A DNA stretch of 64,000 bases from a virus. The stretch lies in IMG/VR virus record IMGVR_UViG_3300017761_003320, positions 32,001 through 96,000 of that record. One strand, given 5' to 3'. The notes beneath the pieces were generated by a model. That model was not told the DNA's origin and searched no databases. It saw only the letters and a list, made by a program, of their open reading frames with translations. Positions 1-64,000 of the stretch are shown in pieces. The stretch's first letter is position 1, and the number at the start of each line of letters is the position of its first letter. A program made the position numbers and the translations under genes.

Positions 1-189
1 CATCTACATTTCACTAAGATGGCCACACAACCATGGAAGCCCCGTTGGTTTACTGGAACACCTGAAGAACATTCGCGCCCAGACCTTGTGAATGTCTGGT
101 ATGGTATGAAGGATTCGGCTAAAGCAAATGGTTATTCTGTGCAATTACCGAATACACCATTTGTGCCTTATAGGATTATAGGAAGATGA
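1..189 (+). CDS. 3' end of a glycosyltransferase (GT8-like), partial
   Basis: Frame 1 reads HLHFTKMATQPWKP...GR*; HFT..QPW is typical of GT8-like C-termini; stop overlaps the next ATG (ATGA). Confidence 0.55.
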   Translation, partial: HLHFTKMATQPWKPRWFTGTPEEHSRPDLVNVWYGMKDSAKANGYSVQLPNTPFVPYRIIGR

Positions 190-968
190 CACTTTTTGAC
201 GCGGTCGAGACTCCAGATAAGCTATGTGTGATGACATCATGCGACCAAGCTTATCTGGAGTCGCATGGTCCTGCTTTCGTCGCATCTAATGCAATCGCAG
301 GTAATTCGATTCATATTCATTTGATGGAAAATCCTGGAATGCGCCAGGTCAATCTTGCTAAATTGACTTCGCTCAAGCTAAGGTATAATGCGATTGCTCG
401 CGGCACTCATATGACGTTTTCAACAGAGACGTTACAGGTTCCAAAGGGTGTCAATAGCGAAACACTACGCACCTATTATGCTAGCAATAGGTTTCTTGTT
501 GCACCTCGCTTGCTATCGACTGGTTGCGCGATGTATCTGTCTGATATCGATTCTATCTTCATGGCTAAGATGGAAAAGCTTGATGCTGATGTCGGACTAT
601 TCTTGCGCGAGTCATTACCAGGTACTGTGGGTTGGGAAGCTCTCGGCACGAAGGTCGCTGCTGGTCTAGTATATTATTCAGGTAGCGAAGGTTCGCGAAA
701 CTTTGCGACAAAGGTTGAGAATAATCTAAACACCAATGGTCTTACTTGGTTCACGGATCAGGTATCGCTATATCAAGCATATACCTATTATGAGAAAAAG
801 CTAAAATTTCATACATTTGATATGTCGGTCATGGATTGGGAGTTTCGCGCAGGTTCTCCTATCTGGACTGGAAAGGGTACGCGCAAGGATCTAGATCAGA
901 GATACCTTGCAAAAAAGCTTGAGATGGAATCTAGATTACCATCAATCAAAGGAGCATTTTGGAGATGA
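186..968 (+). CDS. putative GT-A fold nucleotide-sugar transferase
   Basis: DxD motif (YLSDIDSIF), WFTDQ motif, glycosyltransferase neighbours. Confidence 0.55.
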   Translation: MTLFDAVETPDKLCVMTSCDQAYLESHGPAFVASNAIAGNSIHIHLMENPGMRQVNLAKLTSLKLRYNAIARGTHMTFSTETLQVPKGVNSETLRTYYASNRFLVAPRLLSTGCAMYLSDIDSIFMAKMEKLDADVGLFLRESLPGTVGWEALGTKVAAGLVYYSGSEGSRNFATKVENNLNTNGLTWFTDQVSLYQAYTYYEKKLKFHTFDMSVMDWEFRAGSPIWTGKGTRKDLDQRYLAKKLEMESRLPSIKGAFWR

Positions 969-1933
969 GAAAGGTATTATTCTTAGCACCACGCCTTGAC
1001 GTGATGTTTAAGGAAGGTCATGTTCCTTTAGAGCGCGGCCCTATTCCAGCTGTGCGTATGCCGTGGCATAACCTGCGGACCATGGTCGTCGAGGAGCATA
1101 AGCGCCGTGGTGATGATGTGAGAGTGCTGGAGCTTCCGCTCTGGCAATTCACACCACAGGTTGTGCAATCATTGGGTGCTGATCTTTGCTATGTACCTCA
1201 TAAGATGATCGATAATTTCCCAGTTCCAAATGTCAATGTGATGTATTATATGCAGACGGTTATTCCGTATCTGTTCACGATTGATTCTCGAGGCTGGGGT
1301 GCATCTGCATCTAATTATCCTTGCACGTCATTTCTTGAAGGTGAGACTACTGGTGTAGGATTCAATACACTCAAGGCTCGTATCTTTGAGAATTATAGCA
1401 AGTTCAAGCAGCCAGACTTTAAAGATATAAAGCTACCTAAGGACTATATTCTTTATCTATGCCAAATTCCGCATGATGAGACGATTCGTTATCATTCTAG
1501 AATCACAGTCGAACAGGCTATTGAAGCGACATGTCGTGCGACTAAGGAACTAGGATATCCTTTGGTGCTTAAAGGTCATCCTGTAAATCAAGGTGCTATG
1601 GTTCAGCTTAGACAAATTGCTGATAAATACGCGCACGCTATTTGGTTAGATGACGTATCAATCCACCAGCTTATTCCTGATGCACGGGCTGTGGTAGTGG
1701 TAAACTCTGGCACTGGCCTAGAGTCTCTGCTACATCAAAAGCCAGTCATCACTTTCGGGCGCGCCGATTATGATGTGGTTACAAACCGAGTCGAAGGCAA
1801 CAACCTGAGGGAGCTTCTGGAGAGACCCAAATTTAACCAAGAAGCCGTGAAGAAATTTATTGACAGGTGGTATGACTCCTGCTATAATACCACCTTACAC
1901 GCAGGAAACGACAGCTTTACCAAGCTACCTTAG
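965..1933 (+). CDS. KpsS/KpsC-like capsule biosynthesis protein (beta-Kdo transferase-like)
   Basis: Motifs LCQIPHD, LKGHP, VNSGTGLESLLHQKPVITFG of the Capsule_synth family. Confidence 0.7.
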   Translation: MRKVLFLAPRLDVMFKEGHVPLERGPIPAVRMPWHNLRTMVVEEHKRRGDDVRVLELPLWQFTPQVVQSLGADLCYVPHKMIDNFPVPNVNVMYYMQTVIPYLFTIDSRGWGASASNYPCTSFLEGETTGVGFNTLKARIFENYSKFKQPDFKDIKLPKDYILYLCQIPHDETIRYHSRITVEQAIEATCRATKELGYPLVLKGHPVNQGAMVQLRQIADKYAHAIWLDDVSIHQLIPDARAVVVVNSGTGLESLLHQKPVITFGRADYDVVTNRVEGNNLRELLERPKFNQEAVKKFIDRWYDSCYNTTLHAGNDSFTKLP

Positions 1934-1943
1934 GGGATATGAG

Positions 1944-2300
1944 ATGAGCAAATACTGGGGGTACCACCTGATCCTTGACTGTGCGGGCTGTGACCCGCAA
2001 TCCATTAAGGATTATGATAACATTTATAATTTTGCCAATCGACTGGTCGATGATATCGATATGGTTGCATATGGCGAGCCGCAAATTGTAAATTTTGGTA
2101 GCGGTAATAAGGCTGGCTATACCCTGGTTCAGCTTATCGAGACATCTAATATCTGTGCTCATTTTGTAAATGAGACAAATGACATCTATCTGGATGTATT
2201 CTCATGCAAGCCGTATGATCAAGCTACGGTTGAACGACTAGTAGGCGACTATTTTAAGCCTCAGAGTATTCGTAAGACTTATATTACACGGCAGGCGTGA
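1944..2300 (+). CDS. speD: S-adenosylmethionine decarboxylase-like proenzyme (variant)
   Basis: GYHLILD, LIETSNICAHF, YLDVFSCK; cleavage motif is ETS rather than ESH; start taken at ATG 1944. Confidence 0.75.
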   Translation: MSKYWGYHLILDCAGCDPQSIKDYDNIYNFANRLVDDIDMVAYGEPQIVNFGSGNKAGYTLVQLIETSNICAHFVNETNDIYLDVFSCKPYDQATVERLVGDYFKPQSIRKTYITRQA

Positions 2301-2301
2301 T

Positions 2302-2715
2302 ATGAGCGCGGTGCTTCACGTCCCGTCCGTCAAGCGACTCGGCCGACATGTAATCGCCGAGTTCTGGGATGTCGAGCCTAACGTATTATGTGGGGTTGGC
2401 TTGCTAGAGTCAATCTTTGTAGATGCTTGCCGTGAGTCAGGCGCAACTGTTCTCCATAGCAATTTTCATGGCTTTGGAGAAGGTTGCGGCGTGACTGGTG
2501 TAGTGATTCTTTCTGAGAGTCATGCATCTGTTCACACCTGGCCTGAATATGGTTATGCAGCTGTGGATGTATTCATGTGTGGTTCATGTGATCCAAACAT
2601 TGCTGTGAAAGCCATCTATAATCGTCTGGCAGAGGCCAATGGCAAATATGCCATAGGTTCTGAAAGCCACACATTTCATCGTGGTATCCTAGAGCAGATT
2701 GAAATTACACATTGA
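2302..2715 (+). CDS. speD: S-adenosylmethionine decarboxylase proenzyme
   Basis: GRHVIAE, GVTGVVILSESHASVHTWPEYGYAAVDVFMCG canonical motif. Confidence 0.9.
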   Translation: MSAVLHVPSVKRLGRHVIAEFWDVEPNVLCGVGLLESIFVDACRESGATVLHSNFHGFGEGCGVTGVVILSESHASVHTWPEYGYAAVDVFMCGSCDPNIAVKAIYNRLAEANGKYAIGSESHTFHRGILEQIEITH

Positions 2716-2740
2716 CATCCCTCTAGAAATCATATAGTAT
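2712..2740 (+). promoter_or_regulatory. sigma70-type promoter
   Basis: TTGACA-17bp-TAGTAT. Confidence 0.6.
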
Positions 2741-2746
2741 AGTACC

Positions 2747-2908
2747 ATGAGCAAACAGACGCAAACACGTAAATTCCGAGTCCGCACCTCTGAGGGTCGG
2801 GTATATATCGTAGAGAAATATGGCTTCTCTGTGACTTGCACGTGCAAGGGGTTTGGTTATCGTAACAAGTGTAAGCACTCTGATGCTATTAAGTGTTTTC
2901 CGGGTTAG
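2747..2908 (+). CDS. small SWIM zinc-finger protein (53 aa, not in ORF track)
   Basis: MSKQTQ...VTCTCKGFGYRNKCKHSDAIK; CxC-x7-CxH; stop overlaps tRNA-Asn. Confidence 0.7.
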   Translation: MSKQTQTRKFRVRTSEGRVYIVEKYGFSVTCTCKGFGYRNKCKHSDAIKCFPG

Positions 2909-2974
2909 CTCAGTTGGTAGAGCAAGGGACTGTTAATCCCTGGGTCGCTGGTTCGAGTCCAGCACCCGGAGCCA
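2899..2974 (+). tRNA. tRNA-Asn(GTT)
   Basis: TCCGGGT/ACCCGGA acceptor, GTT anticodon, TTCGAG loop, CCA. Confidence 0.95.
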
Positions 2975-2978
2975 TATA

Positions 2979-3467
2979 ATGATAATACATGAAAGCAAGC
3001 GAATGTCAAAAACTGCCCGTAATATGGCTGTGGCTTTAGGTACAGCCGGTGAGATCCTAGTCGCAACCCTCCTAAAAGAAGAGGGTCGACATGTCGAGAT
3101 GTCTCATGATCAATATGATAGAGTTAAGGACATGTTGGTTGACGGTGTACAGAATGTTGAGGTCAAGACGCAGGTTCCTTTTATCAAGGAAAATGCTATG
3201 ACCTTTAGGCCAGATCAATTGGCTAAATGCACTAATGCTGACGAATTGTATTTCGTTCTAGTCTCTGCACCAAAACATAAGTATCATTATAGTGGTTGGG
3301 TAATGAAAGTTACAGAACCTAAGAATCTAGCAATTAGAGAATATCATACCAAAGACGGCCGCGACATGTTATTGGTTGATATTGATCAGCCTGCGGTGCA
3401 GCTTTGGAAACGTATTCCTAAGCAACATTTGTCTTTGATGAATAATCTTACGGTATCAAAATATTGA
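2979..3467 (+). CDS. putative PD-(D/E)XK nuclease-fold protein
   Basis: GxxGE helix followed by D...VEVKT motif. Confidence 0.5.
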   Translation: MIIHESKRMSKTARNMAVALGTAGEILVATLLKEEGRHVEMSHDQYDRVKDMLVDGVQNVEVKTQVPFIKENAMTFRPDQLAKCTNADELYFVLVSAPKHKYHYSGWVMKVTEPKNLAIREYHTKDGRDMLLVDIDQPAVQLWKRIPKQHLSLMNNLTVSKY

Positions 3468-3679
3468 CGATATATTTCAGACCACCAACTTCACATCCAA
3501 GGGCTGGCGAAAAAGTAAAACTGAAAAAGCCTGATGGTCGATTGATTGATGCTGAGATACATTGGGTATATGGCCAAGACAAGTATTTTTTAGTCTCTGT
3601 CAAAGATAAGAAATATGAAGAAGGTCTTACGTTTGAAGTTACTTCTGTAAAAAATATAGAATTTATTACAGATACATAG
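3464..3679 (+). CDS. hypothetical protein
   Basis: ORF fills the gap between genes. Confidence 0.5.
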   Translation: MTIYFRPPTSHPRAGEKVKLKKPDGRLIDAEIHWVYGQDKYFLVSVKDKKYEEGLTFEVTSVKNIEFITDT

Positions 3680-3685
3680 GGTTAA

Positions 3686-3760
3686 GCTGGGTTAGCACAA
3701 CGGTAGTGCAACGGTTTTGTAAACCGTAGGTTGGGGGTTCGAATCCCTCACCCAGCACCA
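3686..3760 (+). tRNA. tRNA-Thr(TGT)
   Basis: GCTGGGT/ACCCAGC acceptor, ACGGT-TTTGTAA-ACCGT arm, CCA. Confidence 0.95.
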
Positions 3761-3778
3761 TAGAAAGGTGCGCGCCAT

Positions 3779-4327
3779 ATGCCTAATAAGTTTGAAACTG
3801 AATTTTCAAAATATAAATGTGATAAGCATTATCACAGATACCATGAATATTATAATGAGATCATAGGCGATTCTATGGTCAAATCTATTCTTGAAATTGG
3901 TGTTGCATATGGCGCTTCTTTAAAAGCTTGGAGATCGATATGGCCTGAAGCCACAGTAGAGGGTGTTGATCTATTTCGGCAATATGATCCAAATCTGGAA
4001 AATGATTTTAAAATTTACAATTTGGATTCAACAGATAAAGCACAAGCTGATCTAATTGATAAGACATATGATATCATAGTCGATGATGGTTGTCATGATT
4101 GGCTTCAACAGCTAACAACTTTTAATAATTACAAAGATAAAGTCAATAAATTTTATGTAATTGAAGATGTGAAAGGCGCCCGCTCACTTGATAATTTAGT
4201 GCGGCGCCTTCCTGTGGATCTATCAAAGGATAGAATTTTTATATCCCATGGACATCAACGTGAATTTGAAGTTGATGGTGTTACAAAGAAGGATTCTTAT
4301 CGAATCATATTCATTGATATGAGATAA
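3779..4327 (+). CDS. class I SAM-dependent methyltransferase (sugar O-methyltransferase-like)
   Basis: ILEIGVAYGASL and DIIVDDGCH motifs. Confidence 0.8.
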   Translation: MPNKFETEFSKYKCDKHYHRYHEYYNEIIGDSMVKSILEIGVAYGASLKAWRSIWPEATVEGVDLFRQYDPNLENDFKIYNLDSTDKAQADLIDKTYDIIVDDGCHDWLQQLTTFNNYKDKVNKFYVIEDVKGARSLDNLVRRLPVDLSKDRIFISHGHQREFEVDGVTKKDSYRIIFIDMR

Positions 4328-4360
4328 TTAGTTAATCCATGATTTTTGATAAAACATGAT

Positions 4361-5488
4361 CTAAATTAAAGCACTCTTGTGGCTATTGATTCCGCATTTG
4401 GCAATGCATACTGCGGTCTTGCCACAAGATATGCTTTTCTTGTACCAGCTTATTTCAATTTCTTCGAATATGCCACTTTCAAATATATTTTCAATGCTAT
4501 TGATATTTAAATCATTAAAATCTTTACCGAATTGTTCATACATCTGAATAAGCTGTTGACCTTTAGAATCACCAGGTAAATTAATAGTACTGGCGATATA
4601 GCAACATGGATATAATCTACCTTTGTAATCAATGTATATTGATTTTTTACCTGAATTTACTTTACAAGAGATTTTATCATTACCATATCGATTTTCTAAT
4701 GATTTATAATCATCTGATGATATTTCAAATCTAGTCGGTCTGGTTATCTTTTTTACCAATTTCATTGAGGTTTCCATAAGATCATGACTAATATCATTAT
4801 TGTCATTTTCTGACGGGTATATTACATGAGTCAGATTCAAATTTTTATCATATACTGGCCAATTAGTTACACCATTTTTACCCATTGTAGAAAATCTATC
4901 AGTTAATCTTTGGGAAAAAGTTGTCACATTCCATTCTTTAGAAAGTGACTTAGCTTCATTGATTTGATGTTTATTATGACGAAATACATTCATAATCCAG
5001 GCTGAATGATTTCTTTTGCCTAATTTTATTGATTCTTCTGTATATGTTTTAACATTTCTTTCTAATAAATCCCAATTAACAAATTGTCGGTATAGATGAT
5101 TAGTGTCCCTAAGACCATCTATACCAAAATCACATTTATCCACTAAATGTGCTATATCAGTCCAGAATTTCTTATCTCTAGCACCGCCATTGGTGCTTAA
5201 GGTGATATGAATATTAGGATTTATTGATCTAATATATTTTACTATCGGAATAAAGTCTTTATTCACAATCGCATCGCCATAATTACCACAAAAATGAATA
5301 AGTTTTATATTGGATAAAAGACTATGCTGTAATATATTTTTAGCTGAGGATAATGTCATATCTACACTACCAATATCTTCTCTTAATAGTGTAGTATAAT
5401 TATAATATCTAGGACACATTGGACATCCAGCATTACATTTTGTGGTTATTTCAAGATGCAGATGTGTTAAATCATGTAATGAATACAA
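4361..5488 (-). CDS. radical SAM protein with SPASM/twitch domain
   Basis: CNAGCPMC motif; C-terminal C...GRLYPCC...CxxxC. Confidence 0.9.
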   Translation of the reverse strand: MYSLHDLTHLHLEITTKCNAGCPMCPRYYNYTTLLREDIGSVDMTLSSAKNILQHSLLSNIKLIHFCGNYGDAIVNKDFIPIVKYIRSINPNIHITLSTNGGARDKKFWTDIAHLVDKCDFGIDGLRDTNHLYRQFVNWDLLERNVKTYTEESIKLGKRNHSAWIMNVFRHNKHQINEAKSLSKEWNVTTFSQRLTDRFSTMGKNGVTNWPVYDKNLNLTHVIYPSENDNNDISHDLMETSMKLVKKITRPTRFEISSDDYKSLENRYGNDKISCKVNSGKKSIYIDYKGRLYPCCYIASTINLPGDSKGQQLIQMYEQFGKDFNDLNINSIENIFESGIFEEIEISWYKKSISCGKTAVCIAKCGINSHKSALI

Positions 5489-6145
5489 TCAGTTGACCCA
5501 TTCTACTGGAATTGGTTGTTTTTGCTTAGTCGGAAACATGAAATCTTCAATCTGATGAATACGACGATTGCGAGTCTTATCAGCAATTCCAATTCCCATT
5601 AGTAGCAATGGTCGTCCCTTTATATTCATTTCTTTTTGAACTTCATTGGATATAAAGCAAGTGCAGCATCCAGTCGCATAACCCATTAGAGATGCGGTAA
5701 GATTTAAATATCCAGCGGCCACACCAATAGCCATCATTCTATCTTTTTCGATAAGTTTTAGATCACTGTCTTTCGCTGTTCCATTTGTCAGATCAATAAC
5801 TTGTTCATTACGACCAGCATCCTGAGCCTTTGATAGATCAAGATATTCTTCAAATACGATCAATAAGTTAGCAAGCACTTGAGCATTTGTTGTATATTCG
5901 GTCTTGTCGCGAGTTTCACCATGCTTCATCACAAAACCCTTTGTGTGTCCATGGATTCGCTCGATAAGATCACGGTTGGTTACAAAATGTAATTTATAAA
6001 ATGCAATATTTTGTTTGCTTGGGCATTGTGTGGCCGCAATCATTAAGGTGTCCAAATCATCTTCAGGCATTTCTTGGGTAAGATCCCAATTACGCTGACA
6101 ATGTTGACTCTTAAAAATCGATTTTTTTATGGCGACATGATCCAT
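5489..6145 (-). CDS. nitroreductase family protein
   Basis: QHCQRNWD, AATQCPSKQN, LTASLMGYATGCC; start after GGGAG RBS; GATAAATA late-like promoter upstream. Confidence 0.75.
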   Translation of the reverse strand: MDHVAIKKSIFKSQHCQRNWDLTQEMPEDDLDTLMIAATQCPSKQNIAFYKLHFVTNRDLIERIHGHTKGFVMKHGETRDKTEYTTNAQVLANLLIVFEEYLDLSKAQDAGRNEQVIDLTNGTAKDSDLKLIEKDRMMAIGVAAGYLNLTASLMGYATGCCTCFISNEVQKEMNIKGRPLLLMGIGIADKTRNRRIHQIEDFMFPTKQKQPIPVEWVN

Positions 6146-6209
6146 TTTTAGTCGGCTCCCATACTTTGCCTTTGACATATTTATCCGAATCTGTTATATA
6201 GTACTACAT

Positions 6210-6297
6210 GGAAGGGTGGCCGAGCGGTTTAAGGCACCGCACTTGAAATGCGACGATCTGAAAAGATCCGTGAGTTCGAATCTCACCCCTTCCGCCA
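6210..6297 (+). tRNA. tRNA-Ser(TGA)
   Basis: Cloverleaf with long variable arm, CCA. Confidence 0.95.
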
Positions 6298-6303
6298 AAA
6301 TTT

Positions 6304-6393
6304 GGAAAGATGGCTGAGAGGCCTAAAGCACTCGGTTGCTAACTGAGCGGTCTAGAAATAGATCCGTGGGTTCGAATCCCACTCTTTCCGCCA
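6304..6393 (+). tRNA. tRNA-Ser(GCT)
   Basis: Cloverleaf with long variable arm, CCA. Confidence 0.95.
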
Positions 6394-6401
6394 AGTTTTG
6401 T

Positions 6402-6474
6402 GGGGAATTAGCTCAGATGGTAGAGCGCCTGCTTTGCAAGCAGGTGGTCAGCGGTTCGATTCCGCTATTCTCCA
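6402..6474 (+). tRNA. tRNA-Ala(TGC)
   Basis: GGGGAAT/ATTCTCC acceptor with G3:U70, TGC anticodon. Confidence 0.95.
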
Positions 6475-6477
6475 TAT

Positions 6478-6554
6478 GCCTGTGTAGCCCAACTGGTAGA
6501 GGCACTAGACTTAGGATCTAGCAAGTGTAGGTTCAAATCCTATCACAGGTACCA
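6478..6554 (+). tRNA. tRNA-Leu(TAG), short variable arm
   Basis: CTAGA-CTTAGGA-TCTAG arm, CCA. Confidence 0.9.
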
Positions 6555-6557
6555 TTA

Positions 6558-6629
6558 GCCCGGTTAGCTCAGCGGTAGAGCAACTCCTTTACACGGAGAA
6601 GGTCGGCGGTTCAATCCTGTCACCGGGTA
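6558..6629 (+). tRNA. tRNA-Val(TAC)
   Basis: GCCCGGT/ACCGGGT acceptor, TTTACAC loop. Confidence 0.9.
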
Positions 6630-6650
6630 TACCATACATAAGGATTGAAT

Positions 6651-6809
6651 ATGAATTATTCTGTTGATATGATGAAGCGAGCCGTATTTCATGATGAACT
6701 CGTAAATGTGATTAATACCATGCCAATTGAAAATGTTGATGCGAATATTGTGGCTGTGAAAGAATATCTCACACGCAGACTAAAAGAATTTGATCGCAAA
6801 TATAAATAA
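6651..6809 (+). CDS. small hypothetical protein (52 aa, not in ORF track)
   Basis: MNYSVDMMKRAVFHDEL...RKYK* after AAGGA RBS. Confidence 0.5.
   Translation: MNYSVDMMKRAVFHDELVNVINTMPIENVDANIVAVKEYLTRRLKEFDRKYK
6801..6808 (+). promoter_or_regulatory. T4-type late promoter
   Basis: Exact TATAAATA about 24 bp upstream of the csgF start; gp33 is encoded in this window. Confidence 0.8.
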
Positions 6810-6831
6810 GGTCGATATCATAGGAGGTACC

Positions 6832-7272
6832 ATGAAAAGATTGGTAGTCCTTGCTATGTTTTTTGCTCCTATGTCTAATGCGAGTGAGCTTACCCATTCT
6901 TTTAATTCACCATCGTTTAATGGCGCGGGCTATAGTTCCCACGTTTTGACGATTTATCAGCTTGAGCAAGCTGCAAAGCAGCGCCAAGAAGATCGCCGCA
7001 GGCAAGAAATTGCCGCGGCTCTTCGTGCTGAGCAAAACAGTCCAGGTAATCAGTTTATGCAGGCCTTCCAGTCGCTTGTATATTCACAGCTTGCAAAAAG
7101 CATGTCTGAACAGTTATTCGGTGAAACACCTCAGAATAACGGCAGTCTTTCCTTTAGCAATGTTACTATAGCTTGGGTTCGATCTGGTTCTGAAGTATCC
7201 ATGACGATCAATGATCGATCAACCAATTCTGTTACAACAATAACAGTTCCCATAGGAGCCTTCGCATTTTAA
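6832..7272 (+). CDS. csgF: curli assembly component CsgF-like
   Basis: Signal peptide, then ELTHSFNSPSFNG resembling the CsgF N-terminal NPSFGG motif; AGGAGG RBS; adjacent to csgG. Confidence 0.8.
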   Translation: MKRLVVLAMFFAPMSNASELTHSFNSPSFNGAGYSSHVLTIYQLEQAAKQRQEDRRRQEIAAALRAEQNSPGNQFMQAFQSLVYSQLAKSMSEQLFGETPQNNGSLSFSNVTIAWVRSGSEVSMTINDRSTNSVTTITVPIGAFAF

Positions 7273-8045
7273 AAATCCTAGCTTTTGCTATGATGTTGGG
7301 ATTTACAGGATGCTCTTTGATAGACCAAACCACGAATCTGCTAGAAACAGAACCTGAGACGGTGAAGCCGAAGACAGATGAACTTCGTCCACCTAAGAAC
7401 GGTGTGATGACTGTTGCTGTCTATAGATTCAATGATCAGACTGGTCAGCGCCGTTATTCAGAAAGAATTGCATCACTTAGCTCCGCGGTCACACAAGGCG
7501 CTGATTCATATTTAATTCAAGCTTTACAATCAGTCGGTCGGGGCCAATGGTTTCGCGTAGTTGAGCGTGGTGGTATTGAAAATCTGCTAAGAGAACGGCA
7601 GATTATACGACAGATGCGCGAACTTTATGAAGGCCCAACAGCTAGACAAATGTCTCCACTATTGTTTGCTGGTTTGATAATTGATGGTGGTATCATAGGA
7701 TATGACACCAATATTGCTACTGGAGGTGTTGGAGCACGCGCATTTGGTATTGGTGGCTCAACCGAATATCGCACAGATTTGGTTACAGTTACTTTGCGCG
7801 CGGTCTCAGTAACCACAGGTGAGGTTTTAATCACGGTTACAACTACAAAACGTATTCATAGCTATGTTGACAAAATGGGTGTATTGAAATTTGTCAGCGG
7901 TGGTACAGTTTCATGGGAAGGCGAGGTTGGCTCATCAACAAATGATAGTGTCAATCTAGCAATACAACTGGCTATACAATCTTCTGTGCGCGAGATGGTA
8001 GAAGAAGGAGTTCGTAGAGGACTCTGGGAATATCAACCCCAATAA
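7266..8045 (+). CDS. csgG: curli secretion channel CsgG/HfaB-family lipoprotein
   Basis: VAVYRFNDQTGQR, AVTQGA, WFRVVERGGIENLLRERQIIR, GGIIGYD; lipobox FTGC; probable ATT start at 7266 (first ATG 7290). Confidence 0.92.
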   Translation: MLKILAFAMMLGFTGCSLIDQTTNLLETEPETVKPKTDELRPPKNGVMTVAVYRFNDQTGQRRYSERIASLSSAVTQGADSYLIQALQSVGRGQWFRVVERGGIENLLRERQIIRQMRELYEGPTARQMSPLLFAGLIIDGGIIGYDTNIATGGVGARAFGIGGSTEYRTDLVTVTLRAVSVTTGEVLITVTTTKRIHSYVDKMGVLKFVSGGTVSWEGEVGSSTNDSVNLAIQLAIQSSVREMVEEGVRRGLWEYQPQ

Positions 8046-8058
8046 CATAGAGGACAAA

Positions 8059-8715
8059 ATGTTTAGGTTACTAACGTTTGCCATGATGCTGCTATTTGCG
8101 GTGCCCGCGGCGGCGCAGACCAATAGCGTATACATCGATCAGATCGGTTCATCCAATGTGATCGATATCACTCAGGCTGGTTCTGGTAATCGCATAGGTG
8201 CATCAGTAACACCTAGCACGATCACAGGATCAACAAATACTGTCACCATCACACAGACTGGTGATACGAATGCGCTTGACTATTCTATAAACGGCGGAAC
8301 CAATACGGCCACACTAGCATATACTGGTAACGGTAATACTGCAACTCTGACATGCGGTAATAATACCACATCATGTAATGATGCTGCTATTACTCATACA
8401 ATTATCGGTGATGACAATATCATCAGCACATTGATGACTGGTAATGGTCTGACAAATACTCTGACCGTCACAGGAAATAGCAATAACATTTCCACAAACC
8501 AAAACGGTAATGACAAGACACAGAATATGACATTGACTGGTGATAGTAATACTATTGTGGCCACTCAAGCTGGTGTTGGTACGCATAGCTTGACAATGTC
8601 TGTCACAGGTAATTCAAATACCTATGATATTAGTCAGGCTGGTGCTGTAACAAATACGTTGGTTATCAATACACAAGGATCGAATAATAGCATCATAATT
8701 AGCCAGACTAACTAA
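8059..8715 (+). CDS. curlin-repeat protein (CsgA/CsgB-like amyloid subunit)
   Basis: Signal peptide; repeated N-x-x-x-I-x-Q-x-G-x-x-N units; G/N/T/S-rich. Confidence 0.8.
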   Translation: MFRLLTFAMMLLFAVPAAAQTNSVYIDQIGSSNVIDITQAGSGNRIGASVTPSTITGSTNTVTITQTGDTNALDYSINGGTNTATLAYTGNGNTATLTCGNNTTSCNDAAITHTIIGDDNIISTLMTGNGLTNTLTVTGNSNNISTNQNGNDKTQNMTLTGDSNTIVATQAGVGTHSLTMSVTGNSNTYDISQAGAVTNTLVINTQGSNNSIIISQTN

Positions 8716-9653
8716 TGTTTCGCTGGCTGCTATTAGCCTTGCTGCTACCAGTTATTGCATCGGCTAACGTCGGTTCGATAATACAGCAGCAAGGCAATTC
8801 TGTGCAGATTAAAAGAGGATCTGCTACCTTACCTGGTGGGGTAAATGCTGGCGTAAATATGAATGATGCGATAGTCACTGGTCTATCATCATTACAATTA
8901 CGTTTTCAAGATAATACGACGGCCAGCGTCACAGAGAATAGCAGATTTGTCATCGATGATTTTGTATATGATCCAAGCCGTGGTGCAGGAAGATTAAATG
9001 TTCGCGTGGCTGTCGGCACAGTGAGATATGTCTCAGGTCAGATAGCACGCAGCAATCAGCAAAACGTGCAGGTCAATACACCAACAGCCGTCATAGGTGT
9101 GCGTGGTACAGATTTCTTTATGACTGTCGATGAATCTGGGCAAAGCTTAGTGGTGCTTGTTCCTAGCTGCAATCAGCAAGGTAATTGCTACACTGGTAAG
9201 ATATCTGTGACTAATGATGGTGGTACAGTCGAGATGGATCAACCATTTCATGCAACATATGTACCAAGCGCGACGGTAGCTCCTACTGTTCCTGTGCAAC
9301 TGAATATTTCAATATCTGATATCAATAACAATCTGGTGATAGTAAAACCACCACAGATCATGCTATTGATGCAGGAATCCCAGTCATCACAACAATCATC
9401 AGAAGCACAGCAATCTGAGAATCAGTTACAGATTGTACAGACGGAGACTCGTCGACCAATTCGTAGGGTTGGAGAGCTAATTATAACTGAAGAAGGTCAG
9501 AGAACAATAGCAACTAGAGAATCAACAGGCCATACTGCAATCGTAAGAATGACTGGTGGCAATACAAGGGTAACAGTAACACATGATGGTGCCGCTGCAA
9601 CAGAAACGGTTGGTACAGGATCTAATATAGTAAATATAACACAGAAAAGGTGA
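8715..9653 (+). CDS. secreted FecR-domain protein
   Basis: Signal peptide; D.I.TG...L.F.D.T, TPTAVIGVRGTDF motifs. Confidence 0.85.
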   Translation: MFRWLLLALLLPVIASANVGSIIQQQGNSVQIKRGSATLPGGVNAGVNMNDAIVTGLSSLQLRFQDNTTASVTENSRFVIDDFVYDPSRGAGRLNVRVAVGTVRYVSGQIARSNQQNVQVNTPTAVIGVRGTDFFMTVDESGQSLVVLVPSCNQQGNCYTGKISVTNDGGTVEMDQPFHATYVPSATVAPTVPVQLNISISDINNNLVIVKPPQIMLLMQESQSSQQSSEAQQSENQLQIVQTETRRPIRRVGELIITEEGQRTIATRESTGHTAIVRMTGGNTRVTVTHDGAAATETVGTGSNIVNITQKR

Positions 9654-9658
9654 GTGTG

Positions 9659-11707
9659 ATGAAAAAATATGTACTTGCACTATCAGTATTACTGGTCATG
9701 ATCGCGCTAAAGGTATTAGACCCATGGCCAGCGCAGGTTGCACGTCTTAAATATTTTGACTTTCTAGAACGTCAGGCTGATATGGTACTTGATGATTCTA
9801 TTGTGCTAGCCAATATTGATGAGGCTGCATTACGAAAGCATGGGCAATGGCCATGGTCACGAGACGTTATTGCAGAATATATTCAAGATATTAGCAATCG
9901 TGGTGCGGCGCTTGTAGTCGCTCCGATTCTATTTGCAGAACCTGATCGCGCAGGAAAAGATAGTGTTCTGGAGCAAGCATTTCGCGAGCATCCAGTAGTA
10001 ATCGCACAGGTTCCTACGACTCAGGTGCGCGAACCATATGCAAGACCACGAGGCTCTGCGCTAATTGGCCCACCAATTGCTGATGTTTTACCAAGCTGGC
10101 CAGGTGCGATAGCACCGCTTCCACGTCTTGCTGAAGAAGCTGCTGGTGTTGGTATGGTTGCGACTATGCCTGAGCCAGATGGTGTGGTGCGTCGTAGCCC
10201 AATGCTTGTCGCAGTTGGTGATAAATTCTACCCATCAATTACCTTTGAGACATTGAGAGTTTTATCTGGCGAGATAAGCTTTCAAGTCAGATCAAATGAA
10301 GCTGGTGTCGAGGTGCTACGCATTCCAGGTCAGCCTCTCATGTATACTGATCCGAATAGTCGCATCTGGCCTAGTCGCGCATTTACATATCAATCATTTT
10401 CTGTCACAGATATGCCTGAGGATCTAGACGGAAAGATTGTCATATTATCCATGACGGCTGAAGGCTTTAGTAATCCTGTCGCGACAAGTCATGGTGAAAT
10501 GTTACCGGGAACTGTGATTGCAACAGACCTATCATCAATATTGAATCAAGTTCTATTGGTGCGACCTGCTGAAGCTGATTTCTATGAGCTTATAGCTATT
10601 TTGTTATTTGGTCTGGTTATGGTATTCTTAGCCATAAGAGTCAAACTGGTTCTAGCTGGTCTGTTATTCTTGCTGCCAGTTTCTGGTTTAATTGCAGCTT
10701 CATGGTTCGCGCATAGCTATTACTTCATACTATATGATGCTGTGCTGCCAGTATTATCATTGCTTCTGGTATTTGGTACTGGCGCTTTCTCACGCGCGCT
10801 TGAAGAGTTCCGCTTGAAGCAACAGATCAAGAAACAGTTTGGTACGTATCTGTCACCAGCGATGGTCGAGAAGCTACAAGAGAATCCGGATCTGTTGAAG
10901 CTTGGTGGTGAGGAGCGCGAGCTGTCAATCATGTTCACAGACGTGCGCGGCTTCACAGCTATCTCCGAACACTATGGTAAAGACGTGCAAGGCCTGACTA
11001 AGATCATGAATCGTTATATGACTGCAATGACGGCCTCAATACTTCGCAATGAAGGTACGCTTGACAAATACATCGGTGATGCACAGATGGCATTCTGGAA
11101 TGCGCCACTTGATGATAAAGATCATGCAAAAAATGCAGTCAAAACAATGCTAGAGATGCTAGACAACCTAAAGGAGTTCAATGATGAAATCGCAAAAGAA
11201 GGTGTCCCGGCGTTTGGTATGGGGCTTGGGATCAATACTGGTACTGTCGTCGTTGGCAACATGGGCAGTGATCAACGCTTCGACTATACTTGCTTGGGTG
11301 ACTCTGTCAACCTTGCCTCTCGACTTGAAGGCCAGTCAAAACCTTATGGAGTCAGCAACGTCATCGGTACCCTCACTTACCGATACGTTAGAGAAGAATA
11401 CCTCTGCCTTGCCCTCGATACCATTGCGGTAAAGGGTAAGAAAGAAGGGGTCGACATCTATACTGTGCTTGGTAGACCAGAAGATATTGTTCATGTCAAG
11501 ATGGATCTAGATATGCACGCGAACATGATGAAATCATATAAGAGCCGTCGATTTGATGACGCAATCTATTATGCAAAGCGTCTCAAAGGATGCTTTGGTG
11601 GTAAGATGGATGCTTATTATGCTATGTGGATGGAGCGCTGTGAAGAATTAAAAAGTGCTGGTTTATCAGAAACTTGGGACGGTGTTTTCAGAGCAAATAG
11701 TAAGTGA
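9659..11707 (+). CDS. CHASE2-domain class III adenylate cyclase
   Basis: N-terminal TM, CHASE2 (IDEAAL...GQWPWSR, DGVVRR), three TMs, intact catalytic motifs FTDVRGFT, DKYIGDA, DYTCLGDSVNLASRLE. Confidence 0.95.
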   Translation: MKKYVLALSVLLVMIALKVLDPWPAQVARLKYFDFLERQADMVLDDSIVLANIDEAALRKHGQWPWSRDVIAEYIQDISNRGAALVVAPILFAEPDRAGKDSVLEQAFREHPVVIAQVPTTQVREPYARPRGSALIGPPIADVLPSWPGAIAPLPRLAEEAAGVGMVATMPEPDGVVRRSPMLVAVGDKFYPSITFETLRVLSGEISFQVRSNEAGVEVLRIPGQPLMYTDPNSRIWPSRAFTYQSFSVTDMPEDLDGKIVILSMTAEGFSNPVATSHGEMLPGTVIATDLSSILNQVLLVRPAEADFYELIAILLFGLVMVFLAIRVKLVLAGLLFLLPVSGLIAASWFAHSYYFILYDAVLPVLSLLLVFGTGAFSRALEEFRLKQQIKKQFGTYLSPAMVEKLQENPDLLKLGGEERELSIMFTDVRGFTAISEHYGKDVQGLTKIMNRYMTAMTASILRNEGTLDKYIGDAQMAFWNAPLDDKDHAKNAVKTMLEMLDNLKEFNDEIAKEGVPAFGMGLGINTGTVVVGNMGSDQRFDYTCLGDSVNLASRLEGQSKPYGVSNVIGTLTYRYVREEYLCLALDTIAVKGKKEGVDIYTVLGRPEDIVHVKMDLDMHANMMKSYKSRRFDDAIYYAKRLKGCFGGKMDAYYAMWMERCEELKSAGLSETWDGVFRANSK

Positions 11708-12025
11708 TTAGCCTTCACCAGAAGATGCAGTCTGATCATCCTCATACATCTTATTGATCTTCACCTCCGCCGCGACTCGTTCACGTTCGATCGTCTTGCC
11801 GCGGAGGTGAAGAACCACATTGACCTTTTGTTGTAGGCGAATTAGATCATTATCCAACATTCGAATACGATCGATCAGGCCGATGAGAACGGTATTGGTT
11901 TCGGATAGAACGGGTTTTACCTCTGTGGTGGCCCATACCCAAACATAGTAAACCATATAACCGACGCCGCCAGCCGCGACAATAGGAAACCCATATTTAC
12001 CTATTAGTTCAGCTAATTCACCCAT
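11708..12025 (-). CDS. small membrane protein with GFPI motif (YvrJ-like), paralog 1
   Basis: YGFPIVAAGG, one TM, coiled coil (LIDRIRMLDNDLIRL). Confidence 0.7.
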   Translation of the reverse strand: MGELAELIGKYGFPIVAAGGVGYMVYYVWVWATTEVKPVLSETNTVLIGLIDRIRMLDNDLIRLQQKVNVVLHLRGKTIERERVAAEVKINKMYEDDQTASSGEG

Positions 12026-12031
12026 TTTAGT

Positions 12032-12184
12032 TTAGCGACCTTGGCCTTTATATTTTTTGTAGCAGCGTCTCTTGGCCTTGTTCATTGAAGATGTCTTTAG
12101 AATGCCACCACCAATGCTTGTATGCTTCTGTATTCGCACATGAGCAAGAACTGCTGTTTCTTTTGGTTTAGATGATTTAGCCAT
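12032..12184 (-). CDS. small basic protein (50 aa, not in ORF track)
   Basis: MAKSSKPK...TSIGGG...SMNKAKRRCYKKYKGQGR*; this C-terminal motif is recalled from T4-like phages; GAGGAG RBS. Confidence 0.7.
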   Translation of the reverse strand: MAKSSKPKETAVLAHVRIQKHTSIGGGILKTSSMNKAKRRCYKKYKGQGR

Positions 12185-12466
12185 TTAATCTCTCCTCGCA
12201 TCATTCTTGCCGTCGGCTCTTGCTATTCGCTCGACATCTGGTTTTAATCCTAGGGCATTAGAGACTACAGTATCAATTCTTACCACGTCATGGTTCATGG
12301 TACGTACCCGGTTATCAAGGGCCGTGATGATCCCGGCCATACCCTTGACTGACCCGGTTACTCCAGCAAGGATGAATTTCATGGTCAGAAAAACAAAGTA
12401 GCCAGCGGCTCCGGCTGCTGCTATTGGAAACCCTACATCAGCCACAAGCTTAAAGAATATATCCAT
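12185..12466 (-). CDS. small membrane protein with GFPI motif (YvrJ-like), paralog 2
   Basis: VGFPIAAAGAAG, one TM, LDNRVRTMNHDVVRI; GGAGG RBS; CTAAATA late-like promoter near 12485-12491. Confidence 0.7.
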   Translation of the reverse strand: MDIFFKLVADVGFPIAAAGAAGYFVFLTMKFILAGVTGSVKGMAGIITALDNRVRTMNHDVVRIDTVVSNALGLKPDVERIARADGKNDARRD

Positions 12467-12510
12467 AGCTACCTCCCATTCACCTATTTAGAGAAAGCCA
12501 CAAATAACCC

Positions 12511-12539
12511 TGTACAATATACCTAAAGTAGTGTATAAT
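12511..12539 (+). promoter_or_regulatory. early/middle promoter
   Basis: TGTACA-17bp-TATAAT, same -35 variant as the repeated cassette. Confidence 0.7.
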
Positions 12540-12570
12540 GATCCTTGTGACAAGACAGGGTATACATAAT

Positions 12571-12993
12571 ATGGCACTCCTACCTTCTTATTTTACTACC
12601 ACAAGCACGCGCAAGCGCAAGTCCAAAGCTAAGTCCAAGGCTGTCAAAGCGGCTGAGGCTCAGACAGCTGCGCTGCTAGAGAAGGTAGGTTATCTGGGTG
12701 TGGCCAAGCCTGGTAAGGCGCCTGCTTTGGGTGCAGGAGATCAGAGGTTCGAATCCTCTCGCCCCGACCATTCTCTTCCTACATCAGATACGATTCCTGG
12801 TGGCACATTTGCCAAGCGCGATATCATGAATGATTGGCGGTGGCAGGCTGGTCGCGAGGAGAAGGCTAGTGTAGTGCAAGCTATGCGCGAAAAGGCCTCT
12901 CGTGTTCAACCATTATATAACAAGGGTGGCTATCAGGTCGCATCAGTCAATGATGATCCAGCTACCCTTGGTTCACGTTCTCGGAGGCTTTGA
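12571..12993 (+). CDS. T4-like hypothetical protein containing a nested tRNA
   Basis: LLPSYFTTTSTRKRK N-terminus and PLYNKGGYQV C-terminal motif; open through the tRNA. Confidence 0.7.
   Translation: MALLPSYFTTTSTRKRKSKAKSKAVKAAEAQTAALLEKVGYLGVAKPGKAPALGAGDQRFESSRPDHSLPTSDTIPGGTFAKRDIMNDWRWQAGREEKASVVQAMREKASRVQPLYNKGGYQVASVNDDPATLGSRSRRL
12694..12770 (+). tRNA. tRNA-Pro(TGG) nested within a CDS
   Basis: CTGGGTG...CCTGC-TTTGGGT-GCAGG...GAGG-TTCGAAT-CCTC...CGCCCCG-A-CCA; one acceptor mismatch (T2:C71). Confidence 0.85.
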
Positions 12994-12994
12994 T

Positions 12995-13273
12995 ATGATT
13001 CCGATTGGTCTAATAAATCGTGGAAATATCTTTCCATTATTATGTGTATCAATCCTCACATCTCATGGTGTAGGTTCTATTCTGGAAAAGATAGTAGAAC
13101 CTGGTTTAAATTGGACATATGTTCTGGCCTTTGGTATCACGACATGGGCCTGGATTCGTCTATATGATTATATTTTCAAAGATATAGTCACCACCTCAAT
13201 CAGAGGCACTCTACAATATCTTATTCAAGAAGGTAAAATCAAAGAAAGTGATGTGGATTTAGAAAATGAGTGA
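12995..13273 (+). CDS. hypothetical membrane protein
   Basis: GGAGG RBS, two hydrophobic segments. Confidence 0.6.
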   Translation: MIPIGLINRGNIFPLLCVSILTSHGVGSILEKIVEPGLNWTYVLAFGITTWAWIRLYDYIFKDIVTTSIRGTLQYLIQEGKIKESDVDLENE

Positions 13274-13535
13274 ATATTTGGAATTGAATGGCGATATTTT
13301 GCATGATTATTTGCGCCATTCGGTATTGATTGTGTCATTTGACAAGGTGAATGGTGAACGGCGTGATATGACTTGCACGTTAGATCGCAAATATTTACCT
13401 GTTGATCAGCAAGCCGATGCAGTGGTTGCGAAGCCTAATAAGGCTTCCTTGGCTGTATGGGATCTAAATGCTAATGGATGGAGGAGTTTCCGTCTAGATA
13501 GGGTCATCAACATTCAAGAGGTGAGTTATCCATGA
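13266..13535 (+). CDS. WYL_2/SH3-barrel family protein
   Basis: F.K.NGERRDMTCTL and VWDL...WRSFRLD motifs. Confidence 0.75.
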   Translation: MSEYLELNGDILHDYLRHSVLIVSFDKVNGERRDMTCTLDRKYLPVDQQADAVVAKPNKASLAVWDLNANGWRSFRLDRVINIQEVSYP

Positions 13536-14518
13536 CTAAGCTAAATGTGACAGGTCTCAAAGAAAAGTCCAAGACTCTTGGACCAGGTCCAGATGGTACC
13601 TATGCACATATTGGTGCGCGTGGTGGTACAGAGATGATGATGGACGGCCTGCGCCGTTATGTATCACATGAATTACTGGACAAGTTTAACATCATTTGTT
13701 CTCGTGTAACTGGTCAGATTGATCCTAACCAGAACAATCTGCTATGGTTGCATGATACTTGGGATGATCCTGAGTCACAGCATCTAGCCGAAGAGGAATC
13801 GCGCAAGCGTTTCAAGAGGCTTGTATTTGTTTCAAATTATCAACAGGCCACATACAATATTGGCCTCGGTGTACCGCATTCAGATGGTGTTGTGCTTCCA
13901 AATGCAATCGATCCTATCGAGCCGCATGAGAAGCCAAAGGGTACGATCAATTTGATCTATCACACGACCCCGCATCGTGGTCTAGAATTGCTGTATCCTA
14001 TATGCGAATATCTCGCAAATCAAGGATATGATTTTCATCTAGATGTGTATAGCTCATTCTCCATCTATGGTTGGAGTCAACGTGATGAGCCTTACAAGGA
14101 GCTGTTCCAAAAAATTACGCGGCATCCAAATATGACCTATCATGGTTATCAGCCAAATGAGATTGTGCGTGAAGCCTTGAAGAAGGCACACATCTATGCT
14201 TATCCAAACATCTGGCCAGAGACTAGCGCAATCAGCGTGATCGAGGCTATGAGCGCAGGATGTACGATTGTTTGCCCAAATCACGCGGCTTTACCAGAGA
14301 CCACTGCTGGATTTGCAGCGATGTATCCATTCACGGAAGATGCGAATGCCCACGCCAATCGTCATGTATCGGTGCTAGCTGAGGTGATTGATGGCTTCTG
14401 GGATAATAGCAATCAGAATAAGCTGCGCTTCCAGAAAATGTATACAGATAATTTCTATAGCTGGGAGCTTCGCTCTCGCCAATGGACCAGTTTCCTTTCA
14501 AACATGAAGCCGGAATAA
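13532..14518 (+). CDS. GT4-family (GT-B) glycosyltransferase
   Basis: GGTE, PHRGL, ETSAISVIEAMSAG (Ex7E). Confidence 0.85.
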   Translation: MTKLNVTGLKEKSKTLGPGPDGTYAHIGARGGTEMMMDGLRRYVSHELLDKFNIICSRVTGQIDPNQNNLLWLHDTWDDPESQHLAEEESRKRFKRLVFVSNYQQATYNIGLGVPHSDGVVLPNAIDPIEPHEKPKGTINLIYHTTPHRGLELLYPICEYLANQGYDFHLDVYSSFSIYGWSQRDEPYKELFQKITRHPNMTYHGYQPNEIVREALKKAHIYAYPNIWPETSAISVIEAMSAGCTIVCPNHAALPETTAGFAAMYPFTEDANAHANRHVSVLAEVIDGFWDNSNQNKLRFQKMYTDNFYSWELRSRQWTSFLSNMKPE

Positions 14519-14519
14519 T

Positions 14520-15611
14520 ATGAGAAAACTCAAAGCGCCTATCTCTGAAGCAAAGTATATCGGAGAAGAACCATCTTGGGATGGTGTCACACCTGATTCT
14601 AGTCGTATCATCTATGCATACAACTGGTATCGGGTTGTACTTGATCCTAAGATGTCGCGCGTTATCTTAGGTGATTACATGAAATCAGTCGGCTATTCAG
14701 AGGCCGATATTGATGTATTAGATCATGTTGAAGATATGCGCTTTGAGATTAATACTCTACCAGCACTAGGTCGCATGGTGATGCGCGGCCTTCAACCTAA
14801 TGAACAACAAACCATCAGGTTGACGCTGGAATTAGAACAGCTGATTAAGCATGGTCGCGAGCGCAAGGCCGAAAAGGATGCTGCTCGTCGACCTAAGCCT
14901 AAGACACAAGCAACTGTGCAGGTTGATGCTGTTGGTGATGTGATGTCTAAGGTCGAATATTCAATCGATCAAGGCGAGCTGGTAGATGTCGGTGGCCTTC
15001 TTAAGGTATACTCACCTAAGCCTGCTGATATGGCACCTGAAGCACAAAGGTATGAACGTCTTATTGAAGAAGTCAAGCACGCGCTTGACCGCACAGATAT
15101 GGAATGCGTAGAGTGTTATCGCAGTTATTCAAAAAGACAGCTGCGTGATATGCTTGCGCGATATGCTGGTGTGCTTCAGGCCATCAATCTTTATTGTTCT
15201 GCAAATATCAAGGCTTCGACTCCTCGCAAGGTGAAACCAAAAACTCCAGCCAAGCTTATTGCAAAGCTGCGTTATCTTGATAAGCATGATGAACTTGGAA
15301 TCGTGAGTATTGATCCAAAGGATATCATTGGTGCATCGGAGGTTATCCTTTACAATGTACCGCGCAGGTATGTGCAAAGGTATGTGGCACCTCTAGGATC
15401 AAAGCTATCCGTGAGGCGCAGTACGATTGATGGGTATGATCCGCAGTTGTCAAGCAAGAAGAAACTAAGAAAGCCAGAAGTTGATTTGCCTAGGTTCTTG
15501 ACTGGCGGTAATAAGAGTGTGTCAAAAACCTATGAGGCGGTCAAGGCTAAAGCGCAAGAAGTCAATGGTATGGTAAATCAGCAGACCATTATTCTACGCG
15601 CGGTCAAATAG
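14520..15611 (+). CDS. conserved T4-like hypothetical protein
   Basis: Long ORF upstream of rnh; SIDPKDIIGA and KKLRKPE motifs. Confidence 0.7.
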   Translation: MRKLKAPISEAKYIGEEPSWDGVTPDSSRIIYAYNWYRVVLDPKMSRVILGDYMKSVGYSEADIDVLDHVEDMRFEINTLPALGRMVMRGLQPNEQQTIRLTLELEQLIKHGRERKAEKDAARRPKPKTQATVQVDAVGDVMSKVEYSIDQGELVDVGGLLKVYSPKPADMAPEAQRYERLIEEVKHALDRTDMECVECYRSYSKRQLRDMLARYAGVLQAINLYCSANIKASTPRKVKPKTPAKLIAKLRYLDKHDELGIVSIDPKDIIGASEVILYNVPRRYVQRYVAPLGSKLSVRRSTIDGYDPQLSSKKKLRKPEVDLPRFLTGGNKSVSKTYEAVKAKAQEVNGMVNQQTIILRAVK

Positions 15612-15614
15612 CCA

Positions 15615-15643
15615 TTGACATGGAGCCAGCTTCCTGGTACAAT
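15615..15643 (+). promoter_or_regulatory. sigma70-type promoter
   Basis: TTGACA-17bp-TACAAT. Confidence 0.65.
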
Positions 15644-15671
15644 AGATAGTACATGGATAAAGGCCGAGACA

Positions 15672-16535
15672 ATGATATTGGTTGATTTAAATCAGGTCAT
15701 GATCAGTAATCTGATGGTGCATCTGGTACACAATAAACAAGTGGTGGACGAAGAACTTGTCCGCCACATGGTGCTTAATAGCTTGCGTGGCTATAAGCAA
15801 AAATTCTCACGCGATTTTGGTGAGCTGGTTATCTGCTGTGATGACAAGCGTTATTGGCGCCGTGAGGTATTTCCGCATTACAAGGCTAATCGCAAGAAGG
15901 ATCGCGAGGCTTCTGGTATTGACTGGTCGACGTTGTTTGATACGATGGCCAAGATCAAGGAGGAGCTGCGCGAGCATATGCCATACAAGGTTGTGCAGGT
16001 CTCGCGTGCTGAGGCCGATGACGTGATTGCATCTCTGTGCCATTATTACGGCAAGTTTATCAATAGCGATGGTAATGAACCAATCCTGATTCTGTCAGGT
16101 GACAAAGACTTCGCGCAACTACAGAAGTATGCAAACGTTCATCAATATGCACCGATCCAGAAGAAGATGCTGCCTATTGATAATCCAGAACGATTCCGCC
16201 GCGAGCATATCATGGTTGGTGACCGTGGTGATGGTGTGCCTAACTTCATGACAGAAGATGATGCACTGGTTGCTGGTCGTCGTCAGCGGCCGCTATCTCG
16301 CAAGAAGATCGAGGAGTGGTGCAGCATGGAGCCTGAGCAGTTCTGTGACGATGTGATGCTTCGTGGTTACAAGCGCAACCAAATGTTGGTTGACCTTGAT
16401 CTGGTACCAGAAGATATTCAGCAGGCGTGTATTGAAACCTATGAGCAGTTTACGCCTGCATCACGTTCGGCTATGATGCCTTATTTCATGTCCAAGCGAC
16501 TGCGTCAGTTAACAGAATCAATTAGCGACTTCTAA
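15672..16535 (+). CDS. rnh: T4-type RNase H / 5'-3' exonuclease
   Basis: MILVDLNQ, YWRR...YKANR, EADD, SGDKDF.QL, GDRGDGVPN. Confidence 0.95.
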   Translation: MILVDLNQVMISNLMVHLVHNKQVVDEELVRHMVLNSLRGYKQKFSRDFGELVICCDDKRYWRREVFPHYKANRKKDREASGIDWSTLFDTMAKIKEELREHMPYKVVQVSRAEADDVIASLCHYYGKFINSDGNEPILILSGDKDFAQLQKYANVHQYAPIQKKMLPIDNPERFRREHIMVGDRGDGVPNFMTEDDALVAGRRQRPLSRKKIEEWCSMEPEQFCDDVMLRGYKRNQMLVDLDLVPEDIQQACIETYEQFTPASRSAMMPYFMSKRLRQLTESISDF

Positions 16536-16546
16536 GGAGGATACAA

Positions 16547-16969
16547 GTGGCGATTAAAAGCCTTGCTCAAATCGTGAGCGAGATCGAAAAGGAAAAGACC
16601 AAGGCTGGTCAGGTCAAGGTCATACAGGAGAATGACAGTAATGCTCTCCGCATGGTATTTGAGTTCACGTTTGATCCGATGCTACAGTGGCTAGTGCCTG
16701 ACAGTGATCCACCGTATCGCCCAGCGGCCGATACTATTGATCAGGAAGGTCGTTTGTATTCTGAAATCGACAAGCTTGTATATTTCACGAATACACCTGA
16801 AGGTCTCAATGTGAAACCAATGAAGCGCGAGCAGCTTTTTATTCAGCTACTTGAGACCGTTGCTCCTGATGACGCAAAGCTATTGCTGCGTATGCGGCGC
16901 AAGGAACTTAAGGTCATGTCATGGTCGATCAAGGAAGCATATCCACAAATGACGGCTCATTGGAAATGA
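16547..16969 (+). CDS. conserved T4-like hypothetical protein
   Basis: KREQLFIQLLE motif; usual position after rnh. Confidence 0.7.
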   Translation: MAIKSLAQIVSEIEKEKTKAGQVKVIQENDSNALRMVFEFTFDPMLQWLVPDSDPPYRPAADTIDQEGRLYSEIDKLVYFTNTPEGLNVKPMKREQLFIQLLETVAPDDAKLLLRMRRKELKVMSWSIKEAYPQMTAHWK

Positions 16970-17574
16970 ATAAAGAAGTTGCGCTTATAATCGGCAATGG
17001 TACATCGCGAAAGAATGTCAATCTAAGACACATGGTATCATTACTTGGTAATGATCGTCCAGTGATCTATGGCTGTAATGCAATCTATCGTGAATTTCAA
17101 CCAGCATTTGATCTACCAGACTATGTGGTAGCTATTGATGATGGCGCTATAACTGAGATTGAATCCAGCGATTTTCCATCATCGCGTGTGATCATTCCGA
17201 ATGAGAATGATCGTTGGGAGCCTGCTGAGATGCATGGTGATCAGCCGAGGCCTAGATCAAATGCTGGTATGTGCGCTATGACTGAAGCTATTCGGCGTGG
17301 AACCAAGACTTTACTTTGTATTGGCTTCGATTCATTCTTGCAAGATGCAGAGCAGTCTGTAAGTAATCTGTTTGATGGTACCAATAACTATGGTCCAGAG
17401 ACTCGTGCAAGCGTGTATGACAATCCAAATCGAGTGAGATATATGGCTTGGTTTGCGCGCAAAAACCCAACCGTCGATTTTATATTCATCTATCCTGATG
17501 GTATGAATGCTGTGCCCATCGGGCAACCAAATACATATCAAGTAACATATGAGGAGCTTTTAGGGTTAGCATGA
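16966..17574 (+). CDS. putative glycosyltransferase (GNG.S motif, Maf/sialyltransferase-like)
   Basis: IIGNGTSR, YGCNAIYRE, CIGFD. Confidence 0.5.
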   Translation: MNKEVALIIGNGTSRKNVNLRHMVSLLGNDRPVIYGCNAIYREFQPAFDLPDYVVAIDDGAITEIESSDFPSSRVIIPNENDRWEPAEMHGDQPRPRSNAGMCAMTEAIRRGTKTLLCIGFDSFLQDAEQSVSNLFDGTNNYGPETRASVYDNPNRVRYMAWFARKNPTVDFIFIYPDGMNAVPIGQPNTYQVTYEELLGLA

Positions 17575-18263
17575 GAGTACATGTAAGAGGCCAAATGGGT
17601 GTGCAACTGATGCAGGCTTTCGTCGGCATCGGTCGATTGGTTGATGACGAGAAGCCTATTCTCGTGGTAAATAGTGGTGGAGATGTACCTGGTGCAAAGA
17701 CATCTCAGTTACATTTTGTAACGGATCCACAATGTGAAATCCGTGAAGATCATGAGGGTATTCGCAAGACACCATATTGGCATTCTGGTGCTGGCCGCAC
17801 AGCTTTTCTTGGGCGTGAGCGCGCAATGCGCTGGCTTCCGTTGCGTGATCATGAATATGGTCAGTTGCATGGAAATGCTGTGGTCGTACATGCAAGAGGT
17901 GGTGACAAGCCTGTGGCCAGTGTCGATAATTATCGCAAGCTGGTTGATCTGGCAAAGGAACGTCATCCAGATCATAAGGTATATGTCTTATCCGATAGCC
18001 GAGACCTGCTTGATGCGCTGGTACCACCAAAGGATGACATCGCCGGCGACGTAGATGAGGATTGGTTCACGATCCTTGAAGCTGACCATGTATATGCTGC
18101 TCCATCAGGCTTCGTGATGAGCACGCTGCTGTTCAATCCGCAGAAGAAGGTGACGTTTATCGGGCCTAGCTGGTGCGATGGTAGTTATCCAGCAGTTGCA
18201 GATGATTTCACTTTCATCGAAGAGGCAAAAGAGTTTTGCCCTAATCTGGAGGTTCTTGAATGA
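17571..18263 (+). CDS. GT11-like fucosyltransferase
   Basis: GQMGVQL, VHARGGD, SGF motifs. Confidence 0.6.
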   Translation: MRVHVRGQMGVQLMQAFVGIGRLVDDEKPILVVNSGGDVPGAKTSQLHFVTDPQCEIREDHEGIRKTPYWHSGAGRTAFLGRERAMRWLPLRDHEYGQLHGNAVVVHARGGDKPVASVDNYRKLVDLAKERHPDHKVYVLSDSRDLLDALVPPKDDIAGDVDEDWFTILEADHVYAAPSGFVMSTLLFNPQKKVTFIGPSWCDGSYPAVADDFTFIEEAKEFCPNLEVLE

Positions 18264-19261
18264 GAATCGGGCGCCACGACGTCTGGAATGAATATGACGC
18301 AGTCGCATCTGTGACTGGCGGTCATACCGAAGCGATGAAGCTAGCACATGCATCATCGATGGCTAATCATATGACGCAGTGTTGGAACATTGCGAAAGAA
18401 TCATTGATGGCCTTTGGATGCGGTGCTTGGCAAGCTGAGCAGCTTATGTCAAATACTAAAGATATTAGACTGCTAAATGGTTGTGATGAATTAGATCCTA
18501 CTGTTCATGCCCTTCGTGCTTATCTGGGTCGTAGCGCACATAGGTGTCGTCTTAATCTGCGACCAGCACCTGGTCTAGATGCTGAAAGCTGTATTGGCAC
18601 TGGTATTCATGTATTCCGTGCAGATCAGCTTGGTCTAACGCAAGAACAGCAGGAAGCATTAGAGCGGGAGCTATCATCTCCCGCTGCTGCGCTATCAAAG
18701 AATGAAACCAATATGGCTTATGGTCGCCGTTGGTTTGAAAATTGCACAGAACTGTTGAATAAGATCACACCTTTCCTATCTGAGGTCACAGGATATTCTG
18801 AAGGCACGATCACGGAAGAATTGTCGCGCACTGCATTCGCGCAGCGAGTGATCAATGGCCCTGAAGATAATGATGTGCAGAAGGTATTGCATCAAGACAC
18901 ATGGCATGATGCATGGAAGCTTTGGTATTTTCCTCGCGCAGTTCGTGATGGTGAAGGCCCATTCAGGTTCGCTCAGTATAGTCATGGGCTATCATCCGAA
19001 CGTATGAGATTGACCACAGCATTTGCTACCAAAGGAACCAAATGGGAAGAATGGCGCAGCTATGGTCATGATGAGGGTTCTTGGCGTGTGGATGATGTAG
19101 AGCTGTTGCGAATGGGTTGTGGTGCTAGTGACGTGACATGCGCTGCTGGTACTCTTGTTGTAGCCAATGTATTCGGATATCATGCGCGTGGTGAAGCTAC
19201 GGAGACGAAGGAGCGGATCGCTCTACACGCGAGCATCCGATTGAATCCATGGAAAAACTAA
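18260..19261 (+). CDS. PhyH-like Fe(II)/2-oxoglutarate dioxygenase
   Basis: HxD (LHQD), GPF, AGTLVV..GYHARG, distal Arg. Confidence 0.7.
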   Translation: MRIGRHDVWNEYDAVASVTGGHTEAMKLAHASSMANHMTQCWNIAKESLMAFGCGAWQAEQLMSNTKDIRLLNGCDELDPTVHALRAYLGRSAHRCRLNLRPAPGLDAESCIGTGIHVFRADQLGLTQEQQEALERELSSPAAALSKNETNMAYGRRWFENCTELLNKITPFLSEVTGYSEGTITEELSRTAFAQRVINGPEDNDVQKVLHQDTWHDAWKLWYFPRAVRDGEGPFRFAQYSHGLSSERMRLTTAFATKGTKWEEWRSYGHDEGSWRVDDVELLRMGCGASDVTCAAGTLVVANVFGYHARGEATETKERIALHASIRLNPWKN

Positions 19262-19464
19262 AATTACTGCTAGCAGGAGGAGCAATCTTTCTACTAGCTT
19301 CATGTGATACAGTAACAGTTTATCGGTCACCCCCTGTAGTCTATCAACGACCGTCGCCGTTATATTATTACCCACCGACATACTATCGTTACGAGCCTCA
19401 TCGTTACTACCATCGGTATCCATACTACTACCATCATCCTCATGCAAGGCCTTGGAGATACTGA
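19249..19464 (+). CDS. small Tyr/Pro/His-rich lipoprotein
   Basis: Lipobox LASC. Confidence 0.6.
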   Translation: MEKLKLLLAGGAIFLLASCDTVTVYRSPPVVYQRPSPLYYYPPTYYRYEPHRYYHRYPYYYHHPHARPWRY

Positions 19465-19688
19465 TGAAAGCAGTTCCAATTCTATTGCTCGGGCTATTGC
19501 TCACAGCTTGCGAGCGACCAGTATTGACATGCGCTGGACAACCCTGCGTGAGCCACTATCCTGCTGGATACTACCAATCTCGTGGTTATCACAGCGAGCC
19601 GACATGGCATGGTAATCGTCACGCGCAACAATATCATTGCCATAGACGTATCGATGGTACATTTTATTGCCACAAACATTCACCTTGA
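19464..19688 (+). CDS. small Cys/His-rich lipoprotein
   Basis: Lipobox LTAC. Confidence 0.6.
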   Translation: MKAVPILLLGLLLTACERPVLTCAGQPCVSHYPAGYYQSRGYHSEPTWHGNRHAQQYHCHRRIDGTFYCHKHSP

Positions 19689-19695
19689 TTAGCCA

Positions 19696-19724
19696 TTGAC
19701 AATGGGTCTGTCATGTGATACTAT
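19696..19724 (+). promoter_or_regulatory. sigma70-type promoter
   Basis: TTGACA-17bp-TACTAT. Confidence 0.65.
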
Positions 19725-19730
19725 GCACGC

Positions 19731-20222
19731 ATGACAGACCAAGACAAACCTACCCCCGCCGCCATTGATGGCTTTGACAACACGGTATATGTGACCAACG
19801 ATGATGATTACTTTTCATTGTTGCCAACATCTCGTACCCTGATCCTACAAAATCCTGCGACAACAGATCACACATTTCATTCAGTCACAATCTCGCCTGA
19901 AGATGAAGTGCGAGCGCCGCGCTTATCACTTGATATCGATATATCCAATTGCAAGTTTGATGCGCCTTCCAATACATTCTTTGCATATGAACCTGAACCG
20001 ATCACAGAATCTCATTCTTCGCCAATTGAAGTGAGTATTCATCGCGGCGGTCTTAAACTTGTCACCGCAAGTCAAAAGCCATATACAGATCGCTATGGTT
20101 ATGATGAATATCATCAGAAATACATGTTTGAAAAAGATTCCTCAGTCTTTTGTGTCAGGTTATATCTGACAGAGAAGTTACGTGACTATTGGTTTGCAAT
20201 GCATCGTGCAGCGAGGTCTTGA
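19731..20222 (+). CDS. hypothetical protein, paralog family member 1
   Basis: KFDAPSNTFFAY ... LRDYW. Confidence 0.65.
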   Translation: MTDQDKPTPAAIDGFDNTVYVTNDDDYFSLLPTSRTLILQNPATTDHTFHSVTISPEDEVRAPRLSLDIDISNCKFDAPSNTFFAYEPEPITESHSSPIEVSIHRGGLKLVTASQKPYTDRYGYDEYHQKYMFEKDSSVFCVRLYLTEKLRDYWFAMHRAARS

Positions 20223-20224
20223 AA

Positions 20225-20629
20225 ATGGTAACTCATATGAATCCTACAACTTATATAAACCCAAATACAATGCCAAAAACCATGCAACATAATCATCTCA
20301 ATGTAACTACAGCCAGTACCGTGCATGTAGATGCACAGCAGGCTATGAATAGTGATACGCTAAGATATTACAAAGCACAAAACAGATTGTATCTTGTATC
20401 ACCTGTTGATAATTGGCCAACAACCATATTCATCATTGGGCGCCAAGAGGGTGCAACATATGTCATGGATGCAAATAATGCACTCTCAAGCGTGCGAAAA
20501 TATGTTCTTTCCAGTAAAGTTATCACACCTAATGCACCGAATGAAATGTATGTTTGGCATCGTCATCATGCTGATGATATGATGAAGTCTTGGCGTAATG
20601 CTGTCAAACATAATCATCAATATATCTAA
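20225..20629 (+). CDS. hypothetical protein, paralog family member 2 (divergent)
   Basis: RYYKAQNRLYL ... MMKSW. Confidence 0.6.
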   Translation: MVTHMNPTTYINPNTMPKTMQHNHLNVTTASTVHVDAQQAMNSDTLRYYKAQNRLYLVSPVDNWPTTIFIIGRQEGATYVMDANNALSSVRKYVLSSKVITPNAPNEMYVWHRHHADDMMKSWRNAVKHNHQYI

Positions 20630-20631
20630 TC

Positions 20632-20952
20632 ATGCAAGGTATTACAACAGCAATCGCAATCCCTGCCACAAATAAAAAGCGCGTCAAGTTTGACGCGAAA
20701 AAGCGAGTATTTTATGCATTGTGGTTGGGTGATTCATCTCGTGTTAATGTAATAGTACAGCTTGTCGGTAAGCTACAGAGTTGGCGGTTTGATGTGATCG
20801 CACCAGACCTATCATCTGACGGTTCTTCTCTATATGCACGTGGTGGCACGTTCGATGAGCCTGAGGTATACTACCTTAAACTGTATTACAATAACCAAGA
20901 CTTTGATAAGGCCTGGGCAGAATTGCGAGGACAAAATGCCAGTAACACGTGA
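20632..20952 (+). CDS. hypothetical protein, paralog family member 3
   Basis: KFDAKKRVFYA ... FDKAWAELR. Confidence 0.65.
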   Translation: MQGITTAIAIPATNKKRVKFDAKKRVFYALWLGDSSRVNVIVQLVGKLQSWRFDVIAPDLSSDGSSLYARGGTFDEPEVYYLKLYYNNQDFDKAWAELRGQNASNT

Positions 20953-21229
20953 TCATGTCGTTGTTAAAGTTGACGACACTTTGTATGATGCGAAGTCAAA
21001 AACATTCTATGTGGCTTTGTCACGAGTGACAAATGATCTTAGCGCGCCGCAGTTGATCAATCTTATCAATGATAGGACTGGCAATGTGCGTGTTTTTAAT
21101 AAGCGAACATTTGGACTAGAAGGTTATTTTGTGTATAGCCATATAGCTAGCGAATATCATGGATACACAATGAAAGCCTTCACATTTGATGAAGAAATGA
21201 AAGCAGCTTGGGAAAAGACTAGATCATGA
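20936..21229 (+). CDS. hypothetical protein, paralog family member 4
   Basis: LYDAKSKTFYV ... MKAAWEKTR. Confidence 0.65.
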   Translation: MPVTRDHVVVKVDDTLYDAKSKTFYVALSRVTNDLSAPQLINLINDRTGNVRVFNKRTFGLEGYFVYSHIASEYHGYTMKAFTFDEEMKAAWEKTRS

Positions 21230-21750
21230 TATTAACTGGCAGACCTGATCATATCGTTTTAAATGTCTATTATAATACACCGAAGGATGAGGCAAATGAT
21301 GATTTAATTCTGTATGATCAGACCACGCGCACGTTTTTCATTCACACCTCGCAATTAGAACCTGCTAAATTTTCGGGTAATGTGGGTAATATCTTTCATC
21401 TGAAGATAGAAAATCTCAAAACAAAAGCTACATGGCAGTTCGTATATGAACATACACGAGAATATAAGTCAAAATGTGGTGGTGTGATGCGATATAGAGA
21501 ATACACCCATACTCATCTAGATCATGGCGAGCAGCGTTATTATGCACATCTGTATGCTACACGCCTTATGCTTGAAACAGCATGGTCGGATGTTAGAAAA
21601 GGTATCGACGATAAACGAGCCAATCATATGGTAACTGGACAAGCTAAGGTTGATAATCAGTTTATGGTTCGTGCTGAAAATGCTTTGATTAATATCCTAT
21701 CTGATTCCTTGAAAAATGATATTGATAAGCATATCATATCTGCAATGTAA
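21226..21750 (+). CDS. hypothetical protein, paralog family member 5
   Basis: LYDQTTRTFFI ... LETAWSDVR. Confidence 0.65.
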   Translation: MILTGRPDHIVLNVYYNTPKDEANDDLILYDQTTRTFFIHTSQLEPAKFSGNVGNIFHLKIENLKTKATWQFVYEHTREYKSKCGGVMRYREYTHTHLDHGEQRYYAHLYATRLMLETAWSDVRKGIDDKRANHMVTGQAKVDNQFMVRAENALINILSDSLKNDIDKHIISAM

Positions 21751-21776
21751 AGCCGTAACATGGATGAAAGCAAGTC

Positions 21777-21965
21777 ATGACACCACAAAAGCTTACCCAG
21801 TTTCTAGTTGTCTATTATACAGGCGGCTATTCGTATCAGAAACTTGGTCAAGCATTTGTAAATCAGAATACCGGCATTGATTCTGTCGTAAATCTGGCTG
21901 AGATACATAAGATTCGAAATGATATAGATGCTCTTAAAATCATAGTCGAGAGGTATGTCAAATGA
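21777..21965 (+). CDS. hypothetical protein
   Basis: QKLGQAFVN motif; stop overlaps next start. Confidence 0.55.
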   Translation: MTPQKLTQFLVVYYTGGYSYQKLGQAFVNQNTGIDSVVNLAEIHKIRNDIDALKIIVERYVK

Positions 21966-22723
21966 CACAATACAAAACTGTCTTTATCTCTGACATACAT
22001 CTAGGCTCGATAGCGTGCAAATATGATGAGCTGCTCTCGTTTCTAAAAACGCTGGAAAATAATCCACCCGAGAGCATATATCTGGTTGGTGATATCATAG
22101 ACCTATGGAAGCTGAGCAAAGGATTTAACTGGCGCCCAGAACATAATGTGATATTACAAAAGCTGTTGAGGCTTTCGCGCAAAGGTGTGCAGATACGATA
22201 TGTGGTTGGTAATCATGATGAATACTTTCGCTCACTACCAGACGGATTTCATTTCGGTGGTATAGAGGTTGCGAATCATTTTGATTTTATCTCAGTCACA
22301 GGTGATCGTTATCTTGTGATACATGGTGACCAGTATGATACGTTTCTAATACAAAATGATCTGATCGCGCGCCTTGGCTCATTTGCATATGATTTGCTTG
22401 TCGTAGCCAACTCAGTTCTATCATTTGTGCGAAGAAAGCTGCATATGCCATACTGGTCAATGTCACACTATTTGAAAATCAAAGCAAAGGCTGCTACGCG
22501 AATTGTAGATACGTTTGAAACTACAATGTGCGAAGCCATTCGCCTGCGAGGCTATGATGGTGTAATCTGTGGTCATATTCATCTCGCGAAGGCCATGACT
22601 ACACCATCAGGATTCAAGTACTTTAATTGTGGTGACTGGACTGAATCGTGTACAGCAATTATTGAGACTCATGATGGCCGCATCGAGATATTATATCACA
22701 AGACATCAAAGGATAATGCATGA
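21962..22723 (+). CDS. LpxH-like UDP-2,3-diacylglucosamine hydrolase / metallophosphoesterase
   Basis: SDIHLG, GDIIDLW, GNHD, HGD, GHIH, NCGDW. Confidence 0.85.
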   Translation: MTQYKTVFISDIHLGSIACKYDELLSFLKTLENNPPESIYLVGDIIDLWKLSKGFNWRPEHNVILQKLLRLSRKGVQIRYVVGNHDEYFRSLPDGFHFGGIEVANHFDFISVTGDRYLVIHGDQYDTFLIQNDLIARLGSFAYDLLVVANSVLSFVRRKLHMPYWSMSHYLKIKAKAATRIVDTFETTMCEAIRLRGYDGVICGHIHLAKAMTTPSGFKYFNCGDWTESCTAIIETHDGRIEILYHKTSKDNA

Positions 22724-22966
22724 ATGGCATACCATAGACCAAATGATTGTTATTTCGGAATCATGTACATGCCTTGGCTAGATGGTAAGACTAAACCATG
22801 GTTTCTTCTATCAGGCGCAGCTGGACCTGAGGATAACTATAGAGTGCATTGGAGACCGTATGGTAGTGGCTTCCTCACTGAGGGTGAAGCTAAGGCTGAG
22901 ATGATGTACAGGAATACCGTGGTGGAGATCGCATCGATGAGATACCGAGGATATGACCTTGAGTAA
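22724..22966 (+). CDS. hypothetical protein
   Basis: Operon-like packing. Confidence 0.55.
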   Translation: MAYHRPNDCYFGIMYMPWLDGKTKPWFLLSGAAGPEDNYRVHWRPYGSGFLTEGEAKAEMMYRNTVVEIASMRYRGYDLE

Positions 22967-23189
22967 GACCTGGCAGGATGACTGCATCGTGGAGCGAATC
23001 TATCTACAGACTGGCACGACACAACGTCCTGGCGGTCAACAAGCAGGCATTCCAGCAACAGCTGTTCGCATCACACATGAACCAACTGGCACGATGGCTC
23101 AGTTTGGTGAGTGCTGGAGCGAACATAAACAAAAGATGATCGCGATGAATATGATTGAGTTTGCCCTTATAGAAGCGAAGTGGATATGA
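22953..23189 (+). CDS. stand-alone class I release factor GGQ domain (peptidyl-tRNA hydrolase-like)
   Basis: RPGGQQAG..TAVRITHEPTG......SEHKQK..AM aligns by eye with RF1 GPGGQ..N...SAVRITHLPTG......SQHKNK..AM. Confidence 0.75.
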   Translation: MTLSKTWQDDCIVERIYLQTGTTQRPGGQQAGIPATAVRITHEPTGTMAQFGECWSEHKQKMIAMNMIEFALIEAKWI

Positions 23190-23312
23190 CGAAGTTAGTA
23201 ATACCTGATAGTTGGCCATACAGCAAGAAAGATTATCTTGAGCTGTGTTTGTATAATGCTACAGTTATACAATCAGGGACTTTGATTCGCAAGTTTAGAA
23301 AGATGTTAAAAG

Positions 23313-23507
23313 ATGAATGATAAGCAAGAGTTTAATGAGATGAGAGTTTCCGTCATCATTGATGGAAAAGAGATTGATGTAATGAGCATCAACGGTAAAC
23401 TGTATCGTAATATGTGCCAGCTACATGATCCAAAAGAAGTCAAGGAGGAAGCCATTCGAATCATGCTGGCTGATATGCGAATGATCTTGGAGAAAACGCT
23501 GCGATGA
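23313..23507 (+). CDS. hypothetical protein
   Basis: Operon-like packing. Confidence 0.5.
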   Translation: MNDKQEFNEMRVSVIIDGKEIDVMSINGKLYRNMCQLHDPKEVKEEAIRIMLADMRMILEKTLR

Positions 23508-23719
23508 GATACTGGGCTTACATTGAGCCAACATCCGAGACCGATTCCACACCCATTCTTACCACGATGTCTGATCAGGAAATCATTGACAGCTATTGGG
23601 AATGGTGGTATGATAGAATGTGCAGTAAGCATGGCCAAGCGCACGTCGATGCGAATTACTCCAAGGAAGACTGCATCCGCGATTGGGTCACAACACACTG
23701 GGCTTGGGAGAGTAAATGA
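23504..23719 (+). CDS. hypothetical protein
   Basis: EIIDSYWEWW...CIRDWVTTHWAW motif. Confidence 0.6.
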   Translation: MRYWAYIEPTSETDSTPILTTMSDQEIIDSYWEWWYDRMCSKHGQAHVDANYSKEDCIRDWVTTHWAWESK

Positions 23720-24012
23720 TGAGCACTCCACACCTTTTACACCTACTTGACGAAGATGCTCTCGGTAGACTTATCACTCTACGGAAATATATCGTAAATG
23801 ATAGAGAGACAAGTAAAGACTCCAAGTATATTAAAACGTTAAAAAGAGTAGAGAAAGCTTTGACTTGGTTAATTTCTTATCAGCTTGGACAAGCCCCTTC
23901 ATACACAAAAAAGAAGAACTCAGATTCATTGTATTTCGTTGGGTTTCCGCCTGAATTGAAAAATGACATCTATAGCTTTCACCACTACGCGGAAAGAATT
24001 ATTCATGAGTAA
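23716..24012 (+). CDS. hypothetical protein
   Basis: Operon-like packing. Confidence 0.5.
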   Translation: MMSTPHLLHLLDEDALGRLITLRKYIVNDRETSKDSKYIKTLKRVEKALTWLISYQLGQAPSYTKKKNSDSLYFVGFPPELKNDIYSFHHYAERIIHE

Positions 24013-24036
24013 TAACACACTGGGCTTGGGAAGTAA

Positions 24037-24462
24037 ATGACTGACTGGGACGAACGCTTTCTGCAACTCGCGCAACACATCGCGCAGTGGAGTAAAGATC
24101 CATCGACTAAGGTCGGCGCGGTGATCGTGCGACCAAATCGCACTATCGCAAGCGTAGGCTACAATGGCTTTCCGCGCGGTGTGAACGATGATGAACGACT
24201 GAATGATCGCCCATACAAGTATGCGATGACTGTACATGCCGAGGCCAATGCAATACTGTCAGCCAATGAACGATTAGATGGCTGCACGCTATATGTGACT
24301 CCACTAAGCCCATGCTCGTCCTGTGCATCCATACTCATACAGTCAGGGATCAAGCGCGTCGTAGCGTATATGCCGCACCAGCCAGAGCATTGGGCCGACA
24401 GCTTCGCGATAGCACGCACGATGCTTGATGAAGCTGGCGTACGCTGGGAGATACGAACATGA
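24037..24462 (+). CDS. cd: dCMP deaminase
   Basis: SKDPSTKVGA, GYNGFPRG, HAEAN, PCSSC. Confidence 0.95.
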   Translation: MTDWDERFLQLAQHIAQWSKDPSTKVGAVIVRPNRTIASVGYNGFPRGVNDDERLNDRPYKYAMTVHAEANAILSANERLDGCTLYVTPLSPCSSCASILIQSGIKRVVAYMPHQPEHWADSFAIARTMLDEAGVRWEIRT

Positions 24463-24761
24463 CAGAAGTCTCACAAACACCGATACTGTTCTCACCACAT
24501 ACGTTGTATGATGCAAAGACACAAATGTTCTTCGCAAAGCAACAGGATGTGCATCATATTGACAGAGGTACCGGTAATGGTATAATATTTGTTGGCCATA
24601 ATGATACGTGCCACTTCAAATATAATACGAAGAACTCAGTGTATACTTCATTCACATATGTGGATTCAATTGAAGCCTATCATCTATTCATATTCGTAGA
24701 CCAAGAGTCTTTGGATTCATATTGGAAGAGTATAAGGGCTCGCACAGATGCTGGAGATTAA
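24459..24761 (+). CDS. hypothetical protein, paralog family member 6
   Basis: LYDAKTQMFFA ... LDSYWKSIR. Confidence 0.65.
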   Translation: MTEVSQTPILFSPHTLYDAKTQMFFAKQQDVHHIDRGTGNGIIFVGHNDTCHFKYNTKNSVYTSFTYVDSIEAYHLFIFVDQESLDSYWKSIRARTDAGD

Positions 24762-25068
24762 TTGCAAACAACTGCTTTTTGATAAACGATCCAAGACATT
24801 CATTGGTAAGCTGAGGGATATAACCTTTCCACATGGTGGTCAATACCATTCATTGAATACACCAATCAGGGTATTTGGTAATACAGAGTCAAAGACATTT
24901 CACTTTGCTCGTACTGATAAGGATCCCGATGGGCCATACTACTATTCGTTTGTGGAAAGTGATAATGTCAATGGGCTGTATTCATTAGAACTATATTCAA
25001 AAGAAGATGCTATGGCTGATCGGTGGTACTCATTAAGAGGAGAACAATATGAAACAACATCGCGATGA
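24748..25068 (+). CDS. hypothetical protein, paralog family member 7
   Basis: LFDKRSKTFIG ... MADRWYSLR. Confidence 0.65.
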   Translation: MLEINCKQLLFDKRSKTFIGKLRDITFPHGGQYHSLNTPIRVFGNTESKTFHFARTDKDPDGPYYYSFVESDNVNGLYSLELYSKEDAMADRWYSLRGEQYETTSR

Positions 25069-25195
25069 CAATACATGGTGGGGATTTCTCAAGGCTGAAG
25101 CGGAGAAAGCACGCAAGGAACGAGTCAAGCGCGAGAAGAAACGCTACAAAGCAAACACAAAAGCGTTTCGCACACCACAGAGTTTCGGTATAGCA

Positions 25196-25510
25196 TCATC
25201 CAGCAAAGACGTTGGTACTACCTGAGATGATAACGTTGTCGGATGTATATTCATCACCGATACGACCAAGGCCAAGACCATTGACAAACACTGTCGATGA
25301 ATAAGACGATAGGCCAGACGTATCAGTAGAACATCCAGCAGCAGGATGCACACCAACAACATCACTCTGCCGCACGACAGCAATGCTATTTACAAATACA
25401 TTAGGGCTACCAATAGCACCAGTAGTCGTTTGCATTGGAGATCCACATCCAAATCCAGAACCAGTGCGTGATAGAACATCATCAGTATTAATACGCGCTA
25501 CAGCAGGCAT
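25196..25510 (-). CDS. PAAR spike-tip protein (T4 gp5.4-like)
   Basis: PAVARI, GSPNVFVNS, STVFVNGLGLGRIGD, GSTNVFAG. Confidence 0.9.
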   Translation of the reverse strand: MPAVARINTDDVLSRTGSGFGCGSPMQTTTGAIGSPNVFVNSIAVVRQSDVVGVHPAAGCSTDTSGLSSYSSTVFVNGLGLGRIGDEYTSDNVIISGSTNVFAG

Positions 25511-26034
25511 CAAATCCCTCCAGCAACAACAGCCTTAAAAGCTGTAATAGATGGGTCAATCGCCCAGTATACGTATTGGTTCATCGTAATCACCTCAGCG
25601 CCAGAGTTCAACGAGAAGCTGTAGTTATTAATAGACTTATACAGCTCAGTCGGTAGATTCCATGCTGTGATTGATCTGTACGCAGGAAGACTATTCACAG
25701 ACACAGTCGTGAGTGATCCATCATTCAATAGTAACTGATAAGACTCTCCAGTCAGCACATTAGTCAATGTACCAGACACACGCACTCTGTATGCTAGTGG
25801 ATTAGTATCCATCACAGTGAACGACACAGAGGTATATCCACCAGATAACGATGACGATACAGACGTTATTGGTACATCCACAGGAGGTTCAGCACCATCA
25901 TCGAGTGCAAACGTCACATCAATAGCAAAAGCAGTGCCCTGTACAACAGAGAATAGGTAATCATCGGTGCCCGGATAAGCATCGTTGCTGATGGTAGGAA
26001 TCGTGATGCTGGTCTTGGTGATCGTTACGGCCAT
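25510..26034 (-). CDS. hypothetical virion/baseplate-associated protein
   Basis: S/T/V-rich; coupled to the PAAR gene. Confidence 0.55.
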   Translation of the reverse strand: MAVTITKTSITIPTISNDAYPGTDDYLFSVVQGTAFAIDVTFALDDGAEPPVDVPITSVSSSLSGGYTSVSFTVMDTNPLAYRVRVSGTLTNVLTGESYQLLLNDGSLTTVSVNSLPAYRSITAWNLPTELYKSINNYSFSLNSGAEVITMNQYVYWAIDPSITAFKAVVAGGI

Positions 26035-26338
26035 GTTTGTATATATGAATACGACAAAACACGGAAATATATTGTGTATTTTCGTGGTATGACTATATTT
26101 TGTGACGGGCTGTGTAAAATTTACTATGGATTGTGGGGAATGGAGTAAATTTTACGCCGGCTTAGGAAAGCCGGATTTAAGCCGGGTATGGGCCGTGTAT
26201 ACTTGAATAGGTATTCAGCCGTTGAGGTATAGCGCCGCGCGGTAAAACGCAAAAAAGAGAAAACCTTTGCGGTGCCTCGAGCGGCTGCCGAAAAGATTTT
26301 CTCTGTGAGTTACTATAACGCGCTGTGGAAAGAAAAGT

Positions 26339-26563
26339 TTACTCGTGCGGATCGTAGTCCGGACCATATTCTGGCTCCGCTGGCCACTCAGTATTACACC
26401 ATTCCAGTTGGTTTGCTATCTGTCGCAGTAGTTCCACAGCCTCTTCCCATGAGATACTAGCAGGATATTCTACATGCCGGCGGATCACTCGCTGTATCTC
26501 TCCCGCGAACAGATTCTGTCGGTGCTGATGAGTATAGGGATCGTTCGGAAATTCTTCGTTCAT
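26339..26563 (-). CDS. hypothetical protein
   Basis: GGGAG RBS, coupled to upstream gene. Confidence 0.55.
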   Translation of the reverse strand: MNEEFPNDPYTHQHRQNLFAGEIQRVIRRHVEYPASISWEEAVELLRQIANQLEWCNTEWPAEPEYGPDYDPHE

Positions 26564-26886
26564 TGTGTTTCTCCCAATAATTCCCGGCCTATCTGAACGG
26601 CCCGCCATTGAAGCCATTGCTGATAATAAAAATCGCTTCCGCCGTAATGCGCCCAGGCTTCTTCTTCACTGGCAGTTATCGGTGGCGGTTCCTGCCCATC
26701 TAGCTTTACCCGATAGCCTACCTGCACGTTCCCCGTTTGAATGAATGGGCGCAACGCCTTCCGCAGCCGCGCGTTCTCGGCCTGTAGCGCGTCACGCTCG
26801 GCCAGAAGCCGCAGCACATCCTCATCGGATATGCTGCGGCCTTCATCAAGGCGCGCGCGGATGATTGTTGAGATTATGTCGCTCAT
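26560..26886 (-). CDS. hypothetical protein with coiled coil
   Basis: LLAERDALQAENARLRKALRPF. Confidence 0.6.
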   Translation of the reverse strand: MSDIISTIIRARLDEGRSISDEDVLRLLAERDALQAENARLRKALRPFIQTGNVQVGYRVKLDGQEPPPITASEEEAWAHYGGSDFYYQQWLQWRAVQIGRELLGETQ

Positions 26887-26959
26887 CTGTTTCTTCCCAT
26901 TCCTATTCCGATGATAAAGGCACAGACCCACAATAGGCCCATGGTCAAAGGATCAAACA

Positions 26960-27856
26960 TCACTGAGCCATCACGTACAGAGCGAGGCGCTTCCAGTCGC
27001 GACGGTCGGTGCTGCGAACCTTGGTCACCTGCACCAGCGTGCGCAGTGAGAGGTTGCGAACCAGCGCGAGGTTCTCTTTAATCGCAGCAAGTGCATCGGC
27101 CTTGTGCTCGTCGGGAGCCTCAGCAAGGAAGTCACCAGAGGCTACGATCTGTTCCATGCGTTCCAGCTTCTGGTCGGCCGACATGCTGAGGTCAACACAC
27201 AGTGCGCGAGTACGGATCGCCTGATCAAGCGTGCCGAGCGTGTGGTTGCTAATGAATACCACACCACCATGGAACTGGAAGGAGGACGGCAGGTCGTTGC
27301 CGCGCTGTTCAGAGTTCCAAGAGACAATGCGCTTGCTGTAAGAGTCAAGAGCAGCCTTCAACAGATTGATAGCCACAGGATCCTTCATGATGCTGTCGCA
27401 GTCGTCGAACACGATGATGCGGTCGCTGTTCTCATAAAGCGTGCGGTACAGAGCCATCGGCGTGCTGTAGCCCTTGACCATAGTAAATATCTTGGTCGGC
27501 GCAGTGTTCTCGGCTTCTGGATCGGTGGAGCACACCAGACCTAGGTCGCGCAAGGTCTTGGTCACAGTAAACGTTTTACCGATACCACCTTCGCCAGTGA
27601 TAATAGCGGACGGCGCTTTACCAGTCGCGACCATCGTGGACAATGCTTCTACAAAAGCAAAGCGGTCGGCGACGGAGAACTGCAGGCCACTGTCTTGTTC
27701 TTCTTGTTCCATCTGGACCAGACCAGAGAGGTGGGCCTTGAGAAGGCGCTTGGCGCGTGCAAGGCTCTTGGTCTGGGTGACCACCTTACCATCAGCCATG
27801 GCGACATACTTCCCGCTCTGGCGGTCGAATTTCACTGAGCTGTTAACGGTTGTCAT
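26960..27856 (-). CDS. AAA-family ATPase
   Basis: Walker A GEGGIGKT, Walker B IVFDDCD, FISN, AIRTR. Confidence 0.85.
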   Translation of the reverse strand: MTTVNSSVKFDRQSGKYVAMADGKVVTQTKSLARAKRLLKAHLSGLVQMEQEEQDSGLQFSVADRFAFVEALSTMVATGKAPSAIITGEGGIGKTFTVTKTLRDLGLVCSTDPEAENTAPTKIFTMVKGYSTPMALYRTLYENSDRIIVFDDCDSIMKDPVAINLLKAALDSYSKRIVSWNSEQRGNDLPSSFQFHGGVVFISNHTLGTLDQAIRTRALCVDLSMSADQKLERMEQIVASGDFLAEAPDEHKADALAAIKENLALVRNLSLRTLVQVTKVRSTDRRDWKRLALYVMAQ

Positions 27857-27879
27857 GTCTATCTCCTTTGTGTTGGTGG

Positions 27880-27923
27880 ATAGTACCAGAGTTCCAGTGG
27901 GAAGTACAGGGCCGATCGGTTAA
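27880..27923 (-). promoter_or_regulatory. early promoter cassette (degenerate)
   Basis: Minus strand TTAACC...TGTACT-17bp-TACTAT. Confidence 0.6.
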
Positions 27924-27933
27924 AAGTCGGCAA

Positions 27934-28227
27934 TCAATAGTGATGGCGAGAGCCGGGATCACCGAAGGCGGCGTTGTCCGGAGTCCATTCCTCCTCGACA
28001 TCCTCGAACCGCACCGGAGCCTGTTCGAACAGCGACTCGCCCCAGCGGCGCATCAGGCTTTCATGGTTAATTAATGCGGCCTCGTACAGAACCCGGACGG
28101 CAGCACGGTAGCGGCTATCGCGGCCTATCGCGGCTCGCGTCGACATCTCGCGTTCGTACAGAGCCAGTTGGTCATTGGATTCGACCATCTCGTCGACCAG
28201 AGAGTTGCAGTATTCTGAGTGTGTCAT
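27934..28227 (-). CDS. hypothetical protein
   Basis: GGAG RBS with its own promoter. Confidence 0.6.
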   Translation of the reverse strand: MTHSEYCNSLVDEMVESNDQLALYEREMSTRAAIGRDSRYRAAVRVLYEAALINHESLMRRWGESLFEQAPVRFEDVEEEWTPDNAAFGDPGSRHHY

Positions 28228-28251
28228 GTCTTTCTCCATCATGTTGCGAGG

Positions 28252-28306
28252 ATTATACCAGGGTTGGGCCAGGTTGTACAGGGCCTATTTGGTTAATTTT
28301 GGTTAA
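28252..28306 (-). promoter_or_regulatory. early promoter cassette
   Basis: TTAACCAAAATTAACCAAATAGGCCC-TGTACA-17bp-TATAAT with TGG extended -10. Confidence 0.85.
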
Positions 28307-28471
28307 CTACCCGTTAACTACCCCGCAGGCGATGAAGAAACGGTTGGTATCAAACCGGGGGTTCATGTGGATGCAAGCCGCAGCCACGGCGACCGCAGCC
28401 GACACGCGGTGATCGAGGTTCTGGATGCACGAGATATTGAAGGCAAGGGCGTCGAAGTTCTTTTTGGTCAT
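28307..28471 (-). CDS. small phage protein with NPRFD..RF..AC motif (54 aa, not in ORF track)
   Basis: MTKKNFDALAFNI...MNPRFDTNRFFIACG; GGAG RBS. Confidence 0.7.
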   Translation of the reverse strand: MTKKNFDALAFNISCIQNLDHRVSAAVAVAAACIHMNPRFDTNRFFIACGVVNG

Positions 28472-28495
28472 GTTCATCTCCATCATGTTGCGACC

Positions 28496-28524
28496 ATTAT
28501 ACCAGGGTTATGGCTAGCTGTACA
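28496..28524 (-). promoter_or_regulatory. early promoter
   Basis: TGTACA-17bp-TATAAT on the minus strand. Confidence 0.8.
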
Positions 28525-28718
28525 GAGGAATCTGGCTAATAATCGTGCTTTGTTGGAGGCCTCCACGTAATATTATTAGGTGGCCCCTCGAAAAAGTACA
28601 CAAAATCGCCCCAAAAAGCCCAACGATATCCGCCGGTTACAAACCCAAAACGACGGGTTTTTTGGTGGCGTAGTGGTTATCCACTAGGGCTGGTGCTTAA
28701 CCGGCCATCGTAGCCGGC

Positions 28719-28802
28719 TGTTGCATATTTGTCACACCCGCCGCTAGATGAACCATTTGTAATATAAAAGGCCTTGACAGACCCGGTAGGGCCTGGTATA
28801 AT
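28719..28802 (+). promoter_or_regulatory. operator palindrome plus early promoter
   Basis: TGTTG-N8-TCACA at 28719-28736; TTGACA(28774)-17bp-TATAAT. Confidence 0.85.
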
Positions 28803-28825
28803 GAGGGTATCAAGAGGAGAGAAAG

Positions 28826-29059
28826 ATGGATCAAGTTTTTATAGTTCGCCACGGTGACCCCTACGAGCGGTACATAGTGGCGGTGGCCCGGTCTCTGGAA
28901 GAGGCCCGCCGTCTAGCCGACGAGGATGCCGAGCGCCAGGGCACGTGCCGATACGCCGAGTCGGCGTACTACGGCTACGTTGCGGTTCCGGTGGGCCAGC
29001 ACATAGACTATGAGGGCCACGAGGTCGGGCTGTGGGAAGAGGAAGATGCGGCCGCCTGA
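28826..29059 (+). CDS. hypothetical early protein
   Basis: GAGGAG RBS after promoter. Confidence 0.7.
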   Translation: MDQVFIVRHGDPYERYIVAVARSLEEARRLADEDAERQGTCRYAESAYYGYVAVPVGQHIDYEGHEVGLWEEEDAAA

Positions 29060-29062
29060 TAG

Positions 29063-29116
29063 TTAACCAGATTTAACCAAATAGGCCTTGACAAGCCGGC
29101 CACCACCTGGTATAAT
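29063..29116 (+). promoter_or_regulatory. early promoter cassette
   Basis: TTAACCAGATTTAACCAAATAGGCC-TTGACA-17bp-TATAAT. Confidence 0.9.
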
Positions 29117-29140
29117 GGTCACATCAAGAGGAGATAGAAC

Positions 29141-29395
29141 ATGGCACGCTACGCAATCCGCGGTCTAGACCTAGCCAGCGATACAACCGAGGACCTGGAT
29201 CGGTTCCTGATGGTGGCCAAGGGCCATAGTGTGACCGTTCGGATTACTTGGGACCTCGGCCCTAACGGTTACCCGGTTGCAACCTTTTACTCTTTCAACC
29301 TCGAGGATATGACCGCGGTGCTGCTGGACTACTGTGACAACGATCACCAGGCCATGGCCGTCTATATGGACATGGTCGAACGAGTGGCGGATTAA
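29141..29395 (+). CDS. hypothetical early protein
   Basis: GAGGAG RBS; GPNGYPVATF motif. Confidence 0.7.
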   Translation: MARYAIRGLDLASDTTEDLDRFLMVAKGHSVTVRITWDLGPNGYPVATFYSFNLEDMTAVLLDYCDNDHQAMAVYMDMVERVAD

Positions 29396-29400
29396 TTTAT

Positions 29401-29475
29401 AGGCGGGTAGCTCAGCGGTAGAGCATGGCCTTGATAAGGCCAGGGTCGGGAGTTCGAAACTCTCTCCGCCTACCA
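29401..29475 (+). tRNA. tRNA-Ile(GAT)
   Basis: TGGCC-TTGATAA-GGCCA arm, CCA. Confidence 0.93.
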
Positions 29476-29481
29476 TTATGA

Positions 29482-29556
29482 AGGCTGGTAGCTCAGAGGA
29501 AGAGCGAGGGACTCTTAACCCCTAGGTCGGGATCTCGGAATTCCCCCAGCCTACCA
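29482..29556 (+). tRNA. tRNA-Lys(CTT), variant T-loop
   Basis: AGGCTGG/CCAGCCT acceptor, CTCTTAA loop, T-loop CTCGGAA, CCA. Confidence 0.85.
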
Positions 29557-29572
29557 ATTTACAATATACTAT

Positions 29573-29665
29573 GGCGGAAGCGAGTTGCACCGACGGGTGC
29601 CATGGCTGTAGGTGAAGCCTCCGGGACACTCCTGGGAAAGTAGGTTCGAGTCCTACCTCCGCCCA
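29573..29665 (+). ncRNA. tRNA-like structured RNA without a canonical anticodon loop
   Basis: GGCGGA/TCCGCC closing stem, perfect T arm GTAGG-TTCGAGT-CCTAC, three internal hairpins. Confidence 0.6.
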
Positions 29666-29670
29666 CTTAT

Positions 29671-29825
29671 TACCCCGTATTCTAGACAAGCGGGGGAGAC
29701 CTAACAAGGCCAACAGAGGGGAAACCTTGTGAATACCGGATTGCTGACCTCGTTCGCGAAAGGGCTTAACCGGTAAGGTGTACGGAATGTCGACCCACCG
29801 GACTGGGATCTATGCAGGTGGGGTA
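29671..29825 (+). ncRNA. putative structured non-coding RNA
   Basis: No credible ORF; ends pair (TACCCC/GGGGTA); GAAA-capped hairpin candidates; lies between tRNAs and a terminator. Confidence 0.4.
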
Positions 29826-29826
29826 G

Positions 29827-29878
29827 TGGATCGAGCCGTTGTGCTGAGCCAGGCTCCTCAGCGGCTCGATCCATTTTA
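29827..29878 (+). terminator. intrinsic terminator
   Basis: TGGATCGAGCCG...CGGCTCGATCCA stem followed by TTTT. Confidence 0.7.
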
Positions 29879-29905
29879 CTTTGATTAATGATTTACGGAA
29901 AGTAA

Positions 29906-29959
29906 TTAACGAGAATTAACCAAATAACCCTGTACAGACCCGGTAGGGCCTGGTATAAT
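29906..29959 (+). promoter_or_regulatory. early promoter cassette
   Basis: TTAACGAGAATTAACCAAATAACCC-TGTACA-17bp-TATAAT; spacer identical to the 28774 promoter. Confidence 0.9.
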
Positions 29960-29984
29960 GGTCACATCAAGAGGAGATAGAAAC

Positions 29985-30068
29985 ATGACCATTCAAGACT
30001 TTCTAGAGGCTGCTGCTGGCGGGGTTCTCTTTCTGGTGACCGCCTTCTTCCTTGCCTTCGTGTTCTGA
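29985..30068 (+). CDS. 27-aa hydrophobic peptide
   Basis: GAGGAG RBS; MTIQDFLEAAAGGVLFLVTAFFLAFVF*. Confidence 0.55.
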   Translation: MTIQDFLEAAAGGVLFLVTAFFLAFVF

Positions 30069-30079
30069 GGAGACCGCAA

Positions 30080-30253
30080 ATGTTCGCACTGTTCGCAGGT
30101 CACAACCATTACCCGTCCGGTGGCTGGGACGACCTTATTGATACGTACCCCACCTTGCCAGAGGCCCAGCACGCTCGGAATGCAAGGAGCCACAAGTATG
30201 ATTGGTTCCAGATCGTAGACCTGGTCAAGGGTGAAATGGTCGAGCAATACTAA
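30080..30253 (+). CDS. small phage protein (57 aa, not in ORF track)
   Basis: GAGGAG RBS; FAG..YPSGGWDD...DWFQIVD. Confidence 0.65.
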   Translation: MFALFAGHNHYPSGGWDDLIDTYPTLPEAQHARNARSHKYDWFQIVDLVKGEMVEQY

Positions 30254-30416
30254 TGACCCACTCCCTAATCTGGTTTAGTGTGATGGGCCTTGCTACGGTG
30301 GCCTCTGTTATCTGGGCCATCGTAGACCATAACCCGTTGACCATCATCAGCATCGTATTCTGGTCGGCCGCGGCTCAAACGTGGCTGCTATCATACATTA
30401 ATGAAAGGGATTGAAC

Positions 30417-30740
30417 ATGGACAAGGTGATCCGCGACGGCGAGGTGGCCGTTCTCTATAGCCCCGACTTTGGAGCCGGCTGGTATACGTGGAATACGGAA
30501 CACCCGGCTATCCTCTATGACCCGACCGTGGTCAAGTGGGTGATGGATGGCAAGCCCTCTGGTGAGGCCCGGGTGCGCCTTGAGGCTACCCTGGATGAGA
30601 AGTACCCCCGCTGTTATCTGGGTGGTCTAAGGGACTTGCAGATCCGGTGGGTGCCTGTAGGTACTCGGTTCTACGTGGATGAATACGACGGCAATGAGAC
30701 TGTGGTATTGGATCAGGAACACGAATGGATGGTAGCATAG
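30417..30740 (+). CDS. conserved phage hypothetical protein
   Basis: VAVLYSPDFGAGWYTWN...FYVDEYDGNE. Confidence 0.75.
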   Translation: MDKVIRDGEVAVLYSPDFGAGWYTWNTEHPAILYDPTVVKWVMDGKPSGEARVRLEATLDEKYPRCYLGGLRDLQIRWVPVGTRFYVDEYDGNETVVLDQEHEWMVA

Positions 30741-30741
30741 C

Positions 30742-30812
30742 GCCGGTTTGGTCAAGCGACCCTCCGTCCCTCATAAGGACGCGGGAGGCAGGAGCGTTAC
30801 CTGCAGCCGGCT
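30742..30812 (+). tRNA. atypical tRNA with CAT anticodon
   Basis: GCCGGTT/AGCCGGC acceptor; D arm GGTC-AAGC-GACC; CGTCC-CTCATAA-GGACG; T arm GCAGG-AGCGTTA-CCTGC; no encoded CCA. Confidence 0.65.
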
Positions 30813-30863
30813 ATACATGATTGAGTAGCGTAAAATAATTACAACCGTAGTGTTACCCCTTGC

Positions 30864-30905
30864 GCCGGCAGAAACCACCTCACTTCGTGGGTTTTGCCGG
30901 TTTTT
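30864..30905 (+). terminator. intrinsic terminator
   Basis: CCGGCAGAAACC...GGTTTTGCCGG followed by TTTTT. Confidence 0.65.
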
Positions 30906-30940
30906 CGTCGTTTACTTTCAATGCGTTGCGTACCGGCCTC

Positions 30941-31026
30941 TGTGACAAAATTGCAACACCCACCCCGAATAGTTAACCAGATTTAACCAAATAGGCCTTG
31001 ACAGGTGCGGCCCTACCTGGTATAAT
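30941..31026 (+). promoter_or_regulatory. operator palindrome plus early promoter cassette
   Basis: TGTGA-N8-CAACA (30941-30958), TTAACCAGATTTAACC, TTGACA-17bp-TATAAT. Confidence 0.9.
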
Positions 31027-31048
31027 GGTACCATCAGAAGGAGAGAAC

Positions 31049-31252
31049 ATGAACGATAAGACCCTATACCAGCAGGCCGCTGACCTGACCGAGATACTCG
31101 TAACCAAGAACGACTATCCGTATGCGGCTGGCTACCTGACGGGCTTCATCCAGATGCTGCCCATCGAGTTGAACCTCACGGAAAAGCAACGCGATGCGCT
31201 GAGCCAACTGCTGATGCGGTCGGCTCTCGGTGCCGCTGGCAAACCTGTATAA
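31049..31252 (+). CDS. hypothetical early protein
   Basis: AAGGAG RBS; YAAGYL motif. Confidence 0.65.
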   Translation: MNDKTLYQQAADLTEILVTKNDYPYAAGYLTGFIQMLPIELNLTEKQRDALSQLLMRSALGAAGKPV

Positions 31253-31266
31253 AGGAGACAAACACC

Positions 31267-31725
31267 ATGGGCTTAGATATGTACCTGACCGCTCGCTGCT
31301 TTGTGCCGCGGCATGAAGTTGTGACGCGCCGCAAGGCTGATGCTGTGCTGAATCTGTTTGCAGAGGTTGACATCTCAAAGGTCGACGATTACTCTGGTGT
31401 GGCTGTCGAGTTCCAGGTGGGCTACTGGCGCAAGGCGAATGCCATTCACCGCTACTTCGTGGACGAGGTGTGGGGTGGGGCTGATGAGTGTAATCAGTTT
31501 GAGGTGGATCGCCTTCACCTTGAGCGGCTCCGCGACCTATGCAAGGCCGTGCTGACGGTGCCAGAGTCGGCTGAGGATAAGCTGCCTACCCAGGACGGAT
31601 TCTTCTTCGGCAATACGGAATACGGCGAAGGCTATCGTATGGACCTGACTCGTACCATCGAGATTATCGACCAGGCTCTGGTGCTTCCTCCGGAGTGGAG
31701 TTTCTATTATCGAGGGTCATGGTGA
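31267..31725 (+). CDS. conserved phage hypothetical protein (MGLDMYL/YWRKAN family)
   Basis: MGLDMYL, GYWRKANAIH, LPTQDGFFFG, YYRGSW. Confidence 0.8.
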   Translation: MGLDMYLTARCFVPRHEVVTRRKADAVLNLFAEVDISKVDDYSGVAVEFQVGYWRKANAIHRYFVDEVWGGADECNQFEVDRLHLERLRDLCKAVLTVPESAEDKLPTQDGFFFGNTEYGEGYRMDLTRTIEIIDQALVLPPEWSFYYRGSW

Positions 31726-31728
31726 GGA

Positions 31729-33274
31729 GTGAAAGACATGATTGACATTGAAAGGCAAAAGCGCCTTGAGCGCCGTCAAGAAAAACGTCGTGAAGCACGC
31801 GCGGCTCGCAGGGTGCTGACTAAGGCCATGACAGGAACAAAGCTGGCTATGGTCTACGAGTCGTGGGGTGTCGATGCTTTGACAGCTGAGGAGTTTGCAA
31901 TACAGGCTACAAAGCTGATGAGCCCTAATCAGGTGATGGCGCTGGCCCTGTTGCTGGAAAGGAAGCCTGCATGAGATGGAAATCTAAGGATAAGTTTGCA
32001 TGGCGCGATTGGTTCGCATGGTATCCGATCAAGACCGTTTGCGGTACCAATGTGTGGCTTGAATATGTCGAGCGGCGAATCTCCGAAACTGAATGGGAGG
32101 TGCTCCCTTATGTCCCTTATGGTCAAAGACTTCCGGAAGACTTTAACCGTAAGGTCGAATATAGACTAAGGGAGATTGTATGAGAACCCACTATCGCATA
32201 GAAGAAACCGCAGGGTCATATTATTTTCCGTGGGTGAACATCTTCGTCACCTATGACGATGCAAAGCGTGAGATGGATCAGGCTATTCGTTCTGGTCGCG
32301 CTAATCCGCAGCGTATTCGCATCGTCAAGTATGTACAGACTGGCTGGGGTCCACCTGAGCGTGTGCCCGTTGATGGAGGACAAGTATCATGAGCGAGACA
32401 AGCCATTTCTATGATAAAACGATTGGACTCTGTAAATATAAGGGAAGGGTATATGAGGTAGTCTCCAAGCAAGGAGATCATCTATGGTATGAAGTTAGCT
32501 GTCGTACATACCTGCAGGATAAGCTTGTGATGGAATCTGTCTTTAGCGACTTCCTGAAAGGACAATACTTGTATCTAAGTGGTCAAGACCTCTCTAGGGC
32601 CATCAAGCGAGTGTGTAAATGAGCGGTATGGGTGACATGAAGTTTACGACAGCGGGTGATATGATGGGCTGGGGTCCACCTGATCTACCGGCTCGTCTAG
32701 AGTCATGGGCTCAGAACGAGGAGCTGGTGGCTAGCGGCGTTATGACCGCGCATGGTCAAGACTGTATGGATGTAGCTGAGCAATTACGAGCCGCATTGTT
32801 TCTAATAGATGAGTATCAAACAGAATTGATTGAATGTCATAACTATATGGATAAGATGCGTGCTGCTCTTCGTGATATGGCCAAGCATATCTGGCGCGGA
32901 GATTGGGACAAGCTTGAGCCTGAGACTCGTGCGCTATTGGGAGAAAAGGAATGACCGATAAGCTACGGCTTCTTATCGAGCAGTTATCCGCAGCATCTGG
33001 TGGCATCGGCTTCGTGCTAGCACAAGAGTGTAAGCAGGCCATGCAAGAGGCTTTGATTGAACACGAGCGGCTACAAGATAAATGCAACGCGCAGGCTATG
33101 ATTCTGCGCCGGCTAACGCCTGACAAGTATCCTAATACGTATTTCATTCATGGTGGATTAGGCGAGAAGGATCAAAACGGTATGCCCGATAAGATTATGG
33201 TCGTGCCAGCCTATGGGGTCGACTTCTCCTACATCTATACCCGTGAAGAAAGGACGATCGGACCTGAATGGTAA
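31729..33274 (+). other. run of six short translationally coupled hypothetical genes (31729-31974, 31971-32183, 32180-32392, 32389-32622, 32619-32954, 32951-33274)
   Basis: Consecutive ATGA overlaps; second ORF carries WFAWYPI. Confidence 0.65.
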
Positions 33275-33275
33275 T

Positions 33276-34037
33276 ATGACTATAAAGATAGATTGGTTAG
33301 GTAAGATAGGCTACGGCGATATCTGTAGCCCTATCGCATATGCACATAATCTATCTGATAAGCTTGATGAGCATGTGAGACTTGTATTTCATTGGTCACA
33401 TTCACAAGGTGTTAGAACATACTCCGAAGATCCTGAAACCATAGACGATAGGGCTAGTCGCATATTTGAATTGATGCGACCAGCTAATGCGTCATTGAAA
33501 CATGTTTATAATTCATCGATGATATTTGATGAAGATAATCCGCATACCAATTATAAATTTTATTATGACGCTCATAATCACTGGTGGTCGACTGTAACTC
33601 ATAAGTGTACATCGAACCGTATAGTGATATGCCCACCGACTGAAAATATGATTCCGTTTCCTCGAAACAAAGCATGGAAGGATCCGCTCGGTGAAAAGTG
33701 GCTGGCTGTTATTGAACATCTAGATGCGGATGTTGTTTCCTATCGAACACCTATGAACGAGCTGATTCAAAAACTGCTCGGCTGTCGTCTATTCGTGGGA
33801 TATCACGGAAGCTGTGCTTGGGTTGCAAGACATCTTCGAGTCCCGATGGTATTGTTTTCCAAGAATCAGAATATCACTAGAAAAATGTTTTCTGCGAAGG
33901 TTGGTGGTGATATCTCCATTCTATCGGATATTGATCAGCTAGTGCAGGAATGCACCAACAAGGTTCATGAATTTGACTCGGCCCTATTGAAATATTCTTA
34001 TTCCACCGATTTTCTATCGAGCATCATTCATTGTTAA
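33276..34037 (+). CDS. GT9-like glycosyltransferase
   Basis: IGYGDI; LFVGYHGSCAWVARHLRVPMV resembles the GT9 G.DSG..H.A..L..P motif. Confidence 0.55.
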   Translation: MTIKIDWLGKIGYGDICSPIAYAHNLSDKLDEHVRLVFHWSHSQGVRTYSEDPETIDDRASRIFELMRPANASLKHVYNSSMIFDEDNPHTNYKFYYDAHNHWWSTVTHKCTSNRIVICPPTENMIPFPRNKAWKDPLGEKWLAVIEHLDADVVSYRTPMNELIQKLLGCRLFVGYHGSCAWVARHLRVPMVLFSKNQNITRKMFSAKVGGDISILSDIDQLVQECTNKVHEFDSALLKYSYSTDFLSSIIHC

Positions 34038-34675
34038 AAGTTTTCATAGGCTATGATTCCACAGAATCAATTGCATGGGATGTATGTCGATATTCGATTC
34101 TGCATAATTCTCCGCATGGATCTGTCGAGGTGCATCGTCTAATCGGATCACCAGACGGATGGAAACGCATATCATCCGAAGGCCAGTCTACAGAGTTTAC
34201 CTATTCTCGTTTTCTTGTTCCATACCTTAGCGGATATGAAGGAACAAGTTTATTCGTCGATTGTGACTTTCTGTTTCTAGATGACGTCAACCTGCTATCG
34301 AGTTATCTGACAGGCTCGGCCGTAGCCTGCTGCCAGCATCCTGACTATGTTCCACGTTCTATAAGCAAGATGGATGGGCAGACTCAAGTTGGATATCCGC
34401 GTAAGAATTGGTCATCGCTCATGTTGTTTGATAATGCTAAGTGTCGAGTGCTGACTCCAGATTATGTTGCTAAGGCTTCGGCCAAGGAATTGCATCGTAT
34501 GGAGTGGACCGAGTCTGTTGATAGCATACCGCTAGAGTGGAATACACTAGAAGGTTATTATCACTTTGAAAATCCGCGAGCTGTGCATTATACTGATGGT
34601 GGACCATGGCACCAGACATATACAGAAAATCGCTATACAAAACTGTGGTTGGATTATTATAAAAATCTAAAATAA
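34031..34675 (+). CDS. GT8-like glycosyltransferase
   Basis: VFIGYD, STEFTYSRFLVP, VDCDFL, RKNWSS, HYTDGGPW. Confidence 0.85.
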   Translation: MLKVFIGYDSTESIAWDVCRYSILHNSPHGSVEVHRLIGSPDGWKRISSEGQSTEFTYSRFLVPYLSGYEGTSLFVDCDFLFLDDVNLLSSYLTGSAVACCQHPDYVPRSISKMDGQTQVGYPRKNWSSLMLFDNAKCRVLTPDYVAKASAKELHRMEWTESVDSIPLEWNTLEGYYHFENPRAVHYTDGGPWHQTYTENRYTKLWLDYYKNLK

Positions 34676-34697
34676 AAGTACGTGGCCACGTACTTTT
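34674..34697. terminator. perfect 24-bp palindrome, probable terminator
   Basis: AAAAGTACGTGG/CCACGTACTTTT. Confidence 0.6.
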
Positions 34698-34784
34698 TAC
34701 AAAATACATTATAAATGAGTGTAGATGCTTAGGCCTCAGCAATAATGCTCGTACCCTTTATAGCATCTACATTGGAGAATAATT

Positions 34785-36302
34785 ATGTTAGATACAACTG
34801 AAGTAGATAATGCACCCACGATAAGATCGCGATTCAAGTGGAGTAAGCCTATAGAAATCACGCTTCGCCAATTTCTACAGACATATATTTTCGTCAATAC
34901 GAATAACAATCCTCCCTGGCAACGCGATGATCTAGTAGCAAATCCAAATGGCACTTCTAAAAATCCCTCAAAATATCAGGCAATAATTCAGTCTATTTTT
35001 ATTCCGATGGACATTGGTCTAATTCGTTTGATATCAAATAAAGGCCAAGGATCAAGGTATGATTATGAAACCATGGATGGTGCACATCGTATTAGAGCAA
35101 TAGAAAAATTTCGTAAGGGTGAATTTAAGATTCACAAAAATTGCCCTATCGTAGAGTTGCGAGAAAAGTATTATGCTGATTTGACGGATGATTGGAAACA
35201 GATGTTTGATGAATATCCGATTCAGCTAGTCATATATTATGGTATGTCATCAAAGCAAAAGGGTGAGCAATTCCGCATCGCAAATGCTGGTGATCCTGTA
35301 AGCCCGATGGGTAAGCTAAACACATATCATCCTAACGTGGTTGGTGATATTGTTCGCGCTGTAGTACACCAAGCAAAGCTATTTGAGATTTTACAAAAAT
35401 CTACAAATAACGGAATTAAGAATGATAAAAGCACATACTTAAAGTTTGCAAATAAAAATATGTGCTACCATGAAATTGTCGCTCGTATTTTGTGCATGGT
35501 ATGGCATGGTGATCGGCAGATTCCTAAGAAGGCGTATTGCGGCGCTATTGGTTCATGTGATCACGGCGATAACGGTATGCTTGTTAAGATGTATGAAGAT
35601 GCTGACATCGGTAAGATTACCGAGAACGATATCGCGCGTATGTATAAAAAGATGATGCTATGTCTAGACTTTTTAGCAGAGATTGCAGATGCGCGTCGGC
35701 AGCTAAAGAAAAATGAGGGTTTGACTTCATATGAGGTGACACTTCTCAGTCGGTGGTACATGCACTACACAAATTATCATGGACCGTTCAAGTTGAATGA
35801 CTCTGTAAAATTTTATGAATCTTTTTACAAGTCGCTACTCAATTTCATCGGTAGTGATAATGATAAGCTTATTAAAGGATATCATGATGGCCGCTTAATA
35901 TCAGATAAGAAAGGTGCATTTGTCGGAATGTTGAGTGAGTGGAAGGTCAAGGATGACATGGTGCGCCCTGTCCTTTGGCTTATCAATGAAGGCAAATTTG
36001 ATCCTGAAGCTGAAGGTTCTATTACAGTTCTTGATAGAAAGCGGTGTTTCTCTCGTACACAAATTGAGGAGAGGCTTGCACACCAAGGTTATACTTGTGC
36101 AATCAGCGGCGAAAAGCTTTCGGCCGAAGATGCTAGGGGTGCACATATCGAACCATGGAGCGAAGGTGGTAAAACTGACCAAGATAATTTCATGGTTGTT
36201 CACCATGCTCATAATGCAAAGATGTCTACGATGAACGCATTAGAATATAAAAAGATGTGGCTTTCTAAAAATCCATCTAAGGAAAAACTTTCAATAGATT
36301 AA
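34785..36302 (+). CDS. DUF262 (GmrS/ParB-like) protein with C-terminal HNH-like domain
   Basis: PWQR, MDGAHR (DGQQR-like), FRIANAG; C-terminal CAISG...AHIEPWSEGGKT...N......HN. Confidence 0.75.
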   Translation: MLDTTEVDNAPTIRSRFKWSKPIEITLRQFLQTYIFVNTNNNPPWQRDDLVANPNGTSKNPSKYQAIIQSIFIPMDIGLIRLISNKGQGSRYDYETMDGAHRIRAIEKFRKGEFKIHKNCPIVELREKYYADLTDDWKQMFDEYPIQLVIYYGMSSKQKGEQFRIANAGDPVSPMGKLNTYHPNVVGDIVRAVVHQAKLFEILQKSTNNGIKNDKSTYLKFANKNMCYHEIVARILCMVWHGDRQIPKKAYCGAIGSCDHGDNGMLVKMYEDADIGKITENDIARMYKKMMLCLDFLAEIADARRQLKKNEGLTSYEVTLLSRWYMHYTNYHGPFKLNDSVKFYESFYKSLLNFIGSDNDKLIKGYHDGRLISDKKGAFVGMLSEWKVKDDMVRPVLWLINEGKFDPEAEGSITVLDRKRCFSRTQIEERLAHQGYTCAISGEKLSAEDARGAHIEPWSEGGKTDQDNFMVVHHAHNAKMSTMNALEYKKMWLSKNPSKEKLSID

Positions 36303-36328
36303 AAGCCAAACTTTAATCTAAATTACCA

Positions 36329-36357
36329 TGTACACCACATTCATTGCATGATATAAT
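36329..36357 (+). promoter_or_regulatory. promoter
   Basis: TGTACA-17bp-TATAAT. Confidence 0.65.
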
Positions 36358-36363
36358 ATATGC

Positions 36364-36627
36364 ATGAATGTGGTGAATAAGCACGCGACCGACCGCGATA
36401 TCGAACTTTTGTTCGGGCCGTTCGAGCCGCACGAGAAAGTGACTCGCATCGATTCCGATGAGCTGTCTTTCGAGGACATAGCCGTCGCCGTTGGTGCTTG
36501 GCCTTCTCGCGGGCAGGCGAGGAAGAACGGTTGGTCTGGTCGCGTGCCTACCCGCTTTGGAAATCGCAAGCTTGGTAAACGTGTAATATGGTGGCTTGAG
36601 GCTATACCAGAAAAGGAAACCCAATGA
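36364..36627 (+). CDS. hypothetical protein, S4-like RNA-binding motif
   Basis: IAVAVGAWPSRGQARKNG...KLGKR. Confidence 0.45.
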   Translation: MNVVNKHATDRDIELLFGPFEPHEKVTRIDSDELSFEDIAVAVGAWPSRGQARKNGWSGRVPTRFGNRKLGKRVIWWLEAIPEKETQ

Positions 36628-36836
36628 TAGATCCACGTAAGCAAGAAATCTTAGACATGTTGGAGAAGCTTTGTATCGAGTCCGATATGGATGAAGATAG
36701 CCAGTTTCAGATGGTCATGGGCATCATAGCCCTTGAGGAATTAGCCATCGGGCGGGGGCGACTAATCGAACGTGGCGAATTGCCAGATGAAACTGTGCTA
36801 CCGATATCCGAACGAATTGGTATGACTCTACACTAA
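36624..36836 (+). CDS. hypothetical protein
   Basis: AAGGA RBS, ATGA overlap. Confidence 0.55.
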   Translation: MIDPRKQEILDMLEKLCIESDMDEDSQFQMVMGIIALEELAIGRGRLIERGELPDETVLPISERIGMTLH

Positions 36837-36843
36837 CTTGCCA

Positions 36844-36872
36844 TTGACAGCTATCCTGCTATATGGTATAAT
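36844..36872 (+). promoter_or_regulatory. consensus sigma70 promoter
   Basis: TTGACA-17bp-TATAAT. Confidence 0.85.
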
Positions 36873-36895
36873 GGTTGCATCATAAGGAGATTGAC

Positions 36896-37180
36896 ATGAA
36901 GCTAGAAATTGACTCTGAAGTTGCTGGTGCTATTGTCGTTGCTAGCCTACGCGAGTCATATGAGGATATCTGGCAAGAGATCCAGGATCTCATTGACAGG
37001 GATGACCTGATGCCTCACCAAGAGCAAGACCTCCTGGACTGTCGGCGCAACCTGGCCGCGGTTCGTACCGTGCTAGCATATTACACGCCGCATTCCGAGC
37101 ATCAGGAATATATGGCGCGCTTCTATAATCTGGTTCGCGATGATGAGGCTGAGGATTATCGCAATGCGTACGATGAATAA
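36896..37180 (+). CDS. hypothetical protein
   Basis: TAAGGAG RBS. Confidence 0.7.
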   Translation: MKLEIDSEVAGAIVVASLRESYEDIWQEIQDLIDRDDLMPHQEQDLLDCRRNLAAVRTVLAYYTPHSEHQEYMARFYNLVRDDEAEDYRNAYDE

Positions 37181-37379
37181 ATTCTTGCCTTACCTTCTTG
37201 CAGTGGCTTTCTTCGTGACCTTTCCAATGACCCTAGCCGTCACTTCTTGGTGGCTCAGTTTCATCTTTGGTCATGACGTCGGATTCTGGGCTGCACTGTT
37301 TGTAGTCATGTTGACTGTGACTGTGGCCGCACTTGGTTATGAGTTCATGTCTTTGAAAGAAGAGGAAAAGAAGCAGTGA
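37173..37379 (+). CDS. hypothetical membrane protein
   Basis: Two TM segments. Confidence 0.6.
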   Translation: MNKFLPYLLAVAFFVTFPMTLAVTSWWLSFIFGHDVGFWAALFVVMLTVTVAALGYEFMSLKEEEKKQ

Positions 37380-37774
37380 CCGAACTCTCGCCTGAGATTC
37401 AGGAGCTGGTTGACAAATGTGATCCTGATACCAAGCTGGCTGTTACTGCTTGGGTCATCAGCAAGATTGATGATTTTGGTCGTGATCCAGGTTCATTTCG
37501 TCATCTGATCTATACCTTGATGGGATTTGGTCCTGAAGCTTATATGCCGATATATTTTGCTGGTGGTATGAATATCACTAATGAATTGGACTATTCTCGG
37601 TCTGAGTCTCTAGCCCAGGTCCTACAGGAAGAGGGTATTGATAACCCTAAGGTCAAGGCCTTCGCCGGTCTATGTGACGAGCCAGATTGCTATGATTCAG
37701 TATGTTGCGGTACGCCGACTCCTGATGGTTATCGCAATACATGTTATGAACACAAACCAGATAAGGGCCCGTAA
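37376..37774 (+). CDS. hypothetical protein with C-terminal Cys cluster
   Basis: GSFRHLIY motif; CDEPDC...CYEH. Confidence 0.65.
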   Translation: MTELSPEIQELVDKCDPDTKLAVTAWVISKIDDFGRDPGSFRHLIYTLMGFGPEAYMPIYFAGGMNITNELDYSRSESLAQVLQEEGIDNPKVKAFAGLCDEPDCYDSVCCGTPTPDGYRNTCYEHKPDKGP

Positions 37775-37841
37775 CCCAACCGGCAGAGGTAGAGGACTTA
37801 AAATCCTTTCAGTGTCGGTTCGAATCCGACCGGGCCTACCA
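37765..37841 (+). tRNA. tRNA-Leu(TAA), short variable arm
   Basis: GAGGA-CTTAAAA-TCCTT arm, CCA. Confidence 0.9.
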
Positions 37842-37847
37842 AAGTTC

Positions 37848-37919
37848 GAGCCCGTAGCTCAGCGGTAGAGCACGTGACTTTTAATCATGTGGTCGTGGGT
37901 TCAAATCCCACCGGGCTCT
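37848..37919 (+). tRNA. tRNA-Lys(TTT)
   Basis: GAGCCCG/CGGGCTC acceptor, CTTTTAA loop. Confidence 0.92.
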
Positions 37920-37922
37920 TTT

Positions 37923-37999
37923 GGACCTGTAGCTCAGTTGGTCAGAGCGGGCCGCTCATAACGGCTTGGTCGTAGGTTCGAGTCCTACCGGGTCCACCA
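37923..37999 (+). tRNA. tRNA with CAT anticodon, probably Ile2 (lysidine) type
   Basis: GGACCTG acceptor, GGCCG-CTCATAA-CGGCT; lacks initiator features. Confidence 0.88.
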
Positions 38000-38011
38000 T
38001 ACATAATAATA

Positions 38012-38087
38012 GACTCCGTAGCTCAGTGGATAGAGCAACAGACTTCTAATCTGTGGGTCGCACGTTCAAGTCGTGCCGGGGTCGCCA
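38012..38087 (+). tRNA. tRNA-Arg(TCT)
   Basis: ACAGA-CTTCTAA-TCTGT arm, CCA. Confidence 0.95.
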
Positions 38088-38108
38088 AATTGATTTGAGG
38101 AGAAAAAT

Positions 38109-39062
38109 GTGATTGATCGTAGAAATATGCTAATTGGATGTGCTGCTCTAACTGCATCTGCATCGGCCAATGCAAATCAAAACGAACTTAGTTTGATTGT
38201 TGGATCCGGTATTGGTGGATCTTCTGACGTATCAACTAGAATACTTGCGGCCCGGTTATCTACAGTCGGTATTGATGCAAGGGTTTCAAATAGACCAGCA
38301 GGTAATGGTGTTGAGGCTGCAATTCATATTCTATCGCAGCCCGCTAATAGTAATGCTTTATTATCTAACGGGCTTGGTGGAATTTTCTTAGCACCTGCTA
38401 GAGAGCGTCTTGCCTATGATAGTGATAGTCTTGCTCCAGTATGTATGTTTAGCATTGCATCTTTCGTATTTGCAGTCAAATCATCCTCTAGGTTTAAAAC
38501 GATTCATGATTTAATTGCGGCAGGAAAATCTGGCTCGATATCCATAGGTAATGGTGGCGCTGAGACACAATATACTGTAGCAAAATTTGCTGAGGCTTCA
38601 GGAACAAATGTTGTCAATGCAGTTTATAGAAGTGGTGGTATTGCAACACAGGATTTGATTGCGGGTGTGACTGATGCTGCATATATCTCCGTCGCATCAG
38701 CCGCCGGTCTTGTCTCTGCTGGTGAGGTAAGAATGTTGGCACATACTAATGTTGATGGTTCACATATTCCTGGATTTACTGAAGTGCCTCATATATTTAC
38801 GATTGGATCTAATGATCCTGGACTCTTATCTTATGGTTATCATGGCCTATATGCATCGCGTAACATGCCATCAACATTGATTAACGATATTGCTTCTAAG
38901 ATTGACCGTGTATGTCGAGATGATAAATTTATTGATGATCATAAGACTAGAGGTATGATGCCATTATTTAAAGGGCCGAATGATCTTAAAGAACATCATA
39001 AGATTATTCAAAATAATTTGGTTATTCCTTATATGGAATGGGCAAGGAGAACTTCAAAATGA
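38109..39062 (+). CDS. Bug/TctC tripartite tricarboxylate transporter substrate-binding protein
   Basis: Tat-like DRRNML signal; GGSSDVSTR, NRPAGNG, YRSGG...DLIAG. Confidence 0.85.
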   Translation: MIDRRNMLIGCAALTASASANANQNELSLIVGSGIGGSSDVSTRILAARLSTVGIDARVSNRPAGNGVEAAIHILSQPANSNALLSNGLGGIFLAPARERLAYDSDSLAPVCMFSIASFVFAVKSSSRFKTIHDLIAAGKSGSISIGNGGAETQYTVAKFAEASGTNVVNAVYRSGGIATQDLIAGVTDAAYISVASAAGLVSAGEVRMLAHTNVDGSHIPGFTEVPHIFTIGSNDPGLLSYGYHGLYASRNMPSTLINDIASKIDRVCRDDKFIDDHKTRGMMPLFKGPNDLKEHHKIIQNNLVIPYMEWARRTSK

Positions 39063-39301
39063 TAAATGATTTAAGAATAGTTCAAGACCATGGTTGGATT
39101 CAACAACCCGACGGTACGTTGGCTTGGGGCCCAACTAGATTTTGGATGGAATCTTTGGGTGATGATGGTCAATGGACTCAGCTTAAGGTTCATATGATTA
39201 ATGAACAACCTAATCCAGCAGATCCTCTTTATGAGCCATCTGATAATGGTCTAGGTTCTGAGGAGACTCTCGCGCATCGCACGAGAATGACTCTATCATA
39301 A
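39059..39301 (+). CDS. hypothetical protein
   Basis: AAGGAG RBS. Confidence 0.55.
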   Translation: MINDLRIVQDHGWIQQPDGTLAWGPTRFWMESLGDDGQWTQLKVHMINEQPNPADPLYEPSDNGLGSEETLAHRTRMTLS

Positions 39302-39307
39302 TAGTTA

Positions 39308-39398
39308 CGGCGTGAGGGCTGGTGCTCACCAGGAGCTTATACCTCCTTAGGCAGCTGATTACTGTTGGGATAGGGTTCGATTCCCTACGCGCCGACCA
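39308..39398 (+). tRNA. atypical tRNA with TAT (Ile) anticodon and long variable arm
   Basis: CGGCGTG/CGCGCCG acceptor, D arm GGGC-TGGT-GCTC, AGGAG-CTTATAC-CTCCT, TAGGG-TTCGATT-CCCTA, ACCA. Confidence 0.8.
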
Positions 39399-39402
39399 AT
39401 TT

Positions 39403-39476
39403 GCGGGGTTCGTATAATGGCATTATCACAGCCTTCCAAGCTGAGGACACGAGTTCGATTCTCGTACCCCGCTCCA
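39403..39476 (+). tRNA. tRNA-Gly(TCC)
   Basis: GCGGGGT/ACCCCGC acceptor, CTTCCAA loop, TCCA. Confidence 0.95.
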
Positions 39477-39618
39477 CCTCTTTCGGAACAACCAGAATTC
39501 CGAAAGCATTTTTGGGAATGGTTTGATTCACTACCGGCTAAGACTAGAAAGACATTTCACGAATATCCGTTAGATATGGCCACACTCTATTTTGAAAATA
39601 AGGTATGGCCCTTAGTGC

Positions 39619-39707
39619 GGGGAAGCTGCTCGGATGGCGGACGGGCACCGGACTGTAAATCCGGCACATAAGAAACGCAGTAGGTTCGAATCCTACCTTC
39701 CCCACCA
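39619..39707 (+). tRNA. tRNA-Tyr(GTA)
   Basis: CCGGA-CTGTAAA-TCCGG arm, long variable region, CCA. Confidence 0.9.
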
Positions 39708-39718
39708 TATATAAGATT

Positions 39719-39979
39719 ATGACATATTCTCATGAAATGCTTCGCACCATAGCTCGTTGCATGTTCATAACACCCCTGAATCATATTCATGCCGGTTATG
39801 ATTGGCCTGCAAAGCAGAGAGAATGGGAATCTCTATCAAATAAAGATAGACAGATTTGGTTTGATAAAGTTATAGTTTGGTTGCAAGAATTAGAATCTAA
39901 AATGCCTGATTCTTATGATTTCTATATCAATCATTGGATAGCAGATTTAGATAATAGAAATCATCTTTTTAGTGAATAA
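39719..39979 (+). CDS. hypothetical protein
   Basis: ORF fills gap. Confidence 0.5.
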   Translation: MTYSHEMLRTIARCMFITPLNHIHAGYDWPAKQREWESLSNKDRQIWFDKVIVWLQELESKMPDSYDFYINHWIADLDNRNHLFSE

Positions 39980-40926
39980 TATTTTTCAATCGCATGGTCG
40001 ATAATATGACCAGCAAGATTTTGCAAAGAACATGCTTCCGTCATTGGGAAATTTGCTGAAGGATTAACTTCACATAGTTTTAATCCATCTTTGGTTGGGA
40101 ATATATCAATTCTTCCCCATTCAATATTCAATGCATTTAAAGAATTTTCCACAAGATTTCTAATCTCAGTTGACGTTCTTATGGGAAGCTGCACTCTTCC
40201 TTCATCATTCGCAAAGGCAGCTTTAAATTTTGAATAGCCTGTAAATGATGGTGGAATAGCTTGCATGGTGCTTTGAATATTACGACCTCGCACACAATGC
40301 GCTGTTAATTGATAATTAAGTTCAATAAATTCCTGAGCAATCACAGTAGTATTATGGATGCTATATGGATTTTTTGGATCTGATGATAGTCGTCGAGAGA
40401 ATTGAGGATTCGGAAGGAATTTAATTAGATTACCTGCAATCATTTGTAATTCAAATTCATCTTTGCAGAGATAAACTCTTTCCGATCCAGCCGCAAATCT
40501 CCATTTAATTACACATGGATATCCTATTAAATCTCCTATTTCTTCGGCCGCATCATTATCTAATAGATTTACAAATATAGTTTTGGGTGTGGGTATTCCT
40601 GCCTTTACATATTTTTCGTGGGCAATGATCTTATCAAGAGCATCAATATGAGGTTCTAAATCTGTTACAAATATGCTACCATGGTTTTTTAATATGGATA
40701 ATTTTCTTAAATTTTCCGGATTCCAGTGAGCATGTCTCATGATAATAAGATCAGGTGGAATTATTTGTCGCCCATCTATGAATACATTATCACCAACCAC
40801 AGTGCACATTTCAGGATGCACATGAGTTGCATTTAAACCACGTCTTTCCATCTCATTAAGAAACCGCCAAGTTTCATAAAAATGAGATTTAGGCCAAGGA
40901 CTTGTTAATAACCATGCATTGATCAT
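39961..40926 (-). CDS. RimK-like ATP-grasp ligase
   Basis: DK.......GIPTPKT, GYPCVIK, AQEFI, IDI...LCEVNPS. Confidence 0.85.
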   Translation of the reverse strand: MINAWLLTSPWPKSHFYETWRFLNEMERRGLNATHVHPEMCTVVGDNVFIDGRQIIPPDLIIMRHAHWNPENLRKLSILKNHGSIFVTDLEPHIDALDKIIAHEKYVKAGIPTPKTIFVNLLDNDAAEEIGDLIGYPCVIKWRFAAGSERVYLCKDEFELQMIAGNLIKFLPNPQFSRRLSSDPKNPYSIHNTTVIAQEFIELNYQLTAHCVRGRNIQSTMQAIPPSFTGYSKFKAAFANDEGRVQLPIRTSTEIRNLVENSLNALNIEWGRIDIFPTKDGLKLCEVNPSANFPMTEACSLQNLAGHIIDHAIEKYYSLKR

Positions 40927-41804
40927 TTGAACATTCTATCAATATATGATACTATATCTTTGGCATGATTTGATCCAAAATAATGGTCTCTACCAGAAAA
41001 CCCACCAGGAGAATTTACTTCACATATTACATATCCATTTGAGGATTTTAGAATATCAATTTTTGCTATTTCAATATTTAATGCATTTACTGCATCAATT
41101 ATAATAGTTTTCAATTTATCATTGATTTTATATTGTTCTCGTATACCATCATCTCTATTATTTGATATAAAAAAATCAACATTAGATTTAGGATATCTAA
41201 TTTGCGCTGCGATTGGTATTCTACCAATAACCCATGCTACTATGGTTGGCCCAGTGATTAATTCTTGTACCATAACTTTTTTTTGATATGGAAAGCGTAT
41301 TTGTATTTTTTTGCAATGTATGTAGATATCATCCAAGGTTTTACATAAGGCTACAAGTTCACCCCTTTGCGATAATATTGGTTTAATCACTACTGGTAGA
41401 TGTAGATTTTCTAAAACCATATCATCAAAAGGTATATCTATTGTGAGTGTTTTTGGTATTCTAACATTAGATTTATTTAAAATTTCTAATTGTTTCAATT
41501 TATTAGCACACATCAAATGTGCATCAATATTATTGATGCATTTAATTTTTAGTAATTTTAGCTTATTGATAAAATCGATACTGCTGCCATTGGTAGTTCT
41601 TATTAATACAATATCTGGTAAATTTTTTGGTATAGTTAGATTTGGATTTACTATTGAGGCATCAAACCCTAAAAATCTAAATTCATCAAGCAATCTTATA
41701 TTTTCATATTGACCACCTGGAACACCTTCAGATATTAAGGTATCACGATTAATTAGTTTTTCATCAATTGGTGCTTCTGATGTTAATATCCAAGCTTTCG
41801 CCAT
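40923..41804 (-). CDS. RimK-like ATP-grasp ligase
   Basis: ANK...IPKT, LPVVIKP...RGE, VQELI, IDIL...ICEVNSPGGF. Confidence 0.88.
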   Translation of the reverse strand: MAKAWILTSEAPIDEKLINRDTLISEGVPGGQYENIRLLDEFRFLGFDASIVNPNLTIPKNLPDIVLIRTTNGSSIDFINKLKLLKIKCINNIDAHLMCANKLKQLEILNKSNVRIPKTLTIDIPFDDMVLENLHLPVVIKPILSQRGELVALCKTLDDIYIHCKKIQIRFPYQKKVMVQELITGPTIVAWVIGRIPIAAQIRYPKSNVDFFISNNRDDGIREQYKINDKLKTIIIDAVNALNIEIAKIDILKSSNGYVICEVNSPGGFSGRDHYFGSNHAKDIVSYIDRMFK

Positions 41805-41807
41805 AAA

Positions 41808-42257
41808 TTAATTACACCAGCTTGTTTTGGCCTCACCAAAATATTCGCGCGCCAGACCTTCTGCGATTAATGAAGAACGCAGAGAGCGATTATCAATCAT
41901 TATATCACCAAGAACTCGGCCGCCATATTTGTCCCAATCCATAAGCATCACTTGTACACTAGATGCAGATGCGATTGCATTTTTGGTAAAATCTGTGGCT
42001 CGCTGCCCCATGATTGCTTCTTGCGGACATTGGGCGCGATGACCTTTTTCAGGAGTATCAACCCCATAGACCCTGACCGATATGCGTTGTGCAATCGGAG
42101 CAGGAATCCATGGAGCTTCAAATTGAACAGTATCCCCATCGACGACCCGGATCACTTTCCACGTATATGCTATGGCTTCTGGTGTTCTACCTAAAGCTGC
42201 AATAGCATAGATTAAAGTGGCCGCAAGAACGGCGATGAAAAATCCTGCTCTAATCAT
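41808..42257 (-). CDS. thermonuclease (SNase-like), secreted or membrane-anchored
   Basis: RVVDGDT, RVYGVDTPE, DKYGGRVLG. Confidence 0.92.
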   Translation of the reverse strand: MIRAGFFIAVLAATLIYAIAALGRTPEAIAYTWKVIRVVDGDTVQFEAPWIPAPIAQRISVRVYGVDTPEKGHRAQCPQEAIMGQRATDFTKNAIASASSVQVMLMDWDKYGGRVLGDIMIDNRSLRSSLIAEGLAREYFGEAKTSWCN

Positions 42258-42571
42258 TTTGTTTTACGCTTACCCTTAGTAACAGGTGCTGGCGCAGCTA
42301 CCTTAGGTGCGCGAGGCTTGCGAATAACCTTAGCCTTCACCTCAGCCTTTACTTCTTCAATAGCAGCTTTGGCATCTTCGACATTGACCTTGCCGTCTTT
42401 GTTGACATCAAGCGGCGTCTTGGTTGCAACCGCGGCCTGAATATCTTCAGCATTTACCTTGCCGTCCTTATTGACGTCTAGCTTCGCAGTCGCTTCGGCC
42501 TTCACTTCTTCAAACTTTTTCTCAGCCTCAACTTTGCGTAGGCCAAGCCATGTTAGCAATTTAATAAACAT
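42254..42571 (-). CDS. EF-hand-like repeat protein
   Basis: Two LDVNKDGKVN.ED copies; basic C-terminal tail. Confidence 0.7.
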   Translation of the reverse strand: MFIKLLTWLGLRKVEAEKKFEEVKAEATAKLDVNKDGKVNAEDIQAAVATKTPLDVNKDGKVNVEDAKAAIEEVKAEVKAKVIRKPRAPKVAAPAPVTKGKRKTK

Positions 42572-42680
42572 ATCTTCCTCCACTTATACGCTTATGCGTA
42601 CCAATATGTATCCAACACGAGTGGTTAAGCATTGTCCTCCGATCTGGCTATCTAGTAATGTAGAAAGCCATGTTTAACCC

Positions 42681-42708
42681 TGTACATTTGAATATAACCT
42701 GGTATAAT
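42681..42708 (+). promoter_or_regulatory. promoter
   Basis: TTAACCC-TGTACA-16bp-TATAAT. Confidence 0.65.
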
Positions 42709-42727
42709 GGCTTTGAAGGAGACAGAC

Positions 42728-42931
42728 ATGTATAGTATAGTTAGGATCCAGGTTCAATTTCTTTCCAGCAATGGTTTACCAATAAGTGATTGGAGAGATC
42801 AATCACATCTTAACTATCCTACAGATCGTCTTATTACCAGTCACATGCAGACGGCCAAGAGATGCTGGAAAGATGCGCGTGTGCGTGCTGTCGATGAAAA
42901 TGGCCGAGTGGTGGATATGCTCTATGCTTGA
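42728..42931 (+). CDS. hypothetical protein
   Basis: AAGGAG RBS; RVRAVDENGRVVDML motif. Confidence 0.65.
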   Translation: MYSIVRIQVQFLSSNGLPISDWRDQSHLNYPTDRLITSHMQTAKRCWKDARVRAVDENGRVVDMLYA

Positions 42932-43571
42932 TCCAGAACAGCTATATTATGATGGTAAGCTGTGGGGTGCAAAGGATCATAAATTTTGGTGTCTATTATC
43001 GACACTCCTTTTAAAATGCAAACCCAAATCAATACTCGAATTGGGTGCAGGTAGAAGCACTACCTTCTTCGCTGAATATGCATATGAGACCAATGTACCA
43101 TTTGTGTCCATTGAGGAGTCTCCAGTATGGTATGCTGAAATATATCGAGACCTTAGGCTCATGTTTTTACCTGGTACCTACATTAGACATGTGCCTGTGG
43201 ATCCAGCGACGGATTGGTATGATAGTGAACACGCGGATAATGCGATGGATATTACACCGTATGATTTGGTCATGATTGATGGACCAACAGGAAGAGGTAA
43301 GCGTGATTATAGAGGCAACATGCTTGTGGAGCGAGCCATACGTAAGGCCAGAATGATCATAGTCGATGATACACAGCGTGCCGATTGTCATGCCTTCTCT
43401 AAGCATCTGGCCAAGGCAAAAGGGTTTACGGAAATTCATATTCCTTACATGCAGCGCCGAAGGGGCACGACTACTGGATCCGTGGTATATGATGAAAATA
43501 CCGTAACTATTTTGACATCGGAATGGTCTGATATCGTATCATTAATGGTCCGAGATATTTACGGTAATTAA
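42924..43571 (+). CDS. class I SAM-dependent methyltransferase
   Basis: ILELGAGRST, YDLVMIDGP, IIVDD. Confidence 0.8.
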   Translation: MLDPEQLYYDGKLWGAKDHKFWCLLSTLLLKCKPKSILELGAGRSTTFFAEYAYETNVPFVSIEESPVWYAEIYRDLRLMFLPGTYIRHVPVDPATDWYDSEHADNAMDITPYDLVMIDGPTGRGKRDYRGNMLVERAIRKARMIIVDDTQRADCHAFSKHLAKAKGFTEIHIPYMQRRRGTTTGSVVYDENTVTILTSEWSDIVSLMVRDIYGN

Positions 43572-43586
43572 TTTACAACCGTTAGG

Positions 43587-43670
43587 TGTGATATTTTTGT
43601 CACACCACCCAGATGATTAACCAAAATTAACCAAATACCCCTGTACATCCCTCCCGGGCCGTGGTATAAT
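43587..43670 (+). promoter_or_regulatory. operator palindrome plus early promoter cassette
   Basis: TGTGA-N8-TCACA, 12 bp, TTAACCAAAATTAACC, TGTACA-17bp-TATAAT. Confidence 0.9.
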
Positions 43671-43693
43671 GGTACCATCAAGAGGAGGTTCCG

Positions 43694-43876
43694 ATGGAAT
43701 ACAATGTCGAAACTGAACGGCTACTTAATGATTTCGACCTTGAATGGGCGGAATATGTTGCTGGCCGTAAGGTAACTACGGAAGAGGCTATGGAGCTAGT
43801 CCGTGACTATTTGGATTGGGTGAAAACGCTGGAGGATAATGATGTTGGCCAAGAAGTCTATATCGAAGCCGCGTGA
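43694..43876 (+). CDS. hypothetical acidic early protein
   Basis: GAGGAGG RBS. Confidence 0.7.
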   Translation: MEYNVETERLLNDFDLEWAEYVAGRKVTTEEAMELVRDYLDWVKTLEDNDVGQEVYIEAA

Positions 43877-43961
43877 TCCCTCCTGGAGGGTTCTCCGCGC
43901 GTTGGGGGTAAAGGTGGTACGTGCCAAGCGCGGCCGGGGATCCTATACCCGCAAGGGTCGG

Positions 43962-44045
43962 TGTGATAAAAATGTCACACCCTCTGGGTATGCCGGTTAA
44001 CCCGCCAATTTTCCTCTGTACAAGCCCCGCGGCCTGTGGTATAAT
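43962..44045 (+). promoter_or_regulatory. operator palindrome plus early promoter
   Basis: TGTGA-N8-TCACA (43962-43979), TGTACA-17bp-TATAAT. Confidence 0.85.
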
Positions 44046-44075
44046 GGTCGCATACAACATGAAAGGTATGACACA

Positions 44076-44636
44076 ATGTCTATGAAACGTGACGATAAGG
44101 TACAGATTATCACCGACCTGCTGACTGCTGGTAACGGCCGCTTTACCGTGGCCGAACTTCTGGTCGCCGCAGGTACCGAGCGACGCTCTCGCTCGGCCAT
44201 CTTTCTGGCCCGCGAGCAGGGTATCGGCCTCGAGCCGATCCGCGACGGTCGCGAGGTGATTGCCTACCTTGACGCCAAGATTGGTTCGGCGCAGCGCGCC
44301 GCCGCCAATACGGCTGCTAAGGTGGCCAAGGCCGTCAAGCCTGCTAAGGTGGTCAAGGCGGTCGCCCCTGCTAAGGCGGTCAAGGTGGCTAAGGTGGCCA
44401 AGGCTCCGACTGCGGTCAAGCTGCCCAAGGGCGCCACTCCAGTCCCTGGTCAGCCTACGCAGTATGACATGCCGACGCCTAAGCGGTCTAGCTTCCGTGG
44501 GCCGCTTAGCCCGACCGAAAAGCTGGCTCAGATGCTCCAAGAAGATGGTCCTGCCATCGTGGCTATGGGCAAGCGTGATCTCGGCCCAGAGGGTGCCCTG
44601 GAGATTGAGGAAATCACCGAACAGAAGGTGGCCTAA
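44076..44636 (+). CDS. hypothetical protein with histone H1-like Ala/Lys/Pro repeats
   Basis: AKVAKAVKPAKVVKAVAPAKAVKVAKVAKAP. Confidence 0.7.
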   Translation: MSMKRDDKVQIITDLLTAGNGRFTVAELLVAAGTERRSRSAIFLAREQGIGLEPIRDGREVIAYLDAKIGSAQRAAANTAAKVAKAVKPAKVVKAVAPAKAVKVAKVAKAPTAVKLPKGATPVPGQPTQYDMPTPKRSSFRGPLSPTEKLAQMLQEDGPAIVAMGKRDLGPEGALEIEEITEQKVA

Positions 44637-45544
44637 TGGCCACTTTCCGACCCATGCTAGCCTGTCAATATGACAAGGCTACGGTGCGCTGGCCAATGTT
44701 GGCCAGCCCCAAGCTTGACGGTATTCGCTGTCTGGCTTTTGACGGTGTGGCTTGGGCTAGGTCTATGAAGCCCATCCGTAACCGCTTTATTCAAGCATGG
44801 TTTAAGGATAACGCCGAGGCCCTCGAAAAGTTTGACGGCGAGTTAATTGTCGGGTCTCCAAACGCCAAAGATGCGTTTAATGTAACCTCCTCTGCTGTCA
44901 ACAGCGAGGACGGCCGGCCTGCCTTCACCTTCTGGGTATTCGACCGTGTAGGTACAGCCGACTATACCAAACGGTTTGACATTCTCCGTAATGAGGATAT
45001 CAAGATTCCTTGGTGGCAGGATCGCCTGCGGATCGTACCTAATTTCCTTGTATTCAATGAGGCTGAACTCGCAACCTATGAAGCCAAAGCCTTAGATGAA
45101 GGTTATGAGGGTGTTATGTTGCGCCATCCGCAGTCTCCTTACAAGCAAGGTCGATCCACACCTAAGGAAGCTTACCTTCTCAAGGTCAAGCGGTTTTCTG
45201 ATGGCGAGGCTGTGATTGTCGACCTACTGGAGGAAATGCGGAACGATAATCCGCTTACCACCAACGAGTTGGGTCTAGGCAAGCGGTCAAGCCATCAGGC
45301 TAACCTAGTGGCTAAGGGTACCATGGGTACCCTATGCGTTCGTGGTATCAATGGCGAGTTTGATGGTATCGAGTTCGGCATCGGGTCTGGCTTTGATCAG
45401 GCTACACGACAGATGCTATGGGACGGCCGACAAGATATGTTGGGTAAGATTGTCACCTATAAATACTTTGCCATCGGCACCAAGGACAAACCTCGGTTTC
45501 CGGTGTTCAAAGGATTCCGTGACGCATCTGACATGGGGGAATGA
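44636..45544 (+). CDS. lig: ATP-dependent DNA ligase (minimal type)
   Basis: KLDGIR, FDGEL, FWVFD, EGVMLR, LLKVK, PRFPVF. Confidence 0.95.
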   Translation: MATFRPMLACQYDKATVRWPMLASPKLDGIRCLAFDGVAWARSMKPIRNRFIQAWFKDNAEALEKFDGELIVGSPNAKDAFNVTSSAVNSEDGRPAFTFWVFDRVGTADYTKRFDILRNEDIKIPWWQDRLRIVPNFLVFNEAELATYEAKALDEGYEGVMLRHPQSPYKQGRSTPKEAYLLKVKRFSDGEAVIVDLLEEMRNDNPLTTNELGLGKRSSHQANLVAKGTMGTLCVRGINGEFDGIEFGIGSGFDQATRQMLWDGRQDMLGKIVTYKYFAIGTKDKPRFPVFKGFRDASDMGE

Positions 45545-45545
45545 G

Positions 45546-46019
45546 GTGCTTGTAGAATATCGCCGATCACAACCTTGGCTTGTCGACCTTTTAAAGGGTG
45601 ACCCTGTTCGCCCGAATATTTCCATCGAGGATAGGTTCGCATTTAATAATGCGGTTTTCATCTATTGGGTGGATGAAAAACCTGCGGCCATATGTTGCGC
45701 CTCGCTGATGGACTATATTCCAATTGACGAAGGTGAACTGTTTGAGGAGGGCAATGAACACTATGACCATGCTTGCCTATACACGATCTGGTCATTGCAG
45801 CGCGGCGGAGCACGCAAGCTGGTTCAGGCATTGCTGCCACACCTCAGGATGAAATATGCTGTGGCGCGGATTATTACCTTATCCCCAAACACTGAAATGG
45901 CGAAAAAGTTTCACCTCAGCAACGGTGCTGTAATATACCGTAATAATTACGAGGAAGAAACGGTTAACTATGAGTACGAATTCTGTGACATAAATGTCAC
46001 AATGAGCCGGTGTGACTAA
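45546..46019 (+). CDS. conserved T4-like hypothetical protein, GNAT-like
   Basis: DPVRPNI, YTIWSLQRGGAR, TLSP.TEMAKKFHLSNGA; GTG start inferred. Confidence 0.65.
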   Translation: MLVEYRRSQPWLVDLLKGDPVRPNISIEDRFAFNNAVFIYWVDEKPAAICCASLMDYIPIDEGELFEEGNEHYDHACLYTIWSLQRGGARKLVQALLPHLRMKYAVARIITLSPNTEMAKKFHLSNGAVIYRNNYEEETVNYEYEFCDINVTMSRCD

Positions 46020-46094
46020 TATATCACACCGGTCAGATAATTAACCAAAATTAACCAAATACCCCTGTACAACCTACCCTAACCCTGGTATAAT
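45984..46094 (+). promoter_or_regulatory. tandem operator palindromes plus early promoter cassette
   Basis: TGTGA-N8-TCACA at 45984-46001 and 46011-46028, TTAACCAAAATTAACC, TGTACA-17bp-TATAAT. Confidence 0.9.
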
Positions 46095-46227
46095 GTGCCT
46101 ATGAGATGGACAGAGACCCCTTTTGTTCTGGCGCTGGCAGCGGCCTTCGTGGTTGGCTGGTATGCCATCGACATCTTTGGTGCGGGCCTGCTCTTTCTCG
46201 CAGTTTTAACCATGATCGGGGATTGAC

Positions 46228-46917
46228 ATGAAACTGTTGAACATCGACGCAAATGCCAAGACGGTTAAGGGTCAGGGGCGTGGCTATATGACGGCCATCC
46301 TTTATCTGGCCCCAGCCGACGAGTCTGGCTATGAGGTCTGCCCGATGGCCAGCGCTGGCTGCCGCAAGGCTTGCCTTAACAAGGCTGGCATGGGTGCTTT
46401 CAGCACGGTGCAGGCTGCACGCATCGCCAAGACTCGCCTCTACTTCGAGGATCGCGCAGCCTTCATGGCACAGCTGGTATCCGAGGTGCGAGCCTTCATC
46501 CGCAAGGCAATTAAGCTTGGCCTTATCCCAGTGGTGCGCCTGAACGGCACCTCCGATATCCCGTGGGAGCGGGTGCCGGTCGAAGGTAAGGCTAACATCA
46601 TGGAGCTGTTCCCGTCGGTGCAGTTCTACGACTACACCAAGCGGCACAACCGTCGCAACTTGCCAGCCAATTATCACCTGACCTTCAGCCTGGCCGAGGA
46701 CAATGACTCGCGCGCGGGCGCGGCCGCGACCAACGGTGCCAATATCGCCGTGGTATTCCGCACGGACAAGTTTCCCACGACCTTCATGGGTATGCCCGTG
46801 GTCGATGGTGACGCCGACGACCTGCGGTTCCTCGACGGCCGCGGCGTGGTTGTTGGCCTCAAGGCTAAGGGTCCTGCCAAGAAGGATACCAGCGGGTTCG
46901 TGAGGGATGCAGCATGA
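46228..46917 (+). CDS. GP88-like protein (atypical Fe-S/radical SAM-like)
   Basis: CPMASAGCRKAC, VRLNGTSD, FYDYTK, DGD..DLRFLD, VGLKAKG. Confidence 0.7.
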   Translation: MKLLNIDANAKTVKGQGRGYMTAILYLAPADESGYEVCPMASAGCRKACLNKAGMGAFSTVQAARIAKTRLYFEDRAAFMAQLVSEVRAFIRKAIKLGLIPVVRLNGTSDIPWERVPVEGKANIMELFPSVQFYDYTKRHNRRNLPANYHLTFSLAEDNDSRAGAAATNGANIAVVFRTDKFPTTFMGMPVVDGDADDLRFLDGRGVVVGLKAKGPAKKDTSGFVRDAA

Positions 46918-47111
46918 CAGACCTATCCAAAGAGGGTGCCTGCTTTACCTTTGAGGCCTATGTGCCTTATTATGTTACAGCGGATCGTGTCACCATGATG
47001 CACAATGTTCGCCATCAGGTACAACAGACTAAGGGCGAAGCATTGACCCGCGAGGCGCTACTTGAAGCTTTTGAGCATTTCCTGCGTGGTGCAGGATTTG
47101 GTGACAAGTGA
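46914..47111 (+). CDS. hypothetical protein
   Basis: FEHFLRGAGF motif. Confidence 0.6.
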   Translation: MTDLSKEGACFTFEAYVPYYVTADRVTMMHNVRHQVQQTKGEALTREALLEAFEHFLRGAGFGDK

Positions 47112-47266
47112 AAGGAGATGGATATGCTAATCTTCAGCGGTATAGTATTGGCGCTTAATTTTCTGGCGCTATTGGTAAATATCATGGCAGGCAATATTTT
47201 GAACTCTTTTCTATGCCTGCTTGTCTTGGGTGTTGTTGGGTATTACATCTGGAGGGATGTTGTGAA

Positions 47267-47563
47267 ATGAGCGAAAAGAAAATCTATTTGGTCGAGTGTA
47301 TCAGTTCCCATCGCATGGTATATGCCATCGAGGCTGAAAGTAAGCAAGCTGCCATTGATACGGTCGAGTTCCATGATCAATTGGACGAGATGGGTCAGCA
47401 ATGGATCGGACAGACTGTATTGAGCGCGCATCCCGTGGATCAGGCTGAATACCTAAACCAATTCGATGAAATTAATGATTACCTGAGTGGTATTCCTCTG
47501 GAACGCAAGATGTCATTTATTCAAGCTGTTCAGAGTAAGCCTGAGCCCGAACAAAGTGAATGA
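47267..47563 (+). CDS. hypothetical protein
   Basis: YLVECISSHRMVYAIEA motif. Confidence 0.65.
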   Translation: MSEKKIYLVECISSHRMVYAIEAESKQAAIDTVEFHDQLDEMGQQWIGQTVLSAHPVDQAEYLNQFDEINDYLSGIPLERKMSFIQAVQSKPEPEQSE

Positions 47564-47674
47564 GTGGTATGATCTAGTCATAGGATGGGCCGTATCAGGC
47601 TTATTCCTAGGCTATATCATAGGTAGCGCATTGACCACTATAGCAATCATCATAGCCATTATCGGAAGCGGAAA

Positions 47675-48163
47675 ATGAAAGTCAAGATTGGTAAGTATCC
47701 GGAGAAATCGGATGCACAACGTAAGGTGAAGATTCGGATATCTGATCATGATGTATGGTCAGCCGATTCAACCCTTGCCTTGATAATTATTCCGGTGCTG
47801 AAGAAACTAAAAGAGACTAAGAAAGGTCATCCGTTTGTTGATCAAGAGGATTACCCAACCGATATTCTTGGTGGGGATCCACATGATCCAGAAAATCCAG
47901 ATCATCGCCCATGGGAATGGGTTCTTGACGAGATGATCTGGGCCTTTGAACAACATACTATTGATTGGGAACAACAATATTTTTCAGGTGAGCCTGATTA
48001 TATTTGGGAACAGATTGACGGCGACGGATCTTCATATAAAAAACTTGTCATGGGCCCGAATGATACATTTAAGGTTGATCGTGAGGGACTAGATAGGCAT
48101 AGATCCAGGATGGCGAATGGTCGCCGACTGTTTGCAAAGTATTATGATTGCCTATGGACATAG
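47675..48163 (+). CDS. conserved T4-like hypothetical protein
   Basis: DVWSADSTLA, WEWVLDEMIWAF, LFAKYYDCLW. Confidence 0.75.
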   Translation: MKVKIGKYPEKSDAQRKVKIRISDHDVWSADSTLALIIIPVLKKLKETKKGHPFVDQEDYPTDILGGDPHDPENPDHRPWEWVLDEMIWAFEQHTIDWEQQYFSGEPDYIWEQIDGDGSSYKKLVMGPNDTFKVDREGLDRHRSRMANGRRLFAKYYDCLWT

Positions 48164-48280
48164 AAGTAACACCTGAGTGGATTAGATCACTCATACCATC
48201 CACGACATTCACCAGAGATAAGGAAAACTACCGCATCATAGCTGATGCGGTAGAAAAATTATTAGATAGAATCAAAACTA

Positions 48281-49252
48281 CTAATTCTTAATTTTAGGCA
48301 TATTCATATCACTTGCACACGCGCATCGTTTTGTTATGCATGGCTTTGGTTCTAAATCAATAATATAATTATCATCAGTTATATTTCCTATTTTTGCATC
48401 TATACATCCAAATCCTCGAGTTATATCACCATTAGGTTTTATTCTAATTCCCATAGAACCTGCATGACATAACCAACCATTATAATCAGTATTATCTTGA
48501 GTTATAGCTTGTTCGACATCATCATAAAATGTTTTAATTCCATTTTCAGCATGTATGAATGAATCAGCTTTATGGCCAATATTCCATTCCACTATAGATT
48601 CTAACATGTCTTGAGTATAATTTGGATGATTTTTTGTTATTCCTTTTATGATATTTCTTTCTGTTCTCAATATGACTTTGATACCATGCTTTCTAAAAAA
48701 TAATGCATCTGAATATACATCATCGAATTGTGAAGGTGGTATGACTATTGTAATGATAAAATTTTTAAACATACTGGATATCTGTAGAAACTTATTCCTC
48801 TGAATTTCTATATCACCGACACTTTCTCTATGCCAGCTTGCATGTATTGTCAATACTGATAGATTTTTTGTTTTATCTTTCAAGGTGCTCCACCATTTTT
48901 CACCTTGAGTAAGATTTGTAGTTATATTCATTTTTTGCAATTTTTGTGCATTATCCAATGCATAGGATTCTACAAGTTCTAAGAAACCAGGAAAAATGGT
49001 TGGTTCACCACCAGCAAATGATAGATGAAAATTAAAAATACCTAATTTATTTATTTTGGTTTTAAGGATCGTTAATCCCAGAATCATTTTGTCAATAGGT
49101 AAGTGTTTTCTAATTTTAGTATTACAACCAGGCCAACAATATGAACAACTGTAATTGCAAAAAAGGTCTGGTATCCATTGTATTTTAAAAATTTTGTTAT
49201 TTAATAGATGTGTGCTACCTGCATAATTTTTAATTGAATCATCAAAAATCAT
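48281..49252 (-). CDS. radical SAM protein with twitch domain
   Basis: CNYSCSYC, GGEPT, WLCHAG...C...C..C.C. Confidence 0.9.
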   Translation of the reverse strand: MIFDDSIKNYAGSTHLLNNKIFKIQWIPDLFCNYSCSYCWPGCNTKIRKHLPIDKMILGLTILKTKINKLGIFNFHLSFAGGEPTIFPGFLELVESYALDNAQKLQKMNITTNLTQGEKWWSTLKDKTKNLSVLTIHASWHRESVGDIEIQRNKFLQISSMFKNFIITIVIPPSQFDDVYSDALFFRKHGIKVILRTERNIIKGITKNHPNYTQDMLESIVEWNIGHKADSFIHAENGIKTFYDDVEQAITQDNTDYNGWLCHAGSMGIRIKPNGDITRGFGCIDAKIGNITDDNYIIDLEPKPCITKRCACASDMNMPKIKN

Positions 49253-49596
49253 TTCTTAGTCGTTTCTTTGATCTCTCTTAATACATCAAGTATATCTTTA
49301 TCTTCTCGATCAAATCGTTTTAACATTCTTGCTACCATTGATAATATTGACCATGAAAAAAACCCGATAATTGCACCAGATACTAACGCCAGATCCATAT
49401 CAACTCGAAGCTCCAACATTTCTAATACTGGCATCGCGAATATAACTGCTGATCCTGTCGAAATACCAGACCGAATACATGCATCTAGCATGTTTAGTGG
49501 TTTCCAGAAGGCAAACATTGCAAGCCCTCCAAGCATACCGCCAACACCAGAGACGATCTTATGCAATAAAAAAGCCGTCGCTCCGGTGGTTGACAT
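49249..49596 (-). CDS. small three-TM membrane protein (holin-like)
   Basis: Three hydrophobic segments, charged C-terminus, late promoter upstream. Confidence 0.5.
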   Translation of the reverse strand: MSTTGATAFLLHKIVSGVGGMLGGLAMFAFWKPLNMLDACIRSGISTGSAVIFAMPVLEMLELRVDMDLALVSGAIIGFFSWSILSMVARMLKRFDREDKDILDVLREIKETTKK

Positions 49597-49631
49597 TTAT
49601 GCGATAACCCTTTATAATGGATTCGATATAT

Positions 49632-49639
49632 TATTTATA
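49632..49639 (-). promoter_or_regulatory. T4-type late promoter
   Basis: TATAAATA on the minus strand. Confidence 0.75.
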
Positions 49640-49649
49640 GGAGACGGTT

Positions 49650-50240
49650 ATGGTAAAATTGATTGGTGTATGCGGCCTTATTGGTTCTGGTAAAGATACT
49701 ATTGCAGGCACTCTAGTGGGTATCGGCTGGCAGCAATATAGCATGGCCCGCCCACTTAAGGATATGACAGCTCAGCTATTTGGTTGGCCTCGTGATATGG
49801 TCGAAGGCTCGACCGAAGAGTCGCGAAAATGGCGAGAGCAACGTGATGACTGGTGGTCAGAACGTCTTGGTCGTGAAGTGACCCCGCGCTGGGCATTGCA
49901 GCATATTGGCACAGAGGTCATGCGCCGTAATCTACATGATGAGATTTGGGTCGCGCGCATGGAAAGATTTTATCATGAAAGCGGTGGCCATGTTGTGATT
50001 AGCGATGTTCGATTTCCAAATGAGATCGAAGCTATCCGTCGCCTTGGTGGTGAGATTTGGCATGTGCGCCGTCCACCTTTACCAACTTGGTATCGTGATG
50101 CAGCTCTTGGCCTTGAGGTGCCAGGCGTTCATATTACTGAGCGAGCCTGGATTGCAATTTCGCCAGATCGTGTTATTATCAATGATAAGGACATAGATAG
50201 CCTTCGGAAAGAAGTACTTAAAGCTGTTGGCACAGTTTGA
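49650..50240 (+). CDS. deoxynucleoside monophosphate kinase (T4 gp1-like)
   Basis: GLIGSGKDT, TPRWALQHIGTE, ISDVRFPNE. Confidence 0.92.
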   Translation: MVKLIGVCGLIGSGKDTIAGTLVGIGWQQYSMARPLKDMTAQLFGWPRDMVEGSTEESRKWREQRDDWWSERLGREVTPRWALQHIGTEVMRRNLHDEIWVARMERFYHESGGHVVISDVRFPNEIEAIRRLGGEIWHVRRPPLPTWYRDAALGLEVPGVHITERAWIAISPDRVIINDKDIDSLRKEVLKAVGTV

Positions 50241-50259
50241 TTTGTGATATAATATTGTT

Positions 50260-50865
50260 ATGAACAGATTCATTTTATCCGAAGATCCTGGTATCGCGGC
50301 TCTAATGCATTGCGATAAGCATGTTGTCAAGATGATCCTCGAAGAGGCTCAGATGCTATGCACGGCCCATCGTGTGCTTGATGGTACCATGGTCATTGGG
50401 GAAAAATACGTGGAAGGTTCTTTGCCTGCACGTTTTCGTAAAGTCAAGCACTGGGTGCATCCTAATCCAGACCTCGATCGTATTCTCTATAAGGCTACAC
50501 ATATCAATCATCCATGTGCTATCTGGTCACGTGTATGTCGTGATAATTACCTATGGGGTTACGAACTTCTGGAAAGCTTATGTGAAGAATATACACATCG
50601 CTATGGTAAGAAGCACGCGACTGAAGGTAAGCTATTGAAGGCTCTATCAAATGCGCCACACAATATTCAATATGGTCTGAATATGACAGAGTTTCCACAA
50701 GCGATGCCTGATGATTGCAAGCGACCAAATGCTGTCGAAGGCTATCGTCAATATTACATTGAACACAAAGCACGTTTTGCTAAGTGGACTAATCGTACTA
50801 TGCCGCATTGGTGGCCTAACCAGATAAATATCCCTAACAAAGAGGACCTAGATGCCAACTTATAA
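50260..50865 (+). CDS. pyrimidine-dimer DNA glycosylase-like (DenV family) protein
   Basis: HCDKHVVKMILEEAQML, YKATHINHPC, EYTHRYGKKH. Confidence 0.75.
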   Translation: MNRFILSEDPGIAALMHCDKHVVKMILEEAQMLCTAHRVLDGTMVIGEKYVEGSLPARFRKVKHWVHPNPDLDRILYKATHINHPCAIWSRVCRDNYLWGYELLESLCEEYTHRYGKKHATEGKLLKALSNAPHNIQYGLNMTEFPQAMPDDCKRPNAVEGYRQYYIEHKARFAKWTNRTMPHWWPNQINIPNKEDLDANL

Positions 50866-51085
50866 CATCGAAGATACTACGACAGGCACGGTAGTCACAG
50901 AGATGATGACCATCGCTGAGATGGAACAGCATCTCAAAGACAATCCTCACAAGAGGTTAGTAATCGGTTTCCCTAAGATTGTATCTGGGGTCGATTCTAA
51001 GCATAATAAACCATCAGAAGGCTTCCGTGACCTTCTGAAAACCATCAAAAAGCACAATCGAGGGTCAACCATGAACACGTGGTGA
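50852..51085 (+). CDS. conserved T4-like hypothetical protein
   Basis: MPTY...NPH...GFRDLLKTIK. Confidence 0.7.
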   Translation: MPTYNIEDTTTGTVVTEMMTIAEMEQHLKDNPHKRLVIGFPKIVSGVDSKHNKPSEGFRDLLKTIKKHNRGSTMNTW

Positions 51086-51126
51086 CCCATTTTTTGCTAT
51101 GATAACCCTAACCGTGGGAGTAGCAC

Positions 51127-51912
51127 ATGGGTTTTGCACAAACTGCCGCTATCGAAAATGAATTTTTACCTGATTTCCTGACTCGAACACAAAAGAAACG
51201 CCTAAAACGGCAGGCCCGACAAGAAAAAACCGCAAGCAAACCCCAAAATTGTAATTTTTCCATGCAACTCCCACGAATTAATCCACTTACCGCAGGCCAG
51301 GCTCGAACTTTTTCAGCCTTTGATGATGATAAAAACCTAATTCTTCATGGTGTGGCCGGTACTGGTAAGACTTATATCTCACTTTATCTTGCACTCAGAT
51401 CGGTTTTGAGTGGAGAAGCACCAAAACCAGTAGTCATAATTCGTTCTGTAGTCCCTACACGCGATATAGGCTTCTTACCCGGCTCACAAAAAGAGAAATC
51501 GGCTGTTTATGAGGAGCCATATGTAGCTATATGCAATGAGATGTTTGGTCGTAGCACCGCTTATGACACACTAAAGCGCGATGGTACGGTACAATTCGCT
51601 ACTACATCATTCTTGCGCGGCCTTACATTCCGAGATAATATAGTAATTGTCGATGAATGTCAGAATATGACCTTTCATGAGCTGGATTCGGTCATTACAC
51701 GCATGGGAACCGGTTGTAGGGTAATCTTTTGTGGTGATTTTCGTCAGAGTGACCTCTGGCGAAACGACGAGCGGGAAGGATTGCACCGCTTTATGTCGGT
51801 CATAAATCATATGCGTAGCTTCGCGCGCGTAGAATTTACTAAAGATGATATTGTTAGGTCTGCTTTGGTGAAAGAATATATTGAGGCGAAGTTGGAAGAA
51901 GGAATTGTGTGA
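51127..51912 (+). CDS. phoH: PhoH-like ATPase
   Basis: GVAGTGKT, IGFLPG, FLRGLTF, VDECQN, GDFRQSD, DIVRS. Confidence 0.95.
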   Translation: MGFAQTAAIENEFLPDFLTRTQKKRLKRQARQEKTASKPQNCNFSMQLPRINPLTAGQARTFSAFDDDKNLILHGVAGTGKTYISLYLALRSVLSGEAPKPVVIIRSVVPTRDIGFLPGSQKEKSAVYEEPYVAICNEMFGRSTAYDTLKRDGTVQFATTSFLRGLTFRDNIVIVDECQNMTFHELDSVITRMGTGCRVIFCGDFRQSDLWRNDEREGLHRFMSVINHMRSFARVEFTKDDIVRSALVKEYIEAKLEEGIV

Positions 51913-52571
51913 GATTTCATAATGAGCTGGTAAATTTACCAGAGCTAACTGCAACACAAACAGAGCATGGCCGCATGTATAATGTACCTGGCGGCCATGC
52001 CTATCCTTCTATCACTACCGTCTTGGGTGCTAGACCTGAAAAGAAAAAGATCATAGCTGAATGGCGCGCACGAGTCGGCGAACAAGAAGCAAATAAGGTA
52101 TCAGCACAAGCATCTCGTCGCGGAACTTCCATTCATAAGATGATGGAAGACTGGATTACTGGTGAACCTATCACTGGTGGTATGGTTGACCGTGAGATGT
52201 TTGCTACCATGCATCCATATGTGGATAAGCATCTACAGACTGTCTATGCTCTAGAGGCCCCTTTGTATTCTCATAAACTAGGTGTGGCTGGCAGATGTGA
52301 TTTGGTGGGTAAATGGGCTGGTGTCAATTGTATTATTGACTTCAAAACATCAAAACGGCTAAAAAGCGAAGAACATATAGACAATTACCTTCTTCAGGCC
52401 ACAGCTTATTCGATCATGTTTGAGGAATTGACTAGCACCATCATACCAGGTATTGTGATATTGATTGGTGTTGATGGTGAACCTAAACCTCAGATGTTTT
52501 GTAGGTTTCGTGCCAAATATGTCGACCAGCTATACGGTGTGATAGCCGACTATTATCAAAATAGCCGTTGA
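51909..52571 (+). CDS. PD-(D/E)XK exonuclease (Cas4/RecB-like)
   Basis: YPSITTVL, RGTSIH, AGRCD, IIDFKTS, QATAY. Confidence 0.88.
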   Translation: MRFHNELVNLPELTATQTEHGRMYNVPGGHAYPSITTVLGARPEKKKIIAEWRARVGEQEANKVSAQASRRGTSIHKMMEDWITGEPITGGMVDREMFATMHPYVDKHLQTVYALEAPLYSHKLGVAGRCDLVGKWAGVNCIIDFKTSKRLKSEEHIDNYLLQATAYSIMFEELTSTIIPGIVILIGVDGEPKPQMFCRFRAKYVDQLYGVIADYYQNSR

Positions 52572-52602
52572 CTTTATAAACATAACCCTGTATAAGTAGT
52601 AT

Positions 52603-52837
52603 TGTCATCGTTGATGGCGACAGAATAGATGTCACGGACCGCGGGGCGGCACCGCGCAGCTCCACCATTCATGGGGCTGAAATAGATATCGACGTGCATG
52701 GTAAAGGTTGACCGGAGATGACGGCTAGCGGCCTAACCGCTATTGATAAGTGCCAATGATAACGGCTTTGCCGTCGCACTCGCTGCCTAATAGGTAAGCG
52801 CGGTTTGGGGAGCACCGGGCAACATAAGCTCCCCACC
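52603..52837 (+). ncRNA. ssrA: circularly permuted two-piece tmRNA (alphaproteobacterial type)
   Basis: Acceptor piece ends CAGCTCCACCA (52667), 5-nt linker, coding piece starts GGGGCTGAAATAG (52673); tag ANDNGFAVALAA* at 52752-52790; outer ends approximate. Confidence 0.92.
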
Positions 52838-52888
52838 TGACTCTCATGATTACATGATGCCAGGATCAACAACAGAAGGATAATACCC

Positions 52889-53479
52889 TTGTCGGAAAGG
52901 ATATTAAGCGTCGCCTTGGGCGCGCTGATTGGTGCGGTATTGACCGCTTTTGCCATTGATATGGTTCATAGGGCGGATGCAGCTCCAGTCCAACCTGTCA
53001 TAGTGCAACAATATCACGGTGAACCAACCGTAAATGTATCGCTCTCAATTAATGATTTGGAGCTTGATATAACTTCACCAGATTTTGATATTGTAACATT
53101 GAGTCAAGCAGACATGCATTGTCTGGCCCACGCTATATACTATGAAGCGCGTGGTGAAAGATATGTTGGCATGTTAGCAGTGGCTAATGTTATTATGAAT
53201 AGGGTTTCAGACCCAGATTATCCGAAGTCCGTATGCGAAGTTACGCGCCAAAGGACTCGAACCACATGTCAATTTGAATATTATTGCAAAGTAGGCAATA
53301 GAATCCCACGTCATGATGACCCTCAGTGGCAGATGGCAAATGATCTAGCATTTCAAGTCATGTCAGGTAATGTTCCAGACCTCACCGATGGTGCGACTCG
53401 CTTTCATGCCATATCAGGATCGGCTGGCCATACCAGAAATGCAATCAGAATAGGATCTCACCTTTTCTATAGGAGATAA
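52889..53479 (+). CDS. SleB-like cell wall hydrolase (Hydrolase_2)
   Basis: CLAHAIYYEARGE, AVANVIMNRV, CQF, GATRFH, IGSHLFY. Confidence 0.92.
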   Translation: MSERILSVALGALIGAVLTAFAIDMVHRADAAPVQPVIVQQYHGEPTVNVSLSINDLELDITSPDFDIVTLSQADMHCLAHAIYYEARGERYVGMLAVANVIMNRVSDPDYPKSVCEVTRQRTRTTCQFEYYCKVGNRIPRHDDPQWQMANDLAFQVMSGNVPDLTDGATRFHAISGSAGHTRNAIRIGSHLFYRR

Positions 53480-53480
53480 A

Positions 53481-54299
53481 ATGTCATTTTTTTATGATGG
53501 ATGTCGTAATGAAGCAAGGCTTAGTGTAATAGCTGGGCCTTGCATATTTGAATCGAAAGAACATGCGCTTGATATGGCAGGTTCGTTAAAAGAAATATGT
53601 GCCTCACTTGATGTAAATTTTATCTACAAGACATCTTTTGATAAGGCTAATCGCACTAGCAGTCTATCTTATCGAGGTGTAGGATTTGATGAAGCCTATT
53701 ACGGTATGAATGCAGTTAGAGAGGTTCTTGGTATCGAAGTTCTCACCGATGTTCATGAAGCATGGCAATGTGGATCTGTAGCAGCCGATATATTACAGAT
53801 TCCCGCATTTTTATGTCGGCAGACTGATCTTCTTAAAGCTGCGGCTGAGACTGGTAAGCCTGTAAATGTGAAGAAAGGTCAGTTTCTATCTCCGAAAGAG
53901 ATGGTTAATATTGTCGCAAAGCTGGAATCATTTGGTTGCAATAAGGTAATGCAGACTGAGCGTGGCACAACATTTGGTTATAATAATCTTGTGGTTGATA
54001 TGAGAAGCCTAGAGCTTATGCGTGCTAATACTCCTGCTAATTATCCTGTCATAATGGATTGCACTCATGCAGTGCAATCGCCAGGTGGATATGATACATC
54101 ATCCGGTGGTGATCGTGACATGGTACCTGCGATTGCTCGTGCGGCCGTGGCTGTTGGTGTAGCTGGTGTGTTCATGGAAGTTCATCAGGATCCTGATAAT
54201 GCTCCATGCGATGGTCCTAATATGCTTCACTTAGCCAAATTTCGCCCTGTACTTGAGAAGCTACTTGAGATAGACTATGTTGTGAAGAAAGGAGCTTGA
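53481..54299 (+). CDS. kdsA: 3-deoxy-D-manno-octulosonate 8-phosphate synthase
   Basis: IAGPC, FDKANRTS, QIPAFLCRQTDL, KKGQF, ERG, DCTHAVQ, CDGP. Confidence 0.97.
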   Translation: MSFFYDGCRNEARLSVIAGPCIFESKEHALDMAGSLKEICASLDVNFIYKTSFDKANRTSSLSYRGVGFDEAYYGMNAVREVLGIEVLTDVHEAWQCGSVAADILQIPAFLCRQTDLLKAAAETGKPVNVKKGQFLSPKEMVNIVAKLESFGCNKVMQTERGTTFGYNNLVVDMRSLELMRANTPANYPVIMDCTHAVQSPGGYDTSSGGDRDMVPAIARAAVAVGVAGVFMEVHQDPDNAPCDGPNMLHLAKFRPVLEKLLEIDYVVKKGA

Positions 54300-54301
54300 A
54301 T

Positions 54302-54679
54302 ATGAAACTAGGTAAAATTTGGGGTGATACTGAAGATTTGTTTACCAGCCCTAATGTAGAGGTGCATCGCATCAATACAAAGGCAGGCTTTCGGTGTTCA
54401 CTTCATAGTCATCAACATCGTTGGAATGGATTCTATGTGATTAGTGGTATCATTGAAATCCACACTGAAAAGCAATATGGTTTGACAGATGTGACTGTGC
54501 TGCGGCCGGGCGATTTCACTGCGGTGCCACCAAATGAGGTGCATTGTTTTGTATGCACGCAAGATGCTCAGGCGCTTGAAATCTATTGGCCGCAGCATAT
54601 GGAATCGATTGATATTGTGCGTAAAGATGTTGGTGGAATGATTCAAGGTCTCATTAAGGTACCAGATGATGCAGCCTGA
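54302..54679 (+). CDS. cupin-domain protein
   Basis: GKIWG, CSLHSH, VPPNEVHCF. Confidence 0.75.
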   Translation: MKLGKIWGDTEDLFTSPNVEVHRINTKAGFRCSLHSHQHRWNGFYVISGIIEIHTEKQYGLTDVTVLRPGDFTAVPPNEVHCFVCTQDAQALEIYWPQHMESIDIVRKDVGGMIQGLIKVPDDAA

Positions 54680-54908
54680 GTTATCAATTATGTCTCAGGA
54701 TAAATTCATTTCGACAATCGAACGTATCGTTATCGAAAAGAATATGTCATACCTAGATGCTATCATGCATGTATGCGAATCTGTTGGCATTGAAGTTGAG
54801 ATGGTTCCACGTTTGATTACACCTCGCATCAAAAAGATATTGACAAGCGAGGCTAATGAATTGAATTTACTAAAACGTCGTGCTAATGAGCCAAGATTGC
54901 CTATCTAA
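54666..54908 (+). CDS. 33: late transcription coactivator gp33
   Basis: F...IE.......SYLDAI...C....IE; position before gene 59. Confidence 0.85.
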   Translation: MMQPELSIMSQDKFISTIERIVIEKNMSYLDAIMHVCESVGIEVEMVPRLITPRIKKILTSEANELNLLKRRANEPRLPI

Positions 54909-55516
54909 TGAAGATTAAAGTTGAAAACATAGTCGATATGGTGCGACCGAAAACTGTAGTGCATGTAGGTGCATCTACTGGTTCTGAGGTTAGACACTAT
55001 CTCGATTCTGGTGTAGAAACATTGCATCTAATCGAGCCTTTGCCTGATGTATGTGAACAGCTTGTTAATACATGGGGCCATCAACATCCGCGAATTATCT
55101 TCTGGCAATGTGCTTGTCTGGATAAAGAGGGTGAAGTTGAATTTCATGTTGCAGCAAATGAAGGTATGTCATCTAGCATATATGGCAAACCTAATCTTGA
55201 TATGCATAACTGCGAATTTATTGATAAGATCACTGTACCTGCATGTCAACTTGATGATTTGGGTTATATCGCAAGCCTTGAAGTCGACTTGCTTGTGGTT
55301 GATGCACAAGGTAGCGAAGATCGAGTATTTGCTGGCGCTACAAAGACATTAGCCAATACAAAATATGTGTTTACCGAAGCTAGTAGAATTCCTTTGTATG
55401 AGGGGGCTTGCACTTTTCAAGATATTTGCACAATTTTGTCAGATAGATTCGATCTGGTTGAAACCTATTTCAATGAAAGAGGAACGGGAGACGCCCTGTT
55501 TAAATGGAAGGAATGA
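54908..55516 (+). CDS. FkbM-family methyltransferase
   Basis: VHVGA, IEP, VDAQGSE...GA. Confidence 0.85.
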   Translation: MKIKVENIVDMVRPKTVVHVGASTGSEVRHYLDSGVETLHLIEPLPDVCEQLVNTWGHQHPRIIFWQCACLDKEGEVEFHVAANEGMSSSIYGKPNLDMHNCEFIDKITVPACQLDDLGYIASLEVDLLVVDAQGSEDRVFAGATKTLANTKYVFTEASRIPLYEGACTFQDICTILSDRFDLVETYFNERGTGDALFKWKE

Positions 55517-56097
55517 AAGCCTACCAAGAATATGTCGCGTTGAAGCTACACTTCACGCAAGATAGGTATGATTATTTCAAATATATGGGTAAGACACGTT
55601 CAATTAGCGAAAGTGCATTTGAAATCAGAAAAGATGTATTTCATTTTCGCAAACTGGAACGTAGATATAAAGATGATCTGACTAATTTTTATGTCGCAAA
55701 CATGTCTAGAGGTAAAGGCATCAAGTGGGTTGGTGATTTGATCACACTAGAGGCCGAAAAAACTTATATCGATTGGAAACGGCATATGGAATCTATCTCT
55801 TATATGTTTAAACAAGATATGCAAATCATAGCTGATTCATATCAGGATGTTAATAAAGCATGGCAGAGTAATGGTGAGCATCCTGAGGTGCTTCGACTGC
55901 ATCTTGGTGATAAAGTGAAGCTTGAGAGTTTGATATTGGCTGATAGAGTTTTGGGATTTCATCAAGCATGGGATGCACGTATTCAAGACACGATCATCTG
56001 GCCTGATGTGTCTCGCAAAATGAGAAAATATGGACCCTTTGTTAAAGCCGATGCATCTATTTTGAAGAAAACCATGCGTCAAGTGTTTATTTCTTGA
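55504..56097 (+). CDS. 59: helicase loader gp59
   Basis: YVALKLHFT..YDYFKY.GK; order 33-59-32. Confidence 0.9.
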   Translation: MEGMKAYQEYVALKLHFTQDRYDYFKYMGKTRSISESAFEIRKDVFHFRKLERRYKDDLTNFYVANMSRGKGIKWVGDLITLEAEKTYIDWKRHMESISYMFKQDMQIIADSYQDVNKAWQSNGEHPEVLRLHLGDKVKLESLILADRVLGFHQAWDARIQDTIIWPDVSRKMRKYGPFVKADASILKKTMRQVFIS

Positions 56098-56193
56098 CAC
56101 AGGCCGTTCGACATGATATAAGTAGATGTGTGGTCATGCTCGAAGTGAAATACAAGACACACAAAATATACAAAACATACGGAGAATATACAA

Positions 56194-57138
56194 ATGACTA
56201 ATGACTTCGCTTCATTGAAGCGTTCTTCCACCAATAATCTGGATCGCCTTACTAAGGAGATCGGTAAGCTAGCAGGTGGCACCAATCAACGCGAATCCGA
56301 TGACCGTTTTTGGCAACCCGAGGTTGACAAGGCTGGTAATGGTTATGCGGTGATTCGTTTTCTTCCTGCTGCTAAGGGTGAGGATCTTCCCTGGGTTCGT
56401 ATTTGGTCGCATGGGTTTCAAGGCCCAGGTGGTTGGTATATCGAAAACTCTCTGACGACTCTTGGTCAGAAAGATCCAGTGGCCGAATTAAACTCTAAGC
56501 TGTGGAATAGCGGTAGTGATAAGGACAAGGAAATCGCTCGTAAACAAAAGCGGCGCCTTTCTTATATTGCTAACATCTATGTTGTCAAGGATCCTGCGAA
56601 TCCTCAAAATGAGGGTAAGGTCAAGCTGTTCAAGTTTGGTAAGAAGATTTTTGACAAGATCAATGAGATGATGACACCTCAGTTTGAAGATGAGAAGGCC
56701 GTCAATCCCTTCGATTTCTGGGCTGGTGCGAATTTCAAGCTGAAGATTCGCAACGTCGAGGGCTATCGTAATTATGACAAGTCAGAATTTGATCGTTCTG
56801 AACCTCTGTCTGATAATGATAGTGATCTTGAGAATATCTGGGCTTCGCAGCATAAGCTTCAAGCTTTTATTGCACCAGATCAATTCAAGACTTATGAAGA
56901 ATTAAAGACTCGCCTTGAACGTGTATTGAATGAGGCTGCTCCTCGTCGTGCATCAAATGATGAAGATAGTGAACGTGAGGAACGATCTGCATCACGCGCT
57001 TCAGCCGAGCCTAAGACTCGGAGTACTCTTGTAGAAACTCTTCCTAAGGCAGCTAGCGCCGGCGCTGGTGCTTCGGCCCGTCCACCATGGGAAGGTGATG
57101 ATATCAGCTTGTTTGAACGACTGGCTGAGGAAGATTAA
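56194..57138 (+). CDS. 32: single-stranded DNA-binding protein gp32
   Basis: DDRFW, GNGYAVIRFLP, FGKKIFDKI, NYDKSEF, acidic tail. Confidence 0.97.
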   Translation: MTNDFASLKRSSTNNLDRLTKEIGKLAGGTNQRESDDRFWQPEVDKAGNGYAVIRFLPAAKGEDLPWVRIWSHGFQGPGGWYIENSLTTLGQKDPVAELNSKLWNSGSDKDKEIARKQKRRLSYIANIYVVKDPANPQNEGKVKLFKFGKKIFDKINEMMTPQFEDEKAVNPFDFWAGANFKLKIRNVEGYRNYDKSEFDRSEPLSDNDSDLENIWASQHKLQAFIAPDQFKTYEELKTRLERVLNEAAPRRASNDEDSEREERSASRASAEPKTRSTLVETLPKAASAGAGASARPPWEGDDISLFERLAEED

Positions 57139-57145
57139 AATATTA

Positions 57146-57174
57146 AGGCGGGAGAAATTTCTCCCGCCTTTTTT
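57146..57174. terminator. terminator between convergent genes
   Basis: AAGGCGGGAGAA/TTCTCCCGCCTT followed by TTTT. Confidence 0.85.
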
Positions 57175-58906
57175 ATGGTGGTCGATTTCCATTTGGACGA
57201 GCTTGTGCTGATGGCGATGCTGCCGATGTAGTCGCTGGGGGTGATGGATTTGGTAGTTGAATTTGCCTTCTTACAGGAATTACTATAGGTGGTAACATGA
57301 TGGTACCAGAAGAAGGCATTTGTCCTTCCGACATTCTCAAACCTGCAATTCTAGAAGCCAATTCTGAAGATGTTATACTACCTGATCCTAAAGCAAGCAT
57401 CGCTTGATTTCTTTGTTCTTCTGATAAAAGTCCTGATGCGGATGAGGGCATTTCTCTCCTTAAATCAGGATTATTCATCATCATCTGAAGGCCTCTTGCT
57501 TCAGTCAAATAAGCAGTAGCTAATTCTATTCTTCTACGATTAAATTCTATCTGTCGTTCAGCCGAATTAATTAATTCTTCACTTTGTGGAGTTAACCCGC
57601 TTCTATTATATGGATTATTTCTTTCAGTTTGTATTGATCGTTCAGACACTTGTATAAGTCTTTCTGATTGACCAATACTTCTTTCTAAATTTCTTATATT
57701 TGCGCGAACTAGATTAGGATATGTTCTTACTTGACGTTGTGCCGCTTGCATTAACAAATTATTTCTACCAGGATCTTCGGGTCTTAGATTTCTCATACGT
57801 TCTAAATCAGCAGAGGCACGTTCAAATCCTAATGCATAATGTCTGGCAAGTTCTCCATATTCTTCTATCTCATTAACCTGCCTTTCTTCACGTGTTGTAT
57901 TTGCATAATATGCTATGGTTGGTACGATTGTTAGTGCAGTACCTATTACACCACTAAGTCTAGCAATACCAGCACCAGGAACACGTGCTGGTCTTCCACT
58001 ACTTATAGGTGCTCTACCACCAGGTTCTACTGTTGGTGCACGTGCAGGCGGGGGCCTTGGTTCTGCTGCAGGTGGTGTAGGTGCTGGTCTTGGTGGCGTT
58101 GGTGGCGGCCTAGATGGTGCCGGTGGTGCTGGACGTGATGGTGCCGGTGGTGCTGGACGTGATGGTGTCGGTGGTGCTGGACGTGATGGTGCCGGCGGTG
58201 CTGCCGGCCGTGTGGCAGCGGGTGATGATTGTCTTGGAAAAATTCTTTGAGATAATCTTTGTGAAAAACGATTGATTGCGCGGAATCCACGAAAAGCCAA
58301 GTAACTTCCTAATATAGCACCAGTAATTTCTGCTGCCAACATGAGTTCATCTGCAATCCGTAATATCTGACGAGGAAATTCATCAATTTGTTGAATTAAT
58401 TCAGGTGATAATTGTGTAGCTGCTAAAGCTGTGGCCAAACCAGCAAGACCGAGCCCACCTAAAATATTTGGTAAATTTCTAATAGTTGATCGAGTTCCAC
58501 GACCAATTGCACTAGCTATATTACCAATTCTTCTGGTATAGTTTCCTCTTGTATCATTTCCCTCAGCTCTATCTTCAAGATTACGGTTTTCTCTATTAAG
58601 CAATCTTTGTGTATCTTTTTGCTGAGATACTAACATTCTTCTTAATTCATTAGATGCAAGATAAGAATTTTCAGCTATTGATGACATCATTGCATATACA
58701 TCACGACGTAATGCATCAAATGAGCTTTGAGTTACATAATTTCTATCATCACCTATTCTATTAGGTACACCAGCAGTTAATTCTCTCCGTGCTCTTTCAG
58801 ATGAAACCATTCTATAATTCATGGCCATATCATGAAATCTTTTTGTGCGCTCATCATATATTATCGAGGTAGTCAATGTATTAGCTATATCTGTTAAAGA
58901 TGCCAT
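57173..58906 (-). CDS. baseplate hub / tape-measure-like protein with Pro-rich repeats
   Basis: Position downstream of genes 26/51; helical and hydrophobic segments. Confidence 0.55.
   Translation of the reverse strand: MASLTDIANTLTTSIIYDERTKRFHDMAMNYRMVSSERARRELTAGVPNRIGDDRNYVTQSSFDALRRDVYAMMSSIAENSYLASNELRRMLVSQQKDTQRLLNRENRNLEDRAEGNDTRGNYTRRIGNIASAIGRGTRSTIRNLPNILGGLGLAGLATALAATQLSPELIQQIDEFPRQILRIADELMLAAEITGAILGSYLAFRGFRAINRFSQRLSQRIFPRQSSPAATRPAAPPAPSRPAPPTPSRPAPPAPSRPAPPAPSRPPPTPPRPAPTPPAAEPRPPPARAPTVEPGGRAPISSGRPARVPGAGIARLSGVIGTALTIVPTIAYYANTTREERQVNEIEEYGELARHYALGFERASADLERMRNLRPEDPGRNNLLMQAAQRQVRTYPNLVRANIRNLERSIGQSERLIQVSERSIQTERNNPYNRSGLTPQSEELINSAERQIEFNRRRIELATAYLTEARGLQMMMNNPDLRREMPSSASGLLSEEQRNQAMLALGSGSITSSELASRIAGLRMSEGQMPSSGTIMLPPIVIPVRRQIQLPNPSPPATTSAASPSAQARPNGNRPP
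58112..58207 (-). repeat. about four tandem 24-bp repeats encoding PAPP(A/T)PSR
   Basis: GATGGTG(C/T)CGGTGGTGCTGGACGT units. Confidence 0.85.
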
Positions 58907-58917
58907 ATTGATTATCC

Positions 58918-60399
58918 TTAGACTCGTACAGGTACGATTTCTTCATGAATAAAAATCGTTTGTATTTGTGTAGTAGATTCCGGCCGGGCGGCCGCAGCTA
59001 TTCTATTTGTATTTTGAGGCATAGATGCTTCTGGAATAGGCATAGGTTGACCAGAAGATGTTGGTCGTGATGAATTTGATTCATTTTGAGGCTGTTGAGC
59101 TTCCGGCGCGCCACCTGTTGGAATTTGAGGTGATTCAGTTTCCGTTTGAGGTCGAGATTGAGATGTAGTTTGAGATGTAGTTTGACCTGCTGATGTTCGA
59201 GATGGTGCAGCAGGTCTAGATGCAACAGCCCCACGACTAGCTAATTTGTTTTCTAAATCATCTATCGTTATAAATCCGTCATTATTTACATCTAATATTG
59301 GATTTAATGAATAATAATTTTCCCCACGTTGTGTCAATACCCCATCACCGCGCGAGATTGCTGATGCAACTCTACCAGGTAAAAATACATGTGCATAAAT
59401 CATACCTGCGCTTGCACCTGAGGGTAGACCAGTCATTCTAAAATAACTCTCAACCAGTTGAAGTTGCTGCACAGCATCCATTTCTCTTATTGCAGCAGTA
59501 GTCGTACCTAATCTTCGCGCCGTACCTTCAGTAAATTGAATAAGGCCAGTTGCAGTTTGTCCAGGTAATGTATTACGTGCAGTAGTTCTGACTCCACTCT
59601 CAACTCTCATAACAGCTAGAAGATTAGCAGGATGAATACCTAATCTATTTGATACTGCTATAAGCTCTGCTTGGAATCTCGGATCACCTTCTACATTTCC
59701 TGTTGGGCCCATCTCTGGACGAAATCTTATATCACCCTCATTATATTCTTGAGTTTGCTGTTGACCAATACGAGGCTCTGTTTCTTCACCAAAAAGAAAA
59801 TTTGATAATCCATTAAATACTGTCTCTCGTCCCTCACGATATCCTTCACGAAATGTTCCACCTTCGACAGATCGTTGAACGCCTCTATATACACCAGCGG
59901 CCAGTGCAGCTAAACCTGCACCAGGTATAGTTCTTACGGCTATTCCGCGAGCAAGTCTGCGTGCTGTGCGTGCTATTTCTACGGCCGCTCTAGCTACAGA
60001 AATCGTGGCTCTAGCAATTAATGATGTTATTGCTTGTAAAATACCACTTGAATTTATATCTTCATTTTGTCTTGTATCTTCAATTTCTTCTTGTCTTTCA
60101 AATTGACGAGATTCTAATCTATCTTCTTCCTCTATTCGCTCTATTCTATCGACTATTGCACGTTGTTTGTCTTTTTCATCATTTATGCGGCGCAAAGTCT
60201 GAACCATTTCCCTAATGGATTCGCGAGATTTGATAAATGTTGATCCTATAGAACCACTAACAGTGTACATCATATTTGTGGCAGGACGCGATGGTCCAAT
60301 CCTTAGCAAAGAAGCAAATGGCAATAAAGCCAAACTTGTCTCTCTAGCACCAGGACCAGTAAGATTATATCTTTCTGTCGCATCAGCCAATGTGGCCAT
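58918..60399 (-). CDS. baseplate hub / tape-measure-like protein with lytic transglycosylase domain
   Basis: VMRVESG, ATGLIQF, N..LDVNNDGFIT motifs. Confidence 0.75.
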   Translation of the reverse strand: MATLADATERYNLTGPGARETSLALLPFASLLRIGPSRPATNMMYTVSGSIGSTFIKSRESIREMVQTLRRINDEKDKQRAIVDRIERIEEEDRLESRQFERQEEIEDTRQNEDINSSGILQAITSLIARATISVARAAVEIARTARRLARGIAVRTIPGAGLAALAAGVYRGVQRSVEGGTFREGYREGRETVFNGLSNFLFGEETEPRIGQQQTQEYNEGDIRFRPEMGPTGNVEGDPRFQAELIAVSNRLGIHPANLLAVMRVESGVRTTARNTLPGQTATGLIQFTEGTARRLGTTTAAIREMDAVQQLQLVESYFRMTGLPSGASAGMIYAHVFLPGRVASAISRGDGVLTQRGENYYSLNPILDVNNDGFITIDDLENKLASRGAVASRPAAPSRTSAGQTTSQTTSQSRPQTETESPQIPTGGAPEAQQPQNESNSSRPTSSGQPMPIPEASMPQNTNRIAAAARPESTTQIQTIFIHEEIVPVRV

Positions 60400-60400
60400 A

Positions 60401-60580
60401 TTACTGAGCGTTCCTCTTTGCTTCTTCTTTTTCTATAAAATCTAGCAGAAGTTTAACGTATATTTCCCTCTCCCAAGGTATCATATTTTCTATCTCATAC
60501 AAACTATACTTGTGATGTTGCATAAGCGAAAAATTCAATGAATAATAATTTCCAAGATTATTGTGAGAGAGGGCTATCAA
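60401..60580 (-). CDS. 51: baseplate hub assembly protein gp51-like (not in ORF track)
   Basis: LMQHHKYSLYEIENMIPWEREIYV motif; frame open back to the T8 run at the end of gene 26; first ATG at 60523. Confidence 0.85.
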   Translation of the reverse strand: MIALSHNNLGNYYSLNFSLMQHHKYSLYEIENMIPWEREIYVKLLLDFIEKEEAKRNAQ

Positions 60581-61290
60581 AAAAAATCTGCTAGACCTTT
60601 TAGCTTTACAGTATCAACTTGTCCACAACCAGAACACTTATAAGTTATTTCATGCTCCAATATTGGCATTGTATCAAAAAATTTCATTATATCTGCAAAT
60701 TGCATATTGCTAAGAGAACCAATAAATTCTTTCACCTCATCTAAGCTTTCTGGCTCATATACTTCTTCATCATCAAAAACGCATTCAAAGCATTTTGATA
60801 TTAAATCTGTTTCATCAACTTCAGGCTGTAACATATCTCCCACTTCTTTCATAGTGGGATATTTCATTCTAACAGTAAGCTTATCATTCAATTTTATATC
60901 TTTTGAATGCTCAGGATCAAACTTGACTTCAATGGCATCAAGGTCAATCTCGACTGTTGTTATTGCATCACAGCTTTCGCCTTTATAATTTACACCATCA
61001 ACATGTCGATATCTAAGAGTTGCTTTTTCGCTAACTGATTTTGACCTGACTTTAAGAAACAAATATTCAAGATCGAAAGAAGGTAGCTTGGTTATATTGA
61101 CATCTTCCGTTAAAATGCAAGCTGATAGTGTGTCTATCATTGCACGATACATATGATCCACATCTTTTGATTCCATAGCAATCAAAAGAGTCTTTTCTTC
61201 TTTTACAAGAAAAGGTCTAAATGTTACCTCCTTTTTTGATGACGGTATAGCCGCAGTAAAGGTCGGGGTAACTATTTTTGGTAAAGCCAT
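60577..61290 (-). CDS. 26: baseplate hub assembly protein gp26
   Basis: MALPKI, FRPFLVKEEK, FDLEYLFL..RSKSVSE, MKYP, C..C...GLADFF. Confidence 0.93.
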   Translation of the reverse strand: MALPKIVTPTFTAAIPSSKKEVTFRPFLVKEEKTLLIAMESKDVDHMYRAMIDTLSACILTEDVNITKLPSFDLEYLFLKVRSKSVSEKATLRYRHVDGVNYKGESCDAITTVEIDLDAIEVKFDPEHSKDIKLNDKLTVRMKYPTMKEVGDMLQPEVDETDLISKCFECVFDDEEVYEPESLDEVKEFIGSLSNMQFADIMKFFDTMPILEHEITYKCSGCGQVDTVKLKGLADFF

Positions 61291-61302
61291 AATATTCTCC
61301 TA

Positions 61303-62196
61303 TCAAGCAAATGGTAATCTAAATTGTCTAATGCCTTGTGTAACAGCATCAAGTATACCGCTAGTTCCACCCAAGACACCTGTATTGGTAAGTATGGATA
61401 TAGCAGGTGCAAATCCTGCCAAGAAATCTGAACGTCTGATGAAATCTTCTGCAACATATAGAGATTTTAGTGCAGCTGCCTTTGGGTGTTCTTCAGTCGC
61501 AATGAAATATTCCATTTGCACGGTCAGTTTTGATACTTGATCACCAGCAGACCAATCAAGTTCAACATCACCAATATTCAAAGGAAATGCTTCTTGAAGA
61601 TTGACCCTATATTGTGGTTTAACTGATTGTGTTGATCCAAATATATTCACATTAAATGGATCTATGACATCTGCGGTATTTGTAAAAATAGTACCTAAAT
61701 CACCGAGCGCAAGAGCTTCGCCTACAGAAGTAGCGGCCTCTGATTGGAATTGTGGTGTTTCAGGAAATTGAAGTATGTCGACAGATCCTATGATTTCATC
61801 ATAAAATGTTGAGTCAAATATACCAACACCCCGTGATCTGCTGCCGCCGCGACGGTATCCCGCACGGCCACCTGATGATGTTGCAAGATCCTGCCAAGCC
61901 ATTAGCACTTCACGTTCAATCATATTGTCACTTAAAATTATGCGTAATTGCATTGGTTGTTGCATAAACCGATATGGTATATTTCTAACTGGACCATGAT
62001 ATGACTGTTCTATTGTCATCAATGAACGACTAGGCAATGAAGCATGTTCTATTCTAAGAGGCAAAAATGAAGTATCAAAAAACCCACGAAGCGCAGGTGG
62101 CATATTCAATAATACAGAAAAATATGAGGGTTTTGCGGTACCACGTTTTCCAATTTCGGCAGAAAATTCTGATACATTAAAACGTCTATTACCCAT
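61303..62196 (-). CDS. tail tube initiator / tail tube-like protein (gp54-like)
   Basis: F......G.AKPSYF, ASLPSR, L.EAFP..IG.VELDW; position next to gene 2. Confidence 0.7.
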   Translation of the reverse strand: MGNRRFNVSEFSAEIGKRGTAKPSYFSVLLNMPPALRGFFDTSFLPLRIEHASLPSRSLMTIEQSYHGPVRNIPYRFMQQPMQLRIILSDNMIEREVLMAWQDLATSSGGRAGYRRGGSRSRGVGIFDSTFYDEIIGSVDILQFPETPQFQSEAATSVGEALALGDLGTIFTNTADVIDPFNVNIFGSTQSVKPQYRVNLQEAFPLNIGDVELDWSAGDQVSKLTVQMEYFIATEEHPKAAALKSLYVAEDFIRRSDFLAGFAPAISILTNTGVLGGTSGILDAVTQGIRQFRLPFA

Positions 62197-62206
62197 GGGA
62201 CTGCCT

Positions 62207-62827
62207 TTATAATTTGTTATAAGAATCGCGATAGACAGTTTCTCTACTTGCGCCTGCAAATCTATCAAGCGGCATAAAGAGAGCAATGTCCCATGATTTT
62301 GGATCTATACGAAAATATCTAGTTTTGACATGTGAGAATAGATATTGCTTTATACAAGGTTTGAACATATGATATTTGGTGACAGATTTTAACAGCTTAT
62401 ATGAAATCTGCATATGAGTTCTATCATCATAATTTTCATCACTTATGACAGTATATAAAGCATCCATCAGTCGTGCACGTAGTCGTAATGGTAGATAATG
62501 CATATTCAATCCCATAAACCCAGGTTGGGTTGATGTTCCTGCTGCACGGCCACCAAGTCTTGTCGTATCAAATGGTATCACTAAGGGATATCTGTCATAA
62601 TATGGTAAATCTGCTTTGGTCTTTGGGTCATAAGCAAACAAATACATCTGACCTATCATAGGCACACTTACCATGGCACTACGATCTTCACCCATTAATG
62701 CATTAGGGCTAACACCAACCTTACTGGCCTGAGCGCGAAACCACGTTCTAGACTGTTGGGTTTTGTTAGGTATCATACCTTGTCTCTCACCTTGGGTGAG
62801 GATGCTATCAAAGGTATATGCCACCAT
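62207..62827 (-). CDS. 2: DNA end protector gp2
   Basis: YDPKTK..LPYYDRYPL, GLNMHYLP..LR, KPCIKQYL. Confidence 0.93.
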   Translation of the reverse strand: MVAYTFDSILTQGERQGMIPNKTQQSRTWFRAQASKVGVSPNALMGEDRSAMVSVPMIGQMYLFAYDPKTKADLPYYDRYPLVIPFDTTRLGGRAAGTSTQPGFMGLNMHYLPLRLRARLMDALYTVISDENYDDRTHMQISYKLLKSVTKYHMFKPCIKQYLFSHVKTRYFRIDPKSWDIALFMPLDRFAGASRETVYRDSYNKL

Positions 62828-63273
62828 TATTTTCGACCTAAATCCTTCTCTGTTATAATAACAAATTCCCAATTGCGATCAGCACAATATTCTCGGGCAG
62901 CTTTCCACTTCGCAGTATTTATCCCATATTTGGCAACCTCAGTCAAATACTTTCTTGTTGGTTTTCGTGATGTATCATGAGGTATTGGTTGTTGTGTCTG
63001 CATAAACGGTTTTACTTCAATCATCTTGATTGCTATTTTGCCAGTTCTATCTTTCATTTTTATGATAAAATCTGGAAAATATCTATGCCACTTACCATCA
63101 ATTGGTGATTTGTAAGGAACTATGACTTCTTCCGAGGCCCATTCTATAACCGAATCATTTTGATCAAATTCGATCATGATCCTTCGCTCCCATAATGAGC
63201 GATAAATTATATTCGTTGGATCTCCCTTATATTTTGAGGGATTGATGGGTTGATATTTGCCTTTGTATGCCAT
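62827..63273 (-). CDS. 4: head completion nuclease gp4
   Basis: YKGDPTNIIYRSLWE, HRYFPDF, EVKP, N.AKW.AA, ITE. Confidence 0.95.
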   Translation of the reverse strand: MAYKGKYQPINPSKYKGDPTNIIYRSLWERRIMIEFDQNDSVIEWASEEVIVPYKSPIDGKWHRYFPDFIIKMKDRTGKIAIKMIEVKPFMQTQQPIPHDTSRKPTRKYLTEVAKYGINTAKWKAAREYCADRNWEFVIITEKDLGRK

Positions 63274-63324
63274 ATTTCTATCTAGGCGCAATAAATATTA
63301 CATATTTTAAGAGGACTATAATTA

Positions 63325-64000
63325 ATGGCATTTCCTGGGGAAACACCTACAGCTGAATTACAACAATTTCAGGGAATGAGACCTGCGCCACCAGCACGTC
63401 GCGCGCAATCACTTTATTTTCCAAATGATTATAGAAATATTGATCATTGTGTAACATTTCAAGTTAAAAAATTTGAACGTGTCACAAGAACATCAGCTTT
63501 AGCAAATGATCAAACACTTGTAAATCCTAATAGAAATACAAATGCATCTAGACTTTTGACAACTATAACTCTACCCATGCCAAGCATATTTAATACTGAA
63601 TATGGTGTAGAATATGATGACGCTAAACAAATATCATCGGTAGGTGAACTTGCTGCAACTATGGCATCAATGGCCAGAGGTGGTAATTCGGAGGCGGCCG
63701 CCCGATCTCTTGGTCAAGCATTATCACAAATATATGGTGCTGGTGCCGCGGCAGGTGGCATTGGTTCTGCCGCTCAAAATGCTGGTAATGTAATATTGAG
63801 ACAAATACAAGGTGCCACGCAAACATTAACTCCAGGCGTAGCTGGAGCTGTAGGATTAAGTGCTGCTGCTGGTTTAGCTACTAATGCATCAACATCAGCA
63901 CAAGCAGTAATTGCAAATTTTCTTGGTGTAGCACGAAATCCTCATAAGGTAGTTTTATTTCAGGGTGTCAATTTTCGTAGGCATGTATTTTCATATAAAC
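63325..64000 (+). CDS. 48: baseplate tail-tube cap gp48, partial (runs off window)
   Basis: LYFP, ITLPMP....Y...Y, NPHKVVLFQGVNFRRHVFSY; GAGGA RBS; divergent from gene 4. Confidence 0.85.
   Translation, partial: MAFPGETPTAELQQFQGMRPAPPARRAQSLYFPNDYRNIDHCVTFQVKKFERVTRTSALANDQTLVNPNRNTNASRLLTTITLPMPSIFNTEYGVEYDDAKQISSVGELAATMASMARGGNSEAAARSLGQALSQIYGAGAAAGGIGSAAQNAGNVILRQIQGATQTLTPGVAGAVGLSAAAGLATNASTSAQAVIANFLGVARNPHKVVLFQGVNFRRHVFSYK

Follow-up and report, generated by a model that had tools for sequence, protein, structure and literature searches.

Five adjacent genes of an uncultured phage combine a curli-type secretion system with an adenylate cyclase, raising the question of whether the two halves work together and what they would do in an infected cell. 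The genes lie in a stretch of 64,000 nucleotides (the window) from IMG/VR virus record IMGVR_UViG_3300017761_003320. They form five co-oriented open reading frames at 6832-11707 (+) encoding CsgF, CsgG, a curlin-repeat protein, a secreted FecR-domain protein, and a CHASE2/class III adenylate cyclase (Table 1). The cassette is not new but is an intact copy of a published viral type VIII secretion (curli) block, and pelagiphages and phage Melnitz are already known to carry the same block, FecR and cyclase included (PMC7029224, PMC9004378, PMC9599517). The gene list of Wittmers et al. (2022) runs CsgF, CsgG, CsgA/B, FecR, adenylate cyclase (PMC9599517), and the published viral order, csgF-csgG-curlin-FecR-(curlin)-adenylate cyclase, is the one found here. 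A preliminary description of this DNA knew of no functional description of the module; this needs qualifying, in that both a genomic description with gene order and metatranscriptome expression of the pelagiphage versions had been reported (PMC9599517). The CHASE2 domain, the curlin-like tail of the FecR protein, and the ATT start of csgG are not mentioned in PMC7029224, PMC9004378, or PMC9599517.

Table 1. Positions, in window coordinates, of the cassette genes, the upstream motif and the adjoining small genes
Feature	Position	Strand	Remarks
Late-promoter-like motif TATAAATA, class [AC]TAAATA	6801..6808	+	24 nt before csgF ATG; motif evidence only
csgF, 146 aa	6832..7272	+	Pfam CsgF 1.3e-19; phrog_35372; signal peptide
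csgG, outer-membrane lipoprotein channel (predicted)	7266..8045	+	Pfam CsgG 4.4e-52; first ATG 7290
Secreted curlin-repeat protein, 218 aa	8059..8715	+	Pfam Curlin_rpt 3.1e-08, two stretches
Secreted FecR-domain protein, 312 aa	8715..9653	+	Pfam FecR 3.4e-11; AF2 model pLDDT 81
CHASE2/class III adenylate cyclase, 682 aa	9659..11707	+	Pfam CHASE2 3.8e-35, Guanylate_cyc 2.2e-20
Small membrane and coiled-coil protein, 105 aa, paralogue A	11708..12025	-	phrog_18771 1.6e-27; stop abuts cyclase stop
Small membrane and coiled-coil protein, 93 aa, paralogue B	12185..12466	-	phrog_18771 2.3e-33

The close packing of the five genes, as first described, was confirmed: each reading frame matched a Pfam family, the block has gaps of 17 and 13 nt and overlaps at two junctions, and no terminator-like site was seen inside it on the + strand. 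Export signals and transmembrane (TM) segments, called by reading the N termini and by a hydropathy scan, likewise agreed with the description of all five products as exported or membrane bound. Values of dN/dS were between 0.03 and 0.15 across all five genes, corresponding to purifying selection and supporting the conclusion that the genes are real, intact, and selected. The source genome is that of an uncultured T4-like phage, with a T4-like backbone, a GC content of ~44%, and no cultured close relative; its major head protein is 61-64% identical to those of the pelagiphage and Melnitz comparison phages. Megablast of the block against GenBank phages returned no match, and relatives emerged at the protein level only.

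The block had been placed behind an exact late promoter. The 8-mer TATAAATA is indeed present ahead of csgF, but with 3 occurrences in the window against 4.9 expected it is not enriched and was dropped as a promoter signal; for that reason a shorter core, [AC]TAAATA, was used for promoter analysis. This core stands 22-50 nt upstream of eight virion structural genes of the same genome (tail sheath, portal, major head, tail tube, neck, and three baseplate genes). Because this T4-type late promoter core precedes csgF as well as these virion genes, a late-promoter reading is reasonable, though still motif-based, and transcription of the cassette probably coincides with that of the virion genes, late in infection.

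Three components of the secretion half correspond to those of curli systems. The start of csgF was corrected to the ATG at 6832, preceded by a ribosome-binding site (AGGAGG) at 6822. The mature N terminus of its product carries SFNSPSFNG, similar to FRNPNFGG of E. coli, and in alignment with E. coli CsgF (6l7a_J; E, 0.006) the pattern F-x-x-P-x-F-x-G is kept at this site, pointing to an N-terminal segment that would bind the CsgG barrel, as in type VIII secretion. CsgG matched E. coli CsgG (3x2r) with an E value of 3.5e-44. Its gene probably starts at the ATT at 7266, which overlaps the csgF stop (ATTTTAA): a Shine-Dalgarno sequence, AGGAG, lies 7 nt upstream, and a lipoprotein signal (K-ILAFAMMLGFTG followed by C) is present only with this start. 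The ATT start, Shine-Dalgarno sequence, and lipobox are conserved in loci L067-L073. Given this start, CsgG is predicted to be an outer-membrane lipoprotein and, with CsgF, to form part of the outer-membrane curli channel. The third component is a secreted, putatively amyloid-forming subunit with repeats of the form N-x3-I-x-Q-x-G-x2-N; Curlin_rpt was found at one locus only in the genome, with three matches, all in one frame, and this single curlin-repeat protein is the predicted cargo of the CsgG channel. A search of the 155-kb genome for the periplasmic gate/adaptor CsgE (PF10627) gave no match at an E value of 0.1, and CsgE is also absent from alphaproteobacterial and other viral versions (PMC9599517).

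The block is completed by a protein with a predicted FecR fold and Sec export signal and by a cyclase with four predicted TM segments. The FecR protein consists of an N-terminal beta domain (residues 16-207), a helix and disordered linker (~208-249), and a C-terminal beta tail (250-310). Its model superposed on the PupR CCSSD (6ovk_R) with a Z score of 15.5 and an rmsd of 2.6 Å over 135 residues, on 4m0n with a Z score of 14.3, and on the RIN domain of MpIBP (5ix9) with a Z score of 10.4 and an rmsd of 2.1 Å over 73 of 76 residues, consistent with a periplasmic FecR (CJM) fold of the FecR/PupR type. The Pfam name FecR and the failure to detect the channel gate CsgE would fit one suggestion in PMC9599517, that the pore serves for uptake and FecR for iron-related regulation. 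We consider this very improbable. The cytoplasmic anti-sigma domain and single TM helix that precede the FecR domain in FecR/PupR were not found in this protein; the domain begins at about residue 16, behind a cleavable-looking signal peptide, the structural match spans PupR residues 111-249 only, and bacterial relatives adjoin CHASE2 sensors, not Fec systems. The protein has a signal peptide only and does not merit classification as an iron or sigma regulator.

The C-terminal tail of the FecR protein (nt 9450-9650) resembles terminal curlin repeats. A C-terminal h-x-h-x-Q motif was shared by 52 of 55 FecR proteins from phages; no CsgF, CsgG, or cyclase protein had it. Alignment of FecR tails with curlin by hhalign gave an E value of ~1e-4, compared with at least 0.06 for column-shuffled controls (n = 20) and 0.03-0.18 for CsgF and CsgG. 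A curlin profile HMM gave no significant match to the FecR tails (best E, 0.08), BLAST of the tail against curlin gave an E value of 0.1, and the likeness was thus detected by profile-profile comparison alone. When modelled alone, the tail reached a pLDDT of only 54 (AlphaFold), too poor for a structure search, so a curlin-like fold stays a sequence-level likeness. It is nevertheless plausible that the secretion and signalling halves are physically connected through this tail.

For the cyclase, ATG 9659 is the probable start and GTG 9650 the alternative; the resulting length of 682 aa matches that of its relatives. Hydropathy indicated one TM segment, a periplasmic CHASE2 domain, ~3 further TM segments, and a cytoplasmic cyclase domain (Pfam CHASE2, residues 17-324; hydrophobic segments, 3-23 and 306-381), the arrangement of a CHASE2 receptor with a cytoplasmic output domain. 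The catalytic domain matched PDB cyclases (e.g., 3r5g; E, 5.5e-31), and the protein is 42% identical to its Melnitz and 38% identical to its HTVC008M counterpart. The claim that every catalytic residue is in place was borne out by the alignment: the two metal-binding aspartates (D428 and D474), the substrate-binding K470 and T544, and the transition-state N551 and R555 are all present, as predicted for an active class III enzyme. Among 53 distinct phage homologues, D428, D474, K470, and R555 are invariant, position 544 is T, D, or S, and position 551 is N or S. The phage genome yielded neither a cNMP-binding nor a HATPase family, and canonical CRP sites (TGTGA-N6-TCACA) were not enriched.

Relatives of this CsgG in IMG/VR numbered 267, cyclase homologues in metagenomes ran into the thousands, and the cassette ranks with the more widespread accessory modules carried by aquatic T4-like phages. 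CsgF matches in the IMG/VR survey were obtained with Melnitz and HTVC008M queries. Non-conservation of gene order had been named beforehand as evidence against a joint module; the order csgF-csgG-curlin-FecR-(curlin2)-cyclase held throughout the 52 IMG/VR loci whose sequence extends at least 6.5 kb downstream of csgG, every one of which carries the cyclase. Many phages have a second curlin gene between FecR and cyclase, and in some jumbo-size contigs the cyclase lies on the opposite strand. At 20 bacterial CHASE2-cyclase loci neither CsgG nor CsgF was found, and five bacterial loci encoding close homologues of CsgG had neither FecR nor cyclase; the sampled Alphaproteobacteria kept their curli loci apart from their FecR/CHASE2-cyclase loci. 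The fusion of the two was seen on phage-type contigs only, two of them binned in a bacterial MAG. Phage-like contigs were binned in Bacteroidetes, Flavobacteriaceae, and Rhodobacteraceae MAGs, assignments that are unreliable as host evidence. The proposed signalling partnership of FecR and CHASE2 gained support, since FecR-domain proteins recur beside bacterial CHASE2 sensors (PMC5192318; PMC5498481): FecR was the top Pfam family around bacterial CHASE2 cyclases, albeit at a quarter of the loci only (5 of 20). At one bacterial locus, a FecR-DUF4114-RTX protein, a TolC-like OEP, and a CHASE2 cyclase lie side by side.

This distribution bears on whether the cassette holds two independent, co-inherited functions, with curli fibres serving aggregation or a superinfection shield and the FecR/CHASE2 cyclase raising cAMP on an unrelated periplasmic cue. 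The separate occurrence of the halves in the bacteria sampled would fit such independence, as would the opposite-strand cyclases and the report that FecR and cyclase are not always in viral curli regions, especially in podophages (Wittmers et al., PMC9599517). We nevertheless regard it as unlikely, given the cyclase in 52 of 52 loci, the second curlin lodged between FecR and cyclase in many phages, and the curlin-like tail of phage FecR, which is missing from the bacterial FecR neighbours of CHASE2 cyclases.

The two phrog_18771 genes downstream (11708-12466, minus strand) also belong to the cassette. Of 38 wide-flank viral loci, 27 have the pair beside it, at one of three alternative places, and here paralogue B has its own CTAAATA at 12485-12491 (minus strand). 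Published viral curli cassettes have one or two "histidine kinase" genes ahead of csgF (PMC9599517), to which the pair corresponds in position; HATPase_c was not found in the genome, and Pfam gave nothing significant for the pair. Paralogue B falls in virus-only Atlas clusters; YvrJ, at 0.89, is the nearest named family and no more than a lead. A weak holin match (phrog_4898, 2.7e-4) covers only the first 20 residues of one of the small membrane proteins. Together with the late-type motif ahead of the block, this match is compatible with the proposal, argued for Melnitz from models and synteny (PMC9004378), that CsgG, with or without CsgF, was repurposed as a pinholin-like or secretin-like pore for lysis timing. 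The Melnitz argument assumed that there was no fibre subunit, but a Curlin_rpt protein is present both here and in the Melnitz annotation; moreover, the lipobox marks CsgG as an outer-membrane lipoprotein, not an inner-membrane holin, and FecR and cyclase are left unexplained. A lysis pore therefore seems improbable to us.

Collectively, we lean towards reading the cassette as an envelope module, expressed late, through which fibres are exported and the state of envelope or fibre is signalled as cAMP, a view to which we give somewhat better than an even chance. Curlin would be exported through the CsgG channel, building fibres on the infected cell. The FecR-fold protein would be no iron regulator; its folded N-terminal domain may be retained in the periplasm, much as adhesins secreted by the type I route are held by a periplasmic plug, and its flexible linker and curlin-like tail may engage curlin or the CsgG pore. 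The periplasmic CHASE2 domain would sense the state of the FecR protein, and the cyclase would turn that state into cytoplasmic cAMP, acting on host cAMP receptors. Candidate outputs are aggregation or sibling capture, superinfection shielding, and the timing of late events. A more specific version, which we hold to be rather unlikely, makes the FecR protein an anchor for the fibre, threaded through the pore: the tail would traverse CsgG to join or nucleate the curlin fibre, the N-terminal domain would plug the periplasmic side, and the CHASE2 cyclase would read plug occupancy or strain as cAMP. Fibre assembly or contact outside the cell would then yield cAMP inside it, and the arrangement would be the curli counterpart of the bacterial FecR-headed, type I-secreted repeat protein beside a CHASE2 cyclase. 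From the cassette as a whole, infected cells would gain both a structure on their surface and a source of second messenger. Should the FecR/CHASE2 pair indeed respond to the state of fibre or envelope, the phage would encode a sensor that works from outside to inside, and this would hint at the signals recognised by CHASE2 domains of bacteria.

Compared with the E. coli curli system (CsgG/CsgF/CsgA/CsgB/CsgE), the phage block is alike in its CsgG channel, the pore-binding motif of CsgF, and its secreted curlin-repeat subunit. It differs in having no CsgE, CsgD, or recognisable separate CsgB, in the constriction-loop residues of CsgG (S-L in place of N-F in the alignment to 3x2r), and in its fusion with a signalling pair. 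As in bacterial FecR and CHASE2 pairs, namely the Burkholderia BiofilmReg operon (PMC5192318) and cyaD1-smc02177 of S. meliloti (PMC5498481), an exported FecR-domain protein adjoins a CHASE2 membrane sensor, and in the rhizobial pair the output is likewise a class III adenylate cyclase; the bacterial FecR partners, however, carry LysM or long C-terminal extensions, have no curlin-like tail, and are not beside curli genes. The N-terminal beta-sandwich of the modelled phage FecR superposes on the retention module of type I-secreted adhesins (MpIBP RIN, PDB 5IX9; LapA; PMC5550230), and in both a folded N-terminal domain is followed by a repeat region suited for export. In contrast to those adhesins, the channel here is CsgG, not TolC, and threading of the tail is hypothetical, the parallel being one of fold similarity, which by itself shows no function. 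The closest system is the type VIII secretion region of pelagiphages and of the Methylophilales phage Melnitz (Zaragoza-Solas 2020, PMC7029224; Buchholz 2022, PMC9004378; Wittmers 2022, PMC9599517; KC465899, MZ577097), with the same genes and gene order. There, the small membrane pair is followed by csgF, csgG, curlin, FecR, and cyclase, whereas here the pair lies downstream on the opposite strand with its own CTAAATA, and the second curlin between FecR and cyclase is lacking, giving a compact form. The present copy adds another member and anatomical detail to this published system.

The virus record is 155,201 bp long with direct terminal repeats, and the window comprises its bases 32001-96000. 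Its major head protein shares 61-64% identity with the counterparts in T4-like cyanophages, pelagimyophages, the Methylophilales phage Melnitz and Stenotrophomonas phage DLP_6, marking the source, on this evidence, as an uncultured T4-like myophage without a close cultured relative. An ORF listing with Pfam searches bore out the five-gene cassette of the preliminary description, and export is predicted for four of its proteins. Intergenic gaps are 17 and 13 nt, the remaining junctions overlap, and no terminator-like sites were found on the + strand inside the cassette. All five genes gave dN/dS of 0.03-0.15 against three relatives' loci (L069, L070 and L072), rough values with dS mostly saturated. 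Conservation of gene order in phages, on which the preliminary description had made its reading depend, was surveyed in the 80 best of the 267 relatives that this CsgG has in IMG/VR: among these, the cyclase was present in all 52 viral loci where the sequence extends 6.5 kb or more past csgG, in the order csgF-csgG-curlin-FecR-(second curlin)-cyclase. The cassette is thus intact, selected and syntenic. In relative L069, the cyclase gene (L069:3766-5811) differs from that of the window by a dS of only 0.23, versus dS > 1 for the other four genes, which suggests recent recombination within the cassette.

Features of the window, with strand and evidence
Feature	Position	Strand	Evidence or description
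Low-GC island	4361-6178	-	32% GC; radical SAM/SPASM protein and nitroreductase-family protein
Five-tRNA-gene block	6210-6629		island lies just upstream
csgF	6832-7272	+	Pfam CsgF, 1.3e-19
csgG	7266-8045	+	Pfam CsgG, 4.4e-52
curlin	8059-8715	+	Pfam Curlin_rpt, 3.1e-08
FecR-domain protein	8715-9653	+	Pfam FecR, 3.4e-11
cyclase	9659-11707	+	Pfam CHASE2, 3.8e-35; class III cyclase, 2.2e-20
Membrane pair, first gene	11708-12025	-	phrog_18771
Small ORF	12032-12184	-	50 aa, very basic
Membrane pair, second gene	12185-12466	-	phrog_18771
TGTGA-N8-TCACA	43587-43604, 43962-43979, 45984-46001, 46011-46028		exact palindromes
Permuted tmRNA gene	52572-52881		two-piece; tag ANDNGFAVALAA

The cassette is already published. 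Melnitz and Pelagibacter phage HTVC008M are annotated with the same gene order. A curli operon was described in pelagimyophages (Zaragoza-Solas et al. 2020, PMC7029224), and CsgG/CsgF of Melnitz were discussed as a possible lysis pore (Buchholz et al. 2022, PMC9004378). In podo- and myo-pelagiphages, Wittmers et al. 2022 (PMC9599517) listed CsgF, CsgG, CsgA/B, FecR, a second CsgA/B and adenylate cyclase; one or two 'histidine kinases' come ahead of the curli genes, and the same paper reports metatranscriptome expression and an alphaproteobacterial origin. None of these three papers mentions CHASE2, and our literature search found no later functional work on the viral cassette. The window also contains 17 tRNA genes and a permuted tmRNA, an unusual feature that Melnitz-like phages are reported to share.

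Two paralogous small membrane/coiled-coil proteins follow the cyclase on the other strand. This pair belongs to the cassette, which it adjoins in 27 of 38 wide-flank viral loci. Three placements occur: ahead of csgF, the arrangement of Melnitz and HTVC008M; between FecR and a cyclase that runs convergently; and, as in the window, past the cassette on the opposite strand. The genes of the pair are probably the positional equivalents of the 'HK' genes of Wittmers et al.; Pfam detected no kinase domain in the proteins. A group of long contigs, some of them jumbo-sized and reaching 364 kb, has a convergent cyclase. Among eight cassette-bearing IMG/VR contigs of 53-364 kb (L077-L082, L093 and L101), several of them jumbo size, most carry the pair between FecR and the convergent cyclase. 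Relatives such as L070, in which the two genes lie 2 nt apart, lack the small ORF between them; it probably represents an insertion or is no gene at all.

The csgF start is ATG 6832, preceded by AGGAGG. Read from its first ATG (7290), CsgG would have just seven residues ahead of the lipobox cysteine; an ATT in the same frame at 7266 (region 7254-7292), 7 nt past AGGAG and overlapping the csgF stop (ATTTTAA), gives a normal lipoprotein signal. The ATT, Shine-Dalgarno sequence and signal-like peptide are kept in seven relatives, the peptide sequence itself varying, and this rare start codon is probably the real csgG start; standard ORF callers would cut the signal short. The start at ATG 9659 agrees with the relatives' 682-aa cyclases. 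The exact TATAAATA, taken initially as a late-promoter signal, is an 8-mer that is not enriched. The core [AC]TAAATA precedes eight virion structural genes by 22-50 nt (those for tail sheath, portal, major head, tail tube and neck, and three for the baseplate), and eight of nine genomic CTAAATA occurrences stand upstream of an ORF. The motif ahead of csgF fits this class, from which late transcription of the cassette may reasonably be inferred.

An AlphaFold model of the FecR protein (45 homologues as input, pLDDT 81) has three parts: a beta domain (residues 16-207), a helix with a disordered linker, and a seven-strand C-terminal segment. In the model, residues 48-207 match the PupR cell-surface-signalling domain (Z 15.5) and residues 16-111 match RIN (Z 10.4), which serves the MpIBP adhesin as its periplasmic plug (PMC5550230). 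The label 'iron regulator' is a misnomer, since the protein has neither an anti-sigma domain nor a TM helix. An h-x-h-x-Q ending is found at the extreme C-terminus of 52 of 55 phage FecR proteins. The curlins and second curlins beside them share this ending, which is missing from every CsgF, CsgG and cyclase protein. In profile-profile comparison, the last 42-43 columns of the FecR tails matched the last two curlin repeats (E ~1e-4, probability 57-58%), against controls of E 0.03 (CsgF), 0.18 (CsgG) and at least 0.06 (20 column-shuffled versions). HMMER and BLAST matches between tail and curlin were below significance, and the tail modelled alone gave a poor model. A curlin-like tail is thus moderately supported; it is absent from bacterial FecR neighbours of CHASE2 cyclases. 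The cassette may export a fibre, and the FecR protein may link the cargo or pore to the CHASE2 sensor.

The cyclase domain can be aligned to class III adenylate cyclases of known structure (e.g. P. aeruginosa CyaB 3r5g, E 5.5e-31), and the full set of catalytic residues noted initially was confirmed. In 53 distinct phage homologues there is no variation at the metal aspartates D428 and D474, at K470, which specifies adenine, or at R555; T544 can be replaced by D or S, and N551 by S. Hydropathy indicates one N-terminal TM, the CHASE2 domain, about three TM segments and then the cyclase, placing CHASE2 in the periplasm; judged by its residues, the enzyme is a catalytically complete adenylate cyclase. 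Because no phage-encoded cNMP-binding protein was found, we propose that its cAMP would act on host receptors. The four TGTGA-N8-TCACA palindromes fall within 2.5 kb, and their spacing exceeds that of CRP or Clr sites by 2 bp; canonical N6 CRP sites are not enriched, and any tie between the cluster and cAMP made by the phage would be speculative.

Of 301 sampled Alphaproteobacteria, 174 carry CHASE2 cyclases that share 33-42% identity with the phage enzyme. At the bacterial loci sampled, the curli and cyclase halves did not occur together: neither CsgG nor CsgF was found around 20 bacterial CHASE2 cyclases (+/- 7 kb), nor FecR or cyclase at eight bacterial CsgG loci (+/- 9 kb; five with CsgG 43-48% identical to the phage protein, three with a weak or no match). 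The fused arrangement appeared in a single 'bacterial' genome only, a MAG in which it lies on phage-like contigs. Beside 3 of the 20 alphaproteobacterial cyclases (including loci L047 and L059) are HD_5 (HD-GYP-like) proteins that carry PAS or GAF domains and are possibly cyclic-nucleotide effectors. FecR and CHASE2 do co-occur in bacteria: FecR is the most frequent of 138 Pfam families within 3.5 kb of the cyclases (5 of 20 loci), followed by TolC-like OEP, and the pairing has been published for Burkholderia (PMC5192318) and S. meliloti cyaD1 (PMC5498481). At one bacterial locus (L063, G178:C1:25018-41219; 2429-9283), a 979-aa FecR-DUF4114-RTX protein, a TolC-like OEP gene and a CHASE2 adenylate cyclase are adjacent; the locus may be a cellular counterpart to what the phage carries.

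Follow-up and report, generated by a model that had tools for sequence, protein, structure and literature searches.

A tRNA-Pro gene read in-frame as part of a protein-coding gene in a freshwater phage

Can the same bases of one DNA strand serve both as a complete tRNA gene and as the middle of a protein-coding gene? The question is raised by a locus in a 64,000-nucleotide stretch of viral DNA, here called the window, which corresponds to bases 32001-96000 of a 155,201-bp virus record that has direct terminal repeats and derives from freshwater metagenomes. A sequence-only reading of the window had described a whole tRNA-Pro(TGG) lying on the same strand as an ORF that runs through it, with protein-like motifs on both sides, and had proposed that the DNA is put to two uses. 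It had also offered the alternative that a mismatch in the acceptor stem marks a decaying tRNA kept as a linker. The comparisons presented here argue for the first of these ideas and, as far as the lineage is concerned, against the second. The features on which the argument turns are these:

12511-12539 (+): putative sigma-70-like promoter, TGTACA, 17 nt, TATAAT; 10/12 matches in a consensus scan
12571-12993 (+): complete CDS, 140 codons and a stop; from the family HMM, alignments and dN/dS
12571-12693 (+): N-terminal coding flank, codons 1-41; dN/dS 0.19
12694-12770 (+): tRNA-Pro(UGG), 77 nt including an encoded CCA; from ARAGORN and Rfam
12771-12990 (+): C-terminal coding flank, codons 67-140, in the same frame; dN/dS 0.20, then 0.06
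12984-12997 (+): coupling junction, with GGAGG at 12984-12988 in the end of the ORF, TGA at 12991-12993 and ATG at 12995

The genome has a G+C content of 41.9%, and all of its 17 tRNA genes and its permuted tmRNA of the alphaproteobacterial type lie within the window. The large window protein used to place the phage has no match among cultured phages. The tmRNA (52564-52881, +) is of the permuted two-piece type with the tag ANDNGFAVALAA and scores 123.5 bits against Rfam alpha_tmRNA. Rfam also finds a tRNA at 29482-29553 (+; 45.6 bits) that is absent from the ARAGORN list, and two ARAGORN calls, tRNA-Ile(tat) at 39308-39398 (+, 91 nt) and tRNA-Tyr at 39619-39707 (+, 89 nt), are without an Rfam match at the gathering threshold.

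The neighbours of the locus are a CHASE2 cyclase, small membrane proteins, a WYL_2 protein and a glycosyltransferase. The relatives L013 and L014 have a Ser-Ala-Leu tRNA array that stops 100 nt 5' of the gene with the nested tRNA; the gap is ~1.2 kb in the relative L012, and in the window ~5.9 kb separates the same array (6210-6629, plus an extra Ser(gct) and a Val) from the CDS. Within this stretch lies a gene for a CHASE2 and adenylate/guanylate cyclase protein (9650-11707), an odd cargo for a phage. Divergent to the tRNA-bearing gene are two paralogous small membrane-like proteins (11708-12025 and 12185-12466, both on the minus strand), which share the motif GFPI.AAG, lie on either side of a 50-aa basic ORF and have no Pfam match. 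Two genes 3' of the CDS is an 89-aa WYL_2 protein with an Sm-like SH3 barrel (13266-13535, +), and a group 1 glycosyltransferase (13532-14518) comes after it. A reading as an attP or integration site, for which one would expect a 3' fragment of a host tRNA beside an integrase gene, was rejected: the tRNA is whole at 77 nt and there is no integrase in the neighbourhood.

The tRNA, the gene and the selection acting on both

ARAGORN places a tRNA-Pro(tgg) at 12694-12770 on the plus strand, and Rfam scores the same bases at 55.4 bits against RF00005 (gathering score 29; E 3.2e-9). The anticodon TGG is at 12728-12730. The sequence and its alignment give a 7-base anticodon loop with U before and G after the UGG, a T-loop of TTCGAAT, GG in the D-loop, C1:G72, A73 and the encoded CCA. 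We take C1:G72 together with A73 to be the ProRS identity set known for E. coli. Starting at ATG 12571 and ending with TGA 12991-12993, the ORF stays open across all of this and reads the peptide that had been quoted for it; the tRNA spans the first base of codon 42 to the second base of codon 67 and is read in-frame as codons 42-67. Only 1 of the 17 tRNAs of the genome has a long sense frame around it. Stop to stop this frame has 153 codons, versus at most 106 or none for the other 16, and the nesting of the tRNA-Pro in this CDS is beyond chance.

Judged by its homologs, the ORF at 12571-12993 is a real gene and both of its flanks belong to one protein. The flanks are not separate genes because homologs align across both of them in one ORF, close relatives with the tRNA between them and distant ones, such as gp035 of Caulobacter phage Cr30, without it. 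The protein-like motifs that had been noticed on both sides of the tRNA are thus borne out, since the homologs match on both flanks. The family HMM covers the CDS at full length (E 1.4e-45) and the gene is present in a single copy in the genome. Members of the family have the motif M.LLP.Y(F/Y)TT..(K/R)RK in the N-terminal part and YNKGG.Q in the C-terminal part, both within one ORF of ~115-145 aa; the window protein has M.LLP.YFTT..RKRK and YNKGGYQV. When viral contigs were scanned with the 140-aa product, 21 close relatives (80-99% identity, equal length) were found, every one with the tRNA, together with 3 distant relatives (28-29% identity) that have both motifs (as M.LLP.YF.T..RKRK and YNKGGYQV) in one tRNA-less ORF of 115-133 aa. 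Homologs without a tRNA and with both motifs in one ORF include L024-L026, Cr30 gp035 and most of the 190 loci discussed in the next section.

Profile searches show a large family of small proteins, ~130 aa long, with 222 members in one database and, at 50% identity, 749 clusters in another. Two annotated members are Cr30 gp035 (YP_009098793), called a "hypothetical protein", and gene 124 of Methylophilales phage Melnitz (QZI94853). No usable hint of the function of the family came from Pfam, PHROGs, NCBIfam, a PDB profile search or the ESM Atlas; phrog_4593, a PHROG that itself has no function, matches 3 of 18 family members. The product is a small, basic phage protein that is predicted to be mostly disordered. 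AlphaFold2, given a 62-sequence alignment, places helices at residues 23-39 and 99-112 and has low confidence elsewhere, including the tRNA-encoded residues 42-67. In this prediction the 26 tRNA-encoded residues sit in a disordered linker.

The clade of the window comprises 17 distinct CDS, each 423 nt long. At codon positions 1, 2 and 3, the N flank has 14, 12 and 33 variable sites (of 41 each) and the C flank 13, 14 and 63 (of 73-74). In the annotated frame dN/dS is 0.19 (N flank) and 0.13 (C flank). Shifted frames give 1.4 and 1.9 for the N flank and more than 1 for the C flank. The tRNA segment behaves differently. Only 6 of its 77 sites vary in the clade, though synonymous divergence in the flanks is ~0.46, and its third positions vary at 3 of 25 versus 96 of 115 in the flanks (Fisher p 1.3e-11). 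Five of the 6 variable sites are loop positions or changes from A-U to G.U, and the remaining one is the U2 of the window copy.

The stems tell the same story on a wider sample. Across 17 distinct nested tRNA-Pro sequences from several lineages, 96.9% of stem cells are paired, versus 42-51% in controls in which the partners were slid. Compensatory two-sided changes are seen in 12 of the 21 stem pairs, with all helices represented, a result that 0 of 500 shuffles reached. The Pro, Trp, Arg and Ala lineages are alike in how flanks and tRNA evolve: flank dN/dS is 0.02-0.30, and the tRNA part evolves slowly with a ratio of ~1 and no codon-position bias. To judge from these patterns of substitution, the 77 bases are held by selection both as a tRNA and as protein code. 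The claim of dual-use DNA therefore stands, the flanks and the tRNA each being under a purifying selection of their own.

Other tRNAs in the same slot

The family HMM and ARAGORN were applied to 190 loci, which yielded 110 distinct full-length CDS. A same-strand tRNA within one uninterrupted ORF is found in 38 of the 110, always right after a "WLK..G" motif, although this fraction is not a prevalence, tRNA-bearing members having been the seeds for one of the two locus scans. Cluster representatives free of this bias, screened roughly at the peptide level, give ~15 nested among 145, or about one in ten. The 38 are divided as follows:

Pro(TGG): 24 distinct CDS, phase 0
Trp(CCA): 5 distinct CDS, phase 1
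Trp(CCA): 4 distinct CDS, phase 2
Arg(TCT) and Pro in tandem: 3 distinct CDS, phases 1 and 0
Arg(TCT) alone: 1 distinct CDS, phase 1
Ala(TGC): 1 distinct CDS, phase 1

A Thr(TGT) is nested in a partial family member as well. In six extra loci the match is confined to the N-terminal half of the family; the ORFs there still cross the tRNA, the C-terminal motif is absent in every frame, and these loci were excluded from the nested counts.

The frame is open in all 38 distinct nested CDS, and among the 190 loci there is none in which the halves of the gene lie in different frames around a tRNA or in which the gene is split. Among the free-standing tRNAs of the same loci, by comparison, only 30% of the combinations of tRNA and phase are stop-free. 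Phase 0 is open in almost every tRNA-Pro. Of the two tRNA-Trp alleles, each occurs solely in a phase that it leaves open. In the nested tRNA-Arg genes the D-loop is one base longer than in most free-standing ones, which takes the TAG of the D-arm out of the reading phase.

With the tRNA-encoded columns removed from the alignment, the tree places the clade of the window inside a tRNA-less group (support 96) and calls for at least 12 changes of state. A single clade of tRNA bearers is rejected (AU test p 4.8e-10, lnL difference 125). The comparison thus shows a slot that has been filled repeatedly and independently by different tRNAs.

One of these cases is in a cultured phage. Melnitz (MZ577097.1, our locus L194) has a tRNA-Trp at 1686-1759 in phase 2 of gene 124, whose CDS at 1492-1935 is annotated in GenBank across the tRNA. 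The paper describing Melnitz enters the tRNA-Trp as gene 125 and passes over the nesting without remark. This phage also has a tmRNA of its own. Pelagibacter phage Mosig came up as a candidate member and was rejected, its match being a free-standing tRNA array beside an unrelated ORF.

Not only the kind of tRNA but also its allele changes. The pairs L028/L114 and L117/L032 have near-identical flanks and tRNA-Pro alleles that are unlike in every stem. The exchange in L117 is exact, 77 nt for 77 nt, and in L032 an 18-nt in-frame remnant of the 3' end of the old tRNA follows the new one. This points to the swapping of tRNA-Pro alleles as cassettes. Directly 5' of the gene with the swapped allele, L032 has an HNH endonuclease-like ORF in place of the tRNA-Asn of the near-identical L028 and L029 (L032 2464-2883, 2913-3215), which may hint at an endonuclease-driven exchange of tRNA cassettes. 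A change of another kind is seen in L027, where the nested tRNA-Pro (3208-3293, 86 nt) has a 9-nt in-frame duplication in its variable loop; the next gene there (3432-3635) encodes ribosomal protein S21.

Where did the inserts come from? The gene lies directly 3' of the tRNA array in several relatives, and the adjoining array is a likely source. The closest relatives without a tRNA (L089, L110, L112 and others) were also searched for decayed tRNAs in their linkers. Rfam found none at E values up to 10, and local alignment of these linkers to the tRNA was no better than that of shuffles, so the idea that these linkers hold decayed tRNAs was ruled out. Because they carry no trace of a tRNA, the window lineage most likely gained its tRNA, as opposed to its relatives having lost theirs by decay.

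The transcript and its two proposed fates

The promoter-like element lies ~30 nt 5' of the start codon, and an upstream alignment of 11 relatives shows a perfect TTGACA-17-TATAAT at the equivalent place. There is no separate promoter immediately 5' of the tRNA: upstream of it the scan matches solely the promoter of the gene itself, and coding sequence fills the 123 bases directly 5' of the tRNA. At the other end the gene runs into the next one (12995-13273), which encodes a small membrane-like protein. The stop and the next start abut or overlap in 11 of 11 relatives, as TGAtATG in the window and as a TAATG type in the relatives, though the downstream gene differs.

Two lake metatranscriptome libraries from different studies contain RNA contigs of a close relative, one with G2, spanning 12582-12875 and 12582-13325. 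The tRNA is bridged in full, with more than 100 nt to either side, which is compatible with an unprocessed mRNA, although contigs reveal no ends and no strand and DNA can be present in RNA libraries. Both contigs (from X15 and X16) start at 12582 and leave 12485-12581 uncovered. This is at most a weak hint that the 5' end of the transcript is somewhat downstream of the predicted start; the gap is no evidence that these bases are absent, nor does it put the ATG beyond the RNA. Matches in two other RNA runs (X17 and X18) were rejected as phage transcript, for they are only 57-61-nt contigs that cover the 3' half of the tRNA with unlike letters before the match, and they belong to the tRNAs of other organisms. 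When the mRNA context (12546-12900) is folded, the z-score is 0.06 and the cloverleaf is recovered only in part.

We consider it likely that this is a true dual-coding locus: a small early-type gene driven by a promoter, with a complete tRNA-Pro in a predicted disordered linker and a transcript that can meet either of two fates. The gene would be transcribed from its own sigma-70-like promoter. In the first fate, ribosomes starting at 12571 would read through the tRNA and make the 140-aa protein, with the 26 tRNA-encoded residues carried along as a passenger linker, before passing to the gene coupled downstream. In the other fate, the tRNA would fold, RNase P and the enzymes of 3' processing would excise it, and the phage would obtain its only tRNA-Pro. 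Excision would split the message into a 5' piece with no stop and a 3' piece with no start for the ORF. From the biology of RNase P we infer that tRNA excision and translation are mutually exclusive on any one transcript. The tRNA probably came from the adjoining array by recombination. It would have survived within the gene because a tRNA-Pro is naturally stop-free in the phase used and because the linker tolerates any peptide. More speculatively, ribosome occupancy might set the ratio of the two fates, and the tmRNA might rescue ribosomes from the stop-less 5' fragment.

A more ambitious form of the same idea can be put forward, though we doubt that it holds in full. The linker would be a dedicated slot for exchangeable tRNAs, with cassettes traded with the adjacent array by recombination and homing endonucleases perhaps helping. 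The contest between ribosome and RNase P would then be a switch. Brisk translation would yield the protein along with the products of the genes coupled downstream; with few ribosomes available, the tRNA would fold and be released, and the tmRNA at 52564-52881 would clear the stop-less 5' fragments that each excision leaves. The tie between the tmRNA and these fragments is only a guess.

Two other explanations deserve discussion, and we regard both as improbable. The first is that the tRNA of the window is decaying and has no role left but that of a protein linker, so that the protein alone matters. The mismatch on which this was based is real: U2.C71 lies at 12695/12765 in the window copy alone, the other 16 of 17 distinct nested tRNA-Pro sequences having G2:C71. 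It is probably a true variant and not an assembly error because DNA runs contain all the sampled words of the window sequence. The acceptor stem of this copy is thus not fully paired, and the mismatch may weaken it. Relics do occur in the family, too, since L032 keeps the remnant of a replaced tRNA as in-frame linker. However, this is a single change, and the remaining stem pairs and the conserved loop bases are all intact. The whole-genome tRNA repertoire contains no other tRNA-Pro, and CCA is the commonest Pro codon of the phage at 39%. The tRNA segment of the clade is far more conserved than a linker needs, and the linkers of tRNA-less relatives are free of any tRNA trace. With G2:C71 in the relatives and stems that covary, decay finds no support in the lineage and is improbable for this one copy.

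The second is that the tRNA is functional and no useful full-length protein is made. The frame would be kept open to guard against premature termination, Rho polarity or the loss of coupling, or else the C-terminal part would be made from an internal start. This explanation has some appeal. The stop/start junction is kept even where the next gene differs, a folded tRNA could hinder ribosomes, and an ATG at codon 105 is present in 17 of the 17 clade members. But codons 68-104, which precede that ATG, are themselves under selection as protein, with a dN/dS of 0.20 in the window clade (0.06 for codons 105-140) and variable third positions at 31 of 37 codons versus 9-10 at positions 1 and 2. They align to the conserved "IP.SN.IP.G" of tRNA-less members. 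No ATG, GTG or TTG between the end of the tRNA and codon 105 is conserved across the window clade, and codons 68-104 are therefore reachable only by ribosomes that come from 12571 through the tRNA. Codon 105 is moreover I or L in most of the family, the nearest purine-rich run is ~20 nt upstream of it, and both flanks match tRNA-less homologs as a single protein.

There is little left to be said for a chance open frame over a free-standing tRNA with flanks that are non-coding or separate genes: gene callers do produce spurious ORFs across tRNAs, and the database entry P0024 (67 aa) covers only the part 3' of the tRNA, but this reading is refuted by flanks whose counterparts form one ORF in hundreds of tRNA-less relatives, by frame-specific purifying selection on those flanks and by the other 16 tRNAs of the window, which have no comparable frame.

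Comparison with known systems

We return to the likely reading, a dual-coding locus with two fates for its transcript, and to what it would mean. Genes are usually classed as RNA or protein; here 77 bases are under selection as both. Annotation pipelines usually disallow the overlap of a tRNA and a CDS, so that one of the two features is truncated. For large phages, nesting would be a way to add tRNAs to a packed genome without a new promoter. It would also be a natural system for studying tRNA processing against translation on one RNA, and Melnitz is a cultured phage that carries a nested tRNA.

Transcripts that hold both tRNAs and mRNAs are well known, among them the tRNA-tufB and tyrT-tpr operons of E. 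coli and the tRNA cluster of T4 with its small ORFs. In such operons one promoter serves all, and RNase P and other nucleases separate the tRNAs from the mRNA. The tRNAs lie beside the coding sequences there and processing spares the ORF, whereas here the tRNA is inside it. Mitochondrial tRNA punctuation is another parallel: tRNA structures in a long transcript are cleavage signals that define the ends of the RNAs. Those tRNAs part complete genes, whereas cleavage here would cut one gene in two.

The closest precedent is found in the Alphaproteobacteria, where selC, the gene for tRNA-Sec, is nested in the selB ORF, in what describes itself as the first such report (Mukai 2021, Int J Mol Sci 22:4605, PMC8124441). 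A full-text literature search for tRNAs nested in ORFs turned up this paper alone for bacteria and none for phages. The two systems are alike in that a whole sense-strand tRNA lies within an uninterrupted ORF and is read in-frame, the stop of the host ORF overlaps or abuts the start of the next, and remnants of tRNAs persist as coding sequence. They share a model, too, in which the folding and processing of the tRNA are set against the full-length protein, and both are bioinformatic predictions. They differ in where the tRNA lies and in what it is. The selC sequence is a C-terminal extension after a functional protein, whereas here the tRNA is in the middle of the ORF with 73 conserved codons, themselves under purifying selection, after it. 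The tRNA of selC is the ligand of the protein that carries it, whereas the slot described here holds Pro, Arg, Arg and Pro, Trp, Ala, Thr or nothing at all. The host here is a phage gene, and at least 5 tRNA identities, single or in tandem, have been swapped in it. We believe this work extends the single published precedent of selC in selB from a C-terminal appendix to swappable inserts in the middle of a gene.

Follow-up and report, generated by a model that had tools for sequence, protein, structure and literature searches.

Palindromes and promoters in the window

The window, a 64,000-nucleotide stretch of viral DNA from IMG/VR record IMGVR_UViG_3300017761_003320 (positions 32,001 to 96,000), carries six 18-bp palindromes, all of them found where the original prediction had placed them. 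They lie upstream of five near-identical promoters of the sigma70 type. In the following list, positions are those of the window and the palindromes have no assigned strand.

28719..28736, no strand: palindrome TGTTGCA-TATT-TGTCACA, in which the left half-site is the alternative one; gap of 37 bp to the -35 box of the 28774 promoter
28774..28802, + strand: sigma70-type promoter, TG-extended TTGACA-17-TATAAT; its palindrome is the 28719 site
29088..29116, + strand: example of a same-class promoter without palindrome
30941..30958, no strand: palindrome TGTGACA-AAAT-TGCAACA, in which the right half-site is the alternative one; gap of 39 bp to the -35 box of the 30998 promoter
30998..31026, + strand: sigma70-type promoter, TG-extended TTGACA-17-TATAAT; its palindrome is the 30941 site
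43587..43604, no strand: exact palindrome TGTGATA-TTTT-TGTCACA, flanked by GG/CC; gap of 37 bp to the -35 box
43614..43693, + strand: cassette body with two phased copies of TTAACCAAA (A-tract or UP-like) and the -35 box TGTACA at 43642
43962..43979, no strand: exact palindrome TGTGATA-AAAA-TGTCACA; gap of 37 bp to the -35 box
44017..44045, + strand: TG-extended promoter TGTACA-17-TATAAT; its palindrome is the 43962 site
44076..44636, + strand: gene of a 186-aa protein, immediately following a palindrome-bearing promoter; candidate phage DNA binder
45984..46001, no strand: second, distal palindrome TGTGACA-TAAA-TGTCACA, within the 3' end of the upstream ORF; gap of 64 bp to the -35 box
46011..46028, no strand: proximal palindrome TGTGACT-AATA-TATCACA, flanked by CCGG; gap of 37 bp to the -35 box
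46066..46094, + strand: TG-extended promoter TGTACA-17-TATAAT; its palindromes are the 46011 and 45984 sites

The exact pattern TGTGA-N8-TCACA occurs four times in the window (43587, 43962, 45984 and 46011) against an expectation of 0.07, and none of 100 shuffled sequences reached four. The whole genome of 155 kb contains five exact palindromes and no match to the reversed control pattern. Taken alone as two-mismatch matches, the variant sites at 28719 and 30941 are not significant (40 found versus 37.7 expected); we regard them as real members of the set because of their promoter register (gaps of 37 and 39 bp) and their common TGTTGCA/TGCAACA half-site. In about 2 Mb of related viral DNA this half-site is the third commonest partner of TRTCACA (16 cases, other variants at most five each), and it occurs repeatedly in unrelated contigs. 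The full consensus, (G)TGTGAYA-WWWW-TRTCACA(C), is longer than was first read.

From the proximal palindrome to the -35 box the gaps at the five promoters are 37, 39, 37, 37 and 37 bp, in agreement with the predicted 37-39 bp. With an assumed transcription start 7 nt past the -10 box, the sites are centred at -81.5 to -83.5, close to the -82 that had been proposed. The cassette at 43614 continues with an extended -10 element, TGGTATAAT (to 43670), followed by a conserved 5' leader that includes a Shine-Dalgarno sequence, and five further copies of the cassette body start at 28746, 29060, 29903, 30970 and 46038. At the 43962 site the DNA up to the -35 box is unlike that of the other cassettes, yet the spacing is unchanged. 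The 44017 promoter drives the gene of the 186-aa protein and a DNA ligase-like gene, and downstream of the 46066 promoter lie a 41-aa ORF, GP88 and a dNMP kinase-PhoH-exonuclease-gp33-gp59-gp32 block.

The window has about 13 promoters of this class, of which only five bear the palindrome. Besides the example listed above, palindrome-free promoters were found at 29931, 36329, 36844 and 42681 on the + strand and at 28524 and 28280 on the - strand; another on the + strand has its TGGTATAAT starting at 24578.

Conservation and helical register

In public viral contigs, TGTGAYA-WWWW-TRTCACA accompanies no fewer than 30 non-redundant promoters of T4-like relatives. A first database-wide scan for palindrome plus promoter, in which palindrome-to--35 gaps of 34-42 were preselected, returned 27 loci, every one with this consensus, even though the intervening DNA is fully diverged, the GC content ranges from 33 to 47% and the core proteins are only 30-60% identical. 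Unbiased scans covering gaps of 4-72 placed 27 loci at 35-37, five at 46-47, two at 58 and one each at 17 and 61. The three main classes are thus separated by steps of about one helical turn, with one A-tract unit added per step. The second, distal site is also kept in relatives, at gaps of 64 or 70-71.

Of 100 non-redundant same-class promoters, 31 have an upstream site in these registers, versus two with a site in an equal downstream span; among 121 viral sites, 83% are not covered by an ORF of 80 aa or longer, versus 19% of random positions, and since many sites come from related contigs these counts are not fully independent. Such steps of a helical turn might also arise mechanically, by duplication of the 10-11-bp A-tract units.

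The motif is common to unrelated phage types, namely T4-like myoviruses and relatives of HTVC023P-type podoviruses, and in other phage groups the site stands at other positions relative to promoters and in arrays, as is usual for operators that share a single regulator. Among cultured relatives it is absent from five myoviruses, from eight HTVC023P-type or related podoviruses and from Aeromonas phage 44RR2.8t, in which a single isolated hairpin was seen; consequently, it has no tie to a known host or to an experiment. The early promoters of Melnitz are of a different type and so offer no equivalent element for comparison.

A putative operator in an early-promoter cassette

At palindrome positions 6 and 13 the viral sites carry the pairs C,A (13 sites), T,G (11) and C,G (6), and never T,A. 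One GTCACA half is invariably present, and the other half is often ATCACA, in either orientation. Bacterial hairpins of the same pattern are different (T,A 28, C,G 24, mixed 20). As C.A mismatches are as common as G.U pairs in the viral sites and the perfectly pairing T,A is absent, selection appears to act on the sequence and not on hairpin pairing.

Conservation, helical phasing and this selection on sequence lend good support to the earlier suggestion that a host or phage regulator would act from about -82. We consider it reasonably probable that the palindromes are operators of a sequence-specific, probably dimeric regulator, and that they form the upstream module of an early-promoter cassette of the PeSL (promoter-early stem-loop) type which tunes a subset of promoters. 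Such a cassette would consist, in order, of the operator, at least two phased A-tract units, the -35 box, the extended -10 element and the common leader with its Shine-Dalgarno sequence. The regulator would dock near -80, -91 or -102, always on the same helix face. Its link to RNA polymerase would be the phased A-tracts, serving as an intrinsic bend or as alpha-CTD sites. The five of about 13 presumably early promoters concerned could then be tuned, most simply by a class-I-type activator or modulator.

Stem-loops and recombination

PeSL cassettes have been described in T4-type phages (Arbiol et al. 2010, PMC2839356; Comeau et al. 2014, PMC4122927). The elements found here share with them the order of inverted repeat, AT-rich tract, strong sigma70-like promoter, Shine-Dalgarno sequence and start codon, the presence of many copies in small-ORF regions of a T4-like genome, and a conserved cassette of about 60-100 bp. 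The stems of published PeSLs are generic (polyG/polyC or A3-4G3...C3T3-4) and differ between phage pairs (PMC2839356, PMC4122927), and in RB49 the stem-loops terminate transcription (PMC2839356). The palindromes could accordingly work at the RNA or single-strand level, where they would terminate or attenuate read-through, or cap and stabilize the 3' end of the upstream mRNA, with sequence conservation as a by-product of cassette copying. As RNA, the four exact sites form stable hairpins (-8 to -17 kcal/mol, z -3.5 to -5.7) at the place that the stem-loop has in a PeSL, some stems are lengthened by GG/CC or CCGG flanks, and three sites lie just past or across the upstream stop codon; the 46011 palindrome contains it.

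We nevertheless judge this explanation unlikely. No T-run follows any site (CC(N) stands there instead) and a terminator scan called none of them. The two variant sites barely fold, one at -1.9 kcal/mol and the other at -8.3 kcal/mol only through an alternative pairing (z -1.8), and the 28719 site lies between divergent promoters, so that a terminator would have no same-direction upstream gene to act on. The pair counts at positions 6 and 13, unlike those of bacterial hairpins, also speak against a role in pairing. In contrast to published PeSL stems, one specific 18-mer is kept here across deeply diverged phages and even other phage families, with the same 14 bases retained where the cassettes are otherwise unalignable. 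Mismatches and an alternative half-site are tolerated, and the distance to the -35 box is quantized in helical turns, which a terminator does not need.

Alternatively, the palindromes might be recombination sites, either targets of a site- or structure-specific enzyme or cruciform-prone hot spots, moving promoter-plus-ORF cassettes between phages in the manner of PeSL mini-circles. PeSL crossovers in RB49 and phi1 were mapped within or beside the stem-loop (PMC2839356), the sites flank small variable ORFs in GC-rich islands, and unrelated phage types have the motif in common. This possibility appears very unlikely to us: neither a recombinase nor another shared enzyme was found beside the sites, in AT-rich relatives they precede conserved genes (DUF6267, AAA_5, the hsp20 region) and not ORFans, and recombination does not require a fixed helical phase with the promoter. 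A PD-(D/E)XK exonuclease does recur beside them and is the only neighbour family in common with this phage, but the motif-free Melnitz and HTVC027P have it too.

The CRP hypothesis and the phage cyclase

The original prediction read the palindromes as CRP-like, possibly cAMP-dependent sites fed by a cyclase encoded by the phage itself:

9650..11707, + strand: gene of a class III adenylate/guanylate cyclase, from which the cAMP was proposed to come

A host protein of the CRP family with cAMP would then be a class I activator near -82, and cAMP from the late FecR-CHASE2 cyclase would feed back on the early promoters, including those of a superinfecting relative. Class I CRP sites have the form TGTGA-N6-TCACA and are centred at -61.5, -71.5, -82.5 or -92.5. 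There is resemblance in several respects: the inverted half-sites are TGTGA/TCACA, as in sites of the CRP/FNR family; the palindromes lie upstream on one helix face in one-turn steps, with centres near -81, -91 and -102, close to the class I positions -82.5 and -92.5; A-rich DNA of the alpha-CTD type precedes the -35 box; and in two relatives a motif-bearing promoter is located directly 3' of the cyclase gene.

We regard this reading as extremely improbable, because the spacer is 8 bp at every site (six of six here and 30 of 30 non-redundant sites of relatives), versus the 6 bp that define the family, which makes a core of 18 bp and not 16; because the inner bases YA...TR and the TGTTGCA variant are foreign to CRP sites; because a domain search of the complete phage genome found no cNMP-binding (PF00027) or Crp-type HTH (PF13545) gene; and because the expected co-occurrence of motif and cyclase fails in both directions. 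The cyclase is present without the motif in 22 of 23 cyclase-bearing IMG/VR records (four of the five near-complete ones), as well as in Melnitz and HTVC008M, which have no palindrome site, and the motif is present without a cyclase domain in 45 of 47 motif-bearing records, including all five near-complete ones. The distribution of the cyclase therefore does not follow that of the motif, and the cAMP feedback idea has no comparative support. A CRP-like protein of the host would still be a possible binder.

Search for the regulator

Searches in the phage and elsewhere returned no protein that binds the putative operators. In a neighbourhood search, ORFs within 600 bp of the sites at 113 loci were clustered and the recurrent families were run against Pfam and PHROG. 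Represented among these families were an exonuclease, a kinase-like protein and a small terminase; the rest were small proteins that matched neither Pfam nor any named PHROG. No DNA-binding domain was recognizable among them. The first genes after 37 motif-bearing promoters are heterogeneous, with no common regulator, and BLAST-level comparison of contig fragments gave no shared candidate DNA-binding gene, either adjoining the sites or in the phage. The 186-aa protein is predicted to have an N-terminal three-helix, HTH-like region followed by an Ala/Lys-rich tail, in a model of low confidence (pLDDT 56); this low confidence and its restriction to the close clade speak against it as the general binder. 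GP88, downstream of the double site, gave no structural or functional lead.

On the host side, a strict-pattern scan of 185,579 species genomes for a regulon found 75 scattered matches, mostly terminator-like hairpins, and no genome with several loci. In a census of TGTGA-N8-TCACA in 201 Alphaproteobacteria any signal was swamped by noise, and literature searches for the motif gave no match. A host factor is somewhat more likely than a phage factor as the binder, given that unrelated phage types carry the site and that the search for a shared candidate DNA-binding gene came up empty.

Implications for early transcription

Early transcription in T4 is regarded as constitutive, and in T4-like phages the early promoters usually count as simple sigma70 promoters of great strength whose firing is unconditional. 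We tentatively put forward, as a possibility somewhat short of even, that TGTGAYA-WWWW-TRTCACA, with its alternative half-site TGCAACA, is an undescribed operator of unrelated uncultured aquatic phage families (T4-like myoviruses, relatives of HTVC023P-type podoviruses and others), read by one widespread regulator and serving in the T4-like clade as a class-I-type activator site that phased A-tracts place at whole helical turns. The regulator might be a global factor of a so-far uncultured host group, or the product of a gene exchanged among phages.

If this is true, a conditional layer is added to early transcription. The presence of the putative operator on only some early promoters across the clade implies at least two classes of early-gene control, and the output of one class would be set by some signal, be it the state of the host or a phage product. 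As the same site is found in unrelated families of the same waters, it may mark a common host group or a shared regulator, and would then aid host assignment and the reading of regulation in uncultured phages.

Comparison with known regulatory sites

The TGT-N12-ACA geometry noted in the original prediction holds, and with their AT-rich centre the sites resemble both TyrR boxes (TGTAAA-N6-TTTACA) and PpsR/CrtJ sites. When bound at upstream sites, TyrR activates sigma70 promoters by way of the alpha subunit. The half-site here is TGTGAY, not TGTAAA, and TyrR and PpsR/CrtJ are confined to particular bacterial groups. Another parallel is provided by p4 of phage phi29, a phage-encoded regulator of the early-to-late switch that recognizes an inverted repeat near -82 of the late A3 promoter and works via the alpha-CTD of RNA polymerase. 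The present palindromes are likewise inverted repeats centred near -82; they differ from p4 sites in sequence and spacing, and no p4-like gene was found in this phage.

When oriented, the consensus TGTGATA-WAWA-TGTCACA resembles the Pho box consensus, CTGTCATAWAWCTGTCAY. The Pho box, recognized by PhoB, is made of direct 7-bp repeats with an 11-bp period, has a fixed orientation and overlaps the -35 box. It was rejected, as the orientation of the palindromes relative to the promoter is random (13 against 11) and they stand at about -81 with the -35 box intact. The motifs of the ARG box, Fur, LexA, NrdR, IHF, Fis and CtrA were ruled out by geometry or orientation. TTAACC repeats look CtrA-like in this phage only, and relatives use other phased A-tract units.

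Palindromic sites and the promoter cassette

The window holds four exact copies of the palindrome TGTGA-N8-TCACA (0.07 expected; no shuffle gave as many as four), and the whole genome holds five, with no match to the reversed control pattern. With its flanks the consensus reads (G)TGTGAYA-WWWW-TRTCACA(C). Matches carrying two mismatches show no excess by themselves (40 found, 37.7 expected), and the two degenerate sites at 28719 and 30941 would not stand out in this way. What upholds them as real, in agreement with the original prediction, is their promoter register and a common variant half-site: they lie 37 and 39 bp from their -35 boxes, as the exact sites do, and both carry one variant half, TGTTGCA/TGCAACA. 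When the 7-mers opposite TRTCACA over a WWWW spacer were tabulated in approximately 2 Mb of related viral DNA, the partners were TGTGACA (143), TGTGATA (97) and TGTTGCA (16), with all others at 5 or fewer, so that TGTTGCA is a recurrent alternative half-site. The 18-bp sites of the window are:

28719, palindrome with one variant half
30941, palindrome with one variant half
43587, exact palindrome
43962, exact palindrome
45984, exact palindrome
46011, exact palindrome

The fifth exact site (genome 123712-123729, outside the window; TGTGATAGATGTGTCACA) is located within a 541-aa ORF, has a non-AT spacer and probably does not belong to the regulatory set.

The five palindrome-bearing promoters consist of TTGACA or TGTACA, a 17-bp spacer and TATAAT with a TG extension. 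They are part of a repeated cassette of 80-87 bp that further comprises a pair of phased TTAACCAAA units and a common leader with a Shine-Dalgarno sequence; the palindrome is present on only 5 of the approximately 13 promoters of this class in the window. We infer the transcription starts, as well as the early timing of these promoters and the sign of their regulation; with the start taken 7 nt past the -10 box, the palindrome would be centred near -81.5.

This cassette has the anatomy of the promoter-early stem-loop (PeSL) cassette of T4-type phages (PMC2839356, PMC4122927). The PeSL stem-loop is generic and differs between phage pairs (PMC2839356, PMC4122927), and was shown to terminate transcription (PMC2839356). 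Unlike PeSL stems, the inverted repeat described here keeps one specific sequence over deep divergence and in helical phase, and the cassette is consequently classed as a variant of the PeSL type, whose upstream module appears to behave like an operator. TyrR boxes have the same TGT-N12-ACA geometry as these palindromes, and phi29 p4 has its site at -82; both resemblances are functional.

Relatives and helical register

A scan of IMG/VR for the palindrome followed, after a gap of 34-42 bp, by a -35 box and an extended -10 box yielded 27 loci. All 27 share the longer consensus and an AT-rich centre; between palindrome and -35 box, sequences from different groups cannot be aligned. This phage has TTAACCAAA as its phased unit, some relatives have GTGAAAAA and others GTGCAAATA, and GC content spans 33 to 47%. 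By their proteins the contigs are T4-like relatives, some close (70-99% identity) and many distant (30-60%, core genes). In the distant relatives, the genes 3' of the element encode DUF6267 or an AAA_5 ATPase, or are those following regA near hsp20 or following the cyclase; the element is thus not tied to a single gene.

Gaps of 4-33 and 43-72 bp, which lie outside the range set for the first scan, were scanned separately.

Table. Single sites by gap to the -35 box
35-37 bp: 27 loci
46-47 bp: 5 loci
58 bp: 2 loci
61 bp: 1 locus
17 bp: 1 locus

Distal second sites are found at gaps of 64 or 70-71 bp, and the longer gaps hold one or two additional A-tract units. A site in these registers lies upstream of 31 of 100 non-redundant promoters of the class in the DNA analysed, against only 2 sites in the same span downstream. 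Across the survey, many sites derive from related contigs.

DNA operator or RNA hairpin

The palindrome could act as a hairpin in RNA, and the four exact sites indeed fold well (-8 to -17 kcal/mol); the two variant sites do not, and none of the window's sites has a T-run on its 3' side or a terminator-like call. At the sixth palindrome pair, 30 non-redundant cassette sites carry C,A (13), T,G (11), C,G (6) and T,A (0). GTCACA forms one half in all 30, and the other half, usually ATCACA, may be the promoter-proximal or the promoter-distal one; in orthologous sites of different contigs the weak half is found on opposite sides (viral contig locus L005 versus L013 and L016). On the transcribed strand the C.A mismatch is therefore as frequent as the G.U wobble and the fully pairing T,A form is absent, a substitution pattern indicating selection on letters rather than on pairs. 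Bacterial matches to the same pattern are mostly long-stemmed, T-tailed terminators (T,A 28; C,G 24; mixed 20). Selection on letters would be expected of a dimer if it required a single strong half-site and accepted a weaker partner. It agrees with the position of the 28719 site between divergent promoters, where a terminator would have nothing to act on, and with the location of 83% of 121 non-redundant viral sites outside any ORF of at least 80 aa, as against 19% of positions drawn at random from those loci.

The cAMP hypothesis and candidate binders

The original prediction raised the possibility that the sites are CRP-like targets through which cAMP from the phage's own cyclase (9650-11707, + strand) would feed back on early promoters. 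All CRP/FNR-family sites have a spacer two shorter than the 8 bp found at every site here; functionally the palindromes resemble class I CRP sites, but they lack the spacing that defines these. A search for a CRP-family gene revealed no cNMP-binding or Crp-type HTH domain in the phage genome. Homologues of the cyclase are present in the cultured relatives Methylophilales phage Melnitz (42% identity) and Pelagibacter phage HTVC008M (38%), both with zero sites. Only one of 23 cyclase-bearing IMG/VR records has a site (a single one), and four of the five with a completeness of 90% or more have none. Conversely, a cyclase domain was found in 2 of 47 motif-bearing records and in none of the five whose completeness reaches 90%; these five are not T4-like, and every motif-bearing T4-like contig available was a fragment of 3-40%. 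The co-occurrence of motif and cyclase across related phages, proposed with the prediction as its check, thus failed in both directions, and by this measure the cAMP feedback link is not supported. A CRP-like protein of the host is still a possible binder.

The neighbourhood search of the motif loci, made at BLAST level on contig fragments, found no common DNA-binding gene adjoining the sites. The sole candidate binder encoded by the phage is a 186-aa protein (44076-44636, just 3' of the 43962 site), limited to close relatives (16 clusters, 66-99% identity). It has an HTH-like three-helix N-terminus, the structure model being weak, and an Ala/Lys/Val-rich tail resembling those of histone H1 or AlgP and encoded by 27-nt and 9-nt tandem repeats (44314-44439).

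Distribution beyond the T4-like clade

A palindrome-only scan of IMG/VR returned at least 119 loci, and a slightly stricter pattern 75 loci in 596 Gb of bacterial genomes, the enrichment over bacteria being qualitative only. Among the matches listed were more T4-like contigs, and the largest other group was related to HTVC023P-type podoviruses. In the latter the site is positioned otherwise, for example just 3' of the -10 box and 5' of a small Cys-rich gene, and four contig loci carry arrays of it.

Table. Palindrome arrays in HTVC023P-type relatives
L060: 6026, 6079, 6451
L100: 6600, 7004, 7057
L124: 8181, 8574, 8627
L102: 1133, 1487, 1564

The arrays comprise one standard site just 5' of the Cys-rich gene (MFEA...RGPYKT...) and two TGCAACA-variant sites exactly 53 bp apart. 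The motif was absent from five of five cultured myovirus relatives and, with one mismatch permitted, from eight of eight cultured podoviruses and related records. Phage Mosig, like Melnitz and HTVC008M, is a motif-negative relative. A BLAST match in Aeromonas phage 44RR2.8t is a lone isolated hairpin. Among the relatives checked, two unrelated phage types therefore bear the site in uncultured members only, a distribution that would fit either a factor belonging to a certain group of hosts or a regulator gene moving between phages.

Genome and gene context

The source genome is complete in IMG/VR (155,201 bp, with a terminal repeat of 123 bp), and the window spans its positions 32001-96000. The major capsid protein shares 66-70% identity with its counterparts in Stenotrophomonas phage DLP_6 and in Synechococcus, Pelagibacter and Methylophilales T4-like myoviruses. 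Features of the window include:

38109-39062, TctC/Bug-family periplasmic receptor gene
39961-42583, - strand, low-GC (0.33) island with two RimK-like ATP-grasp genes, a staphylococcal-nuclease-like gene and a small EF-hand/dockerin-like protein
43.5 to 57 kb, + strand, rightward block of small ORFs, DNA ligase-like, GP88, dNMP kinase, PhoH, PD-(D/E)XK exonuclease, KdsA, cupin, gp33, gp59 and gp32 genes

The rightward block corresponds to the prereplicative block that is usual in these phages. The promoter cassettes lie in islands of 50-54% GC (26000-32000 and 44000-48000) in a genome of approximately 43% GC, which suggests acquisition of these early regions from a higher-GC phage, or exchange with one. 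Burkholderiales and some Alphaproteobacteria have a greatly enlarged TctC/Bug family, and its member here is a possible hint to the host.

The only double palindrome precedes the gene of the GP88-family protein (PF17338; 46228-46917), which is 90-99% identical among relatives, its neighbours being 50-80% identical. Directly 5' of it, a 41-aa ORF (46101-46226) conserved in six relatives starts 6-7 nt past the -10 box of the 46066 promoter, so that its mRNA would be leaderless. A tmRNA-like gene (52572-52881) was called directly 3' of the exonuclease gene, and the corresponding position in Melnitz carries an annotated tmRNA. A 77-aa protein that matches no Pfam family (50852-51085) is 85-100% identical across relatives, an unusually high conservation for a small phage ORF.
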